This document shows positions 1-64,000 of a DNA stretch of 64,000 bases, piece after piece. Position numbers and translations under genes: made by a program. Numbering within the stretch: position 1 is the first letter of the stretch; each line of letters opens with the position of its first letter. Source of the DNA: an uncultured Desulfospira sp. (GTDB taxonomy: Bacteria > Desulfobacterota > Desulfobacteria > Desulfobacterales > Desulfobacteraceae); contig OY760175.1 of NCBI GenBank assembly GCA_963663165.1, positions 192,001 through 256,000 on the forward strand, given 5' to 3'. Under the pieces are notes generated by a model. The model was given only the letters and a program-made list of their open reading frames with translations, was not told the DNA's origin and made no database searches.

Positions 1-356
1 TGGTCGATAAGGGATGAGGTTAATTCCCCAATGTCCATCTTAGTTCTAGATGTGACTGCTTTAAGCAAAATGGGGAGGTTGACTCCGGATATCACTTCAA
101 CTTTTCCCTCCTCGAGAAAAGAGTAACTTAAGTTTGACGGGGTTCCGCCAAACATATCCGTCAGTATAATTACGCCGTTGCCTGACTCTACCTTGGCAAT
201 GGACCGTTTAATCTTTTTTCTTAAATTGTCCGGATCTTCCTTGATGTCAATGGTCAAAGAAATCAAATCCTCGGGCTTATCCCCGAGTATGAGGCCGGCG
301 GTGTCTGTCAAGGACCTGCCAAGGTCTCCGTGGGTTACCAGTACAATTCCAATCAT
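1..356 (-). CDS. PTS mannose/fructose-type IIA component (runs off window start)
   Basis: Translated by hand from ATG 356: MIGIVLVTHGDLG...ILTDMFGGTPSN...ISGVNLP; ATGA overlap with the rapZ stop. Confidence 0.9.
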   Translation of the reverse strand, partial: MIGIVLVTHGDLGRSLTDTAGLILGDKPEDLISLTIDIKEDPDNLRKKIKRSIAKVESGNGVIILTDMFGGTPSNLSYSFLEEGKVEVISGVNLPILLKAVTSRTKMDIGELTSSLID

Positions 357-1234
357 TTTTCCTTGATGTCCCGGTCGATGTCTCTGTTGACGATTCCGGG
401 AGATAATCCTTTTTGGTTTAGGTGTTCAAAAATGGACCGGGCAATGGCCACGCTCCGGTGTCTGCCGCCGGTGCAGCCGACGGCTATGGTTAAATAGGCT
501 TTGTTTTCTTTTTTATACAGGGGAATCAGATAGTCAAGAAGGCTGGTGTATTTTTCTAGAAATGTCCGGGTTTCGGGGGCGGACAGGACGAAATCCTTCA
601 CGGCTTGTGAGTCTCCGTCAAGGGGTTTTAATTCTGGAATAAAATAGGGGTTGTTTAAGAATCTGACGTCGATGACCAGATCGGCATGGCTGGGAATCCC
701 ATACTTGAACCCAAAAGAAACCAGGTTCAGCTTCATGGGAAGGGCGTTCTGGTTGGGGCTGCCGATCAGGCTTAAAATATGCGCTTTGAGTTCATGGACG
801 TTAAGACCGGTGGTGTCGATAATATGGTCGGCGGCCTGGCGGACCGGTTCCATGGTTTTCTTTTCAAGCAGGATGCTGTCGATAAGGCCGCCTTCACGGC
901 TTAGGGGATGAAGCCGTCTGGTCTGGCTGTACCGGTTGACCAGGATGTCTTTGTCCGCCTCAAGAAAGATAATCCGGGGGCTGACGCCAAGGTCTTTCAT
1001 GGCCTTTATTCCGGGTGCAAAGTTTTGAATAAAGGATGTCAGCCGCATGTCCATGACAAAGGCGATTCCCTTGATATCTTCCCCTTGTTTGAGGGGCAGT
1101 TCAAGGAATTTGGGGGCAAGCTCCATGGGCATGTTGTCGATACAGCAAAAGGACGCATCTTCAAAGGCCTGGACAGCGGTGGTCTTTCCCGACCCGGAAA
1201 GGCCGGTAATGATATATAACTTTTTGGTTTTCAT
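353..1234 (-). CDS. rapZ: RNase adapter RapZ (P-loop NTPase)
   Basis: ITGLSGSGKT, SFGFKYG, DVRFL, GCTGGRHRSV; rpoN-operon context. Confidence 0.95.
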   Translation of the reverse strand: MKTKKLYIITGLSGSGKTTAVQAFEDASFCCIDNMPMELAPKFLELPLKQGEDIKGIAFVMDMRLTSFIQNFAPGIKAMKDLGVSPRIIFLEADKDILVNRYSQTRRLHPLSREGGLIDSILLEKKTMEPVRQAADHIIDTTGLNVHELKAHILSLIGSPNQNALPMKLNLVSFGFKYGIPSHADLVIDVRFLNNPYFIPELKPLDGDSQAVKDFVLSAPETRTFLEKYTSLLDYLIPLYKKENKAYLTIAVGCTGGRHRSVAIARSIFEHLNQKGLSPGIVNRDIDRDIKEK

Positions 1235-1693
1235 TCAGAATTCTTCATCCTGGGCCTGAATGATGTCGTATATGTCCTCGGCTGACTCGGCAAACCTCAG
1301 ACTGTGTTTAAATTCGTCTTTTTTGAGCAGTTTGGAAATCTGTGCCAGGACTTTTAAGTGGCCGCCCGAGGAGTTTTCGGGGGTGAGCAGCAAAAAAAAG
1401 ATGTGAACCGGTTTGTCGTCCAGGGAATCATATTCAACCCCTTTCCGGCTCAGCCCGAATCCGATGGCCACTTCTTTTACTGAATTGAGTTTGCCGTGGG
1501 GAATGGCAATGCCGCCGCCAATGCCGGTGCTGCCAAGTCCTTCCCGTTCCATTAATACCCTTGCAATATCCTTGGCCTCAGCGTTGGTCGTTTTTGAAAC
1601 CGCCAGGGAAAGTTCATTGATAATTCCGGGTTTGTCCGTGGATTTCAGGTCATCGATGATCGCGTCTTTGTATAGCAGTTCACTGATTTTCAT
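1235..1693 (-). CDS. ptsN: PTS IIA(Ntr)
   Basis: REGLGSTGIGGGIAIPH motif; context. Confidence 0.9.
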   Translation of the reverse strand: MKISELLYKDAIIDDLKSTDKPGIINELSLAVSKTTNAEAKDIARVLMEREGLGSTGIGGGIAIPHGKLNSVKEVAIGFGLSRKGVEYDSLDDKPVHIFFLLLTPENSSGGHLKVLAQISKLLKKDEFKHSLRFAESAEDIYDIIQAQDEEF

Positions 1694-1700
1694 AAGAGAA

Positions 1701-2243
1701 CTATCCCCTGGGCTGAATCAGCCTAAGCTTTCCGTTATTGTGTTTGTAAAGAACATTTAACTGTTCGGTCCTGGCATTGTTGAAAACAAAAAAAGGCGGG
1801 TTGTCTGAATTAAACCTGGCCACGGCATCGTCTATGTCCATAGGCTTTGTGTCGATTATTTCAACAATGAGGTCATCTGATCCCAAGTCATCTTCAAGCG
1901 CATATTCCGGGTCAAATTCAGTCTTTGCCGCTTTATACTGCTGCTTTTTCCCGGACAGGTGCTGCTTGACCTTTTCTTTGTTTTTTTTGATCTGGGCCCG
2001 GACCTTGTCCACAAGGGTATCAATGGATGAGTACATGTTTTCAGAGGCCTCTTTGGCATGAATATTCATCCGGTCACAGGTTAAGGTCAATTCGGCAATA
2101 TGCCGTATTTTTTCAACACTTAATACCACATGGGCCTCTCCGGGGCTGTCCAGCATCCGGTCAAACTTGTCCAGTTTTTTCTGGACATAAGCCTTTAAAG
2201 ACTCGGACGGGTCAATCTGTTTAAATGTCACCGTTGTCTGCAT
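1701..2243 (-). CDS. hpf: Ribosome hibernation factor (long HPF)
   Basis: HPF N-domain (MYSSID) plus C-domain KPMDIDDAV...NVLYK; directly after rpoN. Confidence 0.9.
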   Translation of the reverse strand: MQTTVTFKQIDPSESLKAYVQKKLDKFDRMLDSPGEAHVVLSVEKIRHIAELTLTCDRMNIHAKEASENMYSSIDTLVDKVRAQIKKNKEKVKQHLSGKKQQYKAAKTEFDPEYALEDDLGSDDLIVEIIDTKPMDIDDAVARFNSDNPPFFVFNNARTEQLNVLYKHNNGKLRLIQPRG

Positions 2244-2253
2244 ATCCGACCTC

Positions 2254-3702
<1,449 letters not shown>

Positions 3703-3703
3703 G

Positions 3704-4426
3704 TTATAATCTAAAATTATCTCCCAGATAGATTTTTTTGGCTATTTCGCTTGCAATAATCCGGTCCGGCGGGCCGGATTCAATCACCACGCCCTGGCTC
3801 ATGATATAAGCCTGGTTGCAGACCCCGAGGGTTTCCCTTACATTGTGATCGGAGATCAGCACCCCGATGCCTCGGCAGGTCAACTGAGTGATGATCTGCT
3901 GGATATCAATTACCGCCAGGGGATCAATGCCGGCAAATGGCTCATCAAGAAGGATAAACTTGGGGTCCGTGGCCAGCACCCTTGAAATCTCCAGACGCCG
4001 CCGTTCTCCTCCGGACAGGGACGAAGCTTTCTGGTCCGCGAGTTTGTGTATGCCAAGTTCTTTCATCAGGCCCTGGGCCTTCTCCTCTATATTGACGCCG
4101 TTTACGGGAAGCACTTCCAAAATAGCGGTAATGTTCTGGCGCACCGTGAGTTTCTTGAATATGGAAGATTCCTGGGGCAGGTAGCCAATCCCTTTTCTTG
4201 CCCTGATGTACATAGGGTCATGGGTGATGTCATCCCGGTCTAAAAAAACCTGTCCCTGGTCCGGCCGGATCAATCCGATGGTCATGTAGAAGGTGGTGGT
4301 TTTTCCCGCACCGTTGGGGCCTAAAAGTCCCGTCACATCACCTTGCTTGACAATAAGGTCCACATGGTCAACCACGGTTTTCCGGTTGTAAATTTTAACC
4401 AGGTTTTTAATTAAAAGTTCTGCCAT
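3704..4426 (-). CDS. lptB: LPS export ABC ATPase
   Basis: GPNGAGKTT, LSGGERRR, LLDEPFAGIDP, DHNVRETL. Confidence 0.97.
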   Translation of the reverse strand: MAELLIKNLVKIYNRKTVVDHVDLIVKQGDVTGLLGPNGAGKTTTFYMTIGLIRPDQGQVFLDRDDITHDPMYIRARKGIGYLPQESSIFKKLTVRQNITAILEVLPVNGVNIEEKAQGLMKELGIHKLADQKASSLSGGERRRLEISRVLATDPKFILLDEPFAGIDPLAVIDIQQIITQLTCRGIGVLISDHNVRETLGVCNQAYIMSQGVVIESGPPDRIIASEIAKKIYLGDNFRL

Positions 4427-4446
4427 GCCCCCTGTCGGGCTCCTGT

Positions 4447-5100
4447 TTATTTCTTTTTATCCTCAGGGTTATCCTCAGGATCAAAAAAAGCCTCTACACG
4501 GTTGGTGCCGCCACTTTCCACCATGGCCCTGCCGTCTTGTTTGAACAGGGTGATTTTCTTGCCGGTTATCCAGCTTTTACCGGTGAGCAGTCTTGGGGCG
4601 TTTCCCGTCATCACCAGAACTTCGTCGGCCGTGGTATAAACCATTTTGTCTGCAAACGCTTTACGCTCTCCTTCCGTATATTCAACATTGCCGGTGGAAA
4701 CAATTTTTTCGACATTGACCTGCCGGCCGTCCTTGTTTTGATCTGATGCTTGCTTAGGTTTCTGGTCCGAAGAATAAAAATATATCTTTATGGAATCCGC
4801 CAGAATAATGGATTCTTCCCGGGTTGCCCTGACATTGCCGATGAACTCCACCATGGATGAGTCCTGAAGGGCAATCATTTTATCTGAAGTGACATGAAGT
4901 TTTTTATCGGCCGCTTTAGGGGCTGTGTCAGAAGGCTTTTCAGTATCCGTTAAAGCCATTTTCCCCGGGTCTTTTTGTTCCAGGGCGGCATCGGGTTTTT
5001 TGACTTCGGGCTCAGCAGCAACATTTCCTGAAACAATCAAGGCGGCAAGAACCAACATGGTCACAAGGAGTGAAGCATTAAGGGATCTGAGAGGTTTCAC
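4447..5100 (-). CDS. lptA: LptA/OstA-family LPS transport protein
   Basis: Signal peptide, FIGNV/TGNV repeats; between lptC and lptB. Confidence 0.85.
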   Translation of the reverse strand: MKPLRSLNASLLVTMLVLAALIVSGNVAAEPEVKKPDAALEQKDPGKMALTDTEKPSDTAPKAADKKLHVTSDKMIALQDSSMVEFIGNVRATREESIILADSIKIYFYSSDQKPKQASDQNKDGRQVNVEKIVSTGNVEYTEGERKAFADKMVYTTADEVLVMTGNAPRLLTGKSWITGKKITLFKQDGRAMVESGGTNRVEAFFDPEDNPEDKKK

Positions 5101-5656
5101 TTAAATTTCCTTTGACATGTCCTTTTAATGTGATCTTATTTTCGTTTAAATCAACCGCCATGGAGTCGGCTGTAATGACCGATGCATGGTCTTCTACACG
5201 CACCTTTGTTTGGGAGCGTATTATATGTGTTTTTTTCTTATAATGCAACTTGTCAGTTTTCAGGACATAGTTTTCAAACCGGACAACAACATTCTTTAAA
5301 AATGTGATGTCATGGGTTTGGGTGTCTAAAATGCCCTGATCTGAATCCAGGTAAACCTTGCCGTTGTCTTTGGTGTAAAAAATGATGTTCACCTGTTCAA
5401 GTATGGCCTTGTTTTCCTCTTTTTTCAAGGTGGCACTGGCGGCTTTCAGCTGCCATTCCGTGATGCCGTTCTTTTTGGAGATCTGTTCAAGGGCATTGAG
5501 CTTAAAGGCGGCCTGGGAGTCAACGTGGATGTCCGTGAGCTTGGGCGGATCAATGCCTGTCCGGTTAATGAAAAAAAACAGGGCAAGGCCGGCAAACAAC
5601 AGAACCAGAAACCCGCTCAGGGATATGATCACCTTTTTTTTAAGGGCCTGGTTCAT
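5078..5656 (-). CDS. lptC: LPS export protein LptC (probable start ATG 5656)
   Basis: N-terminal TM, WQLKA, LKTDKLHY; start overlaps kdsC stop. Confidence 0.85.
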   Translation of the reverse strand: MNQALKKKVIISLSGFLVLLFAGLALFFFINRTGIDPPKLTDIHVDSQAAFKLNALEQISKKNGITEWQLKAASATLKKEENKAILEQVNIIFYTKDNGKVYLDSDQGILDTQTHDITFLKNVVVRFENYVLKTDKLHYKKKTHIIRSQTKVRVEDHASVITADSMAVDLNENKITLKGHVKGNLSETSQIP

Positions 5657-6168
5657 GCTAAAAACGGGGCAATGGTCTGATCCCACAGTCCCTGGGCCTT
5701 TAAAATGGCTTCACAGACCTCCCTGACTGCCCCGGATCCACCCCTGGCGCGGGTGACATAATGGGCCCGGGACTGGACCTCTTTGGGGGCATCCGGGACA
5801 CTGAGGGCCGTGCCGGCCCGGGTCATGGCGGGCAGGTCGATGAGGTCGTCTCCCATAAAGGCAATCTGTTCGGGCTTGAGCTTTGTCTTTTCGACAATTT
5901 CATCAAAGGCTTTGGCTTTGTCTCTGATGCCTTCAAAGACCAGGTCAATGTTCAGGTTTTTACACCGGTGGATCAGGGCTTCAGATGCCCGGCCCGTAAC
6001 AATGCCCACACCAATGCCGGCCTGCATCAAAAGCCGGATGCCGATGCCGTCACTTGAGCAAAAGCTTTTGATCTGTTCTCCTGAGTCGGCATAGGTGATG
6101 GTCCCGTCAGTGAGAACCCCGTCAACGTCCAGGAGAAGCAGTTTGATGGCTTTAAAACAGTCTGTCAT
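5653..6168 (-). CDS. kdsC: KDO-8-phosphate phosphatase
   Basis: HAD LLLDVDGVLTDG, MGDDLID, GGSGAVRE. Confidence 0.95.
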   Translation of the reverse strand: MTDCFKAIKLLLLDVDGVLTDGTITYADSGEQIKSFCSSDGIGIRLLMQAGIGVGIVTGRASEALIHRCKNLNIDLVFEGIRDKAKAFDEIVEKTKLKPEQIAFMGDDLIDLPAMTRAGTALSVPDAPKEVQSRAHYVTRARGGSGAVREVCEAILKAQGLWDQTIAPFLA

Positions 6169-6177
6169 GGCAGATCC

Positions 6178-6993
6178 TTAAATTTCACAAGCCTTTTTGA
6201 CGGCCAGAAGACAGCGCAGCAACGGTTCCATGTCCGTCAGGCGCATTGAGTTGGGCCCGTCACAAAGGGCTTTTTCCGGGTTGGGGTGGGTTTCAATAAA
6301 CAGGCCGTCGGCCCCTGCGGCCATGGCGGCCCGGGACAGGGTCGGGACAAACTTGCGTTCTCCGGCTGAGGAATCCATGGCCCCGCCCGGCAGCTGCACG
6401 CTGTGAGTGGCGTCAAACACCACGGGGATTCCCAGTTCCCTTAAGATATGGATGGACCTGAAATCGACCACCAGGTTGTTGTACCCGAAACTGCTGCCGC
6501 GCTCGGTAATACAGATGTCTTTTGCCCCTAAGGATTCAGCCTTTTTGATAATATTCCGGCACTCCATGGGGGATAAAAACTGGCCTTTTTTCACGTTTAC
6601 GGGTTTGCCGGTCTGAGCGGCAGCAAGGATGATGTCGGTCTGCCGGCACAAAAAGGCCGGGATTTGGAGCACATCAAGAACCGTGGCCGCTTCCTTGGCC
6701 TGATCCGGCAGATGGATATCTGAAATGACCGGAATGTGAAGCTCGGTTTTAATCCGGTCCAGGATGCCAAGGCCTTTTTCAAAGCCCGGTCCCCTGAACG
6801 ACTGGATGGATGTCCGGTTTGCCTTGTCAAAGGATGCCTTGAAGATGAACGGGATACCCAGCCGGCCCGTTATTTCTTTAAGGGTGCCGGCAATGTCGCA
6901 GGTCAGCTCATAGCTTTCAATTACGCAGGGGCCGGCCATCAGAAAAAAACGGGAACGGTCCGGTTCCACAAGGTCAAAGAAAAAATTTTTCAT
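6178..6993 (-). CDS. kdsA: KDO-8-phosphate synthase
   Basis: [28 protein letters not shown]. Confidence 0.97.
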
Positions 6994-7445
6994 AAACAGT
7001 CTTTGTTTAAACCATCCATAACGGTTGTAGAAATAGTGTCTGGCCGATTAATTATAGCCACAGACCTTAAAAGTCAACCCTGATCAACTGTCAAGGCAAG
7101 ATAATTGCATGTGAATTGTCCGCCGTTTGATGTCAGTTTGGAAAAGCAAACAGCTATGCCGCCTTGGTGATCTTTCCGGGAAAGGCTCACCGCAACCCAT
7201 GGACGCCATGGGGTCAGGAAATTCGAAGCCTTGACAGCCTTCAGTCCAAACCGCTTCAGCCGTTAGGAAAAAAAAATTAAACCGTGGCTTTGCGTCAAGA
7301 ATTCCTTGCCAAGTTGCCCCATTACTGGTATTTTTAATGGCATTTTGATTGAGAGGATCTAACCTCTTGAAAAATAAGCGTTATTGTAATTCTCAAAACA
7401 CAGAACCTGGCATCGGAAGCCAGGTTTGACATACGGGCAGCATCC

Positions 7446-8837
7446 ATGAAAAAAATTTTTCTGTTTTTGCTTTTTTTGGTTATCATTGTCCCCCTGGCAT
7501 GGGTTTTGACCTTTAAATATGAGGGGACAGCCCCCGATGTCACCGTTGACCTGCCCTCCATGTACCTTAAAAAATCATATGAGATGTCTTTTATGGCCAT
7601 GGATTCTGGGACCGGACTAAGGAACGTGACCTTGTCCATTATGCAGAAAGGGAACGAAAAAACGCTGCTGGATAGATCTTATCCGGCATCTTCCATATTA
7701 AGTCTCTTTTCAGACAACCGGGTCAGCCAGGAAGAATTTACCGTCCCCATAGAGGCAGAAAAATACGGGATGAGTGATGGCGAAGCCGTTATCCGGATCA
7801 GGGTCAGTGATTACGCCTGGAAATCCTGGAACAAGGGAAATGTCTATTATGCGGAAAAAAAGCTGATCATTGACTCTACGGCACCCAAAGTGCAAATTTT
7901 AAGCCACCAGCATAACATTACAAAAGGCGGGTCAGGCATAGTCATTTACCGGCTTTTTGAAGCAGATATCCAAAGCGGGGTAAAGGTCGACGATAATTAT
8001 TTCCCCGGCTATGCCGGATTGTTTGAGGACGACCATATTTATGCGGCCCTGTTTGCCTTGGATTATACCCAGGGACCGGGTACCAAAATCCGGGTGACGG
8101 CCCGGGATCCAGCCGGGAATATTGCCCAGAAAGGATTCCACCACTACATAAAAGACAAAAAATTTAAAACCGATATATTGAATATTCCGGACCAGTTTCT
8201 GGATACTAAAATGCCGGATTTCAGTGTCGAGGCGGCTTCAGGAGGGGAACGGCCCGGGGATAACCCCATGCTCAATAAATTTTTGGAGGTTAACCGGAAA
8301 CTTCGGGAGGCCAATGTCAAAAAAATTCTGGAAATTCCGGCGAACACGGTAAATGAAATGCTTTGGGAGGGCCGGTTCACCCGCCTTGCCGGGGCTGCCA
8401 ACCGGGCCGGGTTTGCCGACCAGCGCATTTACAAATATAAAGGCCGGGAAATTGACCGGGCGGTGCATATGGGCATTGACCTGGCGTCCACAGCCCATGC
8501 CCCGGTTGGCGCGGCCAACAACGGCCGGGTGATTTTTAGCGGAGATGTGGGGATTTTCGGCAATACCGTGATCATTGACCATGGGTTTGGGCTTTCAAGC
8601 CTTTATGCCCATTTGAGTGGCGTTAATGTGTCAGTTGACGATAAGGTTGCCAAAGGGGATATTATCGGCCAGACCGGTAAGACCGGCCTTGCCGGAGGGG
8701 ACCATCTTCATTTTTCCATAATCGTTCACAACGTATTTGTGACCCCGGTAGAATGGTGGGACAGTTCCTGGATTAAAAATAATATTACATCAAAGATTAA
8801 GGCGGCAGGCCCGTTGAAAAAGACTGAAGGTCGATGA
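7446..8837 (+). CDS. M23 family metallopeptidase, membrane-anchored
   Basis: HMGID, YAHLS, HLHF motifs; N-terminal TM. Confidence 0.9.
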   Translation: MKKIFLFLLFLVIIVPLAWVLTFKYEGTAPDVTVDLPSMYLKKSYEMSFMAMDSGTGLRNVTLSIMQKGNEKTLLDRSYPASSILSLFSDNRVSQEEFTVPIEAEKYGMSDGEAVIRIRVSDYAWKSWNKGNVYYAEKKLIIDSTAPKVQILSHQHNITKGGSGIVIYRLFEADIQSGVKVDDNYFPGYAGLFEDDHIYAALFALDYTQGPGTKIRVTARDPAGNIAQKGFHHYIKDKKFKTDILNIPDQFLDTKMPDFSVEAASGGERPGDNPMLNKFLEVNRKLREANVKKILEIPANTVNEMLWEGRFTRLAGAANRAGFADQRIYKYKGREIDRAVHMGIDLASTAHAPVGAANNGRVIFSGDVGIFGNTVIIDHGFGLSSLYAHLSGVNVSVDDKVAKGDIIGQTGKTGLAGGDHLHFSIIVHNVFVTPVEWWDSSWIKNNITSKIKAAGPLKKTEGR

Positions 8838-8911
8838 AAAAAAGGTGATGGAGTGAGTCCCTTCAGCCTAAACACCTTCAGCCTAATTCCCTAAATATGT
8901 AAAGGACAGGT

Positions 8912-10075
8912 ATGAGCGACCATACGGTTAACAAAACCTACGAACAGATAAATGAAAAGATCCGCCGGGGTGAGGCGGTTGTGGTTACGGCCGAAGAAGT
9001 GATCGGCATTGCAAAACAGGAGGGGATCGTCAAAGCGGCCCAGCAGGTGGATGTGGTCACCACCGGGACATTTGCCCCCATGTGCTCCTCAGGGGTATTT
9101 ATCAATATCGGCCAGTCCACGCCGGTGGTCCGGACCACCCAGACCTGGTTTAACGATGTGCCGGCGTATTCGGGCCTGGCGGCGGTGGACTGTTATCTTG
9201 GGGCAACCCAGACCCGGGAGGGGGATCCCCACAATGCCTTTCATCCCGGGGAGTTTAATTACGGCGGCGGCCATGTGATCCAGGATCTGGTGGCCGGCAA
9301 GAAAGTGGCGGTGAGGGCTTTAAGTTACGGGACAGACTGTTATCCCAACAGAAAAATTGAAAAGACCGTCACCCTCAAGGACCTGCCCAATGCCATCCTC
9401 TGCAGCCCCCGGAACGGGTATCAGAACTATAACTGCGCCATTAACCGCTCGGATAAAACCAAATATACCTACATGGGGACCTTGAAACCCCGGATGGGGA
9501 ACGCCAGCTACTCGACATCGGGTGCGCTCAGCCCCTTGTTAAATGACCCTTATTTGAAGACCATCGGCCTTGGAACCCGGATTTTCCTGGGCGGAGCCCA
9601 GGGGTATGTGACCTGGTCGGGAACCCAGCATAAAAGTAACGTGGAGCGAGGGGAAAACGGGGTTCCTTTAACCCCTGCCGGCACCCTGATGGTCACCGGG
9701 GATTTAAAACAAATGTCCCCGGAATGGCTGGTGGGCCAGTCTATCAGGGGGTACGGGGTTTCCCTTTCCGTAGGGCTTGGTATCCCCATCCCCATTTTAA
9801 ACGAAGAAATTTTAAAATATACGGCTGTTTCAGATGACGAGATTTTTACTCAGATCGTGGATTACGGGTTTGATTACACCGAGGGCATATCCAAGTCCTA
9901 TGGGCAGGTCAGTTATGGGGAGCTCAAAAGCGGCACCATCATGGTGCGCGGCCAGAAAGTGCCGACGGTTCCCTTGTCCAGCATGGTCAAGGCCAGAAAA
10001 ATAGCCCAGCTTCTGAAAACGGCCATTCAGCAGTCCAGGTTTTTTATCGGCCAGCCTCAGCACATGTTCACTTAA
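8912..10075 (+). CDS. Homocysteine biosynthesis protein (DUF39, aspartate-semialdehyde sulfurtransferase-like)
   Basis: VDVVTTGTFAPMCSSG, YGGGHVI, RNGYQNY, GLGIPIPILNE. Confidence 0.85.
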   Translation: MSDHTVNKTYEQINEKIRRGEAVVVTAEEVIGIAKQEGIVKAAQQVDVVTTGTFAPMCSSGVFINIGQSTPVVRTTQTWFNDVPAYSGLAAVDCYLGATQTREGDPHNAFHPGEFNYGGGHVIQDLVAGKKVAVRALSYGTDCYPNRKIEKTVTLKDLPNAILCSPRNGYQNYNCAINRSDKTKYTYMGTLKPRMGNASYSTSGALSPLLNDPYLKTIGLGTRIFLGGAQGYVTWSGTQHKSNVERGENGVPLTPAGTLMVTGDLKQMSPEWLVGQSIRGYGVSLSVGLGIPIPILNEEILKYTAVSDDEIFTQIVDYGFDYTEGISKSYGQVSYGELKSGTIMVRGQKVPTVPLSSMVKARKIAQLLKTAIQQSRFFIGQPQHMFT

Positions 10076-10123
10076 CCCCCCAACGGCCAGCGCTGGGGAA
10101 AATCCAAAAGGGTGTTACAATTC

Positions 10124-10753
10124 ATGGCGAAAGTTCAAGCAAAAAAGAAAAACCCATGGCGGGAGAATATTGAGGCAATTTTGATTGCCATTGTTATTGC
10201 CCTGTTTATCCGGACATTTATTGTCCAGGCATTTAAAATTCCTTCCGGCTCCATGCTGGAAACCCTCCAGATCGGTGATCAGATTCTGGTCAATAAATTT
10301 ATATATGGCGTTAAAATTCCGTTCACCGGCGGCAAAACCCTGATTCCGGTAAAAGACCCCGAAAGAGGGGATATCGTGGTATTTGTTTATCCCGAAGACC
10401 ACACCAAGGATTTTATCAAGCGCGTGGTTGCTGTGGCAGGGGATACGGTTGAGATTAAAAACAAACAGCTTTATGTAAATGATAAAAAAGTGGTCAATGA
10501 ACCCTATGCTGAACATAAAGACAACCGGGTCATCCCCGCAAACTTCAGCACCAGGGACAATATGGAAAAGAAAACCGTACCGGACCACAAGCTTTTTGTC
10601 ATGGGGGACAACCGGGACAACAGCCATGACTCCAGGTTCTGGGGATTTGTGGACCTGAATGCCGTAAAAGGGGAGGCCTTCATGATCTACTGGTCCTGGA
10701 ACAAGACAAGTTTTGGAGTCAGGTGGGGCAGGATCGGTACGTTATTGTTTTAG
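10124..10753 (+). CDS. lepB: Signal peptidase I (probable start 10124)
   Basis: IPSGSM, FIKRV, MGDNRDNSHDSR. Confidence 0.96.
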   Translation: MAKVQAKKKNPWRENIEAILIAIVIALFIRTFIVQAFKIPSGSMLETLQIGDQILVNKFIYGVKIPFTGGKTLIPVKDPERGDIVVFVYPEDHTKDFIKRVVAVAGDTVEIKNKQLYVNDKKVVNEPYAEHKDNRVIPANFSTRDNMEKKTVPDHKLFVMGDNRDNSHDSRFWGFVDLNAVKGEAFMIYWSWNKTSFGVRWGRIGTLLF

Positions 10754-10845
10754 TAAGCTGTTAGCCATTAGCCGTTGGCTTTTAGCTGACCATAACCAAT
10801 TTCCGTCTAGGACGGTCTTGTCGAGACGGTTTGAAGGAAATATTC

Positions 10846-11787
10846 ATGGTGTTTACCAAGAAAGATATTCTGGACATCAACTCCCTGGACCCGGAGGAAA
10901 TCAACCTGATTCTGGATACGGCCCAGGGAATGAAGGAAATTTCCAAAAGGCCGGTCAAAAAGGTCCCCACCCTTCGGGGAAAGACCATTGTCCTGTTTTT
11001 TCAGGAACCCTCCACCCGGACCAAGCTGTCCTTTGAAATTGCCGCCAAGCGACTGTCTGCGGACACGGTTTCCATTTCAACCTCATCTTCTTCCATTGTT
11101 AAAGGGGAAACCCTTGTGGATACGGCCCGGAACCTTGAATCCATGAACCCGGATATTATTGTCATCCGGCATTCATCCTCCGGGGCGGCCCAGCAGATAT
11201 CCCGAAGGGTGGCCTGTTCCGTGATCAATGCGGGAGACGGCACCCATGCCCATCCCTCCCAGGCCCTGCTGGACATGATGAGCATCCGTGAGAAAAAAGG
11301 CAAAATTGAGGGCTTAAAAATTTCCATTGTGGGGGACATTACCCATTCCCGGGTGGCCCGTTCCGATATCATTGGCCTTTCAAAGCTCGGCGCCCATGTG
11401 TCGGTCTGTGCGCCGGGAACCATGATCCCGCCGGGAATTGAAAATTTGGGGTGCCGGGTGTCTAAAACAATGGAATCCTGCGTGACCGGGGCTGATGTCA
11501 TCATAATGCTCAGAATCCAGAAGGAACGTCAGGAGAAAAATCTTTTCCCATCGGAAAGGGAGTATGCGGCCCTTTACGGGTTGAACCGGGGGCGGCTTGC
11601 CCTGGCCCATGAAAAGGTGGTGGTCATGCACCCGGGCCCCCTGAACCGCGGGGTTGAGATCTCAAGCGATGTGGCCGATTCGGGCTGCTCCATGATCCTT
11701 GAACAGGTCACCAACGGGGTAGCGCTCCGGATGGCCCTCTACTATCTTGTTGCAGGAGGAGGAACCCGTAATGAAGATGCTGATTAG
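10846..11787 (+). CDS. pyrB: Aspartate carbamoyltransferase catalytic subunit (probable start 10846)
   Basis: EPSTRT, HPSQALLD, MHPGPLNRG. Confidence 0.97.
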   Translation: MVFTKKDILDINSLDPEEINLILDTAQGMKEISKRPVKKVPTLRGKTIVLFFQEPSTRTKLSFEIAAKRLSADTVSISTSSSSIVKGETLVDTARNLESMNPDIIVIRHSSSGAAQQISRRVACSVINAGDGTHAHPSQALLDMMSIREKKGKIEGLKISIVGDITHSRVARSDIIGLSKLGAHVSVCAPGTMIPPGIENLGCRVSKTMESCVTGADVIIMLRIQKERQEKNLFPSEREYAALYGLNRGRLALAHEKVVVMHPGPLNRGVEISSDVADSGCSMILEQVTNGVALRMALYYLVAGGGTRNEDAD

Positions 11788-13054
11788 GCAGGCCCATGTC
11801 CTGGACCCGGGGCATATCAATGCCAAAAAAGATATACTGGTCCGGGACGGGGTGATTGAAGCCGTTCTTGACCCTGAAGACAGTCCGGAAAACCCCGATG
11901 GGGACATTCAGGTGGTTGAGGCTGACGGCATGATCCTTACCCCCGGCCTGATAGATGTTCATGTGCATTTAAGGGAACCGGGCCACGAATACAAAGAGAC
12001 CGTTGCCTCCGGTCTGAAAGCCGCGGCTTTCGGCGGATTTACAGCGGTCTGTGCCATGCCCAATACCCGCCCTGTAAACGATAACGGTCAGGTGACCGCA
12101 TTTATCCTCCTTCAAGGGGAAAAAGCCGCTATGGCAAGGGTCTATCCCGCCGGCGCCATTTCCGTGGGGCTTAAGGGACAGAACCTTGCTCAGATCTATG
12201 ACATGAAAAATGCCGGGATCCGGGCCGTGACCGATGACGGCATGCCCGTTGAAGATTCCCAGCTTATGCGCAGGGCTTTGGAATACTGCAAAGACCTTGA
12301 TATCCCTGTGCTGGTCCATGCCGAAGACAAACAACTTACCGCCGGCGGGTCCATGAACGAGGGGCCCCAGGCCACCCTCATGGGCATCAAGGGGATCCCC
12401 AATCAGGCTGAATCCGCCATGGTTGTCCGGGATATCGGGTTGTCTGAGCTGACCGGCGCCCATGTCCATTTCTGCCATATCAGCACGGCCCAGTCTGTTG
12501 AGGCCATCCGCCAGGCCAAACAGCGCGGTGTGTCCGTTACCTGCGAGACCGCCCCCCACTATTTTACCCTGACGGATCAGGCCATCACCGAATATGACAC
12601 CAACTTCAAGATGAACCCGCCCTTAAGGTCTGAAACCGATCGCATGGCCGTTATCCAAGGGCTTTGTGACGGTACCATTGACATGATTGCCACAGACCAT
12701 GCCCCCCACAGCGTGGATGAAAAAGACCTGGAATTTGACCAGGCCGCCTTTGGGATCATCGGCCTTGAGACAGCCCTTCCCTTGTCCTTAAAATTGGTTC
12801 AGGACGGCCATTTGACCATGGAAGAACTAATTGTGAAGATGGCTAAAAATCCGGCCCGGCTGATGGGTGTTGAAAACGATATCAAACCGGGCAATGTGGC
12901 AGACCTGACACTTATTGACCCGGAAACGGCCTTTACCATTACCCCGGAAGCGTTTGTTTCCAAATCAAGGAACACCCCCTTTGCCGGGATGGAAGTCAAG
13001 GGCCGGGCATTCATGACCATTGTCGGCGGCCGTATTGTTTATCAAAAATCTTGA
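11771..13054 (+). CDS. pyrC: Dihydroorotase (probable start 11771)
   Basis: DVHVHLREPG, KMNPPLR, ATDHAPH. Confidence 0.96.
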   Translation: MKMLIRQAHVLDPGHINAKKDILVRDGVIEAVLDPEDSPENPDGDIQVVEADGMILTPGLIDVHVHLREPGHEYKETVASGLKAAAFGGFTAVCAMPNTRPVNDNGQVTAFILLQGEKAAMARVYPAGAISVGLKGQNLAQIYDMKNAGIRAVTDDGMPVEDSQLMRRALEYCKDLDIPVLVHAEDKQLTAGGSMNEGPQATLMGIKGIPNQAESAMVVRDIGLSELTGAHVHFCHISTAQSVEAIRQAKQRGVSVTCETAPHYFTLTDQAITEYDTNFKMNPPLRSETDRMAVIQGLCDGTIDMIATDHAPHSVDEKDLEFDQAAFGIIGLETALPLSLKLVQDGHLTMEELIVKMAKNPARLMGVENDIKPGNVADLTLIDPETAFTITPEAFVSKSRNTPFAGMEVKGRAFMTIVGGRIVYQKS

Positions 13055-13082
13055 AGTCTAAATCTTAAGAGGTTAAGCGCCT

Positions 13083-14474
13083 ATGAGCGATAAGCACCGG
13101 ATACTGGTTGTTGATGATGAGCCGTCCATGCGGGAGTTTTTAGATGTTCTCTTATCCAAAGAAGGGTATGATGTGGTGCTCGCCAAGAACGGTAAACAGG
13201 CCTTGGGGCTAATTAGAAAGCGCAGTTTTGACCTGGTGCTTTCAGATATCCGTTTAGGGGACATTACCGGACTCGATGTTTTAAGGGAAGTCAAAAAACA
13301 TGAGTCCGGCACGGTGGTGATTCTGATTTCTGCCTACTCCACAACGGAGATTGCCGTTGAGGCCATGAACGAAGGGGCCTATGACTTTGTTCCCAAACCT
13401 TTTGACAATACAGAACTCAAGGACACTATTGCCAAGGCCTTAGAGCTTAAGACCCTGGAGCATGAAAAGGAACGGGTCAGCAGCGAACTTAAAGACCAGA
13501 CCCATTTTAACCGGATCATCGGCAAAAGCCCGGGCATGCAGGCCATCTATAAACGGATCGAACAGGTCGGCCCCACCAAGACCAACGTATTGATTACCGG
13601 TGAAAGCGGTACGGGAAAAGAACTGATTGCCCGGGCCATCCATGAAAATTCCGACCGCAGGAACAAGCCCTTTGTGGTGGTCAACTGCGGCGGCATCCCG
13701 GACACCCTTATGGAAAGCGAGTTTTTCGGCCATGTCAAAGGTTCGTTCACCGGGGCCGTGGCCGATAAACAAGGCCTTTTTGAGGCGGCGAACCAGGGCA
13801 CCATTTTTCTGGATGAAATTGGTGAATTATCCATGATGCTCCAGGTAAAGCTCCTCCGGGCGGTTCAGGAAACCTCATTCAAGCCGGTAGGCGGGACCCA
13901 GGAAATTGATGTGGATATCCGGATTATTTCCGCGACCAATAAACAATTGGAGCAGGAAGTGATTGAAGGCAACTTCAGGGAGGACCTTTTTTTCCGGCTC
14001 AATGTGATCCCCATAAAAGTGCCGCCCTTAAGGGACCGCAAAGGGGATATTGAACTGTTATCCAAGCATTTTGCTGAAAAGTATGCCAAAAAAATGGGAA
14101 AGGATATTGTCAAGCTCTCCTCCTATGCCATTGATTTTTTAAACAAGTACGATTTTCCCGGCAATGTCAGGGAACTTGAAAACCTCATTGAACGGAGCGT
14201 GGCCCTGTCATCCACCAATATCATCCTGCCCGAAAGCCTGACCATTTCTACCCACAAGAAACGCCGGTGGGTGGAGGGAATCGACAACCGGCGGTTTGAT
14301 TTGGAACAGGTGGAGCAGGGGGTTGATTTAGATGACATTCTCAACACCATTGAAGCGGCTTACCTGAAACGGGCCATGGAGCTTGCCAAGGGCAATAAGA
14401 GCAAGGCTGCCGAATATCTAGGCTTAACCCTTCGATCCATGCGATACCGCCTGAATAAAGTAGATGATATTTAA
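13083..14474 (+). CDS. Sigma-54-dependent response regulator (PilR/NtrC-like)
   Basis: REC domain, GESGTGKE, GSFTGA, Fis-type HTH. Confidence 0.92.
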   Translation: MSDKHRILVVDDEPSMREFLDVLLSKEGYDVVLAKNGKQALGLIRKRSFDLVLSDIRLGDITGLDVLREVKKHESGTVVILISAYSTTEIAVEAMNEGAYDFVPKPFDNTELKDTIAKALELKTLEHEKERVSSELKDQTHFNRIIGKSPGMQAIYKRIEQVGPTKTNVLITGESGTGKELIARAIHENSDRRNKPFVVVNCGGIPDTLMESEFFGHVKGSFTGAVADKQGLFEAANQGTIFLDEIGELSMMLQVKLLRAVQETSFKPVGGTQEIDVDIRIISATNKQLEQEVIEGNFREDLFFRLNVIPIKVPPLRDRKGDIELLSKHFAEKYAKKMGKDIVKLSSYAIDFLNKYDFPGNVRELENLIERSVALSSTNIILPESLTISTHKKRRWVEGIDNRRFDLEQVEQGVDLDDILNTIEAAYLKRAMELAKGNKSKAAEYLGLTLRSMRYRLNKVDDI

Positions 14475-14504
14475 AATTTTTAAATAGTGTCTAACTGAAA
14501 CCTT

Positions 14505-14629
14505 GTGTTTGGACGAAAAGTTGCCCAGATGCAAGGCGCAGGAAAAGTTGTAACCGGAGCAACCTTTTGGTTGTGAGGATTGCAACTTTTCCTGTAACGC
14601 AGCAGATGGGTGACTTTTCGTTCAAACAC
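14505..14629 (+). repeat. 125-bp nested palindrome (REP/MITE-like long hairpin)
   Basis: GTGTTTGGACGAAAAGTTGCCCA...TGGGTGACTTTTCGTTCAAACAC outer stem plus inner stems; between convergent genes. Confidence 0.8.
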
Positions 14630-15750
14630 TAAATTGGGTGCCTGATTTTAAAACAGGTCCCCAACACCTCAGACGTTTCAAACCAGACCCGGCTGTTTAA
14701 ACAGGTTTCACCGAATAATTTCATGGAATAGGTCCCAAATCCCCTGCCTGGCCCGGGCTTTGACGTAAAGTGGCGCTGAAAGATCCGTTTTTGGAAATGT
14801 TCCGGGATGGCGGTCTGGTTCCAGACTTCAAAGGTGACGGCATCAACAGACGGTTCCACGGATATCCGTATGGATCCGCCGTCAATGGTCGCCTCAAGGG
14901 CATTGATCACCATGTTGCCAAGGATTCGTGACAAGAGAAGCAAGTCGGTCTTTAAGCAGATGGCTGGATCTGTCCAGTTTTCCAGAATCTTTTTGTTTTT
15001 AAGGGCCTTATGCCCTTTTATGGCAACACCAAGCGCCTGACGTATGTCGGAAAGCGGCACCACCTTGGGGGCAGGGGTATAGGATTGATCTTTGTGCAGG
15101 GAAAACCGTTTCTGAACGGCCACTTCGCTGATCAGTCGTTCAACGGCCCCCTTTATGGCCTGGATAGACCCGTCGTCCGGGTGGTCCATATCGGCTATCT
15201 GAAGGTGGCCGTAAAGGGAGGTCAGGGTATTGTTGATATCATGGAAAAACACATGGTCTAAATTGGCCCAGAACTGCTCTTTGGTGATATCCCGGGCATA
15301 AATTAAAATCCACCGTTGACCGTCCGCTTTAATGGGCCTGGCCTTGATTTGAAGACAGATGTCCGAAATTTCGCCGTTTTGATCTGAAACCAGGGCGCAG
15401 ATCCGCTCATCGCTCTGGTTCTGGTCAATGGCCGCCATCATGGCAATGGCCGCCCCGCAGGTAAGACAGTACTCGGTGGTGCCGCATCCGGCAGGCCCTT
15501 TACCGGCATGGACACAGCTCAAACTTTCTCCAAGCCTTAAACCCAGGGCCTGTTCCGCATCTTCAATGCCCAGTTGTTCCAGGAAATGGTGGTTCAATGC
15601 CACGATCTGGCGGTCTTCGTTCAAGACCACCAGAACCCCGGATGCGGTTTCCAGCAGGGCGTTCATAATGGAGCTTTCGGCAATGGAAGACAGCTGGTTT
15701 TTAAATTTTCTTCGTTCAGTTCTGTGTGCTGGTGCAAAAAATGTATCCAT
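14629..15750 (-). CDS. Soluble sensor histidine kinase with Cys-rich PAS-like domain
   Basis: FFHDINN H-box, NMVINALEA, GRGFGTY; CVHA...GCG...CLTC. Confidence 0.88.
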   Translation of the reverse strand: MDTFFAPAHRTERRKFKNQLSSIAESSIMNALLETASGVLVVLNEDRQIVALNHHFLEQLGIEDAEQALGLRLGESLSCVHAGKGPAGCGTTEYCLTCGAAIAMMAAIDQNQSDERICALVSDQNGEISDICLQIKARPIKADGQRWILIYARDITKEQFWANLDHVFFHDINNTLTSLYGHLQIADMDHPDDGSIQAIKGAVERLISEVAVQKRFSLHKDQSYTPAPKVVPLSDIRQALGVAIKGHKALKNKKILENWTDPAICLKTDLLLLSRILGNMVINALEATIDGGSIRISVEPSVDAVTFEVWNQTAIPEHFQKRIFQRHFTSKPGPGRGFGTYSMKLFGETCLNSRVWFETSEVLGTCFKIRHPI

Positions 15751-15903
15751 GGCCGTATCCCTTTAAAATTTCATGGCGAAGAAAGGGTTTCAAACCCGTC
15801 ATCAAAGTATTGATTTTAGATTTTGTGAATATCATCGAATATGTATCACATTCGCCAGGTTAAGTTTAGGGGATCAGATCATTTTTTTTTGCAATCAACA
15901 ATA

Positions 15904-16027
15904 CAACGTCATTAACTTAAGCGTTAATACAAGAAACTGGAAACAAGAGACAAGAGGGTGAAGCGCCGTTGGCGCCCATTTTATAACCCCTGCGCGCTAT
16001 GCCAAATTTCTTAAGTTAATGGCATTG
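15904..16027. mobile_element. MITE, 124 bp, IS4-like ends
   Basis: 18-bp TIR CAACGTCATTAACTTAAG / CTTAAGTTAATGGCATTG (2 mismatches); 10-bp TSD ATCAACAATA/ATCGACAATA. Confidence 0.8.
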
Positions 16028-16301
16028 ATCGACAATAAATACCTGGCATCAGGAATGGGTTGCCCAAATGGAAAAATAGATGGGGAACGTGCCTGAAACA
16101 GCCGTACAAAAAAGTCCTTCTGAGCCGGGAAGGGTTCAAAGGGGGGAGATCCGGAAAGGGGAAGAGCCCCATCGGCCCGGATGAGGCCGACGTTGATGCC
16201 AGTTCCGAGAATAAGAAATCCTATTCATGAAGGGGCATACCAAGGGGCCATTCGATCAGGGAAATAAAAAACCGAAATCAAAAATGATTCCGGTTAAATG
16301 G

Positions 16302-16378
16302 TGGTCGGGATGAGAGGATTTGAACCTCCGACCCCCTCGTCCCGAACGAGGTGCTCTACCAGGCTGAGCCACATCCCG
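16302..16378 (-). tRNA. tRNA-Pro(CGG)
   Basis: Cloverleaf, anticodon arm CCTCG-TTCGGGA-CGAGG, GGTTCAAATCC, CCA end. Confidence 0.97.
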
Positions 16379-16415
16379 ACTAAAGCAGGTTAATTACATT
16401 AAAGTTCTTTGATTG

Positions 16416-18163
<1,748 letters not shown>

Positions 18164-18381
18164 ACTGCCCGGACTATATAAGGCTTTTATTTCAAGGTCA
18201 AATACTAATGTAACGGAGAACGGAAGAAAAGGGGACCGCAGGCCGGAATGCGAACCTCCTGAATATACACTCCGGTCTTGGTTTTATACATCTGACGTCT
18301 TTCTCTTCGCCTGTTTCCAGTTTTTTTCAATATCATGCTGGCGTATATATACGGTTTTCCTGGATCAATTTGTAAAATACC

Positions 18382-18410
18382 TTGAAATTCAAAAAAGGCT
18401 TTGGTATAAG
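18382..18410 (+). promoter_or_regulatory. Sigma-70 promoter of tRNA-Arg
   Basis: TTGAAA-17-TATAAG, 10 bp before the tRNA. Confidence 0.65.
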
Positions 18411-18420
18411 ATCTGCTGTT

Positions 18421-18497
18421 GCGCCCGTAGCTCAGCTGGATAGAGTACTTGACTACGAATCAAGGGGTCGGACGTTCGAATCGTCTCGGGCGCGCCA
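18421..18497 (+). tRNA. tRNA-Arg(ACG), island integration site
   Basis: Anticodon arm CTTGA-CTACGAA-TCAAG, GTTCGAATC, CCA end. Confidence 0.97.
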
Positions 18498-18517
18498 TAA
18501 ACGATAAGGGTTTTCAG
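18451..18517 (+). repeat. att direct repeat, left copy (3' part of tRNA-Arg)
   Basis: Identical to 40428-40494. Confidence 0.97.
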
Positions 18518-18540
18518 GTTTTGGCTTGAAAACCTTTTTT
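18506..18540 (+). terminator. Intrinsic terminator after tRNA-Arg
   Basis: GGTTTTCAGG...CTTGAAAACC stem plus T-run. Confidence 0.75.
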
Positions 18541-18555
18541 GTTTTCAAACATGAT

Positions 18556-18579
18556 TTTGCCCACTTTTTGCCCACTTTT
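18556..18579 (+). repeat. Probable integrase arm-type sites
   Basis: TTTGCCCACTTTTTGCCCACTTTT, identical at 40279-40302. Confidence 0.75.
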
Positions 18580-18947
18580 TTAATCATATGGACTGGTCTT
18601 CATGGCTTGAAAATATTTCCCCAAGAAAAATGGGGTCCTTATTTAGATTGGGCCGTCAAAAAAGGGAAGGGGGCACCAGGACACCCCGGATTAGGCCAAA
18701 AATCAGCCTCCACCCTCCAGGGTGACCGGCGGGGGCTGGTCAAAAATGTAAAGGTTAAGCAAGAAAAGTGCCGCTCTGTATCCATTGGTAGTCAAGCTAT
18801 TTCAGTTACGGCATGGATCATGCTTAACATTTACATTACTTTATAATCAATATGTATGTGAATAATGAACCGCCGCGTAAAATTTTTGATCAAGGCAGGG
18901 TTTCTGCCGGATTGGGAACCGCCCCTTCCACCCGTCCGTTTTTGGGC

Positions 18948-18984
18948 ATAAAAAAGCCCCTGGCAGCGGATACCACCAGGGGCC
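18948..18984 (-). terminator. Terminator of the distal island operon
   Basis: Minus strand GCCCCTGG-loop-CCAGGGGC-TTTTTT. Confidence 0.8.
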
Positions 18985-19005
18985 TGATAGGGGTTTAGGA
19001 ATTAT

Positions 19006-19344
19006 TTACGAGTTCAACACCTGCCGGATATTGGAAGCCACGATTTTAAAATCCCAATCTTCCTGGCCTTCCTCCATCTGCCTGGCCAGACCATCCAGGA
19101 ACCTTTCAAGCCGCTCTGTCCGGGCTAATTCTGATTTGTTTATCTGTTTTTTCAGTGAAGCTACGACATCATCCATACCAACGACCATATCATCCAAGAA
19201 TCCAGCTAAAGCCCTCAAACAATCAAAATTTTGAATTGCATCCATATTTTTGGAATGGAATAAGACGGTTGATAGGAAATACATTTTTTGATTTATGCCG
19301 ACGATGTCATCATATGTGGTCCTTAGGGGATTAGATGTTTTCAT
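19006..19344 (-). CDS. Hypothetical island protein (probable start MKTSN)
   Basis: ORF overlapping the upstream gene end; helical. Confidence 0.6.
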   Translation of the reverse strand: MKTSNPLRTTYDDIVGINQKMYFLSTVLFHSKNMDAIQNFDCLRALAGFLDDMVVGMDDVVASLKKQINKSELARTERLERFLDGLARQMEEGQEDWDFKIVASNIRQVLNS

Positions 19345-19747
19345 ACTGCACCTCCAATCTTTCAACCTGAGCCCGGAAATCCGCAATCAGGTCCCTTAAT
19401 ATGTCATGGCTTGCCTTTTCCGGCAGAGAGGCAAAGAAACCCTTGCACAGGTCCTTGTATCCCTTGGCTTTCATTTTCAACTTTGGGTATTCACCAAGTT
19501 GTTGTCTCCACTGCTCATTGGAAATATCGATCAGATATTCAATCTCCTCACAAGCGTCTTTGAGCGAACCTGACAGGGTAAGAATATTGTCTTGATTAAT
19601 GACGTTGCCAGTTACAAGCTCCTCTTTGTCCAGGCACCAAAGCATGTCAGCCAGCAATTTTATCTTTCCTATTGGGTGGCATACTTCGGCAAAGATATCA
19701 TAGTGGTTCAACAGCTCTTCTTTTGTGAAATCGGCTTTAATTTGCAT
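19331..19747 (-). CDS. Hypothetical island protein (probable start MQIKA)
   Basis: ORF with G-rich RBS, coupled to neighbours. Confidence 0.65.
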   Translation of the reverse strand: MQIKADFTKEELLNHYDIFAEVCHPIGKIKLLADMLWCLDKEELVTGNVINQDNILTLSGSLKDACEEIEYLIDISNEQWRQQLGEYPKLKMKAKGYKDLCKGFFASLPEKASHDILRDLIADFRAQVERLEVQYENI

Positions 19748-20327
19748 GACTGACACCCCCTTGTTCACTTTTCCATTTTTCTATCTCTTGGGGGAAGGCA
19801 TACCAAAATTTTCGGCCAGGGATCTTGAAAGCCGGCAGGCCTTTTTTATTAACAAAAAGCTTTATCTTATTATATTCAATACCAGCAGCCTTTGTTATTT
19901 CCATTGTGCCTCTAAGAATGGTCATTTCTTCGGGTGGCGAGTTTGGGAACGGCATTCTGTTTGCTTCCACTTCCTTTTTCCGGAAATCGAAGGTAATGAC
20001 TTTTGCATAAGGGATCTCATCAAGCTTTTTTTCTTGACGTTGTATTTGATCTCTTAGCATTTCTGCTAATTCATCCCTGGTTTTCTTAAAAAACCCCTGG
20101 GGAACTCCTGCACAAGATTCTATCCGATTACCACTGAGATCTGTTCCCGAAAATTCCAAGCCAAGAACACAAGAATGCATTGAAATTTTCATCAATTCTG
20201 ACAAGAGATTTTTAGCAGAATGGATATCTTTTTCAAGTTTCTTTGCCTCTTCTCTACGTTCATATGTTCTAAGAGGAAGTTGTTCTCTAATCTTATATCT
20301 ATATTTTTCCATGCCATAAGCGCTCAT
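19737..20327 (-). CDS. Hypothetical protein with C-terminal excisionase-like wHTH
   Basis: GLPAFKIPGRKFWYAFPQEIEKW pattern. Confidence 0.6.
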   Translation of the reverse strand: MSAYGMEKYRYKIREQLPLRTYERREEAKKLEKDIHSAKNLLSELMKISMHSCVLGLEFSGTDLSGNRIESCAGVPQGFFKKTRDELAEMLRDQIQRQEKKLDEIPYAKVITFDFRKKEVEANRMPFPNSPPEEMTILRGTMEITKAAGIEYNKIKLFVNKKGLPAFKIPGRKFWYAFPQEIEKWKSEQGGVSHAN

Positions 20328-20722
20328 TATTCCCTCCTTTCTGCAATTATTTTCAATTCCTTCATTACTTCAGGGGAAACGACCGGATGCTGGTCAGGAA
20401 AGCACTCATCATACTTCCGTTCAATGAAGCGCTTGGCGTTCTCGTAATAAAATGGGTGATCGTCTCTTAATATTCTCATTAAAGGAACAATGTAATATTC
20501 CGGATTCTCCCCTCTGGCTTTTTTTCTCTGGTACAACACTTCAGCATAAATTGATTTGATCACTTCTTGATCGTGTCCCATATCTGATAGTTTTATCAGC
20601 CAAAGGTAATCATTTTCTGTTTCTTCCTTGGGGTGTTTTTCTTCTGGAAATGTTGATTGTTTTGAAAAAGGGATGATCTCAGTTTGATTGACAGGTGTTC
20701 GTGGTTTCTGACAAGATTTCAT
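20327..20722 (-). CDS. Hypothetical protein, first gene after the c4-like RNA
   Basis: GGAGG RBS before ATG 20722. Confidence 0.65.
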   Translation of the reverse strand: MKSCQKPRTPVNQTEIIPFSKQSTFPEEKHPKEETENDYLWLIKLSDMGHDQEVIKSIYAEVLYQRKKARGENPEYYIVPLMRILRDDHPFYYENAKRFIERKYDECFPDQHPVVSPEVMKELKIIAERRE

Positions 20723-20740
20723 TTGTACCTCCAAAAACAA

Positions 20741-20813
20741 AATGGGGGTTAGGTGTCTCAAGGTTTCAGAAAAACCTTTGCGGTCCTTTCGGATTGCGCC
20801 ACCATACCCCAAT
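20741..20813 (-). ncRNA. c4/CI-type antisense RNA candidate
   Basis: Three-way junction; TTCTGAA and TTGAG segments complementary to upstream CTCAAAATTCAGAA; promoter TTGACA-17-GAGAAT at 20922-20894. Confidence 0.6.
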
Positions 20814-20978
20814 TATATTTTGAGTACTGCATATACAAATAAATATACCGGATTAACGGCCCGGTTCACCGTTCTGAATTTTGAGAGGTCTCCATTCTCA
20901 TAAAATTTGGGCATGGTGTCAAGGCTTAATTTTGTGGCTCATATTTTCGGGATTATGATCCACAAACAGAATTGAGGT

Positions 20979-21194
20979 TCATTCATTAACACCAAACCGC
21001 CGCTCCAGCCGGGGAAAAACCTTCAACAGCAGCCGGGTACATTTCAGGGCCTCTTCCCGGATCACTGCCGGGTCTTTCACTTGGCCGCTGTTATCTTCCA
21101 TCTGGGGGCAACCGGAGCAATCAAATCCGGCGCTGTCTTCAATGGCGGCCCGGGTCAGGCAATCGTTATACTGAGAACACCATATGTTTCTCAT
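20979..21194 (-). CDS. Small four-cysteine protein
   Basis: CSQYNDCL...CSGC; start uncertain. Confidence 0.6.
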   Translation of the reverse strand: MRNIWCSQYNDCLTRAAIEDSAGFDCSGCPQMEDNSGQVKDPAVIREEALKCTRLLLKVFPRLERRFGVNE

Positions 21195-21203
21195 TGGCCC
21201 CCA

Positions 21204-22580
21204 TCAGGCCGCCAACCTGCTCAAAATTCCCTGGTTTTCATATGTATAATTACGGCTCTTGGCTGATGCCGCAAAGACAGGGTTCAACCCATCCACAAAG
21301 TCAAAAATTACAGCCTTATCTTTTCCGGGTGCTGGCCGGAGTGCCCGGCCTATGTACTGGATCAGGCGGCCTGAAAATTTAACCGGCGTTGCCAGGAACA
21401 CAGTGGATATTCCCGGCAGGTCAAACCCTTCTCCGATAAGCTGGCCTGTGGCAATCAGGTAACGGCATTCATCATTCTGCAGGGCCTTGATTATCCGTTC
21501 CCGGTCACTTTTGGTGGTGGCTCCGGTCAATACCTCAGCCTGAATTCCATGGGCATCCTCCAGGATATTTTTAAGCACCTGGCAGTGTTCTTTTCTGTCA
21601 GACAGAACCAGGCTGACACCATGGCCGTTATTCTCGGCAACCGTCCTGCAAATCAACCGGTTCCTGGTTGAATCTTCGGTCAGTTCTGACAGGGCCTTAG
21701 AATAGAACTCGCTGGCATCCACAAAGGGAGAAAATCCGGTCTTAATCCATTTGACCTCTGCCGGGCAAAGGTTGCCGGCCTGGACAAGGTCCTGCTTATC
21801 AATCCTGCCGGCAACGTCCCCGACGTGCCAAAAGATGACCTTTGAAAGTCCGTCACGTCTCCAGGGGGTAGCCGTGAGCCCAAGCAAGTACTTACAGTCA
21901 AAGGCGGTCACGGCATCGGTAAAGGTCCTGCTCGAAACTCTGTGGCATTCATCCACAACCAGGTGGCCGATATGGGGAACAACATCATCCACCCGTTTGA
22001 AAAGGGTCTGAACCGTGGCAACGGTGATCCGGTCCCCGATGGTGAACTTACCGCTGCCGATTATGCCGATTTCATCTCGGGGGATTCCCAGGAACTGTTC
22101 AATCCGGTCAATCCACTGGTTCAAAAGTTCCTTGGTATGAACGATGATAAGCGCCGGCTGTTTTCGCTCAGCAACCAGGTAAAGGCCCATGACGGTTTTC
22201 CCGGCACCGGTCCCGGCTTCAAGTAACCCTGAGTCACGGGAAAGAATCCCATCAACCGCCTGCTGTTGCAATGGCCGGAGCTTTCCCTGAAACTGGAATT
22301 CAGCCGGAGCTAGGATCCTACGTTCGTCAATTATCCGGATATCTTCACCCATTCGGGTACATAAAAAATAAAGTTGCTTTGCTGCCCCTCTGGGACAGGC
22401 CAGGAAGTCCGGAGCCTCATGATAAAATTTCAACTCCCGATCAATTCCCCAGGTGGCCCGGCCCATTTTTTTTGCTTCGGCATATTTAGGATTGGGCATG
22501 GTCAAACGCCGTTTGACTGCTTCCCGGGTTGCCGGATTCAGGCCGGTTAAAATTGCCTTGCTGTTCAGTTTAAATATCAT
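21204..22580 (-). CDS. SF2 DEAD/DEAH-box helicase
   Basis: GTGAGKT, DECH, LTATP, EGFD, QYIGRALR. Confidence 0.92.
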   Translation of the reverse strand: MIFKLNSKAILTGLNPATREAVKRRLTMPNPKYAEAKKMGRATWGIDRELKFYHEAPDFLACPRGAAKQLYFLCTRMGEDIRIIDERRILAPAEFQFQGKLRPLQQQAVDGILSRDSGLLEAGTGAGKTVMGLYLVAERKQPALIIVHTKELLNQWIDRIEQFLGIPRDEIGIIGSGKFTIGDRITVATVQTLFKRVDDVVPHIGHLVVDECHRVSSRTFTDAVTAFDCKYLLGLTATPWRRDGLSKVIFWHVGDVAGRIDKQDLVQAGNLCPAEVKWIKTGFSPFVDASEFYSKALSELTEDSTRNRLICRTVAENNGHGVSLVLSDRKEHCQVLKNILEDAHGIQAEVLTGATTKSDRERIIKALQNDECRYLIATGQLIGEGFDLPGISTVFLATPVKFSGRLIQYIGRALRPAPGKDKAVIFDFVDGLNPVFAASAKSRNYTYENQGILSRLAA

Positions 22581-22584
22581 GCTA

Positions 22585-25446
22585 TCAATCCCCTACTCCC
22601 AACAAAGAAAGCCCCTCAGCATTGGCTGTGACCTGGGCCATTTCCATAATTTCCTGGAAAATCATCTCCAAGGCCGGGGCCAGGGCAGATGATTCAACCT
22701 GTATCCCTATCGGCTCCCCGCTTTCGATCCGGGCGGCCTGGGCATTGGCAAGACGGGTTTCGGCAGCCACAAGGCTTTCCTGCATGTTGATTTCTTTTTC
22801 CAGGAGATCGTAAAGCTCATAGAAATGAGCCCCGCCGCCCTCTGACAGGCTCGAAAACATAGTGCTGACCGTATCGGATGTTGCTTCAATTGCCACCCCA
22901 AGGCTTTCCATGGTGGCCTTGACTTGTTCAGTTTCAGCTTCAAGTGAGGCAATGTTCAGCTTTGCATCCCATTCAATAGCGGTGTTCATGGTGTCAGTTA
23001 GATTGCCGAACATATTTTCAATTGTCTCAAGTTTTGCCTTATCAAGCTCGGTCTGAATCTCTAACGTTTTTGCCGGTTCTAAAGTTTCCTGAATATCTTT
23101 AGTGGCCTTGGTTGCTGATGTCATATCCGCCTCCACTGTATAGGAAACGGTTGTGCCGTCCTCAAGCTCAACTTCCAAGGTCTGCCAAGCCTTTTTGGCC
23201 TCTTCTATGGGATCAGTTTTTACGGCGATATCAACGATTTTTTCTCCCGGGATTTCTTCAAGCATGGAAATGGCGGCCTTGAGTTCTCCGGCATCTATCA
23301 ATGATTGAACCAGGATCTGTTTTTCTTCGGGAAGATCTTGCAGGCCATTGTAAAGGGTTCCCAGATCCCCCATGGATACGTTGGCAAAAACATCAACCTT
23401 TTTTTCATCCGGGATATCGGCCAGGGTCCCGTTTATTGAGTTGAGATCCGAGTTCAGGCCGTCAATCCCGGTCATTTCAATCTTGGATTCTTTTTTTTCC
23501 GGGATCTTATCTAATTTTTTGGGAATGGCTTCGATCTTTTCGACCGACTCAGCAGCGGTGTCATTCAGTTCAGTGAAATTGACCTTCATGCCGGTGAGTT
23601 TTTCCGTTGCGGCTGATGCGGCATCGTACATTGCCTTTTTAGTCTCAGTTTTCCAGCTTTGCACCTTAGTGATATTCTCTTCGATATCATCCGAGAATGC
23701 ACCAAACATGAACGTCTTTGAAAACGTGTTCCCGGCAAGCATGAGATCCTCAACGATTTCAAGGAATGCAAGCTTTAGCGTGTTCCAGCCAAGTTTCATT
23801 GTTTCCAAGGCCCCTGAAATGGTATTGATAACCACATTGAACACGGGGGCAAGGTTATCCGCAGACTCTGACATTGCAAGAATAATTGCCGTGAATTTTG
23901 GGCCGAACTCAACAACAGCTTTAGAGAGTGCAAGGATTTGCCCGGCGGCTTCCTGGGTCTCTGTTTTAAGCTCGTTGAAACTGCTGATTGACCCTTTGAT
24001 GGATTCCCAAAAAGGTTTGAACCCGTCCACCATCCCGGCAGTGGTGTTCAACAGACTTGATATCGTGTTGAGAACGCCTTGAAGTGCTTCTTTCAAACCT
24101 TCCGAAGTAGTCAAATCAACATCGCTGAACAGGCCTCTAACTGAATCTTCCAGGTTTTCAAAGGAGTCAATCAGGTCCTTAAACTCAATTCCTTCAAAAG
24201 CTTCCGGCAGGTTCTTAGCGATTGCTTTTAAATCAGCCCCAAGCTGATTCCCAAATTCATTGATTTTCTCGAAAATTTCATCAAAAGTGCCGTCCTTCAC
24301 CATCTGCTGTAAAGCGAGAACAATTGAATTCCCGCCGTTAATGACGTTTTTAGAGGCATTTTCAAATTCGGTACCGATCAGGGTAGCCAGGTTTTCCAGC
24401 CTGGCCTTGAGTACGTCAACAGCATGTTCTGCTGACCCAAAATAACTTTCAAGTTCCTTGGCTGCTGACCCGGCAGCGCCCATGGCCGTTTCCGTTACCT
24501 CAAGGGTTTTATTCATTGAGGAAAAGGCCAGGGCCATCTTTGCCGCCTGGTCTTTTCCGACAAGTTGCTGGGCGTAATACGTTTTTTCAGTGTCGGTCAG
24601 GTTTTGGAAAACCGCCTGAACCTCATAGAAGATATCCCGGCCGGACTTCATCTGGCCGTTTACGTCGGTCTGCGATATCCCGAGTTCGGCCAGGGCCTGG
24701 GTAACCCGGGGCGTGTCTGATGTTAAATTGAGAAGGCCTGTTCTAAATGCCCGGCTCACCTCATCCCCAGAACGGAAAACCTCAATTACCGGTGTGAGAA
24801 TGCCGGCTGTTTCCTCAAATGAAAAACCCATCTGTGAGGCAATCGGGGAGAGATCGGCCATGCCTGTGGCAAGCTCTTCCACATTGGTGGCGTAGTTGTT
24901 GGAAGTTTCATTCAAGATATCAAGCAGCCGGTTCGCTTCTGATGCAGGAGAACCAAAGCCCTTCAAAGTGGATACCAACAGGGCACTTGCTTCTGATGCG
25001 TCAACGCCGCCCACGATAACAAGGTCCATGGCATTTTTGGCAAGCTGCATGGCTTCCTCAACATCATACCCGGCCTGTTTGAAATTGGCTGTGGAATTGA
25101 GAATATCTGATGCTGATTGCCCATACTGGTTTGACAGGTCGATAGCGGCATCTTGGGCTATTGCCAGGCTTTCCGGGGTTTCGTCCCCAAGGACTTTGTT
25201 TAGTTCAACCGCTGCGCTTTCAAACTGCATGGCTTTGGTGAAAGCATATGCCAGGCCACCAACCGCCATAGCTGACAAGGCGGCATCCGCTTTAATGACC
25301 CCATCGGCTATATCCGCAAAGGGATCAGCCACGGAACCCACTATGCTTTCAAAACTACCCAGGGTCCCGGACAAGGAGTTTATGGTCTGGCTGACCTGAT
25401 CGTCCCCCTGGAACAATATTTTTACGGTTTTCTCAAGATCGCCCAT
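22585..25446 (-). CDS. Phage tail tape-measure protein (TP901-like core)
   Basis: AMQFESA...ETSNNYATNVEELA...GFSFEETAG...ALAELGIS core; long amphipathic repeats. Confidence 0.85.
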   Translation of the reverse strand: MGDLEKTVKILFQGDDQVSQTINSLSGTLGSFESIVGSVADPFADIADGVIKADAALSAMAVGGLAYAFTKAMQFESAAVELNKVLGDETPESLAIAQDAAIDLSNQYGQSASDILNSTANFKQAGYDVEEAMQLAKNAMDLVIVGGVDASEASALLVSTLKGFGSPASEANRLLDILNETSNNYATNVEELATGMADLSPIASQMGFSFEETAGILTPVIEVFRSGDEVSRAFRTGLLNLTSDTPRVTQALAELGISQTDVNGQMKSGRDIFYEVQAVFQNLTDTEKTYYAQQLVGKDQAAKMALAFSSMNKTLEVTETAMGAAGSAAKELESYFGSAEHAVDVLKARLENLATLIGTEFENASKNVINGGNSIVLALQQMVKDGTFDEIFEKINEFGNQLGADLKAIAKNLPEAFEGIEFKDLIDSFENLEDSVRGLFSDVDLTTSEGLKEALQGVLNTISSLLNTTAGMVDGFKPFWESIKGSISSFNELKTETQEAAGQILALSKAVVEFGPKFTAIILAMSESADNLAPVFNVVINTISGALETMKLGWNTLKLAFLEIVEDLMLAGNTFSKTFMFGAFSDDIEENITKVQSWKTETKKAMYDAASAATEKLTGMKVNFTELNDTAAESVEKIEAIPKKLDKIPEKKESKIEMTGIDGLNSDLNSINGTLADIPDEKKVDVFANVSMGDLGTLYNGLQDLPEEKQILVQSLIDAGELKAAISMLEEIPGEKIVDIAVKTDPIEEAKKAWQTLEVELEDGTTVSYTVEADMTSATKATKDIQETLEPAKTLEIQTELDKAKLETIENMFGNLTDTMNTAIEWDAKLNIASLEAETEQVKATMESLGVAIEATSDTVSTMFSSLSEGGGAHFYELYDLLEKEINMQESLVAAETRLANAQAARIESGEPIGIQVESSALAPALEMIFQEIMEMAQVTANAEGLSLLGVGD

Positions 25447-25456
25447 GTTTCACCTC

Positions 25457-25789
25457 TCAGTTCAATGTTTTTTGGGAAGGGGCCGGAGCGCCCCCGGTTG
25501 ATACAATTCGTTCGTGGATTTCTGAAATCCAATCCCGACAGATTTCTTTGATTTCCGGGGGAGCATCTTTTTTATCAATTTCGGCAAGGAACCTTTCTGA
25601 CACTTTTTGCATATGCTCCCCGATAGGCGGAAACGCTTTCATAAGGGCACCGTGTACCCATGCTTCAAAATGGGCGTTGGCTTCAAATTTTGCCCTCAAG
25701 ATTGCCAAGTCTCGGGCCTGGAGAGCGATCGCGGCCCTCAGTCCTTGTATCTGCTTTTCAAGCCGTTCTATTTTTTCTGAATCTGACAT
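25457..25789 (-). CDS. Hypothetical helical protein upstream of TMP (tail-chaperone position)
   Basis: ORF with AGGA RBS; function inferred from position only. Confidence 0.6.
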   Translation of the reverse strand: MSDSEKIERLEKQIQGLRAAIALQARDLAILRAKFEANAHFEAWVHGALMKAFPPIGEHMQKVSERFLAEIDKKDAPPEIKEICRDWISEIHERIVSTGGAPAPSQKTLN

Positions 25790-25879
25790 TTTTAATTCCT
25801 TTTACCGTGTGTGGGCATAGACCCTGATCCATCCCGTTTTCCGCCGGAAGGGTCAGGGCCTATGCTGAATCTAAAAATT

Positions 25880-26356
25880 TTACGCTTCCAGCGCTTCGAT
25901 TCGGGCATAAAGTTCAGCCAGGGCACCCTCGACGGTCGTCTCATCTGTATGGGTGTCGGCATCGGCTATCGAAACGGCTGAAGCAGTCGTGAATGCGACT
26001 TTTAGTCTGACGGCTTCAACGATATCCCCGTCTGCCGTGGCCTCTTCCAGGGCAATAAACTGGGCTGCGCCGCTGGAAGTCCCGGACACTTTCCCGTCTG
26101 CGTCACCGTACAGGGTGGCCCCGATGGAAAAGGCGGCCGCTGCGACAACCAGACAGGTTTTCATCTCAACGGTTATTGCATCCCCTTCTTTTTCGTTCGA
26201 TGCGGTAAGACCGATATAGGCCTCTCCGGCATCGGCATGAACAACTTCAAGGGGGATTGTTGTTGTCCCAGATTTAACCTTAACTCTGCGGTTGGCAATC
26301 AGATTCTCACCGGCCACAAAAGACTTGCCTCCAAGGTTGTAAACAGATTGTGTCAT
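25880..26356 (-). CDS. DUF2190-like capsid cement/decoration protein
   Basis: FVAGENL..NRRVK, AAAAFSIGATLYGDADGKV, ALEEATADGDIVE; C-terminal TVEGALAEL. Confidence 0.75.
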   Translation of the reverse strand: MTQSVYNLGGKSFVAGENLIANRRVKVKSGTTTIPLEVVHADAGEAYIGLTASNEKEGDAITVEMKTCLVVAAAAFSIGATLYGDADGKVSGTSSGAAQFIALEEATADGDIVEAVRLKVAFTTASAVSIADADTHTDETTVEGALAELYARIEALEA

Positions 26357-26396
26357 GGTTCATCTCCTTATTTGGGATTGAGTTTATTAAAGAGGG

Positions 26397-26693
26397 CTAT
26401 TTCCCCTCGATATAAGCGGCGTGGAGCCCAGGCCATTTTTTAGCAATAGCCTTCAAGGCTTCGGTTCTGGTGCAACCCTCTATTTTTTGGTAATCATCAA
26501 CAATTTCCATGAAGGTGTGCTTTGGCTTTTCTTCATGGGAATTGCCTGTAGTGCCTTCGAGTTTGTTATTTTCCTGGATAAACGCTTCGTGAAGATCCGG
26601 ATTCTCCATGGCGATCACGGATAGTGCCTCAGTCCTGGTACAGTCTTTGCTCTTTTGGTAGTCCTTAACCATTTGCATGAATGTCTGTTTCAT
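26397..26693 (-). CDS. 98-aa protein made of two ~37-aa repeats (scaffold-tail-like)
   Basis: TFMQMVKDYQKSKDCTRTEAL..IA...PDLHEAFI / TFMEIVDDYQKIEGCTRTEAL..IA...PGLHAAYI; AAGGA RBS. Confidence 0.75.
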   Translation of the reverse strand: MKQTFMQMVKDYQKSKDCTRTEALSVIAMENPDLHEAFIQENNKLEGTTGNSHEEKPKHTFMEIVDDYQKIEGCTRTEALKAIAKKWPGLHAAYIEGK

Positions 26694-26891
26694 ATCAAAA
26701 AATCCTTTTATTCCTGTTCTTGTTGTGTGCTGGCTGACCAAACGGCCAGCCAGCATGAAAGGAGACCTGGGGAACATTCTATCCCCAGGCGACTCATAGA
26801 AATGGACTAAGCCAGCAATGCTCCAAAGAGCTGACATGTAGCCCCCGCCTTATTATCTTAAAGGGGGCAGGCCGGTGTGCCCCCATTGTGG

Positions 26892-27488
26892 TTAACCGCC
26901 AAGTTTATCAATGGCCATTCGTAGCTCACGCTGCCGATTCTGCAGGGCGTCAATTTCAGCAGGCAAGCTGATTTTTCCTTCTCGGGCGGCTTTAAATGCA
27001 CCGCTAAAACACGCCCTCTGCTCGTCCGACAGTCTGTTAAAAAGAGCTGGTAAATTGAAAACGATTCCGATCTCACCAAAAACTTGAGTAACTTGAGCGG
27101 CGGCCTCACCGAAGTTTTTCAAGGCATCAGGGGCCAGGGTTTCCTTTTGTTCACGAAGGGCCGCTATTTTTTCCCCGATTTCCTTGAGTTCGGAATCGTT
27201 TTCAAGATTCACGGTGCCGGTATGGATCCTTTCCAATTTAACCAGGGCAGCCCCAATGGTGGGGATACGATCTTCCAGGGACAGCCTTTCAGATTCCATG
27301 GTTTTGATTTCCTTGGTCGCAGGTTTATCCAAGTTTTCAATTTTTGCGACTTCAATCTCATTTTCGATTGTATTGAGCTTCTCTTCGGCCTCCATTTTGG
27401 CAGCGGAAAGGGCATCGATTTCTTCCTGGATCTCAATAGAGGTGAAATCCCCTTCGCCTGACAAAATTTGTTTTAATCGGTCACTCAT
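26892..27488 (-). CDS. Coiled-coil protein, 198 aa
   Basis: Heptad-rich E/K/L/I sequence; AGGAG RBS. Confidence 0.75.
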   Translation of the reverse strand: MSDRLKQILSGEGDFTSIEIQEEIDALSAAKMEAEEKLNTIENEIEVAKIENLDKPATKEIKTMESERLSLEDRIPTIGAALVKLERIHTGTVNLENDSELKEIGEKIAALREQKETLAPDALKNFGEAAAQVTQVFGEIGIVFNLPALFNRLSDEQRACFSGAFKAAREGKISLPAEIDALQNRQRELRMAIDKLGG

Positions 27489-27510
27489 GCTTTCTCTCCT
27501 TTTTTGGGGT

Positions 27511-27735
27511 TTATTTTTCTGTTTCTATGCTTTTGAACCTGGTTCCGCATCTTCGGCAAAGGTGATACCTCACTCGGATTCCATCTTCCCACGGCAAGGT
27601 ATTTGTCGTTGTTTGGCCGGGAAGTTTTTTAAGATCCGTTTTGCACTTGGGACACTGAACTCCGCTCACTCGATCAAAGCTCACCCCATCAAGTGGGGCT
27701 TTTGATTTTCTTCTTTCATTGGTCTCTGCTGCCAT
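27511..27735 (-). CDS. Zinc-ribbon protein (Ogr/Delta- or NrdR-N-like)
   Basis: CPKC...RVRYHLCRRCGTRFKSIE. Confidence 0.7.
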   Translation of the reverse strand: MAAETNERRKSKAPLDGVSFDRVSGVQCPKCKTDLKKLPGQTTTNTLPWEDGIRVRYHLCRRCGTRFKSIETEK

Positions 27736-27777
27736 GTCGCCACCTTTTTTTGAAATTTGGTTTAAGGAATGGTCCCT

Positions 27778-28269
27778 TCATGAGTGCCGTTTAACCTCGT
27801 CATCGGACAAAGTAAGCTCAGAATCGGCAATAATATTCCGGCATTCAGCAATTGATTTTTTCACGAGCGTTATCTGGTCCCCGGTGATCTCCGGCCAGTT
27901 CCTTTTCATGACCAAGGGAATGGATTCAAGAATAGGAATGATCTGGTTTGCGGATTTTTCCAAGGCATAGGTAAGGAGTGAGACAGGGGCAATCTTTTGT
28001 TCTTCAAGGTCATTTTGCCGTTTCTTTTCCCGGTGCTTTTCTTTTTCCAGAAGGGCTGAATAGTCACGATCGTCAAGCTCTTCGGAGTCACACTCCCGGA
28101 CCTGGCCGGAAGAGACTCCCCTCAAATATTTGATATATGCTATGCGGCAAGCGTCAAGATCATACCCGCCCGGCCCTTTGCTGGAAGGGAGTATCCCGTC
28201 TTTAACAAGACCCCTTACCCGGCGGGGGGTCAGGTCCAAGTGGTCTGCTATTTCTTGTTGGGTTGCCAT
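27778..28269 (-). CDS. Nu1-like terminase small subunit / Rpp-like packaging redirector
   Basis: N-terminal wHTH MATQQEIADHLDLTPRRVR...YDLDACRIAYIKYLR; C-terminal LESIPLVMKRNWPE. Confidence 0.85.
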   Translation of the reverse strand: MATQQEIADHLDLTPRRVRGLVKDGILPSSKGPGGYDLDACRIAYIKYLRGVSSGQVRECDSEELDDRDYSALLEKEKHREKKRQNDLEEQKIAPVSLLTYALEKSANQIIPILESIPLVMKRNWPEITGDQITLVKKSIAECRNIIADSELTLSDDEVKRHS

Positions 28270-28500
28270 TTCCGCTCCCTTTTTTAATAATTTATAGAGC
28301 CAAATCCTGATTTTTCTCTATTATTCTTGATTATCCATGGTTATTTGAATTTAGTATTATTTCGAATAGCCTGTGGGTATTTCTTCCTTGGTTTGCAAGG
28401 ATTAACCCTGAGAGTTCCTAATTTTCGATTTAAAGCCCGTTGTATTTTTTGATGCATAAGTTCTCGCTTCGTCTTCTATTCGATTATTTGCCCACTTAAC

Positions 28501-28589
28501 CGGAAACGGAAACGGATTTTTTGAGGGTCGTAATTAGAAAAATATCGCGCCTTGCCGACCCGTAATAAATTAGGCCCTTGGAAGGACCC
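28501..28589 (-). other. Lambda-like cos packaging site
   Basis: Minus strand GGGTCCT-17-TTACG-GGTCGGCAAGG-CGCG-31-CGTTTCCGTT, upstream of terS. Confidence 0.8.
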
Positions 28590-28621
28590 AAAAGCTCTGA
28601 TTTGCTCTAAAATTCTCAATT

Positions 28622-28873
28622 TTACTCTCCTTTCCGATTGCCATTTTCCAGGAATTTTCTCAAAACCAAAAATTTTCTGAAAACTTCAATTTCATTTTTA
28701 ATCCGGAGCAACTCAATATCCAGCCGTTCAAGTCCACCTCCACAAGGAAGAGAATTAACCCTGTCTTTTAAATTTGTGATCCGGCCGTTGATTTCTGCTG
28801 TGAGTTTGTCCATATTCGCCCTCAAATATTTAATTAAAATTTGCCTCCCCAAATGACCTCCCCATTTCCCCAC
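28622..28873 (-). CDS. Hypothetical protein (start probably 28813, MDKLT)
   Basis: ORF on the island coding strand. Confidence 0.5.
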   Translation of the reverse strand: MGKWGGHLGRQILIKYLRANMDKLTAEINGRITNLKDRVNSLPCGGGLERLDIELLRIKNEIEVFRKFLVLRKFLENGNRKGE

Positions 28874-28955
28874 CCCCCTAAAGGGGGGTTGGGGTAAAAT
28901 GGGGAATTGTCCTCATTCTTCCCCATTGGGGCTATTTGGGGTATTTTGGGGAGCC
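28846..28955. repeat. Probable replication origin (TGGGG/CCCCA iterons around a CCCCCC-TAAA-GGGGGG palindrome)
   Basis: Repeated CCCCA/TGGGG units at the 3' end of the helicase gene. Confidence 0.6.
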
Positions 28956-30445
28956 ATTTCAAAGTAAGGAGTATTGACTTTTATACCTTCTAACTCACTT
29001 AAATAATTGAAATATCTATTCCAATGTTTTAACGGCATCCCCTTCGAAACAGCTTCGTCTTTGATATCCTGAATCAACACTTTTGCCCCATTTGGGGAGA
29101 AACCACTTTTTTCAAGATTTCGACGCTGTTTTTCAAAAAGATCCATCAAAATGCCCTGGCAAATTGCCTGCCATTTTCCCTGCTTTTTGACGGGTGTTTT
29201 TTTAACAGGTGCCTGATATCCGATCGGGTCTAAAATGCCGCCGGTGATCTCCTGGCCCTCTTCATCTTTGATACCAAGTTCAACCGACCGAATTTTGAAA
29301 GCCATGGGTGCAGGCGGTTCAAAATCTTTCATCTTTGTATTGGTCATCCGCACCACGCCTACATCATCTTTTTCAAGCCGGTATTCTGCATCCAGGGCAC
29401 CTTTTAAAGCCATGGCTCCCCGGCCCCTGGATTTATCCCCATGGCCGCTATGATGGATCAAAACGATAGCACAACGATACTTTGTCCTGATTGCATCCAA
29501 GGAAGCGATAAACGATGTCATTTCCTGGGTGCTGTTCTCATCACCAGGGCCAAAGTTACGGGCAAGTGTATCAATGAATATGGCCGCCGGTTTTTCTCTG
29601 GTACCATCAACGGCAGCCTCGACAATAGGAATAGATGCCGGATCACAAAAACTTGCCGGCGCCGTGGAAACAAACAGGGAGACAGACTCAAAGGAAACCT
29701 GGTGCCGAATCTGCCATGCCTGAAACCGTCTTCTTAGGCCATTTTGACCCTCTCCCGCGATATACACTACCGGCCCGGCGTTGACTCCCGTGCCATGGAA
29801 ATCTGTCCCTGTGGCGATACAGCAGGCCAAATCGACCCCTATGAAAGTTTTTCCACATCCCGGGTCACCAAACCACTGAGAAAGAGAGTCTCTCTCAAGG
29901 AGACCAGTTACAAGCCAATCAGGAGTTTTGCATTCAAGCTTCGAAATTGGGGTAAGCCGAAATAGTGTCTCTGAAGACAGTGAAAGGTTGTTTGTTTTTT
30001 CCCGGATTAAAGCCAATAAATCATCGACAGATTGCCCTGATCCCGCCCCACTGACTAAACATGACCCAAGGGCTGCAATCGCCCTTTTCACAGCACAATT
30101 TTTGATGATTTCGGCATGCCCGGCAGGATTCAGGGAGATGGGTGCCCTGTCTGCTATCTTTGCAAGCAATGAAGCGCCACCAGCCTTATCAAGCTCTCCG
30201 GATTCCTTGAGCTGATTCGCCACTGTGACCAGATCCACCCCGGCACCCTTTGATTTAAGCGTTAGGATTGCCTTAAATATCAACTGGTGTGAAGTCTGGT
30301 AAAAATGGCCCGGTTCCAAGCTGTTTACAATGCCGTCCAAGGCCTTGACACCCATGACAAAAATCGCGGCCAATAATCTATCTTCGGCGTCCAGGTCCTG
30401 GGGCGGTTGGATGATCGGGTCAGGATTATAGGCCAGCATATTCAT
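28913..30445 (-). CDS. Replication protein: DnaB N-terminal domain plus RepA/AAA_25 helicase
   Basis: PPQDLDAE...HQLIFKAI..VDLVTV; GDPGCGKT, YIAGEG, IDTLAR, LIHHSG. Confidence 0.88.
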   Translation of the reverse strand: MNMLAYNPDPIIQPPQDLDAEDRLLAAIFVMGVKALDGIVNSLEPGHFYQTSHQLIFKAILTLKSKGAGVDLVTVANQLKESGELDKAGGASLLAKIADRAPISLNPAGHAEIIKNCAVKRAIAALGSCLVSGAGSGQSVDDLLALIREKTNNLSLSSETLFRLTPISKLECKTPDWLVTGLLERDSLSQWFGDPGCGKTFIGVDLACCIATGTDFHGTGVNAGPVVYIAGEGQNGLRRRFQAWQIRHQVSFESVSLFVSTAPASFCDPASIPIVEAAVDGTREKPAAIFIDTLARNFGPGDENSTQEMTSFIASLDAIRTKYRCAIVLIHHSGHGDKSRGRGAMALKGALDAEYRLEKDDVGVVRMTNTKMKDFEPPAPMAFKIRSVELGIKDEEGQEITGGILDPIGYQAPVKKTPVKKQGKWQAICQGILMDLFEKQRRNLEKSGFSPNGAKVLIQDIKDEAVSKGMPLKHWNRYFNYLSELEGIKVNTPYFEMAPQNTPNSPNGEE

Positions 30446-31080
30446 TTTGCCCCCCCGATATTGGGACTTAATATCTGCGGCATCGGATTTGTCTTTGGCG
30501 AGCGATCGACTAACCTATCATACAGCCTTGCTGCCTGGCTCGATCGTTCCATTATTCGGGTCGGATAGTGGGGTAGTCGGTGTCCTGTTATGGCAAGGTA
30601 TCGGCCATGTTCGAAAATCTTAACCGGCCCATTGCTCCGTCCTTCGGGGGGGAGCGATCCCTTGATAAGGGTTCTTAATCCGGTTCCGCTCGGGCTTATC
30701 TCCGAGTAGGAAAACAGTCTGTTCAAGATTTCCAAAGCCCATGATTCGATGGCACCTGTTTGTGGATCTCGGCAGTCGTTTAAATCGAAAACAACAAATG
30801 GATCTTTAAGGGCCAGGGCGAAACTCAACCCGGTAAAAGCGAGTTTCTGACAATAAATGAAAACATCACAGACCTGTTTAAAGGTTCCCAAGGGATGAGG
30901 GATGAGGGCATCGACATTCCTTCCAAGGTACGAATATGGAATTTCTGTCCATTTTTTATCCTGTTGCTTAGCCTTCCACAGAATCCACTGGTGGTGAAAC
31001 CTGAGTTCTTCGGGGATGTTTTCCAAGACAGGACATAGCCAGGCGGGCTCCATAACTTCTTTCTGGCCTGGCATCAGCAT
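30442..31080 (-). CDS. Primase-polymerase-like (AEP-type) protein
   Basis: NIPEEL...QWILW, VFDLNDC, YSEISPSGTGLR, RYLAITG; catalytic motifs look partly divergent. Confidence 0.75.
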   Translation of the reverse strand: MLMPGQKEVMEPAWLCPVLENIPEELRFHHQWILWKAKQQDKKWTEIPYSYLGRNVDALIPHPLGTFKQVCDVFIYCQKLAFTGLSFALALKDPFVVFDLNDCRDPQTGAIESWALEILNRLFSYSEISPSGTGLRTLIKGSLPPEGRSNGPVKIFEHGRYLAITGHRLPHYPTRIMERSSQAARLYDRLVDRSPKTNPMPQILSPNIGGAK

Positions 31081-31175
31081 GTGGCCTCCACCATGGCAAA
31101 AAAAATCAGTGCCGCCAGCACCGCCGGATCAAGCTTGACACAAGACAAGTAATTGATTATATTGAAATAAATCAT
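31074..31175 (-). CDS. 33-aa leader peptide coupled to the primase gene
   Basis: MIYFNIINYLSCVKLDPAVLAALIFFAMVEATC*; stop overlaps primase ATG (TGATG); GGGGGG RBS. Confidence 0.55.
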   Translation of the reverse strand: MIYFNIINYLSCVKLDPAVLAALIFFAMVEATC

Positions 31176-31219
31176 CTCTGTTCCCCCCATGCGCCGGTTG
31201 CCGCCGGCGTTTTGTTTTT
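31135..31219 (+). ncRNA. Antisense sRNA unit (promoter, ~50-nt RNA, terminator)
   Basis: TTGACA-17-TATATT (31135-31163); GCGCCGG..CCGGCGT hairpin plus T-run (31191-31219). Confidence 0.6.
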
Positions 31220-31433
31220 ACATAAACGCAACGGGACCGCAGCCGTTGGAATCAAGGTTTTGCATATAACCTCTACGGAAAGGTAGACCATGTTTGTCTG
31301 CGAGATCGTTCCAACGGGATCGCCAGATTATGGGGGGGAGTTCTTCGATAACTTCTGTCCAGTCGGTTTCCGGGAACCGGCTTTCCAAAAATTTTCTTAC
31401 CGCTGATTTGGGATAATGAATTGCTAACGCCAT
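31218..31433 (-). CDS. AlpA/excisionase-like small DNA-binding protein
   Basis: PPIIWR...YMQNLDSNGCGP; GGAGG RBS; first gene of the replication operon. Confidence 0.65.
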   Translation of the reverse strand: MALAIHYPKSAVRKFLESRFPETDWTEVIEELPPIIWRSRWNDLADKHGLPFRRGYMQNLDSNGCGPVAFM

Positions 31434-31989
31434 AAAAAAACCTCCTGTACCTTGCACTTGTGAAAGAAAATCAACCACAATGGCAGGATATAGGAGGTTT
31501 ATGATTATAAGGAGTGTCTAAGATTTTAAAAATTTATTTTGTCAGTGACAAAAGTATAGGTGTTTTTATTTGTCACCTTTGATTGGGTGCAATCCCATTT
31601 AGTCTAACGTAAAAACCCTGGCCCTCTGGGCCAGGTCAGAGTGCAGTGGCTTTGCCATCTGTACGGCTCAATGCTACTCAATACTCGAAGTTGTCCCCAC
31701 AACGAGGAGTAAGGAGTAACAAATGAGCCGATTTAAAAAGCTATCACAGACAATATGGTGTTGCCAATATCATATTGTCTGGGTCAGTGCTGACGCATGA
31801 ATAAAAAAAGGTTGGCTTTAGTCGATCTAACCACTCCCTTTGGGGGGAGATCCAGCCTTTTTTAATTCAAAAAGGCAGTCCTTCAGACACTGACTATGGC
31901 CGAAACGAAAGACGGTCCTTCGGTCCGAACATAGCGTTCCCACCTCTCTGCTTGGGAGAGTGTTTTCGATTACCCGTCCGTCGTTGCCG

Positions 31990-33516
31990 TCATACTAATC
32001 GGAGTTGAAAGGGAGTGGACAGACGATCTTCCAGCCACATGTAATCCAGCCACGGGCCGGACATGGTATCCCGGACTAAACGAATCAGGCCCCGTGCGCC
32101 GGTATCTTCAATAATCCTGGCAAGCCGCTGCGAGTATCTGGCCAAAACGTTAAACATATGGCCCAGGCGCATCAAGGCATGATACCCTTTCATGACGTTC
32201 CAATCATACGAAAAACAGTGCTCGTACTCATATCCATGATGTTTCTCAACGAGAATACCGGTTTCAATACACCAACGGGAACGGGCGGCTATGTTGCATC
32301 GTTCGTGAAGATTAAATCTGTCCAAAGGTTCGCTGGACAACCACACATGACGACTATTTTTCTTTTCCGGTTGACCGCTTTCCCGGCTAACCTCTTTCCA
32401 GCTCTCTTTGCATTCAACAACGTGCAGGATTTGACTTTTCTTGCCGTTCGGACCAAACCGGTAGTCAATGGCGTTGATCCACCGAAAAACCTGTTTCCTA
32501 TTGCCCCATGTGTGTTGGTGGCAGTTTTCTGTATCGAGTGCGGCAAGCGTTTCAAATTCATTCATTACGCTGGGTAGAGCGTCATCTTTCAGTACAATCA
32601 TGAACTGCCATTTGTTTGTTCGGCAAATTTCTGCCACGGGGCCCTTGGCATAAAGCCCATCCAAAAGCACCATAATTTTTAGGGCGGGAAATGCCGCCTT
32701 CAGGCAAGAGGCTAACCGGTAAAACGCCTTGAGTTCGCAGTCCTGCTTATCATTAGCGGTATCTCCTTCGGTGTAGCTCAGGATTTCGCTTATCAGCGGA
32801 ATGCTCATGCCATCGGAAAACGCAAGATTAGCTTCCAGAACATAGACATGATACTGTTTCCTGGTGCCATCCTCTTTCTTGATGTTACGTTCCAGGCACT
32901 CTTCATCCCAAAGCCAGTCGCGTTTGAATTTACCTGTACCATCTATGGCAATCGGATAACAGCCATTGACCAGGTACCGTCGAAATTTCTTTTTCCGGAT
33001 CAGATCTCTGACCAGATCGAGATGAAGCTTCTTGATTTGATTGATATCAATCTTAGACAATAGGCGTTTTAACGTATCATGATGGGGAAGCGTTTCAAGC
33101 TCCGGGAAAAAATATTGAAGATTCTTCCAGAACATCGGCCGGCTCATTTCTTTGTTGGCCTCACGGCAAGAAGCCATCTGAAACACAAAGGTCAGTATCC
33201 CATAGATCATGAGTGTGGATATTTGGTGTTTTATCTTCTTAGGGTTTCGAGGGTCTTCAATCTTGGCCATACGTTTGAGCAGAATGGGCAGCTTAGCGCG
33301 AAAAATACTCATTTTCTCAGCCACGGCCTCATTGCGGATGCGCCCCTCCTGTTCTACACTTTCATATCGGCATTTGCAGTTAGAAATTGTGCCATGAGAG
33401 GGCGGCTGAAATCCCCTGGCCTCTTCATCCCGACGTAATTTTCTCTGCTCCTTTTTAAACTGCTTTCTTTTGGCCTTTATCTCCTCACGATTGGGGCGTC
33501 GGATAGGCTTGCTCAT
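31990..33516 (-). CDS. DDE transposase
   Basis: IEDPR, IAIDGT, LDGLYA, RSRWCIE. Confidence 0.9.
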   Translation of the reverse strand: MSKPIRRPNREEIKAKRKQFKKEQRKLRRDEEARGFQPPSHGTISNCKCRYESVEQEGRIRNEAVAEKMSIFRAKLPILLKRMAKIEDPRNPKKIKHQISTLMIYGILTFVFQMASCREANKEMSRPMFWKNLQYFFPELETLPHHDTLKRLLSKIDINQIKKLHLDLVRDLIRKKKFRRYLVNGCYPIAIDGTGKFKRDWLWDEECLERNIKKEDGTRKQYHVYVLEANLAFSDGMSIPLISEILSYTEGDTANDKQDCELKAFYRLASCLKAAFPALKIMVLLDGLYAKGPVAEICRTNKWQFMIVLKDDALPSVMNEFETLAALDTENCHQHTWGNRKQVFRWINAIDYRFGPNGKKSQILHVVECKESWKEVSRESGQPEKKNSRHVWLSSEPLDRFNLHERCNIAARSRWCIETGILVEKHHGYEYEHCFSYDWNVMKGYHALMRLGHMFNVLARYSQRLARIIEDTGARGLIRLVRDTMSGPWLDYMWLEDRLSTPFQLRLV

Positions 33517-34388
33517 CCGATCTGCCTCAAAACCTGACGGAAATTATTCACCAGCGGATAAACGAAGATTTTTTTGGGACTGGTCCTGTAACTTCTACCC
33601 TGCCGGACAAGCCCCTTTCCGCTGGTCATGCCAAGGTGTCTAAAATTGGCCGCCCGATAGCACGTCCCATCGAAGTGTTGTGGGTCGACAAAGGTCTCCA
33701 GCAAAGCCGGCCGATACCCCCAGCTCCGCTCCCAGTCTTGCACCAGATCTCTGACAATTTTACCCAATACGTGACTTGCCAGATACCGGACCTTGACCCA
33801 CGGAAAAATCAGGAAGCGTCCATTGTTTACAACAAATCCCAAGTTTCTTAAGCGTTCGTTGGTGCTCCAGCCGATCCATCGATCCCTCGGGGTCAGCGCC
33901 TTGGCCGCCCCTGAGAACAGCATACATCCCAATATGCGCTCTTGAGCTTGTATCAAATAACGCAGATGACATCCGAACGGCCGCTTGTAGCCAAGATAAT
34001 GGTAACGGTGCAGGTATTCATTAACCAGTGAGCGTTCTTCCGTGTCTTGTGCGACCCTGACAACGATCGGCCCGATATCCGAAAGCGTGCCCGCTACCTT
34101 ATCTTGGGGCTGGGTCCTGTCGTCCGCTACCGGCAGTTTCTGTTGAGAGCCCTTTATGGGACCGAGTTTCTCTTTTTCAGGCAACCGTATGAGACCTTGG
34201 GACTCCAGTCGCAGAAGCAATTTCCGGCAGGCATCCACCTTGTTCCTACCAGAAGCGGTATACCAGCCCAAATGTTCGCATATTGTATGAGCCAGTTCAG
34301 TCTGACTCAAATTCGAAAAGGTCTCTACTGTCTCGCAAATCTGTATAAGCTCTTCGTCTTTAATTTTCCGGCCACATTGGACAATCAC
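33513..34388 (-). CDS. DUF4338/DruA-like IS passenger protein
   Basis: RYHYLG, RDRWIGW, NNGRFLIFPW, LASHVL, LETFVD, GTCYRAAN. Confidence 0.88.
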   Translation of the reverse strand: MIVQCGRKIKDEELIQICETVETFSNLSQTELAHTICEHLGWYTASGRNKVDACRKLLLRLESQGLIRLPEKEKLGPIKGSQQKLPVADDRTQPQDKVAGTLSDIGPIVVRVAQDTEERSLVNEYLHRYHYLGYKRPFGCHLRYLIQAQERILGCMLFSGAAKALTPRDRWIGWSTNERLRNLGFVVNNGRFLIFPWVKVRYLASHVLGKIVRDLVQDWERSWGYRPALLETFVDPQHFDGTCYRAANFRHLGMTSGKGLVRQGRSYRTSPKKIFVYPLVNNFRQVLRQIG

Positions 34389-35152
34389 GACATCCTCCTC
34401 TTCAAATGTAGTGTCTCGATTGGGGGGGCGCTCATTCGTACCCTATGCTACATTATCAAAAGGCCGAAATTTTGTCTATTTAAATTTTGCGACAAAATAA
34501 TTTTGGATATCGAGCTGCGTCATTGATATCATTGACTATAAATTTTCATGCGTCAGCACTGTGTCTGGGTTCCGAAATACCGTTTTCGGATATTGGGCGG
34601 TGAAATAGGGAGAGAGGTTGAGAACTGCATCAGAGCTTTTGCTGAACAAAAAAGTTGTGAGGTCGTGGAGTTGAATGTTCAAATAGACCATGTTCATCTG
34701 TTGGTCAAAGTACCACCCAAACTATCAATCTCGGATTTCATGGGCATTGTTAAAGGCCGGACGGCGATACGGGTTTTTAATAAATTCAAGAATCTGAAGA
34801 AAAGGCCCTATTGGGGTAATAAGTTTTGGGCACGCGGATATTGTGTTGATACAGTTGGCCTTGACGCTGATATGATACGAAAGTATGTGAAATATCAAGA
34901 ACGAAAAGAAAAACGAGCCGAACAGTTAGATCTGTTTAGCTAAAATTAAAACGGGACGCTTCCCTTGCCCCCTCAGGGGGCAAGGCATACTAACCCCTTT
35001 TAGGGGTTCCCAAAGCCTGGCCCTCTGGGCCAGGATATTTACTGGCATGAACTGACATGTATCCAATTTTTCCGTTTTTCATGCTGCATTGAATACTCTG
35101 CCCTCCCAAAAAAAGCTGGACTCCTGGCTCATGAAAGGTTATATAGATTTGC

Positions 35153-36025
35153 ATGAGCAGGACTTTAACCATTCAAGGACGTGAATTTTCAGAAGTTGAT
35201 ATACAAACGATACGCCATTTGATTAACGACAATCCCGCCTGGCACCGCACTCGTTTATCCAAAGAATTGTGTGCTCGCTGGGATTGGCGCACGGAAAAAG
35301 GTCTGCTCAAGGACATGGCCTGTCGAAGCATGCTGAGAAAACTTGAGCAAAAAGGGATGGTCACACTTCCCGTTGCCCGTCATAGCGGTAACCGTCAGCG
35401 GCGTATTCCCGATGTCCCCCATGATTGTAAGCCGATAGAAACCACTTTGCGTAAGATCCGCCCGATACAATTGATACCGGTATCGGGCCGTGGAGATATT
35501 GATGATTTATTCCATTGCCTTATGGATCGATATCATTACCTTGGGTGTAAAGGGTATGTCGGAGAACATATGAAGTATATGGCTTTTGATCGCAATTCTC
35601 GTCCGGTTGCCTGCCTGCTTTTTGGCTCAGCAGCATGGAAAACGGCCCCTCGTGACCGATTCATCGGTTGGGATAGGTCGGCTCGTCGCAGGAACCTGCA
35701 TATGACGACCAACAATACCCGATTTTTGATTTTGCCATGGATTCGAATTCCCCATCTTGCCAGTCATATTCTGGGTTCATGTCTTAGGCGGCTGAGCCGG
35801 GACTGGACAGCTAAATATGGTCACGATATCTGTCTGGTAGAAACTTTCGTGGATCGATCACGCTTTGCCGGAACTTGCTACCAGGCGGCAAATTGGCAAA
35901 AAATTGGTCAAAGCAAAGGGCGAAGCCGTCAAGACAGGCACCACAGACTTCAGGTGCCGATAAAAGACATCTATGTATACCCGTTGACTTCCAATTATAA
36001 AAAGCAGCTATGCACACAACCTTGA
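35153..36025 (+). CDS. DUF4338/DruA-like IS passenger protein
   Basis: RYHYLG, RDRFIGW, NNTRFLILPW, LASHIL, VETFVD, GTCYQAANW. Confidence 0.88.
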   Translation: MSRTLTIQGREFSEVDIQTIRHLINDNPAWHRTRLSKELCARWDWRTEKGLLKDMACRSMLRKLEQKGMVTLPVARHSGNRQRRIPDVPHDCKPIETTLRKIRPIQLIPVSGRGDIDDLFHCLMDRYHYLGCKGYVGEHMKYMAFDRNSRPVACLLFGSAAWKTAPRDRFIGWDRSARRRNLHMTTNNTRFLILPWIRIPHLASHILGSCLRRLSRDWTAKYGHDICLVETFVDRSRFAGTCYQAANWQKIGQSKGRSRQDRHHRLQVPIKDIYVYPLTSNYKKQLCTQP

Positions 36026-36082
36026 GGGTTTCAGTCATCGAAATGACAGGTAATTTTTCAACCTGCAATTCGAGGACTGATC

Positions 36083-37483
36083 ATGAAACTTGCTTCCACT
36101 ATAAGGGATATTCGAACCCTTCTAACAAAAGCCGTAGCTGATTTCCAAAACCATCAAAATGCTAATATCCTGTGTGAGCAGGTACGGAACGGCCTCTTCA
36201 TTATTGTGGAAGCATTTCTGGTTCCCGTCATTGAAAAGGCACTGTCTGACCCGGATCTTTTATCTGAACTGAAAATTGGTGCCGGTAAAAAGGGACTGCG
36301 TTTCAACGGATACCGCCCCAGCAGCATTCGATTATTGACAGGAACTACCCTGAGCATCCGATCCCCTTACTTTTCAAAAGTTGTTTCCAAACAACGGCCA
36401 GGCCCTAAAACAAAAAAACGACAAAAGGGGACAGGCCGCCATTTTGGGCTTGATTACCTTGGTTTTATCGGCAGGTGTTCAACGCTGTTCGCTTCGTCGG
36501 TGGTCCATGCAGCATTGCTCTGTCCCTCTTTTGAAATTGCCCGAAGATCCCTGGAAAACCATGCAATCAACTTAAATGTCAAAACCATACGCCGCATAAC
36601 AATGAATCTTGCACAGGAAGCTATGCCCCTGCGTGGCCGGGTATCTTTTGGAGATACTGATCGCGTTGGTGGCAAAACGGTTCTGGTTTGTATCGACGGC
36701 GGTCGCCTTCGAGAACGGAGGCCAAAACGGGGACGTAAATCAAAAGGCCAAAAGCGGCAGGGATATCATGCTGAATGGAAAGAACCCATTCAGTTTGTCA
36801 TACATATTGTCGATCCGGACGGCACAATATCCAAAAAACACTTGCCGGTTTATGATGCCACAATGGGCGGTATTGATGCCGCTTTTGATATTCTTGAGAT
36901 CTACTTGCGTGAATTAGATATTCCCAAAGCCAAGCGTGTTGTTTTCTGCTGTGACGGTGCACGTAGCTATTGGAAGCGAACAGGCCCGCTGGCCAAACGG
37001 CTTGAAATCGAATCCTATTATGAGGTAATCGACTACACCCATGCAAAACAGAATTTACATGAAATCGTGGACAAATTGCCAAAGAGAATCCCTATAAAAG
37101 AAAGAAACCGGATAGCAGAATCTTGGAAGAACCTCCTTTGGGATGGCAGATTCAAAGACCTTAGAAAAGAAATTGTAAAACACATTACGTACCCTAAAAG
37201 GCGCATAGAAGCACTATCCAAATTTAAAAGTTACTTCGTGAAAAATCGAAACAGAATGCAGTATCGCCAGTTCCGCAGCCTGAAAATACCTACTGGCAGC
37301 GGCTGTGTTGAAAGTGCAATACGTCGGGTTATAAATCTCAGAATGAAATCACCGGGTATATTCTGGAAACCGGAAACATCCGAATCAATGTTGTTCTTAA
37401 GGAGTCAGCTCCTTTCCGGGAGGTGGAACATCTTGACTGACAATATCTTCATACAAATTCGGTCACTTTGCTTAGGCCACTAA
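36083..37483 (+). CDS. Mutator-like (ISKra4/ISLre2) DDE transposase
   Basis: CIDGG, DGARSYW, DYTHA, GSGCVESAIR...RMKSPGIFW. Confidence 0.85.
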   Translation: MKLASTIRDIRTLLTKAVADFQNHQNANILCEQVRNGLFIIVEAFLVPVIEKALSDPDLLSELKIGAGKKGLRFNGYRPSSIRLLTGTTLSIRSPYFSKVVSKQRPGPKTKKRQKGTGRHFGLDYLGFIGRCSTLFASSVVHAALLCPSFEIARRSLENHAINLNVKTIRRITMNLAQEAMPLRGRVSFGDTDRVGGKTVLVCIDGGRLRERRPKRGRKSKGQKRQGYHAEWKEPIQFVIHIVDPDGTISKKHLPVYDATMGGIDAAFDILEIYLRELDIPKAKRVVFCCDGARSYWKRTGPLAKRLEIESYYEVIDYTHAKQNLHEIVDKLPKRIPIKERNRIAESWKNLLWDGRFKDLRKEIVKHITYPKRRIEALSKFKSYFVKNRNRMQYRQFRSLKIPTGSGCVESAIRRVINLRMKSPGIFWKPETSESMLFLRSQLLSGRWNILTDNIFIQIRSLCLGH

Positions 37484-38208
37484 ATGGGAATGCACCCCCT
37501 TTGATTGTATTTTCCTGGGAAATTTCCATTTTCGACATTTTTTATTATCTCTTTTGCATTAGATATATCCCTCCTAAAGGTCCTTATAACAGCGTCATCG
37601 TCGCCACTTCGATTTGGATCTATCTTATTTATAATGGCTTTTATAGTTAATCCCTCCTGCTTTAAATCAAAAATTTTAAGGTATCGCTCGATTTCATCAT
37701 AGCGAATGACTTTTTTTCTATATTTTGCAATTTCGTCTTGGATTATTTTTAGAACCTTTGGTTTTGCCATTCTGTATGGCTCAATAACAAATGCCCAGTT
37801 CTTTCTAAATTTTGTCTGTGAGTCATCAAAAAGGAAATTTTTAAATTCTTGTATCGTTGGATCTCTACCTAATGTGCGTTTAAGGAAGCATATGCTACCA
37901 TCAATTTCTTCTTTCAGGTAATCATCATATTGCCGAATACACATTTTCTGTTGAGCTTTTTCGTTATTTTTAAAACAACTTATTTTATATTCATACCATT
38001 CTTCAAAAGTAAGCTGATGGATATCTAAATTGTGTAGATAGGTATAAACAATTTTTGTACAAGATTGAGGGTGATTGGGATTTATGAATTTATCAGGAAG
38101 GGGTTTGTCAGTCCGCATATGTTCACAGAGTTCTCGATAGTTTTCGCTCCGATGTAAATATTCCCACCATAACTTATAAAATTGTTTAGGATAGTCTGAA
38201 TGTCTCAT
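37480..38208 (-). CDS. Putative transcriptional regulator (DUF6499/DUF2285-like); last 5 aa come from the IS
   Basis: WWEYLHRSENY N-motif and RYLKIFDLKQEG HTH-like C-terminus. Confidence 0.65.
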   Translation of the reverse strand: MRHSDYPKQFYKLWWEYLHRSENYRELCEHMRTDKPLPDKFINPNHPQSCTKIVYTYLHNLDIHQLTFEEWYEYKISCFKNNEKAQQKMCIRQYDDYLKEEIDGSICFLKRTLGRDPTIQEFKNFLFDDSQTKFRKNWAFVIEPYRMAKPKVLKIIQDEIAKYRKKVIRYDEIERYLKIFDLKQEGLTIKAIINKIDPNRSGDDDAVIRTFRRDISNAKEIIKNVENGNFPGKYNQRGCIPI

Positions 38209-38242
38209 CTTATAACCCCTGCATGATCCCTGATTAAAGAAC

Positions 38243-38308
38243 CCTGGGAAAGACGGTTCAGGGAAGCCGCCTTTTCAACCCCGGTGATCAGCCGGGATCT
38301 ATCCCAGG
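38243..38308 (-). promoter_or_regulatory. Structured 5' leader RNA (three-way junction)
   Basis: CCTGGGA/TCCCAGG closing stem; loop TCCCTGA complementary to TCAGGGA near the RBS. Confidence 0.55.
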
Positions 38309-38317
38309 AAGACAGAA

Positions 38318-38542
38318 TTATTCAAAGGCTTTCCGGTCTATGCCGGATTGCCTGATAATTGAAAGCAGGGTCCCCTTTTTCAGTTCCTTGTGGTCAGGAA
38401 CCGGAACGGTGATGGTGGACCCTTCAATTTTCTTTTGCATAATCACATGACTGCCTTTTTGACGGATTTCTTCAAATCCATGGGCAGACAATATTGAACA
38501 GGTTTCCTTTCCAGATAAGACCCGCAGCTTAACCAACGGCAA
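38318..38542 (-). CDS. hicA: HicA toxin
   Basis: GF..IRQKGSH...VPDHKELKKGTLLSI. Confidence 0.9.
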   Translation of the reverse strand: MPLVKLRVLSGKETCSILSAHGFEEIRQKGSHVIMQKKIEGSTITVPVPDHKELKKGTLLSIIRQSGIDRKAFE

Positions 38543-38750
38543 CCTCCATCTGGGTGATGTAAATTTCCCCTTTAAGCCGGGTTTCTATTTCTTCCGGGGA
38601 TGCACATTCAAAAAATAATTCAAGGGCTTCCTGCAAATTCCCCCTTGCCTCAGCAACGGTTTCCCCCTGGCTGGCTATGTCCAGTTCCGGACACAAGGAA
38701 ACGTAGCCGGTCCCCTCTTTTTCAATGATTGCTGTAAGAAATTTTTTCAT
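38529..38750 (-). CDS. hicB: HicB antitoxin (short form)
   Basis: YVSLCPELDIASQGETVAEARGNLQEAL. Confidence 0.9.
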   Translation of the reverse strand: MKKFLTAIIEKEGTGYVSLCPELDIASQGETVAEARGNLQEALELFFECASPEEIETRLKGEIYITQMEVAVG

Positions 38751-38770
38751 GTGTTGAGTATCCTTTTAAT

Positions 38771-39010
38771 TTAAATTGGCTCCAGGCTGATTTTCAACCG
38801 GCAGCCTACAGCTTTGGCGTATTTTCGCAAAAGGTTTATAGATGGTGACTGGTTAGGTCCCCATCCGCCATGTTCAATTCTTGTCAATACAAGAAGTTTA
38901 GTGTCCATGTCCTTTGCAACATCTTCCTTGGTCAGACCTGCCCTTTTCCTTGCTTTAACCAATTCATTAAGAAAGGTTAATTCTTCACCAACGATATCAT
39001 CTTCCTTCAT
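38771..39010 (-). CDS. XRE/HigA-like HTH protein
   Basis: ARKRAGLT.EDVA...PSINLLRKYAKAVG. Confidence 0.8.
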   Translation of the reverse strand: MKEDDIVGEELTFLNELVKARKRAGLTKEDVAKDMDTKLLVLTRIEHGGWGPNQSPSINLLRKYAKAVGCRLKISLEPI

Positions 39011-39017
39011 AAAAGAA

Positions 39018-40259
39018 TCACCTCATGTTCACCACATTGCTCTTTGCATGAGATTTTTCCTTAAATACTTTCTCCATGGTCACCGCCGCCTTTCTGTTCC
39101 GATCCGGGGCAAGGTGGGCGTATCTCTCTGTCATGGTCAGGGTGGCATGGCCTAAAAGTTCTTTTACATCATAAAGACTGATGCCATTCATAACCAGCCA
39201 GCTTGCAAAGGTATGGCGCAGGGTATGGAATGTTACCCGTTGTTTACGGTCCGCGATACCATCGTTTAGCCCGGCTTTGTCCACGGCCCTCATGAATGAT
39301 TTTGAAACCTTTACTATTTTTCCCCCACCTCTGGCCTGAAAGACCAAATCATTTTTAAGGCCCGTATCGCGGTCTCTGAAAACGGCTTTAACATCGGCGG
39401 TCATAGATACAGTCCGGGTTTTACCCGATTTGGTGTTGATATCCAGCAGGGTGACTAAGTCATGCTCAAAGTCAATATCCTTCCAGGTGAGGGAGAAAAT
39501 CTCCCCGGCCCGTAATCCACAATGAAGTGATAACAGGGCCATTTCATACATCTGCCGACTTGCCTTTTCAAGTAAGCCCAAAAGGGTATGGGCCTCATCA
39601 TGGGATAGGAATCTAACCCGTTTATTGTCGTATTTCGGCTTTTTTACCTTAGTAGTGGGGATGTCCCCCTGGAAAAATTCTAGCCGTTCTGCGTGCCGGA
39701 ATATCTGTCCCAAGGTGGTTAAAGCATACTCAACCGTCCGGGGGGCTCTACCTGCTTTTGCCATTTTCTTTTTAAGACGTTCCAGATCAAAGGTTGATAC
39801 ATCCTTGAATGGTTTATCGCCCATGACAGGATCAATCCACAAGCGGAAGAGTATTTCTTCTGTGGCAGCGACCTTCTCTTTCTTCTCCTGTGATATGGAT
39901 GGATAATAGATCTGTTTAAAATAGGTGCCCACAGGCATGCTGTCCTTTGCTTCCTGCTCTTGACGTTTTTGTTCTTGGAGTTCTTTTTCTTTTCGTTCTT
40001 CGTCAGATTTAACTTGCTTAGTCCTATGGGTTTCAATTCCCGCCCCGGCCTTTGCCTCTTCTTTCAACTCATTCATCCGGACAATAGCCTTGTCAAGCGT
40101 CCATCCGTCAGACGCCCACCCAAGCGCCGAATTTATTCGTTTGCCGTTGAACTGAAAACGGCAAGTGAAATAAATATCAGGTTTAACCCCGTGCTTTCTA
40201 ATTGGGTGTTTTTTGATCCGGATACCTTTGTGAACCACTTCCCATTTTTCTTTTGCCAT
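39018..40259 (-). CDS. int: Tyrosine integrase (probable start 40259, 413 aa)
   Basis: GLRAGE, HTLRHTFAS, LGH, TERYAH. Confidence 0.95.
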   Translation of the reverse strand: MAKEKWEVVHKGIRIKKHPIRKHGVKPDIYFTCRFQFNGKRINSALGWASDGWTLDKAIVRMNELKEEAKAGAGIETHRTKQVKSDEERKEKELQEQKRQEQEAKDSMPVGTYFKQIYYPSISQEKKEKVAATEEILFRLWIDPVMGDKPFKDVSTFDLERLKKKMAKAGRAPRTVEYALTTLGQIFRHAERLEFFQGDIPTTKVKKPKYDNKRVRFLSHDEAHTLLGLLEKASRQMYEMALLSLHCGLRAGEIFSLTWKDIDFEHDLVTLLDINTKSGKTRTVSMTADVKAVFRDRDTGLKNDLVFQARGGGKIVKVSKSFMRAVDKAGLNDGIADRKQRVTFHTLRHTFASWLVMNGISLYDVKELLGHATLTMTERYAHLAPDRNRKAAVTMEKVFKEKSHAKSNVVNMR

Positions 40260-40427
40260 TATTTGCCCCCCTAAATTCTTTGCCCACTTTTTGCCCACTT
40301 TTGAGCTGAAATAAGGTGTTTTCATATGAAAATAAGTGAAAGTAGGATACTGCCAAAAAGGGATAATGTCAAGTAATATCAATGCGTTTGTGTGGTTTTA
40401 TGAAAATATGTGAAAGTGTTAAAAACA

Positions 40428-40494
40428 GACTACGAATCAAGGGGTCGGACGTTCGAATCGTCTCGGGCGCGCCATAAACGATAAGGGTTTTCAG
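40428..40494 (+). repeat. att direct repeat, right copy
   Basis: Identical to 18451-18517; lacks the 5' part of the tRNA. Confidence 0.97.
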
Positions 40495-40704
40495 CTTTTT
40501 GGTTGAAACCCTTTTTTGTTGAAAATTCATTTTTCCCCCACATGGCCATGACAGGCCATCAATCCGGTATTCGTTTTTTTTACTTCATATGGTATGACTG
40601 GATTTAGGTTTAGATGAACCGGTGCCGACCAACCCCATTGAATCAATGTAAAGGGAATTAATCAGCCTACCGCTTGTTTGAAAGCAAAAACTGGATGGGT
40701 TAAC

Positions 40705-42039
40705 ATGCAACACCTCAATGTTCAGGTAAAAGAATGGCTCCAAGGGTTTAACCAGACGGTCTGGCATTCCCGGCGTGGCGATCGGTCTGCACTCCAGTGG
40801 CTGATGATCCGGCTGGTCCGGACGGCAGTGACGGCGGTTCGGGATTTCGCCCGGCACCATGGGGCGTTGCGGGCTTCGGCGTTGACCTTTTTTACCCTGC
40901 TGTCATTGGTGCCGGTGGCGGCCATGGCATTTGGGATTGCCAAGGGGTTTGGATTTGAACGGCGGCTGCAACAGGAACTTTTGGAAAGCTTTTCCGCCCA
41001 GCAGGAGGTGGTCCAGCAAATCATCGGTTTTGCCCAGAACCTGTTGAACAACACCAAGGGCGGGATGATCGCCGGTATCGGTGTGGTGGTTCTGTTCTGG
41101 TCCGCCATTAAGGTCCTTAGCAATATTGAAGGGTCGTTCAACCATATCTGGGGGGTCCGCTCAAGGCCCCTGGTCCGCAAGCTGAGCGATTATCTGACCA
41201 TCATACTGATCTGCCCGCTGCTCATGGTTCTGTCCAGCAGCCTTACGGTGTTTATTACCCATCAGGTATCGGCCATATCCGGCCGGTTTGAGCTGTTGCA
41301 GATGGTGGGGCCGGTCATTTATGTGATGCTCAAGCTGCTTCCCTTTACCCTGATCTGGGTTTTGTTCACAGTGATATATATTATCATGCCCAACACCCGG
41401 GTCCGCTTTGACGGAGCGCTTTTGGCCGGTGTTATTGCCGGCACCGCTTATCAGGCGGTCCAGGCCGCATATATTCATTTCCAGATTATTGTGGCCAAAT
41501 ACAATGCCATTTACGGAAGTTTTGCGGCCTTGCCCCTGTTTTTAATGTGGCTTCAGATCAGCTGGTTCATCGTCATTATCGGCGCTGAAATTTCCCATGC
41601 CTACCAGCTCTCGGAACACGGTCACCCCACGGCCGGGGGCTGGGAACTGAGCTATGCCGAAACCCAGCTGGCATGCCTTGCCATCTGCCGTTATGTAATT
41701 GTCCGGTTCCACAAAGGGGAACCAGCCATGCCCGCCGAACAGATTGCCGATGCCCTGGCCATCCCCCAGGCCCTGGTGGACCGGCTGATCGGTTTTTTGA
41801 TAAAGGGAAACATCCTGGTCTATACTGAAGCCAGTGGGAACGAACCTCCGGCCGTACAGCCGGCCCAGGATATTGCCCGGCTCACGGTCAGCCGCGTCCT
41901 GAGTGTACTGGCCGATGTGAACAGCGACAGCCGGCACCTGGCCCGGATGCCCGAAGCCAGACGCTTTGAGGCAACCTTGACCCAACTGCGCCATGAATTG
42001 GAGCAGGCCAGTGCCAACAAACTGATCATGGATATTTAG
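40705..42039 (+). CDS. YihY/BrkB family membrane protein with C-terminal HTH
   Basis: RASALTFFTLLSLVP, IEGSFNHIW, YNAIYGSFAALP. Confidence 0.9.
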   Translation: MQHLNVQVKEWLQGFNQTVWHSRRGDRSALQWLMIRLVRTAVTAVRDFARHHGALRASALTFFTLLSLVPVAAMAFGIAKGFGFERRLQQELLESFSAQQEVVQQIIGFAQNLLNNTKGGMIAGIGVVVLFWSAIKVLSNIEGSFNHIWGVRSRPLVRKLSDYLTIILICPLLMVLSSSLTVFITHQVSAISGRFELLQMVGPVIYVMLKLLPFTLIWVLFTVIYIIMPNTRVRFDGALLAGVIAGTAYQAVQAAYIHFQIIVAKYNAIYGSFAALPLFLMWLQISWFIVIIGAEISHAYQLSEHGHPTAGGWELSYAETQLACLAICRYVIVRFHKGEPAMPAEQIADALAIPQALVDRLIGFLIKGNILVYTEASGNEPPAVQPAQDIARLTVSRVLSVLADVNSDSRHLARMPEARRFEATLTQLRHELEQASANKLIMDI

Positions 42040-42042
42040 TGT

Positions 42043-43836
42043 TCAAGCGGACAGTGCCGATTTGACGCATTGGCCGATCTCGGCCAGGCTGTAAGGCTTT
42101 TTAAGGTAGGGCCCTGCGCCCAGTTCCTGCATCTGTTTGACTCGGTCTGTCTCGGCAAACCCGCTGGCAATAATGGTTTTCTGGCCGGGATGGATTTTAA
42201 TGATTTCTTTGTAAGTGTCCAGGCCGTCCATTCCGGGTTCCATGATCATGTCCAGGATGACCAGGTCCACCGAATGGGTTTTAAGAAAGGATACGGCATC
42301 TTCTCCGCTGGCTGCCGCATGGGTCTGGTAGCCCAGTTTGGACAAGAGCAGGGTGCCAATGCTGCGCTGTTCTTCAATATCATCCACGATCAGAATCTGC
42401 TGTCCCTGTCCTTTCCATTCTATGACCGGCGGGTCTGTGGGGTGGGCCAGGGGCTGGCGGGGAACCGGAAAATAAATAAAAATCCGGGTTCCTTTTTCAG
42501 GCTCGCTTTTCAGGTCAATGTACCCGTGGTGGTCTTTTACGGTTCCCCAGACCACGGCCATGCCAAGACCGGTTCCGCTTTTGCCCATCACTTTTTTGGT
42601 GTAAAACGGCTCAAATATCCGCTGAATGTCCTCCGGATAAATGCCCTCGCCGGTATCTGTCACCTCAAGGACAACATAGTCTCCCGCTTTAATCGTTTCA
42701 TATCCTTGAGCGGGATGGTCCAGATACTGGTTTGAAGTTGAAATCATAATGGTGCCCACCTGGTGGCAGGCCTCTACCGCATTGGTGACAAGGTTCATGA
42801 CGGTTTTGGACAGGTGAACCAAAGACCCCTGGATATGGGGAAGATCCGGTGCCAGATCGGTTAGGATCTTGATTTCCGGGTTAAAGCCCTTGACCCTTTT
42901 AAATTCGGGGGAGGACAGATATTCCTGTATGACACTGTTCAGCTGAACCGGCTGCATGGTTGGCACATTCCTGCGGGCCAGGGTCAGCAGGTCCTGGACG
43001 ATCAAGGCGGCTCTCTCGCCAGATTTACGCATGGTTAAAATGGGTTCCCGTAAGGGGCTGTCCCGGGGGAGGTCCAGGAGCAGCAGATCCGGATAGCTGA
43101 CCAGTCCGCTTAAAATGTTGTTCAGGTCATGGGCGACGCCGCCGGCGAGCATGCCCACGGTTTCCATTTTTTCAGACCTCTGGAGCTGCTCCGCCAGCCG
43201 TTTTTCTTCGCTGATATCATTTAGAAAGTTTAAGGTGGCAAATTCATTTTCCCATTTGATCGGGGTGGTGTTCAACCTGACCCATATGGTTTTGTTTTTG
43301 TTGTTCACCAGGCGGAAAGTGCATTTCCTGGCCGACCCGGCCGCCGGCTGCTGGGCAATATACCGGCGCATAAAGTCCTGGTCGTCGGGGTGGATGAACC
43401 GGACAATGGGCTGGTCTGTCATTTCCTCAACACTCATCCCCGCTAGCAGGGACGCCCTGGGGTTTACAAATTTGAGCCGCTGTCCCTGGGAGACAAAAAT
43501 CGCCTCGCTGGCATGATTGATCAGGGTGCTGTATTTGGCTTCGCTGTCCCGAAAGGCCGCCTCAGCCCGGTTTTTAGTAACCAGAACTTCAAAAAGAACC
43601 ATGCCGGCCACCAGAAAAAGCGTGATAACGACCATCCGGGAGACGAACTGATAGGGAGAAACCCGCAGCATCAGGGTGTCCACCAGGGAGCCCGGCTCTG
43701 TATACATAAGGGTGTGCAGGTTACGTTCAAAAGAAAGATAGGACCAGAAGCTGTCAATTACCCAATATATCAGGCAAAAGAGAAGCAAAAGGGCGTAATA
43801 CTTCAACCGGGTGGCATTACTGGGGGGAATTTGCAT
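42043..43836 (-). CDS. PAS-domain hybrid histidine kinase with receiver domain
   Basis: AGGVAHDLNNIL, FEPFYT, GTGLG, C-terminal REC. Confidence 0.93.
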   Translation of the reverse strand: MQIPPSNATRLKYYALLLLFCLIYWVIDSFWSYLSFERNLHTLMYTEPGSLVDTLMLRVSPYQFVSRMVVITLFLVAGMVLFEVLVTKNRAEAAFRDSEAKYSTLINHASEAIFVSQGQRLKFVNPRASLLAGMSVEEMTDQPIVRFIHPDDQDFMRRYIAQQPAAGSARKCTFRLVNNKNKTIWVRLNTTPIKWENEFATLNFLNDISEEKRLAEQLQRSEKMETVGMLAGGVAHDLNNILSGLVSYPDLLLLDLPRDSPLREPILTMRKSGERAALIVQDLLTLARRNVPTMQPVQLNSVIQEYLSSPEFKRVKGFNPEIKILTDLAPDLPHIQGSLVHLSKTVMNLVTNAVEACHQVGTIMISTSNQYLDHPAQGYETIKAGDYVVLEVTDTGEGIYPEDIQRIFEPFYTKKVMGKSGTGLGMAVVWGTVKDHHGYIDLKSEPEKGTRIFIYFPVPRQPLAHPTDPPVIEWKGQGQQILIVDDIEEQRSIGTLLLSKLGYQTHAAASGEDAVSFLKTHSVDLVILDMIMEPGMDGLDTYKEIIKIHPGQKTIIASGFAETDRVKQMQELGAGPYLKKPYSLAEIGQCVKSALSA

Positions 43837-44989
43837 AGATTTTTTTGGATATCCTTAAAATCCCGGCAGGGGGCTGAAACTCAATGGCCCGGGCTGTGTC
43901 CATGTTGATGACCAGGTCCAGGGGGTCCGGCAGTTCCTGATTGAGATCCCGGGGGGTTGCCCCCTTTAAGATGTCAATCATCTTTTTGGCATCATACAGG
44001 CCCTGTGCCCGGTACCCCTCGTCGGTGGAGATGCTCAGGAGAATCCCCTTTTCCACATATTTTGACCCCACCATTGAAAACGAGGGGATTTTGTTTTTGT
44101 TCAGTACGCCGACCATTTGATCAATCTGCTCATCAAGGGCCAGCATGGCTGTAACGTAAAAGGCATCAGCCTTCTTTGCCACCTGTTTCATACACGCGAT
44201 ACATTCCCGGCCTGAGGTCTCCCGGTCCGGTGTGCTGTCAATGAAGGTGCAGCGAATAATGTTAAAATGGCGCTCTTGGGCCACCATTTCCAGTTCGTTA
44301 ATCGCGGAGTACAATCTGCCGTCATCAGAGTCCTCGTAAATCACGCCAAGGTTTTTAAACCCCACGATGCGGTGGAACATGCGGATCTGTCTGATGTACC
44401 GTTTTGAATCCACCCGGGCGGTGACATGATCTATCCCTGAATCCTGTGTGCTTTGAATAATACCGGCCTGAATCGGATTGGAAGTGGACGTCACCAGGGT
44501 GGGAACGTGGTGGCTAAGGTTGGAAAGGTCCTGGCCCGCCCAGGTTCCCATGGCAATGACCAGGTCAATATTGCCGCTGTTCAGGAGGTCTAAGACGGTT
44601 TGCTTAACTTGCTTTCGCCTGTCCTCGGACCATCCGGCACTGAATGCGTTTTCCATGGCAAAGGAAAGGCGGCTGCTCTTTGCCTGGGATGACAGCCATT
44701 GCCAATAGGGTTTGTCCACATTCCCTTTAAGGAGCGGCACAGGGGTTTTTTCAATCCACCCATAGTGGATCAGCCCATGGATGATGGCCCTCATGCAGTC
44801 GGTATAATCGCTGTAGTGCCCGCCTTCATAATAAGCAATCTGGAATTTGCCGGCCTTGCCTGAGGTCTGATGGGACGAATTGTCCGTTTCAGCACAAACA
44901 GAGCCTGTGCCGGTGAAGAAAAAAATCAGGGTCCCCAAAAATATGCCGATCCAGGCAGGGGGCCTGCGGTTGGATGTTGTACGCATCAT
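43817..44989 (-). CDS. ABC-type substrate-binding protein (probable sensor partner; probable start 44989)
   Basis: Signal peptide, IAMGTWAG, LVINMDTARAI; overlaps the kinase start. Confidence 0.75.
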   Translation of the reverse strand: MMRTTSNRRPPAWIGIFLGTLIFFFTGTGSVCAETDNSSHQTSGKAGKFQIAYYEGGHYSDYTDCMRAIIHGLIHYGWIEKTPVPLLKGNVDKPYWQWLSSQAKSSRLSFAMENAFSAGWSEDRRKQVKQTVLDLLNSGNIDLVIAMGTWAGQDLSNLSHHVPTLVTSTSNPIQAGIIQSTQDSGIDHVTARVDSKRYIRQIRMFHRIVGFKNLGVIYEDSDDGRLYSAINELEMVAQERHFNIIRCTFIDSTPDRETSGRECIACMKQVAKKADAFYVTAMLALDEQIDQMVGVLNKNKIPSFSMVGSKYVEKGILLSISTDEGYRAQGLYDAKKMIDILKGATPRDLNQELPDPLDLVINMDTARAIEFQPPAGILRISKKIYANSPQ

Positions 44990-45150
44990 TGTTGGCTTCT
45001 TTGATTCGAATTTTATGTATTTGTTCCTGACCGCTATAGTAACACTATTGCAAAAGAAAATTAAGGCGGAAACAATTTCTTTTTTAAGGCCCGGGGTGAT
45101 CGCATGTAACTTGCCGGCCGGTGATGTCAATTTTGATGATAAGGATAGTG

Positions 45151-45236
45151 ATGTATAAAATTGGGACTTGGGGAGGCCACGGATACGGCAATCCCCAAGT
45201 CCCATATCCCAAGTCCCAAGTCTATTATAATTGGAT
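45151..45236. repeat. Heptamer (TCCCAAG) tandem-repeat element
   Basis: Related copies at 53500-53580 and 54025-54070. Confidence 0.7.
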
Positions 45237-45476
45237 TATCCTTAATTCCCCATTCCAGGATGGATTGTTTTTTTACATGCGATTGCCCTGTGCTATTTCT
45301 ACAGTGCTGACGCATGAAAATTTATAGTCAATGATATCAATGACGCAGCTCGATATCCAAAATTATTTTGTCGCAAAATTTAAATAGACAAAATTTCGGC
45401 CTTTTGATAATGTAGCATAGGGTACGAATGAGCGCCCCCCCCCAATCGAGACACTACATTTGAAGAGGAGGATGTC

Positions 45477-46352
45477 GTGATTGTCCAATGTGGCCGGAAA
45501 ATTAAAGACGAAGAGCTTATACAGATTTGCGAGACAGTAGAGACCTTTTCGAATTTGAGTCAGACTGAACTGGCTCATACAATATGCGAACATTTGGGCT
45601 GGTATACCGCTTCTGGTAGGAACAAGGTGGATGCCTGCCGGAAATTGCTTCTGCGACTGGAGTCCCAAGGTCTCATACGGTTGCCTGAAAAAGAGAAACT
45701 CGGTCCCATAAAGGGCTCTCAACAGAAACTGCCGGTAGCGGACGACAGGACCCAGCCCCAAGATAAGGTAGCGGGCACGCTTTCGGATATCGGGCCGATC
45801 GTTGTCAGGGTCGCACAAGACACGGAAGAACGCTCACTGGTTAATGAATACCTGCACCGTTACCATTATCTTGGCTACAAGCGGCCGTTCGGATGTCATC
45901 TGCGTTATTTGATACAAGCTCAAGAGCGCATATTGGGATGTATGCTGTTCTCAGGGGCGGCCAAGGCGCTGACCCCGAGGGATCGATGGATCGGCTGGAG
46001 CACCAACGAACGCTTAAGAAACTTGGGATTTGTTGTAAACAATGGACGCTTCCTGATTTTTCCGTGGGTCAAGGTCCGGTATCTGGCAAGTCACGTATTG
46101 GGTAAAATTGTCAGAGATCTGGTGCAAGACTGGGAGCGGAGCTGGGGGTATCGGCCGGCTTTGCTGGAGACCTTTGTCGACCCACAACACTTCGATGGGA
46201 CGTGCTATCGGGCGGCCAATTTTAGACACCTTGGCATGACCAGCGGAAAGGGGCTTGTCCGGCAGGGTAGAAGTTACAGGACCAGTCCCAAAAAAATCTT
46301 CGTTTATCCGCTGGTGAATAATTTCCGTCAGGTTTTGAGGCAGATCGGATGA
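45477..46352 (+). CDS. DUF4338/DruA-like IS passenger protein
   Basis: Same protein as 33513-34388. Confidence 0.88.
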   Translation: MIVQCGRKIKDEELIQICETVETFSNLSQTELAHTICEHLGWYTASGRNKVDACRKLLLRLESQGLIRLPEKEKLGPIKGSQQKLPVADDRTQPQDKVAGTLSDIGPIVVRVAQDTEERSLVNEYLHRYHYLGYKRPFGCHLRYLIQAQERILGCMLFSGAAKALTPRDRWIGWSTNERLRNLGFVVNNGRFLIFPWVKVRYLASHVLGKIVRDLVQDWERSWGYRPALLETFVDPQHFDGTCYRAANFRHLGMTSGKGLVRQGRSYRTSPKKIFVYPLVNNFRQVLRQIG

Positions 46353-47875
46353 GCAAGCCTAGCCGACGCCCCAATCGTGAGGAGATAAAGGCCAAAATAA
46401 AGCAGTTTAAAAAGGAGCAGAGAAAATTACGTCGGGATGAAGAGGCCAGGGGATTTCAGCCGCCCTCTCATGGCACAATTTCTAACTGCAAATGCCGATA
46501 TGAAAGTGTAGAACAGGAGGGGCGCATCCGCAATGAGGCCGTGGCTGAGAAAATGAGTATTTTTCGCGCTAAGCTGCCCATTCTGCTCAAACGTATGGCC
46601 AAGATTGAAGACCCTCGAAACCCTAAGAAGATAAAACACCAAATATCCACACTCATGATCTATGGGATACTGACCTTTGTGTTTCAGATGGCTTCTTGCC
46701 GTGAGGCCAACAAAGAAATGAGCCGGCCGATGTTCTGGAAGAATCTTCAATATTTTTTCCCGGAGCTTGAAACGCTTCCCCATCATGATACGTTAAAACG
46801 CCTATTGTCTAAGATTGATATCAATCAAATCAAGAAGCTTCATCTCGATCTGGTCAGAGATCTGATCCGGAAAAAGAAATTTCGACGGTACCTGGTCAAT
46901 GGCTGTTATCCGATTGCCATAGATGGTACCGGTAAATTCAAACGCGACTGGCTTTGGGATGAAGAGTGCCTGGAACGTAACATCAAGAAAGAGGATGGCA
47001 CCAGGAAACAGTATCATGTCTATGTTCTGGAAGCTAATCTTGCGTTTTCCGATGGCATGAGCATTCCGCTGATAAGCGAAATCCTGAGCTACACCGAAGG
47101 AGATACCGCTAATGATAAGCAGGACTGCGAACTCAAGGCGTTTTACCGGTTAGCCTCTTGCCTGAAGGCGGCATTTCCCGCCCTAAAAATTATGGTGCTT
47201 TTGGATGGGCTTTATGCCAATGGCCCCGTGGCAGAAATTTGCCGAACAAACAAATGGCAGTTCATGATTGTACTGAAAGATGACGCTCTACCCAGCGTAA
47301 TGAATGAATTTGAAACGCTTGCCGCACTCGATACAGAAAACTGCCACCAACACACATGGGGCAATAGGAAACAGGTTTTTCGGTGGATCAACGCCATTGA
47401 CTACCGGTTTGGTCCGAACGGCAAGAAAAGTCAAATCCTGCACGTTGTTGAATGCAAAGAGAGCTGGAAAGAGGTTAGCCGGGAAAGCGGTCAACCGGAA
47501 AAGAAAAATAGTCGTCATGTGTGGTTGTCCAGCGAACCTTTGGACAGATTTAATCTTCACGAACGATGCAACATAGCCGCCCGTTCCCGTTGGTGTATTG
47601 AAACCGGTATTCTCGTTGAGAAACATCATGGATATGAGTACGAGCACTGTTTTTCGTATGATTGGAACGTCATGAAAGGGTATCATGCCTTGATGCGCCT
47701 GGGCCATATGTTTAACGTTTTGGCCAGATACTCGCAGCGGCTTGCCAGGATTATTGAAGATACCGGCGCACGGGGCCTGATTCGTTTAGTCCGGGATACC
47801 ATGTCCGGCCCGTGGCTGGATTACATGTGGCTGGAAGATCGTCTGTCCACTCCCTTTCAACTCCGATTAGTATGA
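46349..47875 (+). CDS. DDE transposase
   Basis: Three visible aa differences from 31990-33516. Confidence 0.9.
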   Translation: MSKPSRRPNREEIKAKIKQFKKEQRKLRRDEEARGFQPPSHGTISNCKCRYESVEQEGRIRNEAVAEKMSIFRAKLPILLKRMAKIEDPRNPKKIKHQISTLMIYGILTFVFQMASCREANKEMSRPMFWKNLQYFFPELETLPHHDTLKRLLSKIDINQIKKLHLDLVRDLIRKKKFRRYLVNGCYPIAIDGTGKFKRDWLWDEECLERNIKKEDGTRKQYHVYVLEANLAFSDGMSIPLISEILSYTEGDTANDKQDCELKAFYRLASCLKAAFPALKIMVLLDGLYANGPVAEICRTNKWQFMIVLKDDALPSVMNEFETLAALDTENCHQHTWGNRKQVFRWINAIDYRFGPNGKKSQILHVVECKESWKEVSRESGQPEKKNSRHVWLSSEPLDRFNLHERCNIAARSRWCIETGILVEKHHGYEYEHCFSYDWNVMKGYHALMRLGHMFNVLARYSQRLARIIEDTGARGLIRLVRDTMSGPWLDYMWLEDRLSTPFQLRLV

Positions 47876-48240
47876 CGGCAACGACGGACGGGTAATCGAA
47901 AACACTCTCCCAAGCAGAGAGGTGGGAACGCTATGTTCGGACCGAAGGACCGTCTATCGTTTCGGCCATAGTCAGTGTCTGAAGGACTGCCTTTTTGAAT
48001 TAAAAAAGGCTGGATCTCCCCCCAAAGGGAGTGGTTAGATCGACTAAAGCCAACCTTTTTTTATTCATGCGTCAGCACTGCTATTTCTAATCAATTGTTG
48101 ACACAAAGATCCCCCTGTGATAATAGAATCAGGTTTACAGCCCAAGTGAGGCGTGATGCATGGAAGATGACAGCGGGTGACTGAAAAGCGGCCGCTTTTG
48201 ATTTTATACCCCAAACCAGAGAAATGCAGGATAAAAAATT

Positions 48241-48513
48241 ATGATTTGTACAACGGTCAGAGAAGGTGATGATTGTGTATTTATGACGGCTGCCGGATGC
48301 AGCTACAACGAAGGAAACTGCCTGCCCATTATTGATCAGTGCCTGGGCTGCCGCAGGATTGTTGAAAAAGCGGCTGGCCAGTATTGCACGGCTGCCCCGG
48401 ATCCTTCTTTGAAGTGGCAAAACGGCAACTGCAACTTGGCCACCCATATTAAAACCGTTACTGAAACCAAAAAACAAAAAATCAACCCGATCAAGGCATC
48501 CAAGAGAAGATAG
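48241..48513 (+). CDS. PxxKW family cysteine-rich protein
   Basis: Cys-rich, PSLKW, CNLATH, INPIKASKR. Confidence 0.85.
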   Translation: MICTTVREGDDCVFMTAAGCSYNEGNCLPIIDQCLGCRRIVEKAAGQYCTAAPDPSLKWQNGNCNLATHIKTVTETKKQKINPIKASKRR

Positions 48514-48731
48514 CGGTTTTTTTTGTTTCCAGAACTTTTGTCCCGGCGTTAACCGGCCCCTCCGGAATGGGGGTGGGTTAAGCCGCAGGGGTTTAGGGTT
48601 CTTTCAAATATTATCAAACTCTGCGATTGCCATGACCGCATATGGCCGCAGAGTTTGTCTTTTTTTTGCGGTACCCACGGTTTGCCATGACAGCAGATAT
48701 TTTTTCAACGTTGATTTAAGAAAAGGTTGCC

Positions 48732-50054
48732 ATGAACGCGTTAGCACAGGAACTGAACGCTATTATTCAAAAATCTAACCCCCATGTTTATGAAATGCTT
48801 TCCGACATGGGAAAAGCCTTATATTTCCCCAAGGGAATTTTAAGCCAGAGTGCGGAAGCCAAGGAAAAGGCCTACCGGATAAACGCCACCATCGGCATTG
48901 CCAAAGAAGGGTCTAAGGTGTTGAGCCTTCCCTCGGTGACCCAGCACATAACGGGGATTTCCCCGGATGAGTATTTGCCCTATGCCCCGTCATTCGGGAT
49001 TCCGGCCCTGCGCAAAACCTGGCAGGAAGAACTGTACAAAAAAAATCCTTCCCTTAAAGGCAAGTCCGTCAGTCTTCCCGTGGTCACCGCCGGCATTACC
49101 CACGGGGTGAGCATTTTGTCCGACATGTGGGTGAACAAAGGGGATGTGATTGTCCTGCCCGATATGATGTGGGGCAATTACGGCATGACCTTCGGCATCA
49201 GAAACAGCGCCAAAATGGTCCATTACCAGACCTTTACTCAGGATCTGAGCCGGTTTAACGTGGATTCTTTTAAACAGGTCATGCAGGAACAGGCAAAGCA
49301 CAATGAAAAGATCGTCACGGTTCTTAATTTCCCCCACAACCCCAGCGGGTACACCTTAAGCCGTGATGAAGCCGATAAGATCGCAGCCGTGCTGATTGAA
49401 ATAGCCCAGAACGGCACCAACGTGGTGGCGGCATTTGATGACGCCTATTTTGGCCTGTTTTTTGAAGAAGAAACCTGCAAGGAATCCATTTTTGCCAAAG
49501 TGGCCGGCAAGGAAAAACGGCTGCTGGCCATCAAGCTTGACGGGGCCACCAAAGAGGATTATGTCTGGGGATTCAGGACCGGGTTTGTCACCTATGGCAT
49601 CTGCGCTAAAGAGGGCTTGGACGACACTTACCTGGCCCTTGAGAAAAAAACCGGCGGCTGTATCCGGGGAAACATTTCCAATTGTTCCCATTTGAGTCAG
49701 ACCATTTTGCTCAAAGCCATGTCGGAACCGGATTACCAGGCCCAGAAGCAGGAAAAATTTGATCTGATGAAGGCCCGTGCCACGGCAATCAAACAGGTCC
49801 TCAAAGATCCCAAATACAAGGACGGGTTCGATGCTTATCCCTTCAACTCAGGGTATTTCATGTGCATCCGGCTCAAAAACAACGTGGACGCGGAAACCTT
49901 GCGGATTCACCTGCTGGACAAATACGGGGTGGGATTGATATCCATTGGAAAGCGCAACTTAAGGGTGGCATTTTCCTGCCTTGAACAAACGGATACCAAA
50001 GAACTTTTTGATACGATTTTAAACGGGATAAACGAGCTGTGTAACATCACCTGA
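48732..50054 (+). CDS. Class I/II PLP aminotransferase
   Basis: NFPHNPSG, DDAY, DGATKE, WGFRTG. Confidence 0.9.
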   Translation: MNALAQELNAIIQKSNPHVYEMLSDMGKALYFPKGILSQSAEAKEKAYRINATIGIAKEGSKVLSLPSVTQHITGISPDEYLPYAPSFGIPALRKTWQEELYKKNPSLKGKSVSLPVVTAGITHGVSILSDMWVNKGDVIVLPDMMWGNYGMTFGIRNSAKMVHYQTFTQDLSRFNVDSFKQVMQEQAKHNEKIVTVLNFPHNPSGYTLSRDEADKIAAVLIEIAQNGTNVVAAFDDAYFGLFFEEETCKESIFAKVAGKEKRLLAIKLDGATKEDYVWGFRTGFVTYGICAKEGLDDTYLALEKKTGGCIRGNISNCSHLSQTILLKAMSEPDYQAQKQEKFDLMKARATAIKQVLKDPKYKDGFDAYPFNSGYFMCIRLKNNVDAETLRIHLLDKYGVGLISIGKRNLRVAFSCLEQTDTKELFDTILNGINELCNIT

Positions 50055-50056
50055 TC

Positions 50057-51850
50057 ATGGGATTTAAGCCGACATTCAATTCACTGGATATTGCGCACGC
50101 CGGCAAGTGGCTGTTTTACTTTGTGATGATTGGTATCATTGCCGGGGGCGGGGCCGTACTGTTTCATTATCTGTGCGGCCTTGGCATGCATTATTTTCTG
50201 GATCTTATGGCCGGCTACCGGCCCGGCTCCCCGGCCGGTGAACATTTGCTCTTGCCCCATACCGACACCCCCTTTAACCGGTGGGTACTTCTTTTTCTGC
50301 CGGCCCTTGGCGGGATTGTTTCCGGCTGGCTGGTCTACACTTTTGCCCCTGAAGCCGAAGGCCACGGCACCGACGCTGCCATCGACGCCTATCACCACAA
50401 AGGCGGACGGATCCGGGGACGGATTCCCATTATCAAAACCATTGCATCCACCATTACCCTGACCACCGGTGGTTCCGGGGGCAGGGAAGGGCCCATTGCC
50501 CAGATCGGCGCGGGATTCGGATCTTTTCTGGCCACGAAGCTCAACCTGTCGGAAAGGGAGCGGCGGATCATGATGGCCGCCGGCATCGGCGCCGGTGTCG
50601 GCAGTATTTTCCGGGCGCCCATGGCCGGGGCGTTGTTTGCGGCCGAGGTCCTTTACCGTGATCCGGATTTTGAATCCGAGGTCATTATCCCTGCGGGAAT
50701 CTCGTCGGTGGTGGCCTATTGTACCTTCTGCCTGGTATTTGGCTGGGGATCACTGTTTGACTCTCCGGGATTTAAATTTCAGAACCCCCTGGAACTCGGG
50801 CCTTATGTGGTCCTGGCCGGTGTCCTTGCCCTGGTGGGGGTGTTTTATATCAAGGTGTTTTACGGGGTCATTGACATTTTTCATCGCTGGAAAATCCCCA
50901 ATCATATCAAACCGGCCATTGGCGGGCTGTTGACCGGCATCATCGGATATTTTCTGCCCTATACCCTGGCCTTTGGGTATGGCATGGCCCAGGACGCTAT
51001 CTTTAATAAGATCGCTATTTCTACCCTGATTGCCCTGGCCATCGGCAAGATTTTCACCACGGCCTTTTCCATCGGGTCCGGCGGGTCCGGCGGGGTTTTC
51101 GGCCCTTCAGTGGTGATCGGCGGGGCTGTGGGCGGGGCCGTGGGCAAGCTGTTCAACCTGCTGATTCCCACGGTGGTGGTCAATCCGGGGTCTTTTGTTA
51201 TTGTGGGCATGGCCGGGTTCTTTACGGCGGTTTCCAATACCCCCATCTCCACCATTATTTTTGTCAGCGAGATGACCAACTCCTATCATCTGCTGTTGCC
51301 AAGCCTTCTGGTCTGTTCCCTTTGCTATCTGCTGGCCAGGAAATGGACCATATTTGAAAATCAGGTCAAATCCCGGATTGATTCGCCTGCCCATGCCGGA
51401 GAATTCATGATGGATATCCTCCAGACCATCAAGGTGGAAAACTTAACCCACCTGATCAGAGAGGTCCGGTGCCTGAACGAAAACATGCCCTTCAGCGAGT
51501 TTAAAAAGATATTTCAGACCACAAAACAGCATTATTTCCCGGTAATGAATGCCAACGGGGAATTTACCGGGATTTTTTCTTCCACCGATATCAGAGAAGT
51601 CATTTTCACCATCCACATTGAAGAATTGGTGGTGATGAAGGACATCATGGTCGGCGATCTGATCACCACCCATCCCGGCGAAGATTTGAACACGGTGCTG
51701 CTCAAACTGACAAAGAAGAATATTGATGCCTTGCCCGTGGTCAGCGAAGATGATCCCAAACATTTCTTAGGGATGATTTATCGCCGGGATATCATTTCCC
51801 ACTACAACGATCATGTCCAGAGAATCCGGGATCATTCCCCGATGATTTAA
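50057..51850 (+). CDS. CLC chloride channel/antiporter with CBS pair
   Basis: GHGTD, GREGP, GGVFGP, C-terminal CBS. Confidence 0.93.
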   Translation: MGFKPTFNSLDIAHAGKWLFYFVMIGIIAGGGAVLFHYLCGLGMHYFLDLMAGYRPGSPAGEHLLLPHTDTPFNRWVLLFLPALGGIVSGWLVYTFAPEAEGHGTDAAIDAYHHKGGRIRGRIPIIKTIASTITLTTGGSGGREGPIAQIGAGFGSFLATKLNLSERERRIMMAAGIGAGVGSIFRAPMAGALFAAEVLYRDPDFESEVIIPAGISSVVAYCTFCLVFGWGSLFDSPGFKFQNPLELGPYVVLAGVLALVGVFYIKVFYGVIDIFHRWKIPNHIKPAIGGLLTGIIGYFLPYTLAFGYGMAQDAIFNKIAISTLIALAIGKIFTTAFSIGSGGSGGVFGPSVVIGGAVGGAVGKLFNLLIPTVVVNPGSFVIVGMAGFFTAVSNTPISTIIFVSEMTNSYHLLLPSLLVCSLCYLLARKWTIFENQVKSRIDSPAHAGEFMMDILQTIKVENLTHLIREVRCLNENMPFSEFKKIFQTTKQHYFPVMNANGEFTGIFSSTDIREVIFTIHIEELVVMKDIMVGDLITTHPGEDLNTVLLKLTKKNIDALPVVSEDDPKHFLGMIYRRDIISHYNDHVQRIRDHSPMI

Positions 51851-52269
51851 CCCAAAATACCCGGGGTGATGCCCTTTTACGAAAAAAATGAAAAAACAGC
51901 GGGTTAAGGCTAAATTCGTCCTTGACATTGAGCTGGCTTCAAATATTTTGGGGAGTAACCCTGCACTTATAAACAGGCCCCAAAAAAGCTCCGGTAAAAG
52001 ATTTCTGTATTTTTCTTACTTAAGAAAAGGGCGCCATCCTTGTTTTAAGCCCTTCTTCAGTCTATAGATCATACATCCTTGTTCCTGCGAGAATCTGACT
52101 TGGTAAAAGCAGGTGAATTTGAAGGCAGACCATGTTTGAAAAAACAAATCATTACATTCATAGGATAACACCATGAAATTAAAAATTTCCCACAAATTAA
52201 TCGGCTGCTTCATATCAGGCGGAACATACATATGATGCGCCCAAAGATGCCGGCGCCCTGTGGTGGCCC

Positions 52270-52456
52270 GGGGAGTTGAATGTCCAGTATCTGCAATATC
52301 TTTACATTGCCAACAACCCTTTTTCCATTGGCGCAAAACAGGAGATGGACGCGGCCGGGGAGGACCGGCTTTACGACATCGTCCATATGAAATATCACCT
52401 AAGATTCCGAAAGCTTGCCCAGGAATTCGGATATCACGATCTGTTTTTAGATGCCA
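52270..52456 (+). pseudogene. Remnant of a Cache-domain chemoreceptor/sensor
   Basis: LQYLYIANNP..G.K...YH..F...FGYHDLFLD; ends at a repeat. Confidence 0.6.
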
Positions 52457-52651
52457 AAAAAATCGGTTTAAGGCCAAAAAGGGGGGGGGGCGGTTTTTAA
52501 CTATATCCTTTTAAATCGGGCTTCTCTTGCTCAGCCCGGCCCCCGGCTGCCCCGATTGGGCTTCTTTCCCGGCCGCCCCCGGCCGCAACAAAAACATGCT
52601 GCGGACAGGCCGAAGATCTTCTCGTTAAGTCAGTAAAAACAATTCTTCGGG

Positions 52652-52691
52652 TTGACTATTTCTTCGAAAGTAAGTACAGTATAAATGTACA
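52652..52691 (+). promoter_or_regulatory. yefM-yoeB promoter and operator
   Basis: TTGACT-17-TACAGT; AGTACA and TGTACA hexamers. Confidence 0.7.
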
Positions 52692-52709
52692 TATAAATAA
52701 GGAGATACC

Positions 52710-52994
52710 ATGGCAATTCATACGACATACACTAATGCGAGAGCGAATCTCGCTCATCTTTTTGATGAGGTTACCTATAACCAGGAAACCGTGATCATCA
52801 ATCGTAGAGGCAAAGAAGATGTCGCTTTAATCTCAGCAACCGAACTTGAAAGCCTATTTGAGACAGCACATCTGCTTAGATCACCCAAAAACGCACAGCG
52901 ATTATTAAAAGCCTTGAGCCGGGCGTTATCTGACTCAGAATCATCAACAAAAATAGAGGATTTAAAAAAAGAGGTTGGAATTGGCAAAAAGTAA
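52710..52994 (+). CDS. yefM: YefM/Phd antitoxin
   Basis: YTNARANLA...ETAHLLRSPKNAQRL. Confidence 0.92.
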   Translation: MAIHTTYTNARANLAHLFDEVTYNQETVIINRRGKEDVALISATELESLFETAHLLRSPKNAQRLLKALSRALSDSESSTKIEDLKKEVGIGKK

Positions 52995-53256
52995 AAAAAC
53001 AAGAGAAGCCATATTCCAGCCTGAATTTCGAGAGGATTTAAAATACTGGGTAAAAACTGATCGGAAAATTGCCCTAAAAGCCTTTGAACTCATTGAGGCA
53101 ATTATGAGAGATCCATTCAAAGGAATAGGAAAACCTGAACCGTTAAAATATCTCGCTCCAAATACTTGGTCCAGAAGACTTACACAGGAACACCGGATTG
53201 TGTATTTAGCCAGAGAAAACAAAATTGACTTTTTGCAGGCCCGCTATCACTATTGA
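52975..53256 (+). CDS. yoeB: YoeB/Txe toxin
   Basis: PFKGIGKPEPLK, WSRRLTQEHRIVY, QARYHY. Confidence 0.93.
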   Translation: MELAKSKKTREAIFQPEFREDLKYWVKTDRKIALKAFELIEAIMRDPFKGIGKPEPLKYLAPNTWSRRLTQEHRIVYLARENKIDFLQARYHY

Positions 53257-53648
53257 GCTGCCAAACAATTCAATAAATCCGGGGCATGTCCTTCAATCAG
53301 GTTTGAATAACAGCAATTCATGAAACGGACCAGACCTGCGACAGAATAAAGGGAAGCCCCTTTGGTGCACCAATTTCATAGGGTCCTATCAGTACATATT
53401 GGTGAAAAAAAAGTCTTCGGTTGATAACACTGTGCTACTCAGCTCCAAAAGTTTGAAATTTTGTTAAGATTATCCTGGGAGAAATAATACAGTTACTCTC
53501 CAAAATAATGGACTTGGGACTTGGGACCTGGGACCTGGGACTTGCAGTATCCACGGCCTACCCAAGCCCCAAATCCCGAGCCTCAAGCCGGCAGTTAGCG
53601 TGAGCCCGTTTGATTTATCCTTCACAAACAACATGTTATACGGACAAT

Positions 53649-53680
53649 GGTGGGCAACGTTGCGCTTTTGTCCACCCTAC
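53649..53680 (-). repeat. GTAG-type REP
   Basis: Minus strand GTAG-GGTGGACAA...TTGCCCACC. Confidence 0.7.
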
Positions 53681-54275
53681 CTGGCTTTCCTTTCAAAAAA
53701 AACTCTCGCCAAGACGCAAAGGCGCAAAGCTTAAATACCCTTGGGCAATGGTATTCTTTGCGCCTTAGGCAGCAAGTTAAAATAACTTATCCACCTTACT
53801 TGCCTTTTTCCTTGTTTTCTTCGTCGGACAAAGGCACACATAGCTCGTTATGCGTGCCTCTGTCCGCCTTGAAAACAAAGAAAAATTCAGCGCAATTTGC
53901 ACAACTTATTTTAACTTGCTACCTTAGCGCCTTTGCGTGAAAATATAAAAAAGAGGGCAAAGCCCTCGATTTTAGCATCACAGAGCAAAGAGAAAAGCAT
54001 TCCATATATTGAGAAATCCTTGCTACCCCAAGTCCCATATCCCATATCCCAAGTCCCAATTTTATACAGTATTAAATTTACCATCAAGGAACACATCTTT
54101 TGGTTGCGGCTTTGCCGCGCTGTGCTACTCTTTGTTAAAGTGCCCATTTCGATGCCGAAGATAACGGTTTAAGGCCAAAAAGGGGGGCGGTTTTTAAGCT
54201 ATATCCCTTTCAATTGGGCTTCTTTCCCGGCCCGACCCCAATGGCTATGGCTGGACAATGGCTGGATGTCAAAAA

Positions 54276-55713
54276 TTAGCTCGGATTTGTATCCAGTATT
54301 TCTATGGATGGGTCACTTTTTACCTGATCAATTATCTCATCTGCCATGGCACTCTTTTTAAGGATAATTCCGTTTTTATCCAGAAGATACAGCGTTGGAA
54401 TTCCCATCACGGCAAAATTTGTAAAATTCACCCCGTCCGTGCCGGTCAAATCGCAGTAGTTGTCCGGCCATTGATGATAGATCCGTTTTTTTTCAAACCC
54501 CTGCTTTGAATCATCACCGCTGACGGCAATCACCTTCACGTTTTGTTCTTTCAGCCATTTATAACTGTTCGCTAACGTGATCAGGGCATCTTCGCACAGC
54601 TGACAGCTTCCCTTGTAAAACAGTAAAATGGTGTAGGCGGCGTTGAGATCATCGGTTTTAAGGGCAATATCGGTCCCGCTCTTACCTGTCTGGGCCAAAA
54701 CCGGTGCTTGAATACCAGGTCCGGTGCTTTGTCGCCTATGAGTATTTTAAAGGATGAAATCATCTGTCGGGTGGTATCGGTCAATTCGCCCATGGCTTTG
54801 GGACGCTTGTTCAGATGGGCTGTAATGGCGGGGAGCAGTTCATCTTTGCCTTTCTGGACCAGCGAAGGAACGGCTTTTTGTGCAAATGCGCCTAAAATTT
54901 TATCCTGATCCATTCTGCTGATAACCTTATCCAGCCGTTTTTCAAATGCCTGTGCATCTGCTTCCGATTGGATATTCATCATCAGCCAGTGGTGCAGAAC
55001 CTGGTCCCAGTGGCCGCTGGTATAGAGGGCTTCAAAGTCCAGGGTATGGGTCACAAAATCGTTGAAAAAGCGGATATGATCTTCCTGTTTTTCATACACC
55101 TTATCTGCTATCCCCCGGGTAAAATCCACAATCTGTGAAAACCGGGCCGCATATAAAGGGCTTGGCTTTTGGCCCTAACCGCCTGGGTCTGCTCAAATTG
55201 CAGGCGTAAATTCCCCTGTTCTTTTAAAACCACTTGATAAAGATCTTCTTCAGGAGGATATACCTGGAGCATATGGTTCACCGCACCCAGTTTGTCCAGG
55301 ATTGTCCTCTGATGGTTGCCCTGTGCTGCTAAATAGTCATTTTCCAGGTTGCCGGTATAGATGATGTTTTCCGGACCGGGGTGTTCGGACAGGCATTCCA
55401 CAAAAAATTCTTTTCCCGTGTAAATCATATCCAGGCCACCCCCTTTTTTCAGGAGCCACCTTGTCATACCCCGATAATCCTGATAGGCATCCGGCATGAT
55501 AAGGGTGACTTTCCCGTCCTGGGCAATTTTATCTGAACGAACCGTCACCTCTTTTTGGCCCTGGAAAATTTTCCAGTCATATGCCTGCCCTGCAAAGTGG
55601 GGAAAATGAAGTTGGATTTCCTGGGCATGGGCGATTGAGACGGATAGGAGGAAAACAAGGATAACAACACCGGGAATGAATGATTGACGATGGATAATGG
55701 ATATTTTTTTCAT
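54276..55713 (-). pseudogene. Exported thioredoxin-fold/peroxiredoxin-like protein, two frameshifts
   Basis: Three abutting ORFs (shifts near 55150 and 54705); signal peptide, GDKAPDL, CQLC, GIPTLYLLD. Confidence 0.75.
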
Positions 55714-55731
55714 TAGCGGGATAGATGATGT

Positions 55732-56034
55732 CTATGCAAACACGGACAGCCCTTTCCTGTCAACAAGATCAAGAAGTCTGCGCGCGGGACCGCTGGGTTT
55801 TTTAACGCCTTGTTCCCAATGCTGTACGGTTGTTTTTCCAATCCCAAGAACAGAGGCGAAAACAGCCTGGCTGACTCGGTTCCGGATTCTGATCTGACGA
55901 ATTTCTGAGGGGTTGAAAATCCGTGCCTCCGGCAAACAAAGCGTATCAAGCTGCCGCTTGGTCACTTTGTCCATTGCCCCAACTTCAAAAAGAGCTTCGC
56001 CCATATCTTTGGCTATTTTTAAAAGATCATTCAT
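55732..56034 (-). CDS. HigA-like HTH antitoxin (probable start 56034)
   Basis: SQAVFA...WEQGVKKPSGPA. Confidence 0.88.
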   Translation of the reverse strand: MNDLLKIAKDMGEALFEVGAMDKVTKRQLDTLCLPEARIFNPSEIRQIRIRNRVSQAVFASVLGIGKTTVQHWEQGVKKPSGPARRLLDLVDRKGLSVFA

Positions 56035-56401
56035 TGTTTTCCACCTCCCATATCGAACCATTTTTTATCAGGGCATTAAGCTGTTTTTCCGTTGCAGCCA
56101 TCAATGCCTTGGACGCCAATTTTAAAGCCGTTTTTTCTTTTTCAGAAATATTGGACCTCTGATTTTTTGCAAAAGCATATAAAAAAACAATTCGGCTTTC
56201 TTCTCTATATCCAACAAGAACCCGGTATCCGCCACTTTTGCCGGAACCGGATTTAGACAGTCGTTTTTTGAATAAAAACCCTCCAAGATTAACCTCTACA
56301 TTACCGGCTTCGATTTCTTTGGCGGCCTCAATCAAAGTCGTATCAGAAATTTTTTCTTTCCCTGCCCAATGATTGAACCATTTATTTTTAAAAATCCTCA
56401 C
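56027..56401 (-). CDS. RelE/HigB-like toxin
   Basis: LGGFLFKKR...GKSGGYRV...YAFAKN. Confidence 0.88.
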   Translation of the reverse strand: MRIFKNKWFNHWAGKEKISDTTLIEAAKEIEAGNVEVNLGGFLFKKRLSKSGSGKSGGYRVLVGYREESRIVFLYAFAKNQRSNISEKEKTALKLASKALMAATEKQLNALIKNGSIWEVENNE

Positions 56402-56545
56402 TGTCTAAGTATATTCCTTGGTAATACACTTTTCAAGATTGAAATTTAAAATTCACCACTATCTCTTTCAGGGCGATGCCGTTCCTGTCAAACAGAAAGG
56501 GCCGGCAGTCACAGGGACCATGCCAATTTGCTCAGACTATCTGAA

Positions 56546-56908
56546 TTATTCTGCGACGCAGCGCACCGAATAGCCGTAAATGCGGTCGGGGTTGTACATG
56601 GTGGCGCGGCTGCTGGAGAAGCGCAGGTACCAGGCGTTGTCGCTGGAACTGGAATCCTGGGTACTCGACCAGTAGCGGCCGGTGTAGCCGCGGGTGTTCA
56701 GCGCACCGCTGGAGTAGAAGTCCCGGCCCCCGGCGGCCGGCAACATCAAGCCATTACCAAAAAAACGGGCTGAACTATAGTTGGTTACACTACCTGACCA
56801 TGACCCTACGGTACTCTGGCTGTTATTATTTCTGACACCATCCCACTGGCTTATGGTAGGCACCCGGAATCCTTCAGGGCAGGGATCATTGGCTGTTTTA
56901 TAAGAATC
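56546..56908 (-). pseudogene. C-terminal fragment of a FISUMP (Fib_succ_major, CLec-fold) domain protein
   Basis: DPCPEGFRVPT, LPAAG.R, YWSST, GYSVRCV; 5' end cut by a repeat. Confidence 0.8.
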
Positions 56909-57064
56909 CAATTGGGCTTCTTGCCCGGCCCGACCCCAATAGAATTTAAGAAAATAGAACCAATAGAAAACCCAATAGAAAAATTTCTATATTGCTCTTT
57001 TTTGTTCTAAAAAATGGATTATAGACCCTCTATCGGGGGGCTTTTTTGTCTTAAATGTCTTAAT

Positions 57065-58303
57065 TTATATCATTATGCTTGGTCCGACCCCGTATTCATT
57101 TGACCGGCTTTTGTTCAAAGCAACCGTACACTGACCTAAGTCTGATGAAACCGTGTCACAACCCGACCAGCTTAAGATCTGGGAATCCGGACCGGGTGAT
57201 GCAGTAAACGTAACCAGGGATGATTCATCAGCAGGCAGATAAACGTGGTCTTCAAACACGGGTTCCGTCAAAGTGGAATCAACAGCGAGATTGGCAGGGG
57301 CATCACAGGTTGCACTGCCTGATCCAAACACGGACAGGGTAATTTTCACTGATTGGTAACGGGAGTCCGGGACCGGGAACCGGGTCATAAGATAAGAATA
57401 TGTGTCATCCATACAGGAGAGCATCCGGGCTGTGTTGCCGGAAATCAGAGTCTCAATAATGGAATATCCTTCTCCGTTTACGGTTGAAAGCCAGCCATAA
57501 TCAGTTTTCAGCTTGTCCAGATGGGTTGGGTCGGCAGGATCAAATGCCAGGATGTCATACCAGTCAACAGCGCCATTGCCGTCAATATCTGTTTTGATAA
57601 GGTTTCGTGCCAGATCTGCCATACGGATGGCAAGGTCTTTCGGCGGGACTTCAGAAAAAAGATGTTCGATGTAACGATAGGCCAGTTCGGTCAAAGGCGT
57701 TATATGTAAGCTTTTGTCCCGCCAGTCCGAAGCTTTTGCCATGGCATAAAGGGCTCCCAGGCTGGTGGTTGATTCATCGTCAATCAGGCCGTCCCCATCG
57801 TGGTCAATATCTTCACCGCCGGCTGCCAGGACAATGACCCAGTCATCGTCATCCACACCGTTTAACGACAGGCTGAAAGTGCCGGCTGTGTCAAGATCAT
57901 CGGACACTACGGCATTGACGGGCCCTTCCACTGGAACACTTAAGGACGTTACCCGGTAAGCCGTAATCTGGGCATTGGACAACGGCCCCACCATGTCCGC
58001 CTGAGAGGAGACGCCCAGACAGTCAGTCTGCCCGAACTCATCGGCAAATTCAGCCAGATCCGGCTCATCCATCACGGCGCTGCCGTCATAATCAGCCGTG
58101 CATCCGTTGGTGCAGTCGTTGATGGTATACTGCTCTATGAATGCCGCCGTATCCTTTCCACCAACGTCCTTATCCCCGTCCAGATCCATAAAACAGGAGG
58201 TCAGATCGGCCCCATGGGCAACAGAACTAAAACAGATCATTATGAGAAACAATATTCTAAAAGCAGCTTGAGATTTTCCAACTCCGGTCAACGCCATCTT
58301 CAT
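57065..58303 (-). pseudogene. Secreted/surface protein with dockerin-like Ca-binding repeats, C-terminally truncated
   Basis: GGAGG RBS, signal peptide, DLDGDKDV..D...F motifs, WSGCD; ends in GGGGTCGGACC-derived residues. Confidence 0.65.
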
Positions 58304-58449
58304 CCGTCTTCCTCCAGTCATCTTTTGGTTATCTGCCCCGGCAAATATTCTAAAACAATCGCAGCTCCCGGGATTGACCATAATCCACTTCCAACCAACG
58401 CTTTGCAAACCAGCTTCATTATCAATGAACACAAACGCCGGGTCACCTT

Positions 58450-58535
58450 TCAGGCAATCCGGCGCTCTTTTTAAAATACCTTTTAAGACCCGTGGCTTTC
58501 CGTTGCTGCCTCACAGCAGGTTTGGCTGTGTCATA
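58450..58535 (-). promoter_or_regulatory. Cyclic di-GMP-I (GEMM-I) riboswitch, possibly degenerate
   Basis: GCCAAAC-CTGCT-GTGA-GGCAG...ACGGAAAGCCACGGGTC...GCCGGATTGCC. Confidence 0.75.
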
Positions 58536-58552
58536 ATGCCGTATAGAAAACA

Positions 58553-58568
58553 AGCAATAATTATGCCT
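58553..58568 (-). promoter_or_regulatory. Sigma-54 promoter
   Basis: AGGCAT-AATTA-TTGCT (GG-N10-GC) just upstream of the riboswitch. Confidence 0.65.
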
Positions 58569-58912
58569 TGTTTTTAATCCCAACTTCGCCATATCGTAAG
58601 TTGATTATATTTAAGAATGTTCTTAACGTGAAGGCAATTGGGGTTTAATGACTGAGCCCAATTCACCAAGGAATTTTCCCAAAAGTGGTAAAAAAAGTAA
58701 TAGGGGTGTGAAAAAAAGGTAATACATACGGTCTTCCAAACCCAGGGGATTTATGGCGGTTTTGCGCCCGGCCGGGGCACTCTTGTAAAGTGAACGTTTT
58801 GATGCCCCAAAAAATCGAGTTAAGTTTAGAAATAGGGCCGGTTTTTAAATTATGCTGCTTGAATGGGATAGCTAAAGATGGCCCGAGGCGGTTATCAGGA
58901 TCACGCTCCGGT

Positions 58913-60139
58913 TCAGGATTTGGAAAGCAGCACCTTTGCCACAGCCCGTTCCATTTGCTCAAGCCGGGTGGTAAGATCGCCGGTATAGCCTATGGCGATC
59001 CTGAGCAGGCCGGGTGACAGGCCCATTTTCTGCTGATCCTCAATGCCGATTTCAGAGGATGTCGAGGAGCCAGAACAGCTGATCAGGGTGTCAAAATATC
59101 CCAAAGAGACTGCAATCATGCCAAAGGCCTCTTCATTCTGGAGGACTTCCATGAGCGCTTCGGCCTTTTCCCGGGTACCGCAGTCAATGGCCAGGATGCC
59201 GCCAAGGCCGTATTTTTCATTGGACAGCTGACAGGCCAGATCATGCTCGGGGTGGTCGGGCAGGCCCGGATAGGTCACTTTTATGCCCATGTCTTTGAGC
59301 ATGTCAGCCATGGCCGCGCCCCTGCGGCTGTGTTCTTTCATCCGGATGGGCAGGTGGGGAATCCGCTGGATCAGGTCAAAGGCCACCCGGGGATCCATGG
59401 TGGGGCCTAACAGCATGACCCGGCCGGTATGAAGATCCATTAAATCCAGGATAAATTGTTTATCACCGCAAATGGCGCCGGCTATGAGATCGCTGGCGCC
59501 GTTGATGTACTTGGTGAGCGAATAGACCACCACATCCGCCCCAAGGACCTTTGGCGTAAAAATCAGCGGCGAAAAGGTATTGTCCACAACCAGCTTGATG
59601 TCATTTTTCCGGGCCTGCCTGGAAAGGGCTGGGATATCGGCGATCCTGAGGGTGGGATTGCCCATGGTTTCTGTATAGATCACCTTTGTTTTCTTGGTGA
59701 TGGCTTGGGCGACAGCGGATAAATCCGTGATATTCACAAAGGTGGTTTTAATGTTCATCTGGGGCAGCAGAGATTCCAAAAGGGCGTGGGTGCCGCCGTA
59801 AATGCTTTGGCTGGCCACAATATGATCTCCGCTTTGGCAAATCTGCATTATGGCGCAGGCAATGGCCGCCATGCCGCTGGCTGTGCAGACAGCCGCTTGG
59901 GTGCCTTCAATCGCTGCCAGATACCGGGACAGCACATCCACTGTGGGGTTGAAATGGCGGCTGTAGAGAAAGCATCCTCCCTGTTCAGGACCTTTAAGGC
60001 CGCTGAATATTTCCGGCATGGTCTGGGGGTGTATTACCGTAAAGGTTGCGGAACGGGATATGGAAGGGGCCACCCCGCCGTGTTCGCCAAACTCTCTTCG
60101 GGCACTGAGCAGCGCCTGTTCGGGATTATAGGTTTTCAC
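58913..60139 (-). CDS. Cys/Met metabolism PLP enzyme (methionine gamma-lyase-like)
   Basis: YSRHFNPT, ASGMAAI, DNTF, SLTKY, AVSLG. Confidence 0.9.
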   Translation of the reverse strand: MKTYNPEQALLSARREFGEHGGVAPSISRSATFTVIHPQTMPEIFSGLKGPEQGGCFLYSRHFNPTVDVLSRYLAAIEGTQAAVCTASGMAAIACAIMQICQSGDHIVASQSIYGGTHALLESLLPQMNIKTTFVNITDLSAVAQAITKKTKVIYTETMGNPTLRIADIPALSRQARKNDIKLVVDNTFSPLIFTPKVLGADVVVYSLTKYINGASDLIAGAICGDKQFILDLMDLHTGRVMLLGPTMDPRVAFDLIQRIPHLPIRMKEHSRRGAAMADMLKDMGIKVTYPGLPDHPEHDLACQLSNEKYGLGGILAIDCGTREKAEALMEVLQNEEAFGMIAVSLGYFDTLISCSGSSTSSEIGIEDQQKMGLSPGLLRIAIGYTGDLTTRLEQMERAVAKVLLSKS

Positions 60140-60334
60140 AATAAACCTCCTTTGGCCGGCGGCCGCTGTGTTTTGTTTTTTCGATAGATAAAATGTACCA
60201 GGAATTTAATGAAATGTCCTGGCTTTTTAACGGCCACGGGCCGCCCTGGTTATCCAACCAAGAACCGCTCACAACGAATAATGAAAGTCTTATCAGGATG
60301 TTAGTGAGACTTTTTTATAAAAAGAGATGAACAG

Positions 60335-61078
60335 TTACGGGTAGTTGACCTTCTCAAGAAAAAGCCCCCCTGCCGGGGCTGTGGCACCGGCAAGCCGGCG
60401 GTCTTTTACCTCTAAAATCTGTTTAAACTGTTTGGGTGATATCTTTTCATGCCCGGCATCCACCAGGGTGCCGACAATATTGCGGACCATGTTTTTTAAA
60501 AACCCGGAGGCACAGACTTTAAAGACGATGGTGTCGTTATCCCCCACGTCCGTACGGGCAAAGAAAATCTGCCGCTGGGTGGAGGTCCGGGGGCTGCCCG
60601 TGTTTTCAAAGGATTTAAAATCGTGGGTGCCCTGAAGAAAGCGGCAGCACTGGTTCATCAGATCAAGGTTAAGGGGGGCGCGGACATGCCACAGATAATC
60701 TTTTCCAATGGCGCAGGGGTCCTGCCGGTTCAGAATAATATAGTGGTACTCTTTGGAAAAGGCACTGTACTGGGCATGAAATTGATTGTCCACTATGCGG
60801 CAGTCCCGGATCACCACGGGGTACCGGATCAGGCTGTTGATCCCTTTTTTGAGTTCTTCGGGAGTGACCCGTGTTTTGGCCTTAAAGCTTGCCACCTGGC
60901 CCCGGGCGTGAACCCCGGCATCGGTTCTTCCCGAACCTGAGATGGCAATTTCCTGGTTAAGGATGATGGAGATGGTTTTTTCTAACTCTCCCTGGACCGT
61001 TACCCGGTCCTTTTGCCGCTGCCAGCCAAAGAAGGGGGTGCCGTCATACTCAATAACGAGTTTGAAGTTCAGGGTCAT
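60335..61078 (-). CDS. truA: tRNA pseudouridine(38-40) synthase
   Basis: YDGT.F.GWQ, GRTDAGVHA, FLKNMVR. Confidence 0.96.
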   Translation of the reverse strand: MTLNFKLVIEYDGTPFFGWQRQKDRVTVQGELEKTISIILNQEIAISGSGRTDAGVHARGQVASFKAKTRVTPEELKKGINSLIRYPVVIRDCRIVDNQFHAQYSAFSKEYHYIILNRQDPCAIGKDYLWHVRAPLNLDLMNQCCRFLQGTHDFKSFENTGSPRTSTQRQIFFARTDVGDNDTIVFKVCASGFLKNMVRNIVGTLVDAGHEKISPKQFKQILEVKDRRLAGATAPAGGLFLEKVNYP

Positions 61079-61524
61079 TGCGCCGGGTCGTTGTCTTCTT
61101 TGAAATGGGCGGCCATGAGGCTGCCGGCCTGTTCAATGTCCCGGGAAAGGGTTGCCGCGGTCTGCTGTCCCAGGATTTTGGTGTAGTTGCGGTAAAGGTT
61201 CAGGTAGGCCTTTGCCAGGTCCGGTTTGAGCTGCAGGCATTTTTCGGTGGGAAGGACCTGGATGGTTTTGCCCCTGTTTTTTCTTCGTAATAGCTTTTTT
61301 CGGGTAAGGGCATCCATGAACCGGGTAATGGTGGAGGGGCTCAGCTGCATCTGCCGGCTCAGTTCTTTGGGGCTTATGCCGGGCTGGTCAAGGATGAGGA
61401 GCAACAGGGAGGCATGGGCCGGGGAGAGCTTTAACGGCTTGAATTCGGTATCCGCCAGTTTCAGCATCTGCCTTGACAAGACATTGACATGATAAAACAG
61501 GCAGCCGCTGAAAAAAGAATCCAT
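61075..61524 (-). CDS. MarR family regulator
   Basis: GISPKELS...STITRFMDAL wHTH. Confidence 0.85.
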   Translation of the reverse strand: MDSFFSGCLFYHVNVLSRQMLKLADTEFKPLKLSPAHASLLLLILDQPGISPKELSRQMQLSPSTITRFMDALTRKKLLRRKNRGKTIQVLPTEKCLQLKPDLAKAYLNLYRNYTKILGQQTAATLSRDIEQAGSLMAAHFKEDNDPAQ

Positions 61525-61632
61525 AAATTATCCGGTATGGGGTCTTAAGATAACATTCATTTTTACAAATATGCTTTTTCCATTCAGAAATCAACAGTGT
61601 GAAAAAAAATACCTAAAAGTGAGACATTTTTT

Positions 61633-62496
61633 TCATAGTTTGGGTAATTTTTTACCCAATGGGTTGTTAATGCTGTGGGTTCTCAATAACGCAAGCCCCG
61701 GCAGGGCCAGCAGCCAGAAGCTTGCGGGGATCGGAACCGGGTAAGCCGTTGCGATCACCAGGGCTTCATCGCCCCAGAATACCGGGTCCTGGCCGGACAC
61801 TTCGCCGGTGGTGTAGGCATAGGCAAAATCAAACCATTCCCCGGCCAGGAGAATGCCGTCGCCGTCAGCGTCGGCACTCAGGTTTTCCAGTCCGTTGATC
61901 AGGCCTTGTGTGAATATACTCAGGGCGTCATTCCAGCCATAAGACTCCTGATCTTCCTGGCTGGAACCTAAAAAGGTCAGGTTCGAAACCGTGTTTAAGT
62001 CATTGGTGCCGCCGATGAATCCGCCGCTGTAGCAGGCGTCCATAATAACGATGGTGGTAACGCCCTCAAAGGCCTGGGTGTTGAAGATTTGGGCAAGCGC
62101 ATCGTCTGTCAGCTGGTCTGAGTCACCCCAAAGTCCCACGGTTTCATCCCAGGCATCTGATGCAAAACTCTTTGCACCGGTTTCATCGGGATCACTGTCG
62201 CTGTCTGATATATAACCGCCATGCCCCGAGTATACAAAGAAAAGGGTGTCCCCCGGGCTCAGCAGGCTTGCCCAGTCCGTGAGTGCGGCAGTGATGCCCG
62301 TGCCGGTCTGATTCGCCAGTGTAAAAGAATTGGATTCAAGCTCTTCCAAGGTGTAAAGGCTGCTCAAGGCAGCAGATATTGCATCAACATCTTCGATATA
62401 GCCGTCGTTCCCAATGCCGGCAAACCAGATGGACGCAAAAACAGGCAGGGGCAGAAAAATCAGGGCAAGGCCGGCCAGCACAGGGGGTAATTTCAA
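61633..62496 (-). CDS. Exported caspase-family (C14) peptidase with VPIPA (PEP-CTERM-like) sorting signal
   Basis: YSGHG, DACYSG, C-terminal PVPIPASFWLL... Confidence 0.8.
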   Translation of the reverse strand: MKLPPVLAGLALIFLPLPVFASIWFAGIGNDGYIEDVDAISAALSSLYTLEELESNSFTLANQTGTGITAALTDWASLLSPGDTLFFVYSGHGGYISDSDSDPDETGAKSFASDAWDETVGLWGDSDQLTDDALAQIFNTQAFEGVTTIVIMDACYSGGFIGGTNDLNTVSNLTFLGSSQEDQESYGWNDALSIFTQGLINGLENLSADADGDGILLAGEWFDFAYAYTTGEVSGQDPVFWGDEALVIATAYPVPIPASFWLLALPGLALLRTHSINNPLGKKLPKL

Positions 62497-62594
62497 CTTG
62501 GAACAGGCTCCTTTTATGGTTTTGGCTGTGGGTAACCGTCAACATTCATGAGGGCATTAACTTTAAATCCCATTTCAATTATCATGAGTAAATA

Positions 62595-62610
62595 AGCAAA
62601 ATCCGTTCCC
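62595..62610 (-). promoter_or_regulatory. Sigma-54 promoter candidate
   Basis: GGGAAC-GGATT-TTGCT. Confidence 0.55.
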
Positions 62611-62761
62611 AAGTTGAAAAGAATTTAAATTTTCATGAACGGTTCAGGGTTGAACTCAAAGGGTAAATATTATAAAACCGTCACGGGTGACCAGGCTTTA
62701 ACACCAGCGAAAAAAACCGGCTCAATAAGCAACGGTAACAATTTTTTTTAAGGAGGCAGCC

Positions 62762-63439
62762 ATGAAACTAAGATATTTTTCCCATTCAGCGTTTCAACTG
62801 ACAACGGATCAGGGGCTTAAAATCCTGTTTGACCCCTTTCTGGACGGCAACCCCACCTGCCCGGTCTCTTCGGACCAGGTGGATGCCGGGTTTATTTTGC
62901 TCAGTCACGGGCACGGTGATCACTTGGGGGACACCCTGTCCATTGCCAGGCGGTGCGGCAGCCTCTGTATCGCGGAAAACGAACTGGCCTCCTATCTTGG
63001 CGCCAAGGGCCTGTCCTCCCATACCATGCATATCGGCGGGGCCTATGACTTTGATTTTGGGCGGGTCAAGCTGACCCAGGCCTTTCATACCTCGGTGACC
63101 CCGGACAAGGAATGCCACGGCGCCCCAACCGGAATTCTCGTGACCGCCGATGGCAAAACCATTTACCATATGGGGGACACCGGGCTTTTTTCCGATTTAA
63201 AACTTATTGGAGAGATGAATGCCATCGACTATATGCTCACCCCCATCGGGGATAACTTTACCATGGGCATTGATGATGCGGTCAAGGCCTGTGAATTTGT
63301 CCGGCCCAAAACCGTGATCCCCATGCATTATAACACGTTCCCGGTCATAGAATGTGATCCGCTTGAGTTCAAGAAAAAAGTTGAGGCCTGCGGCATGGAC
63401 TGCCGGGTCATGGAATTTGGACAGGAAATGGATATCTGA
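62762..63439 (+). CDS. UPF0173 metal-dependent hydrolase (MBL fold)
   Basis: SHGHGDH, YHMGDT, IPMHYNTF. Confidence 0.92.
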   Translation: MKLRYFSHSAFQLTTDQGLKILFDPFLDGNPTCPVSSDQVDAGFILLSHGHGDHLGDTLSIARRCGSLCIAENELASYLGAKGLSSHTMHIGGAYDFDFGRVKLTQAFHTSVTPDKECHGAPTGILVTADGKTIYHMGDTGLFSDLKLIGEMNAIDYMLTPIGDNFTMGIDDAVKACEFVRPKTVIPMHYNTFPVIECDPLEFKKKVEACGMDCRVMEFGQEMDI

Positions 63440-63450
63440 TTTAGCATAAC

Positions 63451-64000
63451 ATGGACATTACCCGACAGTTTAAAGCCCTTTCCGATTCAACCCGGCTTAG
63501 GTTGCTCAATGTGTTGAACCAGTGTGAACTCAGTGTGAGTGAGATCGTGTCCATTGTGGACATGATACAGTCCGGGGTGTCCCGGCATTTAAAGATCCTG
63601 CTGGAGTCCGGCCTGCTGGTTTCCCGCAAACAGGGCAGTTATATTTATTATTCCGCCAACCGGGCTAACCATAATCAAATATTGATCGATTATGTTTGTG
63701 CCATGGCCAAACAGGAACCGGTCTGCTGCCGGGACCTTGAAAAGGCCGGGCAGAGCATCGAAAACCGCAAAAGCAGAAGCCGCCGGTTTTTCAGGACCGT
63801 AGCCCCCCAGTGGGACCGGCTCAAAAAAGAGGTTTTAGGGGAGTTTAACCTCAATGATGTCCTGAAAAGTCAAATTAACGGGGCGGGTGCTGTTGCTGAT
63901 TTAGGATGCGGAACAGGGGAACTGCTCGAATGCCTGCATATGGATAAAACCATGTTCGGTGCCTGCGCTCTGATCGGCGTGGATTCTTCACCGGAAATGC
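63451..64000 (+). CDS. ArsR-HTH plus SAM methyltransferase (SahR-like), runs off window end
   Basis: FKALSDSTRLRL...QSGVSRHLKIL; ADLGCGTG. Confidence 0.85.
   Translation, partial: MDITRQFKALSDSTRLRLLNVLNQCELSVSEIVSIVDMIQSGVSRHLKILLESGLLVSRKQGSYIYYSANRANHNQILIDYVCAMAKQEPVCCRDLEKAGQSIENRKSRSRRFFRTVAPQWDRLKKEVLGEFNLNDVLKSQINGAGAVADLGCGTGELLECLHMDKTMFGACALIGVDSSPEM

Follow-up and report, generated by a model that had tools for sequence, protein, structure and literature searches.

The window, the whole 64,000-nt stretch of DNA analysed here, contains a 22.07-kb island (18451–40520) between 93-nt att repeats at a tRNA-Arg gene, and this element is a genuine mobile island. We consider it probable that the island is a satellite of phage origin whose virions are chimeric and which parasitises lambda-like siphoviruses. 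Its ancestor and its victims alike would be phages whose large terminase is of GpA type and whose portal belongs to the lambda family, and which also have an S49 prohead protease, a DUF2190 cement protein and a tape-measure protein (TMP) of TP901 type. An earlier note on this DNA had proposed such a satellite, with its own TMP and head-accessory genes; this is still the best explanation of the locus, although the PICI-type core described there was recovered only in part and the claim of novelty has been overtaken. The satellite reading was strengthened because four other TMP-bearing elements lack a full virion set, and because the island protein rep146 is a duplicated capsid-targeting protease motif. 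The features are as follows (strand in parentheses where assigned).

18421..18497 (+), tRNA-Arg (acg), the integration target (ARAGORN); its 3' part lies within the att repeat
18451..18543, attL copy of the 93-nt direct repeat, 96% identical to 40428–40520
18556..18579, 24-nt repeat of family D3, 100% identical to its second copy at 40279–40302
18954..18985 (-), strong terminator-like hairpin past the last island ORF (14 pairs, T-run)
19006..21194 (-), five accessory ORFs (126, 145, 196, 161 and 71 aa) with no assigned function and no family matches
21204..22580 (-), SF2 (ResIII/Helicase_C) helicase (Pfam/PHROGs), starting 4 nt past the TMP stop
22585..25446 (-), TMP, 953 aa, full length (PF10145, phrog_4211, TIGR01760)
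25457..25789 (-), orf110, orphan ORF at the place expected for a tail assembly chaperone
25880..26356 (-), cement158, DUF2190-type capsid cement/decoration protein with a C-terminal helix (Pfam near-miss and predicted fold)
26397..26837 (-), rep146, tandem pair of a motif from the C-terminus of phage S49 prohead protease/scaffold proteins (motif comparison)
26892..27488 (-), cc198, long helical-hairpin protein, predicted all-helical
27511..27735 (-), Znr74, small Cys4 protein (weak Pfam matches)
27778..28269 (-), terS, small terminase subunit of Nu1 type (PF07471, 35.1 bits against a cut-off of 30; phrog_57, 1.6e-27)
28270..28621, 352-nt gap 5' of terS, candidate promoter or cos region with nothing diagnostic
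28622..28873 (-), orf83, no assigned function (DUF2730 at E 9e-4, under the cut-off)
28889..28950, iteron-like repeats (family D1) at the 3' end of the rep gene, candidate ori
28913..30445 (-), replicative helicase with DnaB N-domain and AAA_25/RepA-like domain (Pfam)
30442..31080 (-), prim-pol type primase (phrog_13901, 2.5e-32; phrog_1829)
31218..31478 (-), orf86, no family match
31585..37497, nest of three IS elements
37480..38208 (-), orf242, no assigned function, with an IS at its stop codon
38318..38750 (-), HicB–HicA toxin–antitoxin pair (Pfam/PHROGs)
38771..39010 (-), XRE-type HTH regulator (Pfam/PHROGs)
39018..40382 (-), tyrosine integrase (PF00589, 4e-31)
40428..40520, attR copy of the 93-nt direct repeat

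The att repeats and the integrase of the earlier note were confirmed, and with the integrase at one end, att flanks and ~16.1 kb of length without the IS nest, the island has the layout and size (~10–18 kb) of a PICI. The 24-nt repeat pair is a possible arm-type integrase site. All junctions lie between intact, closely spaced ORFs (spacing 4–90 nt), and one strong terminator closes the gene run, in agreement with the earlier description of intact, tightly coupled genes. The genes listed there as a one-strand core do lie on the minus strand, but the run is broken by the IS nest, which brings plus-strand genes. This 5.9-kb nest had been overlooked. Its outermost member is ISKra4-like, with 19-nt inverted repeats and a 9-bp target duplication; an IS200-like element lies inside it, and the third IS (31785–34561) lies inside the IS200-like element. 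Elsewhere in the genome there are 8 full-length copies of one IS and 9 of another, each with additional fragments, at 99.4–100% identity, and the nest is recent. No island ORF was destroyed, and the insertion at the stop codon of orf242 added 5 residues to its native 237 aa. The insertions split the integrase/regulator end from the replication–packaging operon, and these three recent events may have silenced that operon. The HicAB pair and the XRE regulator, which adjoin the integrase, were likewise absent from the earlier note.

The replication module is only partly that of a PICI. The proposed pri and rep genes were recovered as the prim-pol and the DnaB_N/AAA_25 helicase, whereas alpA, ori and cos remained unconfirmed. 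Family profile searches of the island ORFs found no AlpA-type regulator ahead of the replication genes: orf86, the ORF taken for alpA, matched no family, and a sub-threshold HTH_17 trace (E 0.024) occurred only in orf196, at the opposite end of the island near attL. The iteron-like repeats were all that turned up as an origin (their region is 79% conserved in the related island L037), and no recognisable cos site was present in the searched region. The helicase has homologues in L037 (72% identical) and in the small element L045 (40%). Moreover, the prim-pol and RepA-like module is of an island/plasmid type common to L037 and L045, and not to the full phages examined.

Capsid, portal, TerL, tube and tip families matched none of the 27 ORFs in Pfam and PHROGs, as had been read from the sequence. 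In addition, tblastn with proteins of related phages revealed no remnants of TerL, portal, MCP or tail proteins in the island, and the protease and long-cement queries matched only the intact rep146 and cement158 ORFs. Signs of a defective prophage (truncated or frameshifted structural genes, non-coding scars) were not found, and ORF spacing is compact. The same Pfam and PHROGs comparison gave no baseplate-hub-like ORF, and no tail assembly chaperone was recognisable in the island: no homologue was found for orf110, apart from a weak match (E 0.015) to a 103-aa ORF ahead of the L045 TMP.

The packaging and head-related genes begin with the Nu1-type terS, confirmed as such, which gives the island a packaging-redirection gene of the kind that PICIs carry (terS, rpp or ppi). 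The Zn-ribbon proposed for Znr74 drew only weak matches (E 0.003–0.008); its homologues in phages lie ~3 kb upstream of the cement gene. The coiled-coil protein was borne out by an all-helical model of cc198, a member of a small family of ~200-aa proteins, and we infer a scaffold-like role for it. A lead from cc198 to Psu found no support, with Psu chains at ranks 15 and 40 (probability 0.10–0.14).

The repeat protein was resolved as two copies of a ~40-aa motif. This motif forms the extreme C-terminus in 7 of 9 phage S49/scaffold proteins tested and lies directly 5' of the cement gene in 20 of 80 metagenome loci; a stand-alone ORF with one copy is present in another small element. In rep146 the motif is duplicated and the protease domain is missing, which looks like a change of function rather than decay. 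The duplicated protease C-terminal motif suggests that rep146 is a candidate CpmB-like scaffold mimic.

By family and modelled fold, cement158 is a phage cement protein. Its PF09956/DUF2190 score (23.4 bits) falls just below the Pfam cut-off of 24, and the DUF2190 call was upheld because 11 of its 47 homologues carry PF09956 and because the AF2 model (mean pLDDT 84.9) matches decoration proteins. All 8 PDB matches at E <= 0.001 were capsid decoration or head-fibre base proteins; the Foldseek E-value was 7.6e-7 for the HFTV1 decoration protein and 3.9e-6 for the phi29 gp8.5 base. A homologue of 79% identity lies on a 906-kb contig, and the closest one in a complete phage module (L053) is 63% identical.

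The TMP is intact, as claimed. It scored 7e-42 with PF10145 (144 bits against a cut-off of 33.2), 3e-56 with phrog_4211 and 152.6 bits against a curated cut-off of 28.8 with TIGR01760, the TP901 core family; residues 1–949 align to phage TMPs and both ends are conserved. A full-length TMP of its own is a trait that the island has in common with TMP-substituting satellites of the PLE type. The SF2 helicase that follows was also present as described and is 53% identical to that of L045 and 63% to a chromosomal paralogue. PADLOC matched no family to any accessory ORF except for generic helicase matches.

The terS, Znr74, rep146, cement and TMP genes follow the same order as in lambda-like phages, and those compared carry a GpA TerL, lambda portal, S49 protease, cement, MCP and TMP. 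Homologues of Znr74, the rep146 motif, cement and TMP sit collinear in complete phages, and relatives of the TMP occur in the complete phage modules L022, L044, L070 and L080. Four further att-bounded elements of 12–16 kb, from the same taxonomic order or IMG/VR, combine partial virion kits with an intact TMP of 845–892 aa, the TMP being common to all by construction since they were found by TMP query.

L045 record, 16.4 kb at tRNA-Cys, terS and TerL, intact TMP
L029, 16.2 kb at tRNA-Arg, Neck1, intact TMP
L026/L153, 15.8 kb at tRNA-Leu, Neck1 and S49, intact TMP
L024, 12.4 kb at tRNA-Leu, protease–capsid fusion, intact TMP

L045 has the replication helicase (Rep, 40%), SF2 helicase (53%) and HicB (43%) in common with the island, and L037 is an island with the 72% Rep homologue but without the terS-to-TMP module. 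The island itself was not found in 2 genomes of the same genus, and 160 other genomes of the family gave one weak partial match, with the cement query. This absence from the relatives searched gives no sign that the exact architecture has been kept over time.

The main rival, which we regard as unlikely, is a lambda-like prophage at tRNA-Arg that decayed through successive deletions and is no longer mobile, its structural genes being functionless relics. It would have lost TerL, the portal/protease, the block from MCP to chaperone and the genes of the tail tip. What is left follows the order of a phage operon, as it would after stepwise deletion from a prophage; the closest cement homologue and the TMP relatives lie in complete phage modules, three IS elements have invaded, relatives searched lack the island, and its own genome holds no helper of the families searched (no match to PF05876, PF05065, PF05136, PF03354, PF03237 or PF04860). 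That note would also have yielded to complete prophages as the homologous loci together with deletion scars here: the homologues are indeed collinear in complete phages, but neither a scar nor a TerL, portal or capsid remnant was detected. Against decay stand, furthermore, junctions that all join intact ORFs, the undamaged 953-aa TMP, the tandem duplication in place of a truncated protease in rep146, the island/plasmid type of the replication module and the four other complete att-bounded elements with a similarly reduced kit. The lack of AlpA and of a helper from the families searched, the candidate-only cos and ori, the orphan orf110 and the recent IS insertions also speak against a satellite.

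Two further explanations appear improbable, each to a similar degree. The island could be an anti-phage decoy whose TMP and head-accessory proteins poison the assembly of lambda-like phages, so that the host is protected while the island stays unpackaged. Interference with virion and tail assembly is known from satellites and prophages (e.g. PMC11364771 and PMC10884400, in the portions available), a dominant-negative effect would be plausible for a TMP that is not cognate or for a bivalent peptide that binds the capsid, and no resident helper of the families searched is present; yet terS and the replication module, unneeded for defence alone, are retained, the accessory ORFs belong to no PADLOC family beyond the generic helicase matches, and the PLE TMP serves the satellite's own transfer (PMC12987554, available part). 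Alternatively, phage genes without functional linkage could have been picked up by recombination into another integrative element, such as a plasmid-like or conjugatively mobilised island. The Rep homologue in L037, where the terS-to-TMP module is lacking, and the housekeeping context of the chromosomal SF2 helicase paralogue are in line with this, but no relaxase, T4SS or oriT-type gene was seen among the 27 ORFs, and terS and the genes of phage origin make up a single compact operon.

Like Gram-negative cos-type PICIs, the island has a terminal tyrosine integrase, att sites at a tRNA gene, a packaging gene of the small-terminase type and its own primase with a replicative helicase, and without the IS nest it measures ~16 kb; unlike them, it has no AlpA, a terS of Nu1 rather than Rpp type, and virion genes (TMP and cement), which are absent from classical PICIs. 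According to the available part of PMC12987554 (Nature 2026), PLE is a satellite without capsid genes whose own TMP is incorporated into chimeric tails, and replacement of the helper TMP is proposed here by analogy; PLE, however, exploits a lytic myovirus and has genes for both a baseplate hub and a tail assembly chaperone, whereas for the island a lambda-like siphovirus is the likely helper, neither gene is recognisable and an Rta-like inhibitor is not known. The same part, including the legend of Extended Data Fig. 10b, notes putative tmp genes in PLE-like elements and some cf-PICIs. The latter are integrative satellites as well, and L024 resembles the tmp-bearing cf-PICI type described there, but the island is not capsid-forming because capsid, portal, TerL and connector genes are lacking among its 27 ORFs, without tblastn remnants. 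EPIP satellites of Mycolicibacterium (PMC12822802, preprint 2025) are comparable small elements: they carry terS, a scaffold gene and a TMP and take other virion parts from a prophage. They differ in a size of 11 kb, a serine integrase, a head-to-tail adaptor and stopper, and actinobacterial hosts, while the island integrase is a tyrosine one and Pfam and PHROGs showed neither an adaptor nor a stopper family. P4, with its external scaffold Sid and decoration protein Psu, likewise brings its own decoration protein to capsids of helper subunits, but cement158 has a predicted DUF2190 beta fold rather than the Psu fold, and the island holds no Psu, Sid or delta homologue and no D5_N alpha-type primase. 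SaPI1 CpmB, an alternative internal scaffold, competes with the scaffold for a site on the capsid protein (Dearborn et al. 2017, PMC5644958, available part); rep146 would similarly be a small satellite protein with the capsid-binding end of the helper scaffold, although it carries two tandem protease/scaffold C-terminal motifs and has no sequence relation to CpmB.

A satellite that modifies both the head and the tail of its helper is plausible. Upon helper infection or induction, the island would excise and replicate through its prim-pol and RepA-like helicase, and its TerS would steer the helper GpA terminase to island DNA. With its two motif copies, rep146 could act as a scaffold mimic, perhaps together with the helical cc198, and, by analogy with CpmB, compete for the capsid site of the helper scaffold and change capsid size. 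The resulting capsids may be decorated or stabilised by cement158, as by Psu in P4, and the island TMP may take the place of the helper's in tails that the helper otherwise builds, as in PLE. A TMP of its own would let the island escape blocks aimed at TMPs, candidates being inhibitors of tail assembly or the exclusion of superinfection in lysogens of the helper. The earlier note had regarded a satellite TMP in this backbone as new; the trait was first reported in 2025–26, for PLE (PMC12987554, available part) and EPIP (PMC12822802), and hence is not new in itself. What is new here, besides the lack of a helper prophage of the searched families in the genome, is the phage-collinear gene order, the double motif of rep146 and the four further TMP elements.

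The island lies in a 6.74-Mb genome assembled as a single contig and is bounded by a 93-nt direct repeat at a tRNA gene. Its 27 ORFs were scanned against Pfam, PHROGs and NCBIfam; the IS insertion excepted, every sizeable ORF between the att repeats is on the minus strand. The boundaries and the principal assigned genes, in window coordinates, are as follows.

18421-18497, tRNA-Arg(acg), whose 3' part opens the 93-nt direct repeat
18451-18543 and 40428-40520, the 93-nt direct repeat (96% identity between copies)
21204-22580, minus strand, SF2 helicase (Pfam, PHROGs)
22585-25446, minus strand, tape-measure protein (TMP) of 953 aa (PF10145, 7e-42; TIGR01760, 152.6 bits against a cut-off of 28.8)
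27778-28269, minus strand, Nu1-type small terminase (PF07471 above cut-off; phrog_57, 1.6e-27)
28913-30445, minus strand, DnaB_N plus AAA_25 helicase (Pfam)
30442-31080, minus strand, prim-pol primase (phrog_13901, 2.5e-32)
38318-38750, minus strand, HicB/HicA pair (HicA, 4e-20)
38771-39010, minus strand, XRE regulator (HTH_3)
39018-40382, minus strand, tyrosine integrase (PF00589, 4e-31)

A Pfam family was absent for 12 of the 27 ORFs, and neither Pfam nor PHROGs matched any of the 27 to capsid, portal, large terminase, tube, tip or lysis families. Generic helicase matches aside, no PADLOC defence family was found in the accessory ORFs. The earlier note had described an alpA-pri-rep-ori-cos-terS core, three elements of which were not borne out. 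For alpA, orf86 matched no family, and the sole HTH_17 trace (E = 0.024) fell in orf196, at the opposite end of the island. For ori, only iteron-like repeats at 28889-28950 were found, which are not diagnostic, and for cos, intergenic blastn and a repeat search gave nothing diagnostic. An identical 24-nt repeat, a tandem of a 12-nt unit, occurs at 18556-18579, 12 nt inside attL, and at 40279-40302, within the 5' part of the integrase gene, and is a candidate arm-type site for the recombinase. A 40520>40279 joint considered as a circle junction proved to be attL mapped onto attR plus this 24-nt repeat, and contigs cannot show rare excision.

The earlier note had overlooked a nest of three insertion sequences at 31585-37497, between the integrase-regulator end and the replication-packaging operon; the island measures about 16.1 kb without it. 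The outer IS is ISKra4-like, with 19-nt inverted repeats and a 9-bp target duplication. An IS200-like element interrupts it 19 nt from the left end and is itself interrupted by a third IS (31785-34561) with perfect 17-nt inverted repeats. One IS has eight other full-length copies and fragments in the genome and another has nine and fragments, all at 99.4-100% identity, indicating that the insertions are recent. Both multi-copy types consist of a DruA-like (DUF4338/PF14236) ORF and a transposase, ISKra4-like (466 aa) in one and of the DDE_Tnp_1_assoc type (508 aa) in the other. The outer IS inserted at the stop codon of orf242, extending the native 237 aa by five residues, and no island ORF was destroyed; the nest could affect control of the replication-packaging operon. 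At the neighbouring hicA-hicB region (38326-38597), contigs from three sequencing runs omit 270 nt and carry 36 other letters instead; a variant allele or another, similar locus is the probable explanation.

Relatives of the TMP were found in 21 other genomes among 400 sampled in the order and at nine IMG/VR loci. Some of the relatives (L022, L044 and L046) belong to complete lambda-like phages, encoding a GpA-type TerL, portal, S49 protease, head decoration protein, capsid, Neck1 and tail genes. The length of a phage tail follows that of its TMP; at 953 aa, the island protein exceeds the relatives compared (831-907 aa) by 46-122 aa. The gene directly preceding TMP, orf110, is an orphan: homologue and Atlas searches returned nothing, and its sole match was the ORF before the TMP of the small element L045 (E = 0.015). 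From its position, orf110 may encode a tail assembly chaperone.

The island also encodes a putative set of head-accessory proteins. The cement protein, cement158 (25880-26356), had 47 homologues, 11 of which carried PF09956. Its AlphaFold model (mean pLDDT 84.9) gave eight structure matches at E ≤ 0.001, among them the decoration protein of HFTV1 (E = 7.6e-7) and the phi29 head-fibre base (3.9e-6), with weaker matches to those of T1 (1.4e-3) and TW1 (5.5e-3). The decoration domain is followed by a C-terminal helix; the last 35 residues resemble a motif common to several longer homologues, followed by a helix, and this extension may resemble the anchor motifs of head or tail fibres. Scanning metagenomes with the cement alignment left 80 loci. 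Homologues of Znr74, another island ORF, lay about 3 kb upstream of cement in 13 of them, and matches to rep146 lay directly upstream in 20. These rep146 matches fall in the C-terminal 40 or so residues of S49 protease/scaffold proteins, seven of nine of which matched (best identity 60%), and rep146 consists of two tandem copies of this motif without the protease domain. Profile comparison found no relation between cement158 and a 252-aa ORF of L026, another small element.

The product of cc198 is a member of a small protein family (about 200 aa), with 23 matches at E ≤ 0.001, of which three are close and cover the full length; no relatives were found in IMG/VR. Its model is a long helical hairpin (pLDDT 90) that matches no solved structure. 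A Psu-like fold, proposed from an Atlas lead (0.90, with low recognition), was rejected after Foldseek returned nothing at E ≤ 0.001 and Psu chains only at a probability of 0.10-0.14. Nor is cc198 a fragment of a protease/scaffold protein: it matched none of nine phage proteases, and full-length homologues of about 200 aa exist.

The most likely reading is that the island is a phage-derived satellite, which we consider probable; a decayed prophage is a serious though less likely rival. In loci with enough context, the phage operon runs terS, TerL (GpA), a small DUF6148 or HTH ORF, a lambda-family portal, the S49 protease and cement, and 3' of cement the major capsid protein, connectors, tube, chaperone and TMP. 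The retained genes of the island are collinear with this operon, and everything between them is gone, namely the large terminase, the portal and protease domain, the block running from capsid to chaperone and the genes for the tail tip, as would be expected of a prophage that had lost them. The earlier note had named homology to complete phages, together with deletion scars or a capsid or TerL remnant, as evidence against a satellite; the collinearity was found, but searching the island by tblastn with the TerL, portal, protease, capsid and tail proteins of related phages gave no TerL, portal, capsid or tail gene fragments. Moreover, the ORFs are spaced 4-90 nt apart and end at a single strong terminator, the intact TMP aligns with phage TMPs over its full length, and the rep146 motif is duplicated rather than truncated. 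Together these points count against simple decay.

Similar elements occur elsewhere. Four TMP relatives are small elements with att repeats at tRNA genes; the search that found them used the TMP as query, which by itself guarantees a TMP in each.

L045, 16.4-kb record at tRNA-Cys (linear and 35% complete according to IMG/VR): integrase, primase, RepA, SF2 helicase, terS, TerL, TMP, HicBA
L029, 16.2 kb at tRNA-Arg(cct): integrase, HTH_17, Neck1, TMP, D5 primase
L026/L153, 15.8 kb at tRNA-Leu: integrase, ligase, TMP, D5 primase, S49 protease, Neck1, Xis-like protein, and a 119-aa protein with the rep146 motif at its end
L024, 12.4 kb at tRNA-Leu: integrase, protease-capsid fusion, HTH_17, TMP, D5 primase

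All-against-all comparison of these elements revealed a mosaic network. The island and L045 share Rep (40%), the SF2 helicase (53%) and HicB (43%), and other pairs have Neck1, D5 primase, an M41-like protein or the integrase in common. A protein of roughly 260 aa (30% identity), with Peptidase_M41/M50B matches below threshold, is common to L045 (8732-9541) and L029 (13982-14746), as is an adjoining ORF of some 90-100 aa. A quick maximum-likelihood tree with 20 TMPs placed those of the small elements in dispersed positions among phage TMPs: L045 grouped with phage L070 (support 100), L029 with L078 (92), and the island with L025 and L080 (91), the labels of L025 and L032 being based on ORF maps only. 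The relatives point to repeated acquisition or retention of the TMP.

The nearest named record for the island Rep gene was a Desulfobacter postgatei MAG (L037, QKDP01000020.1), in which Rep is 72% identical and the 3' iteron-like region is conserved; this rep 3' end was also the sole blastn match of the island's intergenic regions against all loci. L037 has no terS-to-TMP module, and its Rep adjoins unrelated small ORFs and an integrase, indicating that the replication module circulates among different islands. The island was not found in two same-genus genomes, and the cement query gave one weak partial match in the rest of the 160 family genomes, in which a 79%-identical cement protein (P0002) was also not found.

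In the island's own genome, no match was found to the GpA terminase, two other TerL families, lambda- or HK97-type portals or the HK97 capsid family, and the only PhageMin_Tail gene is that of the island; therefore, any helper would have to be external. tblastn with phage proteins recovered only a host SppA-like protease and a chromosomal SF2 helicase 63% identical to that of the island (G000:C1:660707-662077; L151 14708-16096). Both lie amid housekeeping genes (ribosomal S1, SppA, Sua5 and cytochrome c3), so that the SF2 helicase family is also a host gene, and an apparent second phage-like region at 657-662 kb of the contig, suggested by these S49 and SF2 matches, was dismissed as housekeeping DNA.

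Among public sequencing runs, the island was present in two studies, and a run labelled with another organism contained it without differences, IS nest included, at a depth of about 14. The same runs yielded short contigs at depths of 188-245 that match parts of the TMP gene at about 90-97% and diverge at both ends, and a run of the first study yielded a 623-nt contig (depth 138) identical to most of the cement gene and different on either side. These contigs map to 22753-22939, 24523-24931, 25394-25448 and 25868-26276, at 10- to 20-fold the island depth, and may be leads to a helper phage or sibling element in the same samples.

The earlier note knew of TMP genes in Vibrio PLEs but of none in a lambda-cos PICI-like backbone; satellite TMPs are already known from Vibrio PLEs and a mycobacterial EPIP, published in 2025-26. 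According to PMC12987554, every PLE has tmp and chaperone genes, and putative tmp genes also occur in PLE-like elements and in some cf-PICIs. In the EPIP preprint (PMC12822802), the satellites are 11 kb long and encode terS, a scaffold and a TMP, and the particles have longer tails. The island falls outside the cf-PICI, P4-like and EPIP groups and fits the PICI definition only in part, lacking AlpA and carrying virion genes. What is new is the host group; the proposed siphovirus-type helper; the combination of terS, an apparent scaffold mimic, cement and TMP in the absence of a capsid gene; and the evidence that such elements form a mosaic set. Our survey of the literature on satellites and tape measures found no such elements in sulfate reducers, which is not proof of their absence.

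A mechanism can be proposed from the observed gene content, folds, collinearity, lack of remnants and existence of similar elements. The island would excise and be replicated by its prim-pol and RepA-like helicase, and its Nu1-type TerS would redirect the GpA terminase of the helper. By analogy with Psu of P4, which stabilises capsids, cement158 may stabilise the particles. Prohead proteases and lambda Nu3-type scaffolds are directed to the capsid interior by their C-terminal tails, and rep146 might compete with the helper protease/scaffold for capsid protein. Such scaffold competition has a precedent in CpmB of SaPI1 (PMC5644958). The island TMP would replace that of the helper in chimeric tails, as in PLE virions, which according to PMC12987554 contain the satellite TMP and exclude that of the phage.

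Beyond the single island, a wider reading is conceivable, although we hold it only tentatively: an order-wide mosaic network of 12-16 kb tRNA-integrated satellites in which a private TMP, taken by each lineage from a different helper-type phage lineage, is the sole constant virion gene. Some superinfection-exclusion proteins affect TMP-dependent DNA entry, and under this tentative reading the private TMP would let particles deliver their DNA into cells in which the TMP of the helper is blocked, helper lysogens among them. Satellite tail assembly might also proceed while that of the helper is inhibited, and rep146, with its two copies of the capsid-targeting peptide, would bridge or block capsid-protein sites, redirecting capsid assembly in a previously undescribed way.

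Satellite TMPs have been shown for Vibrio PLEs and seen in a mycobacterial satellite. The central surprise has thus already been published, and the element set and the duplicated targeting motif are its testable extensions. The island and its four relatives bring the trait to sulfate-reducer-type bacteria and widen it to presumed siphovirus-type helpers and to elements without capsid genes, and the duplicated protease motif offers a testable hypothesis of capsid-size redirection for a system with no relation to SaPI, P4 or PLE.
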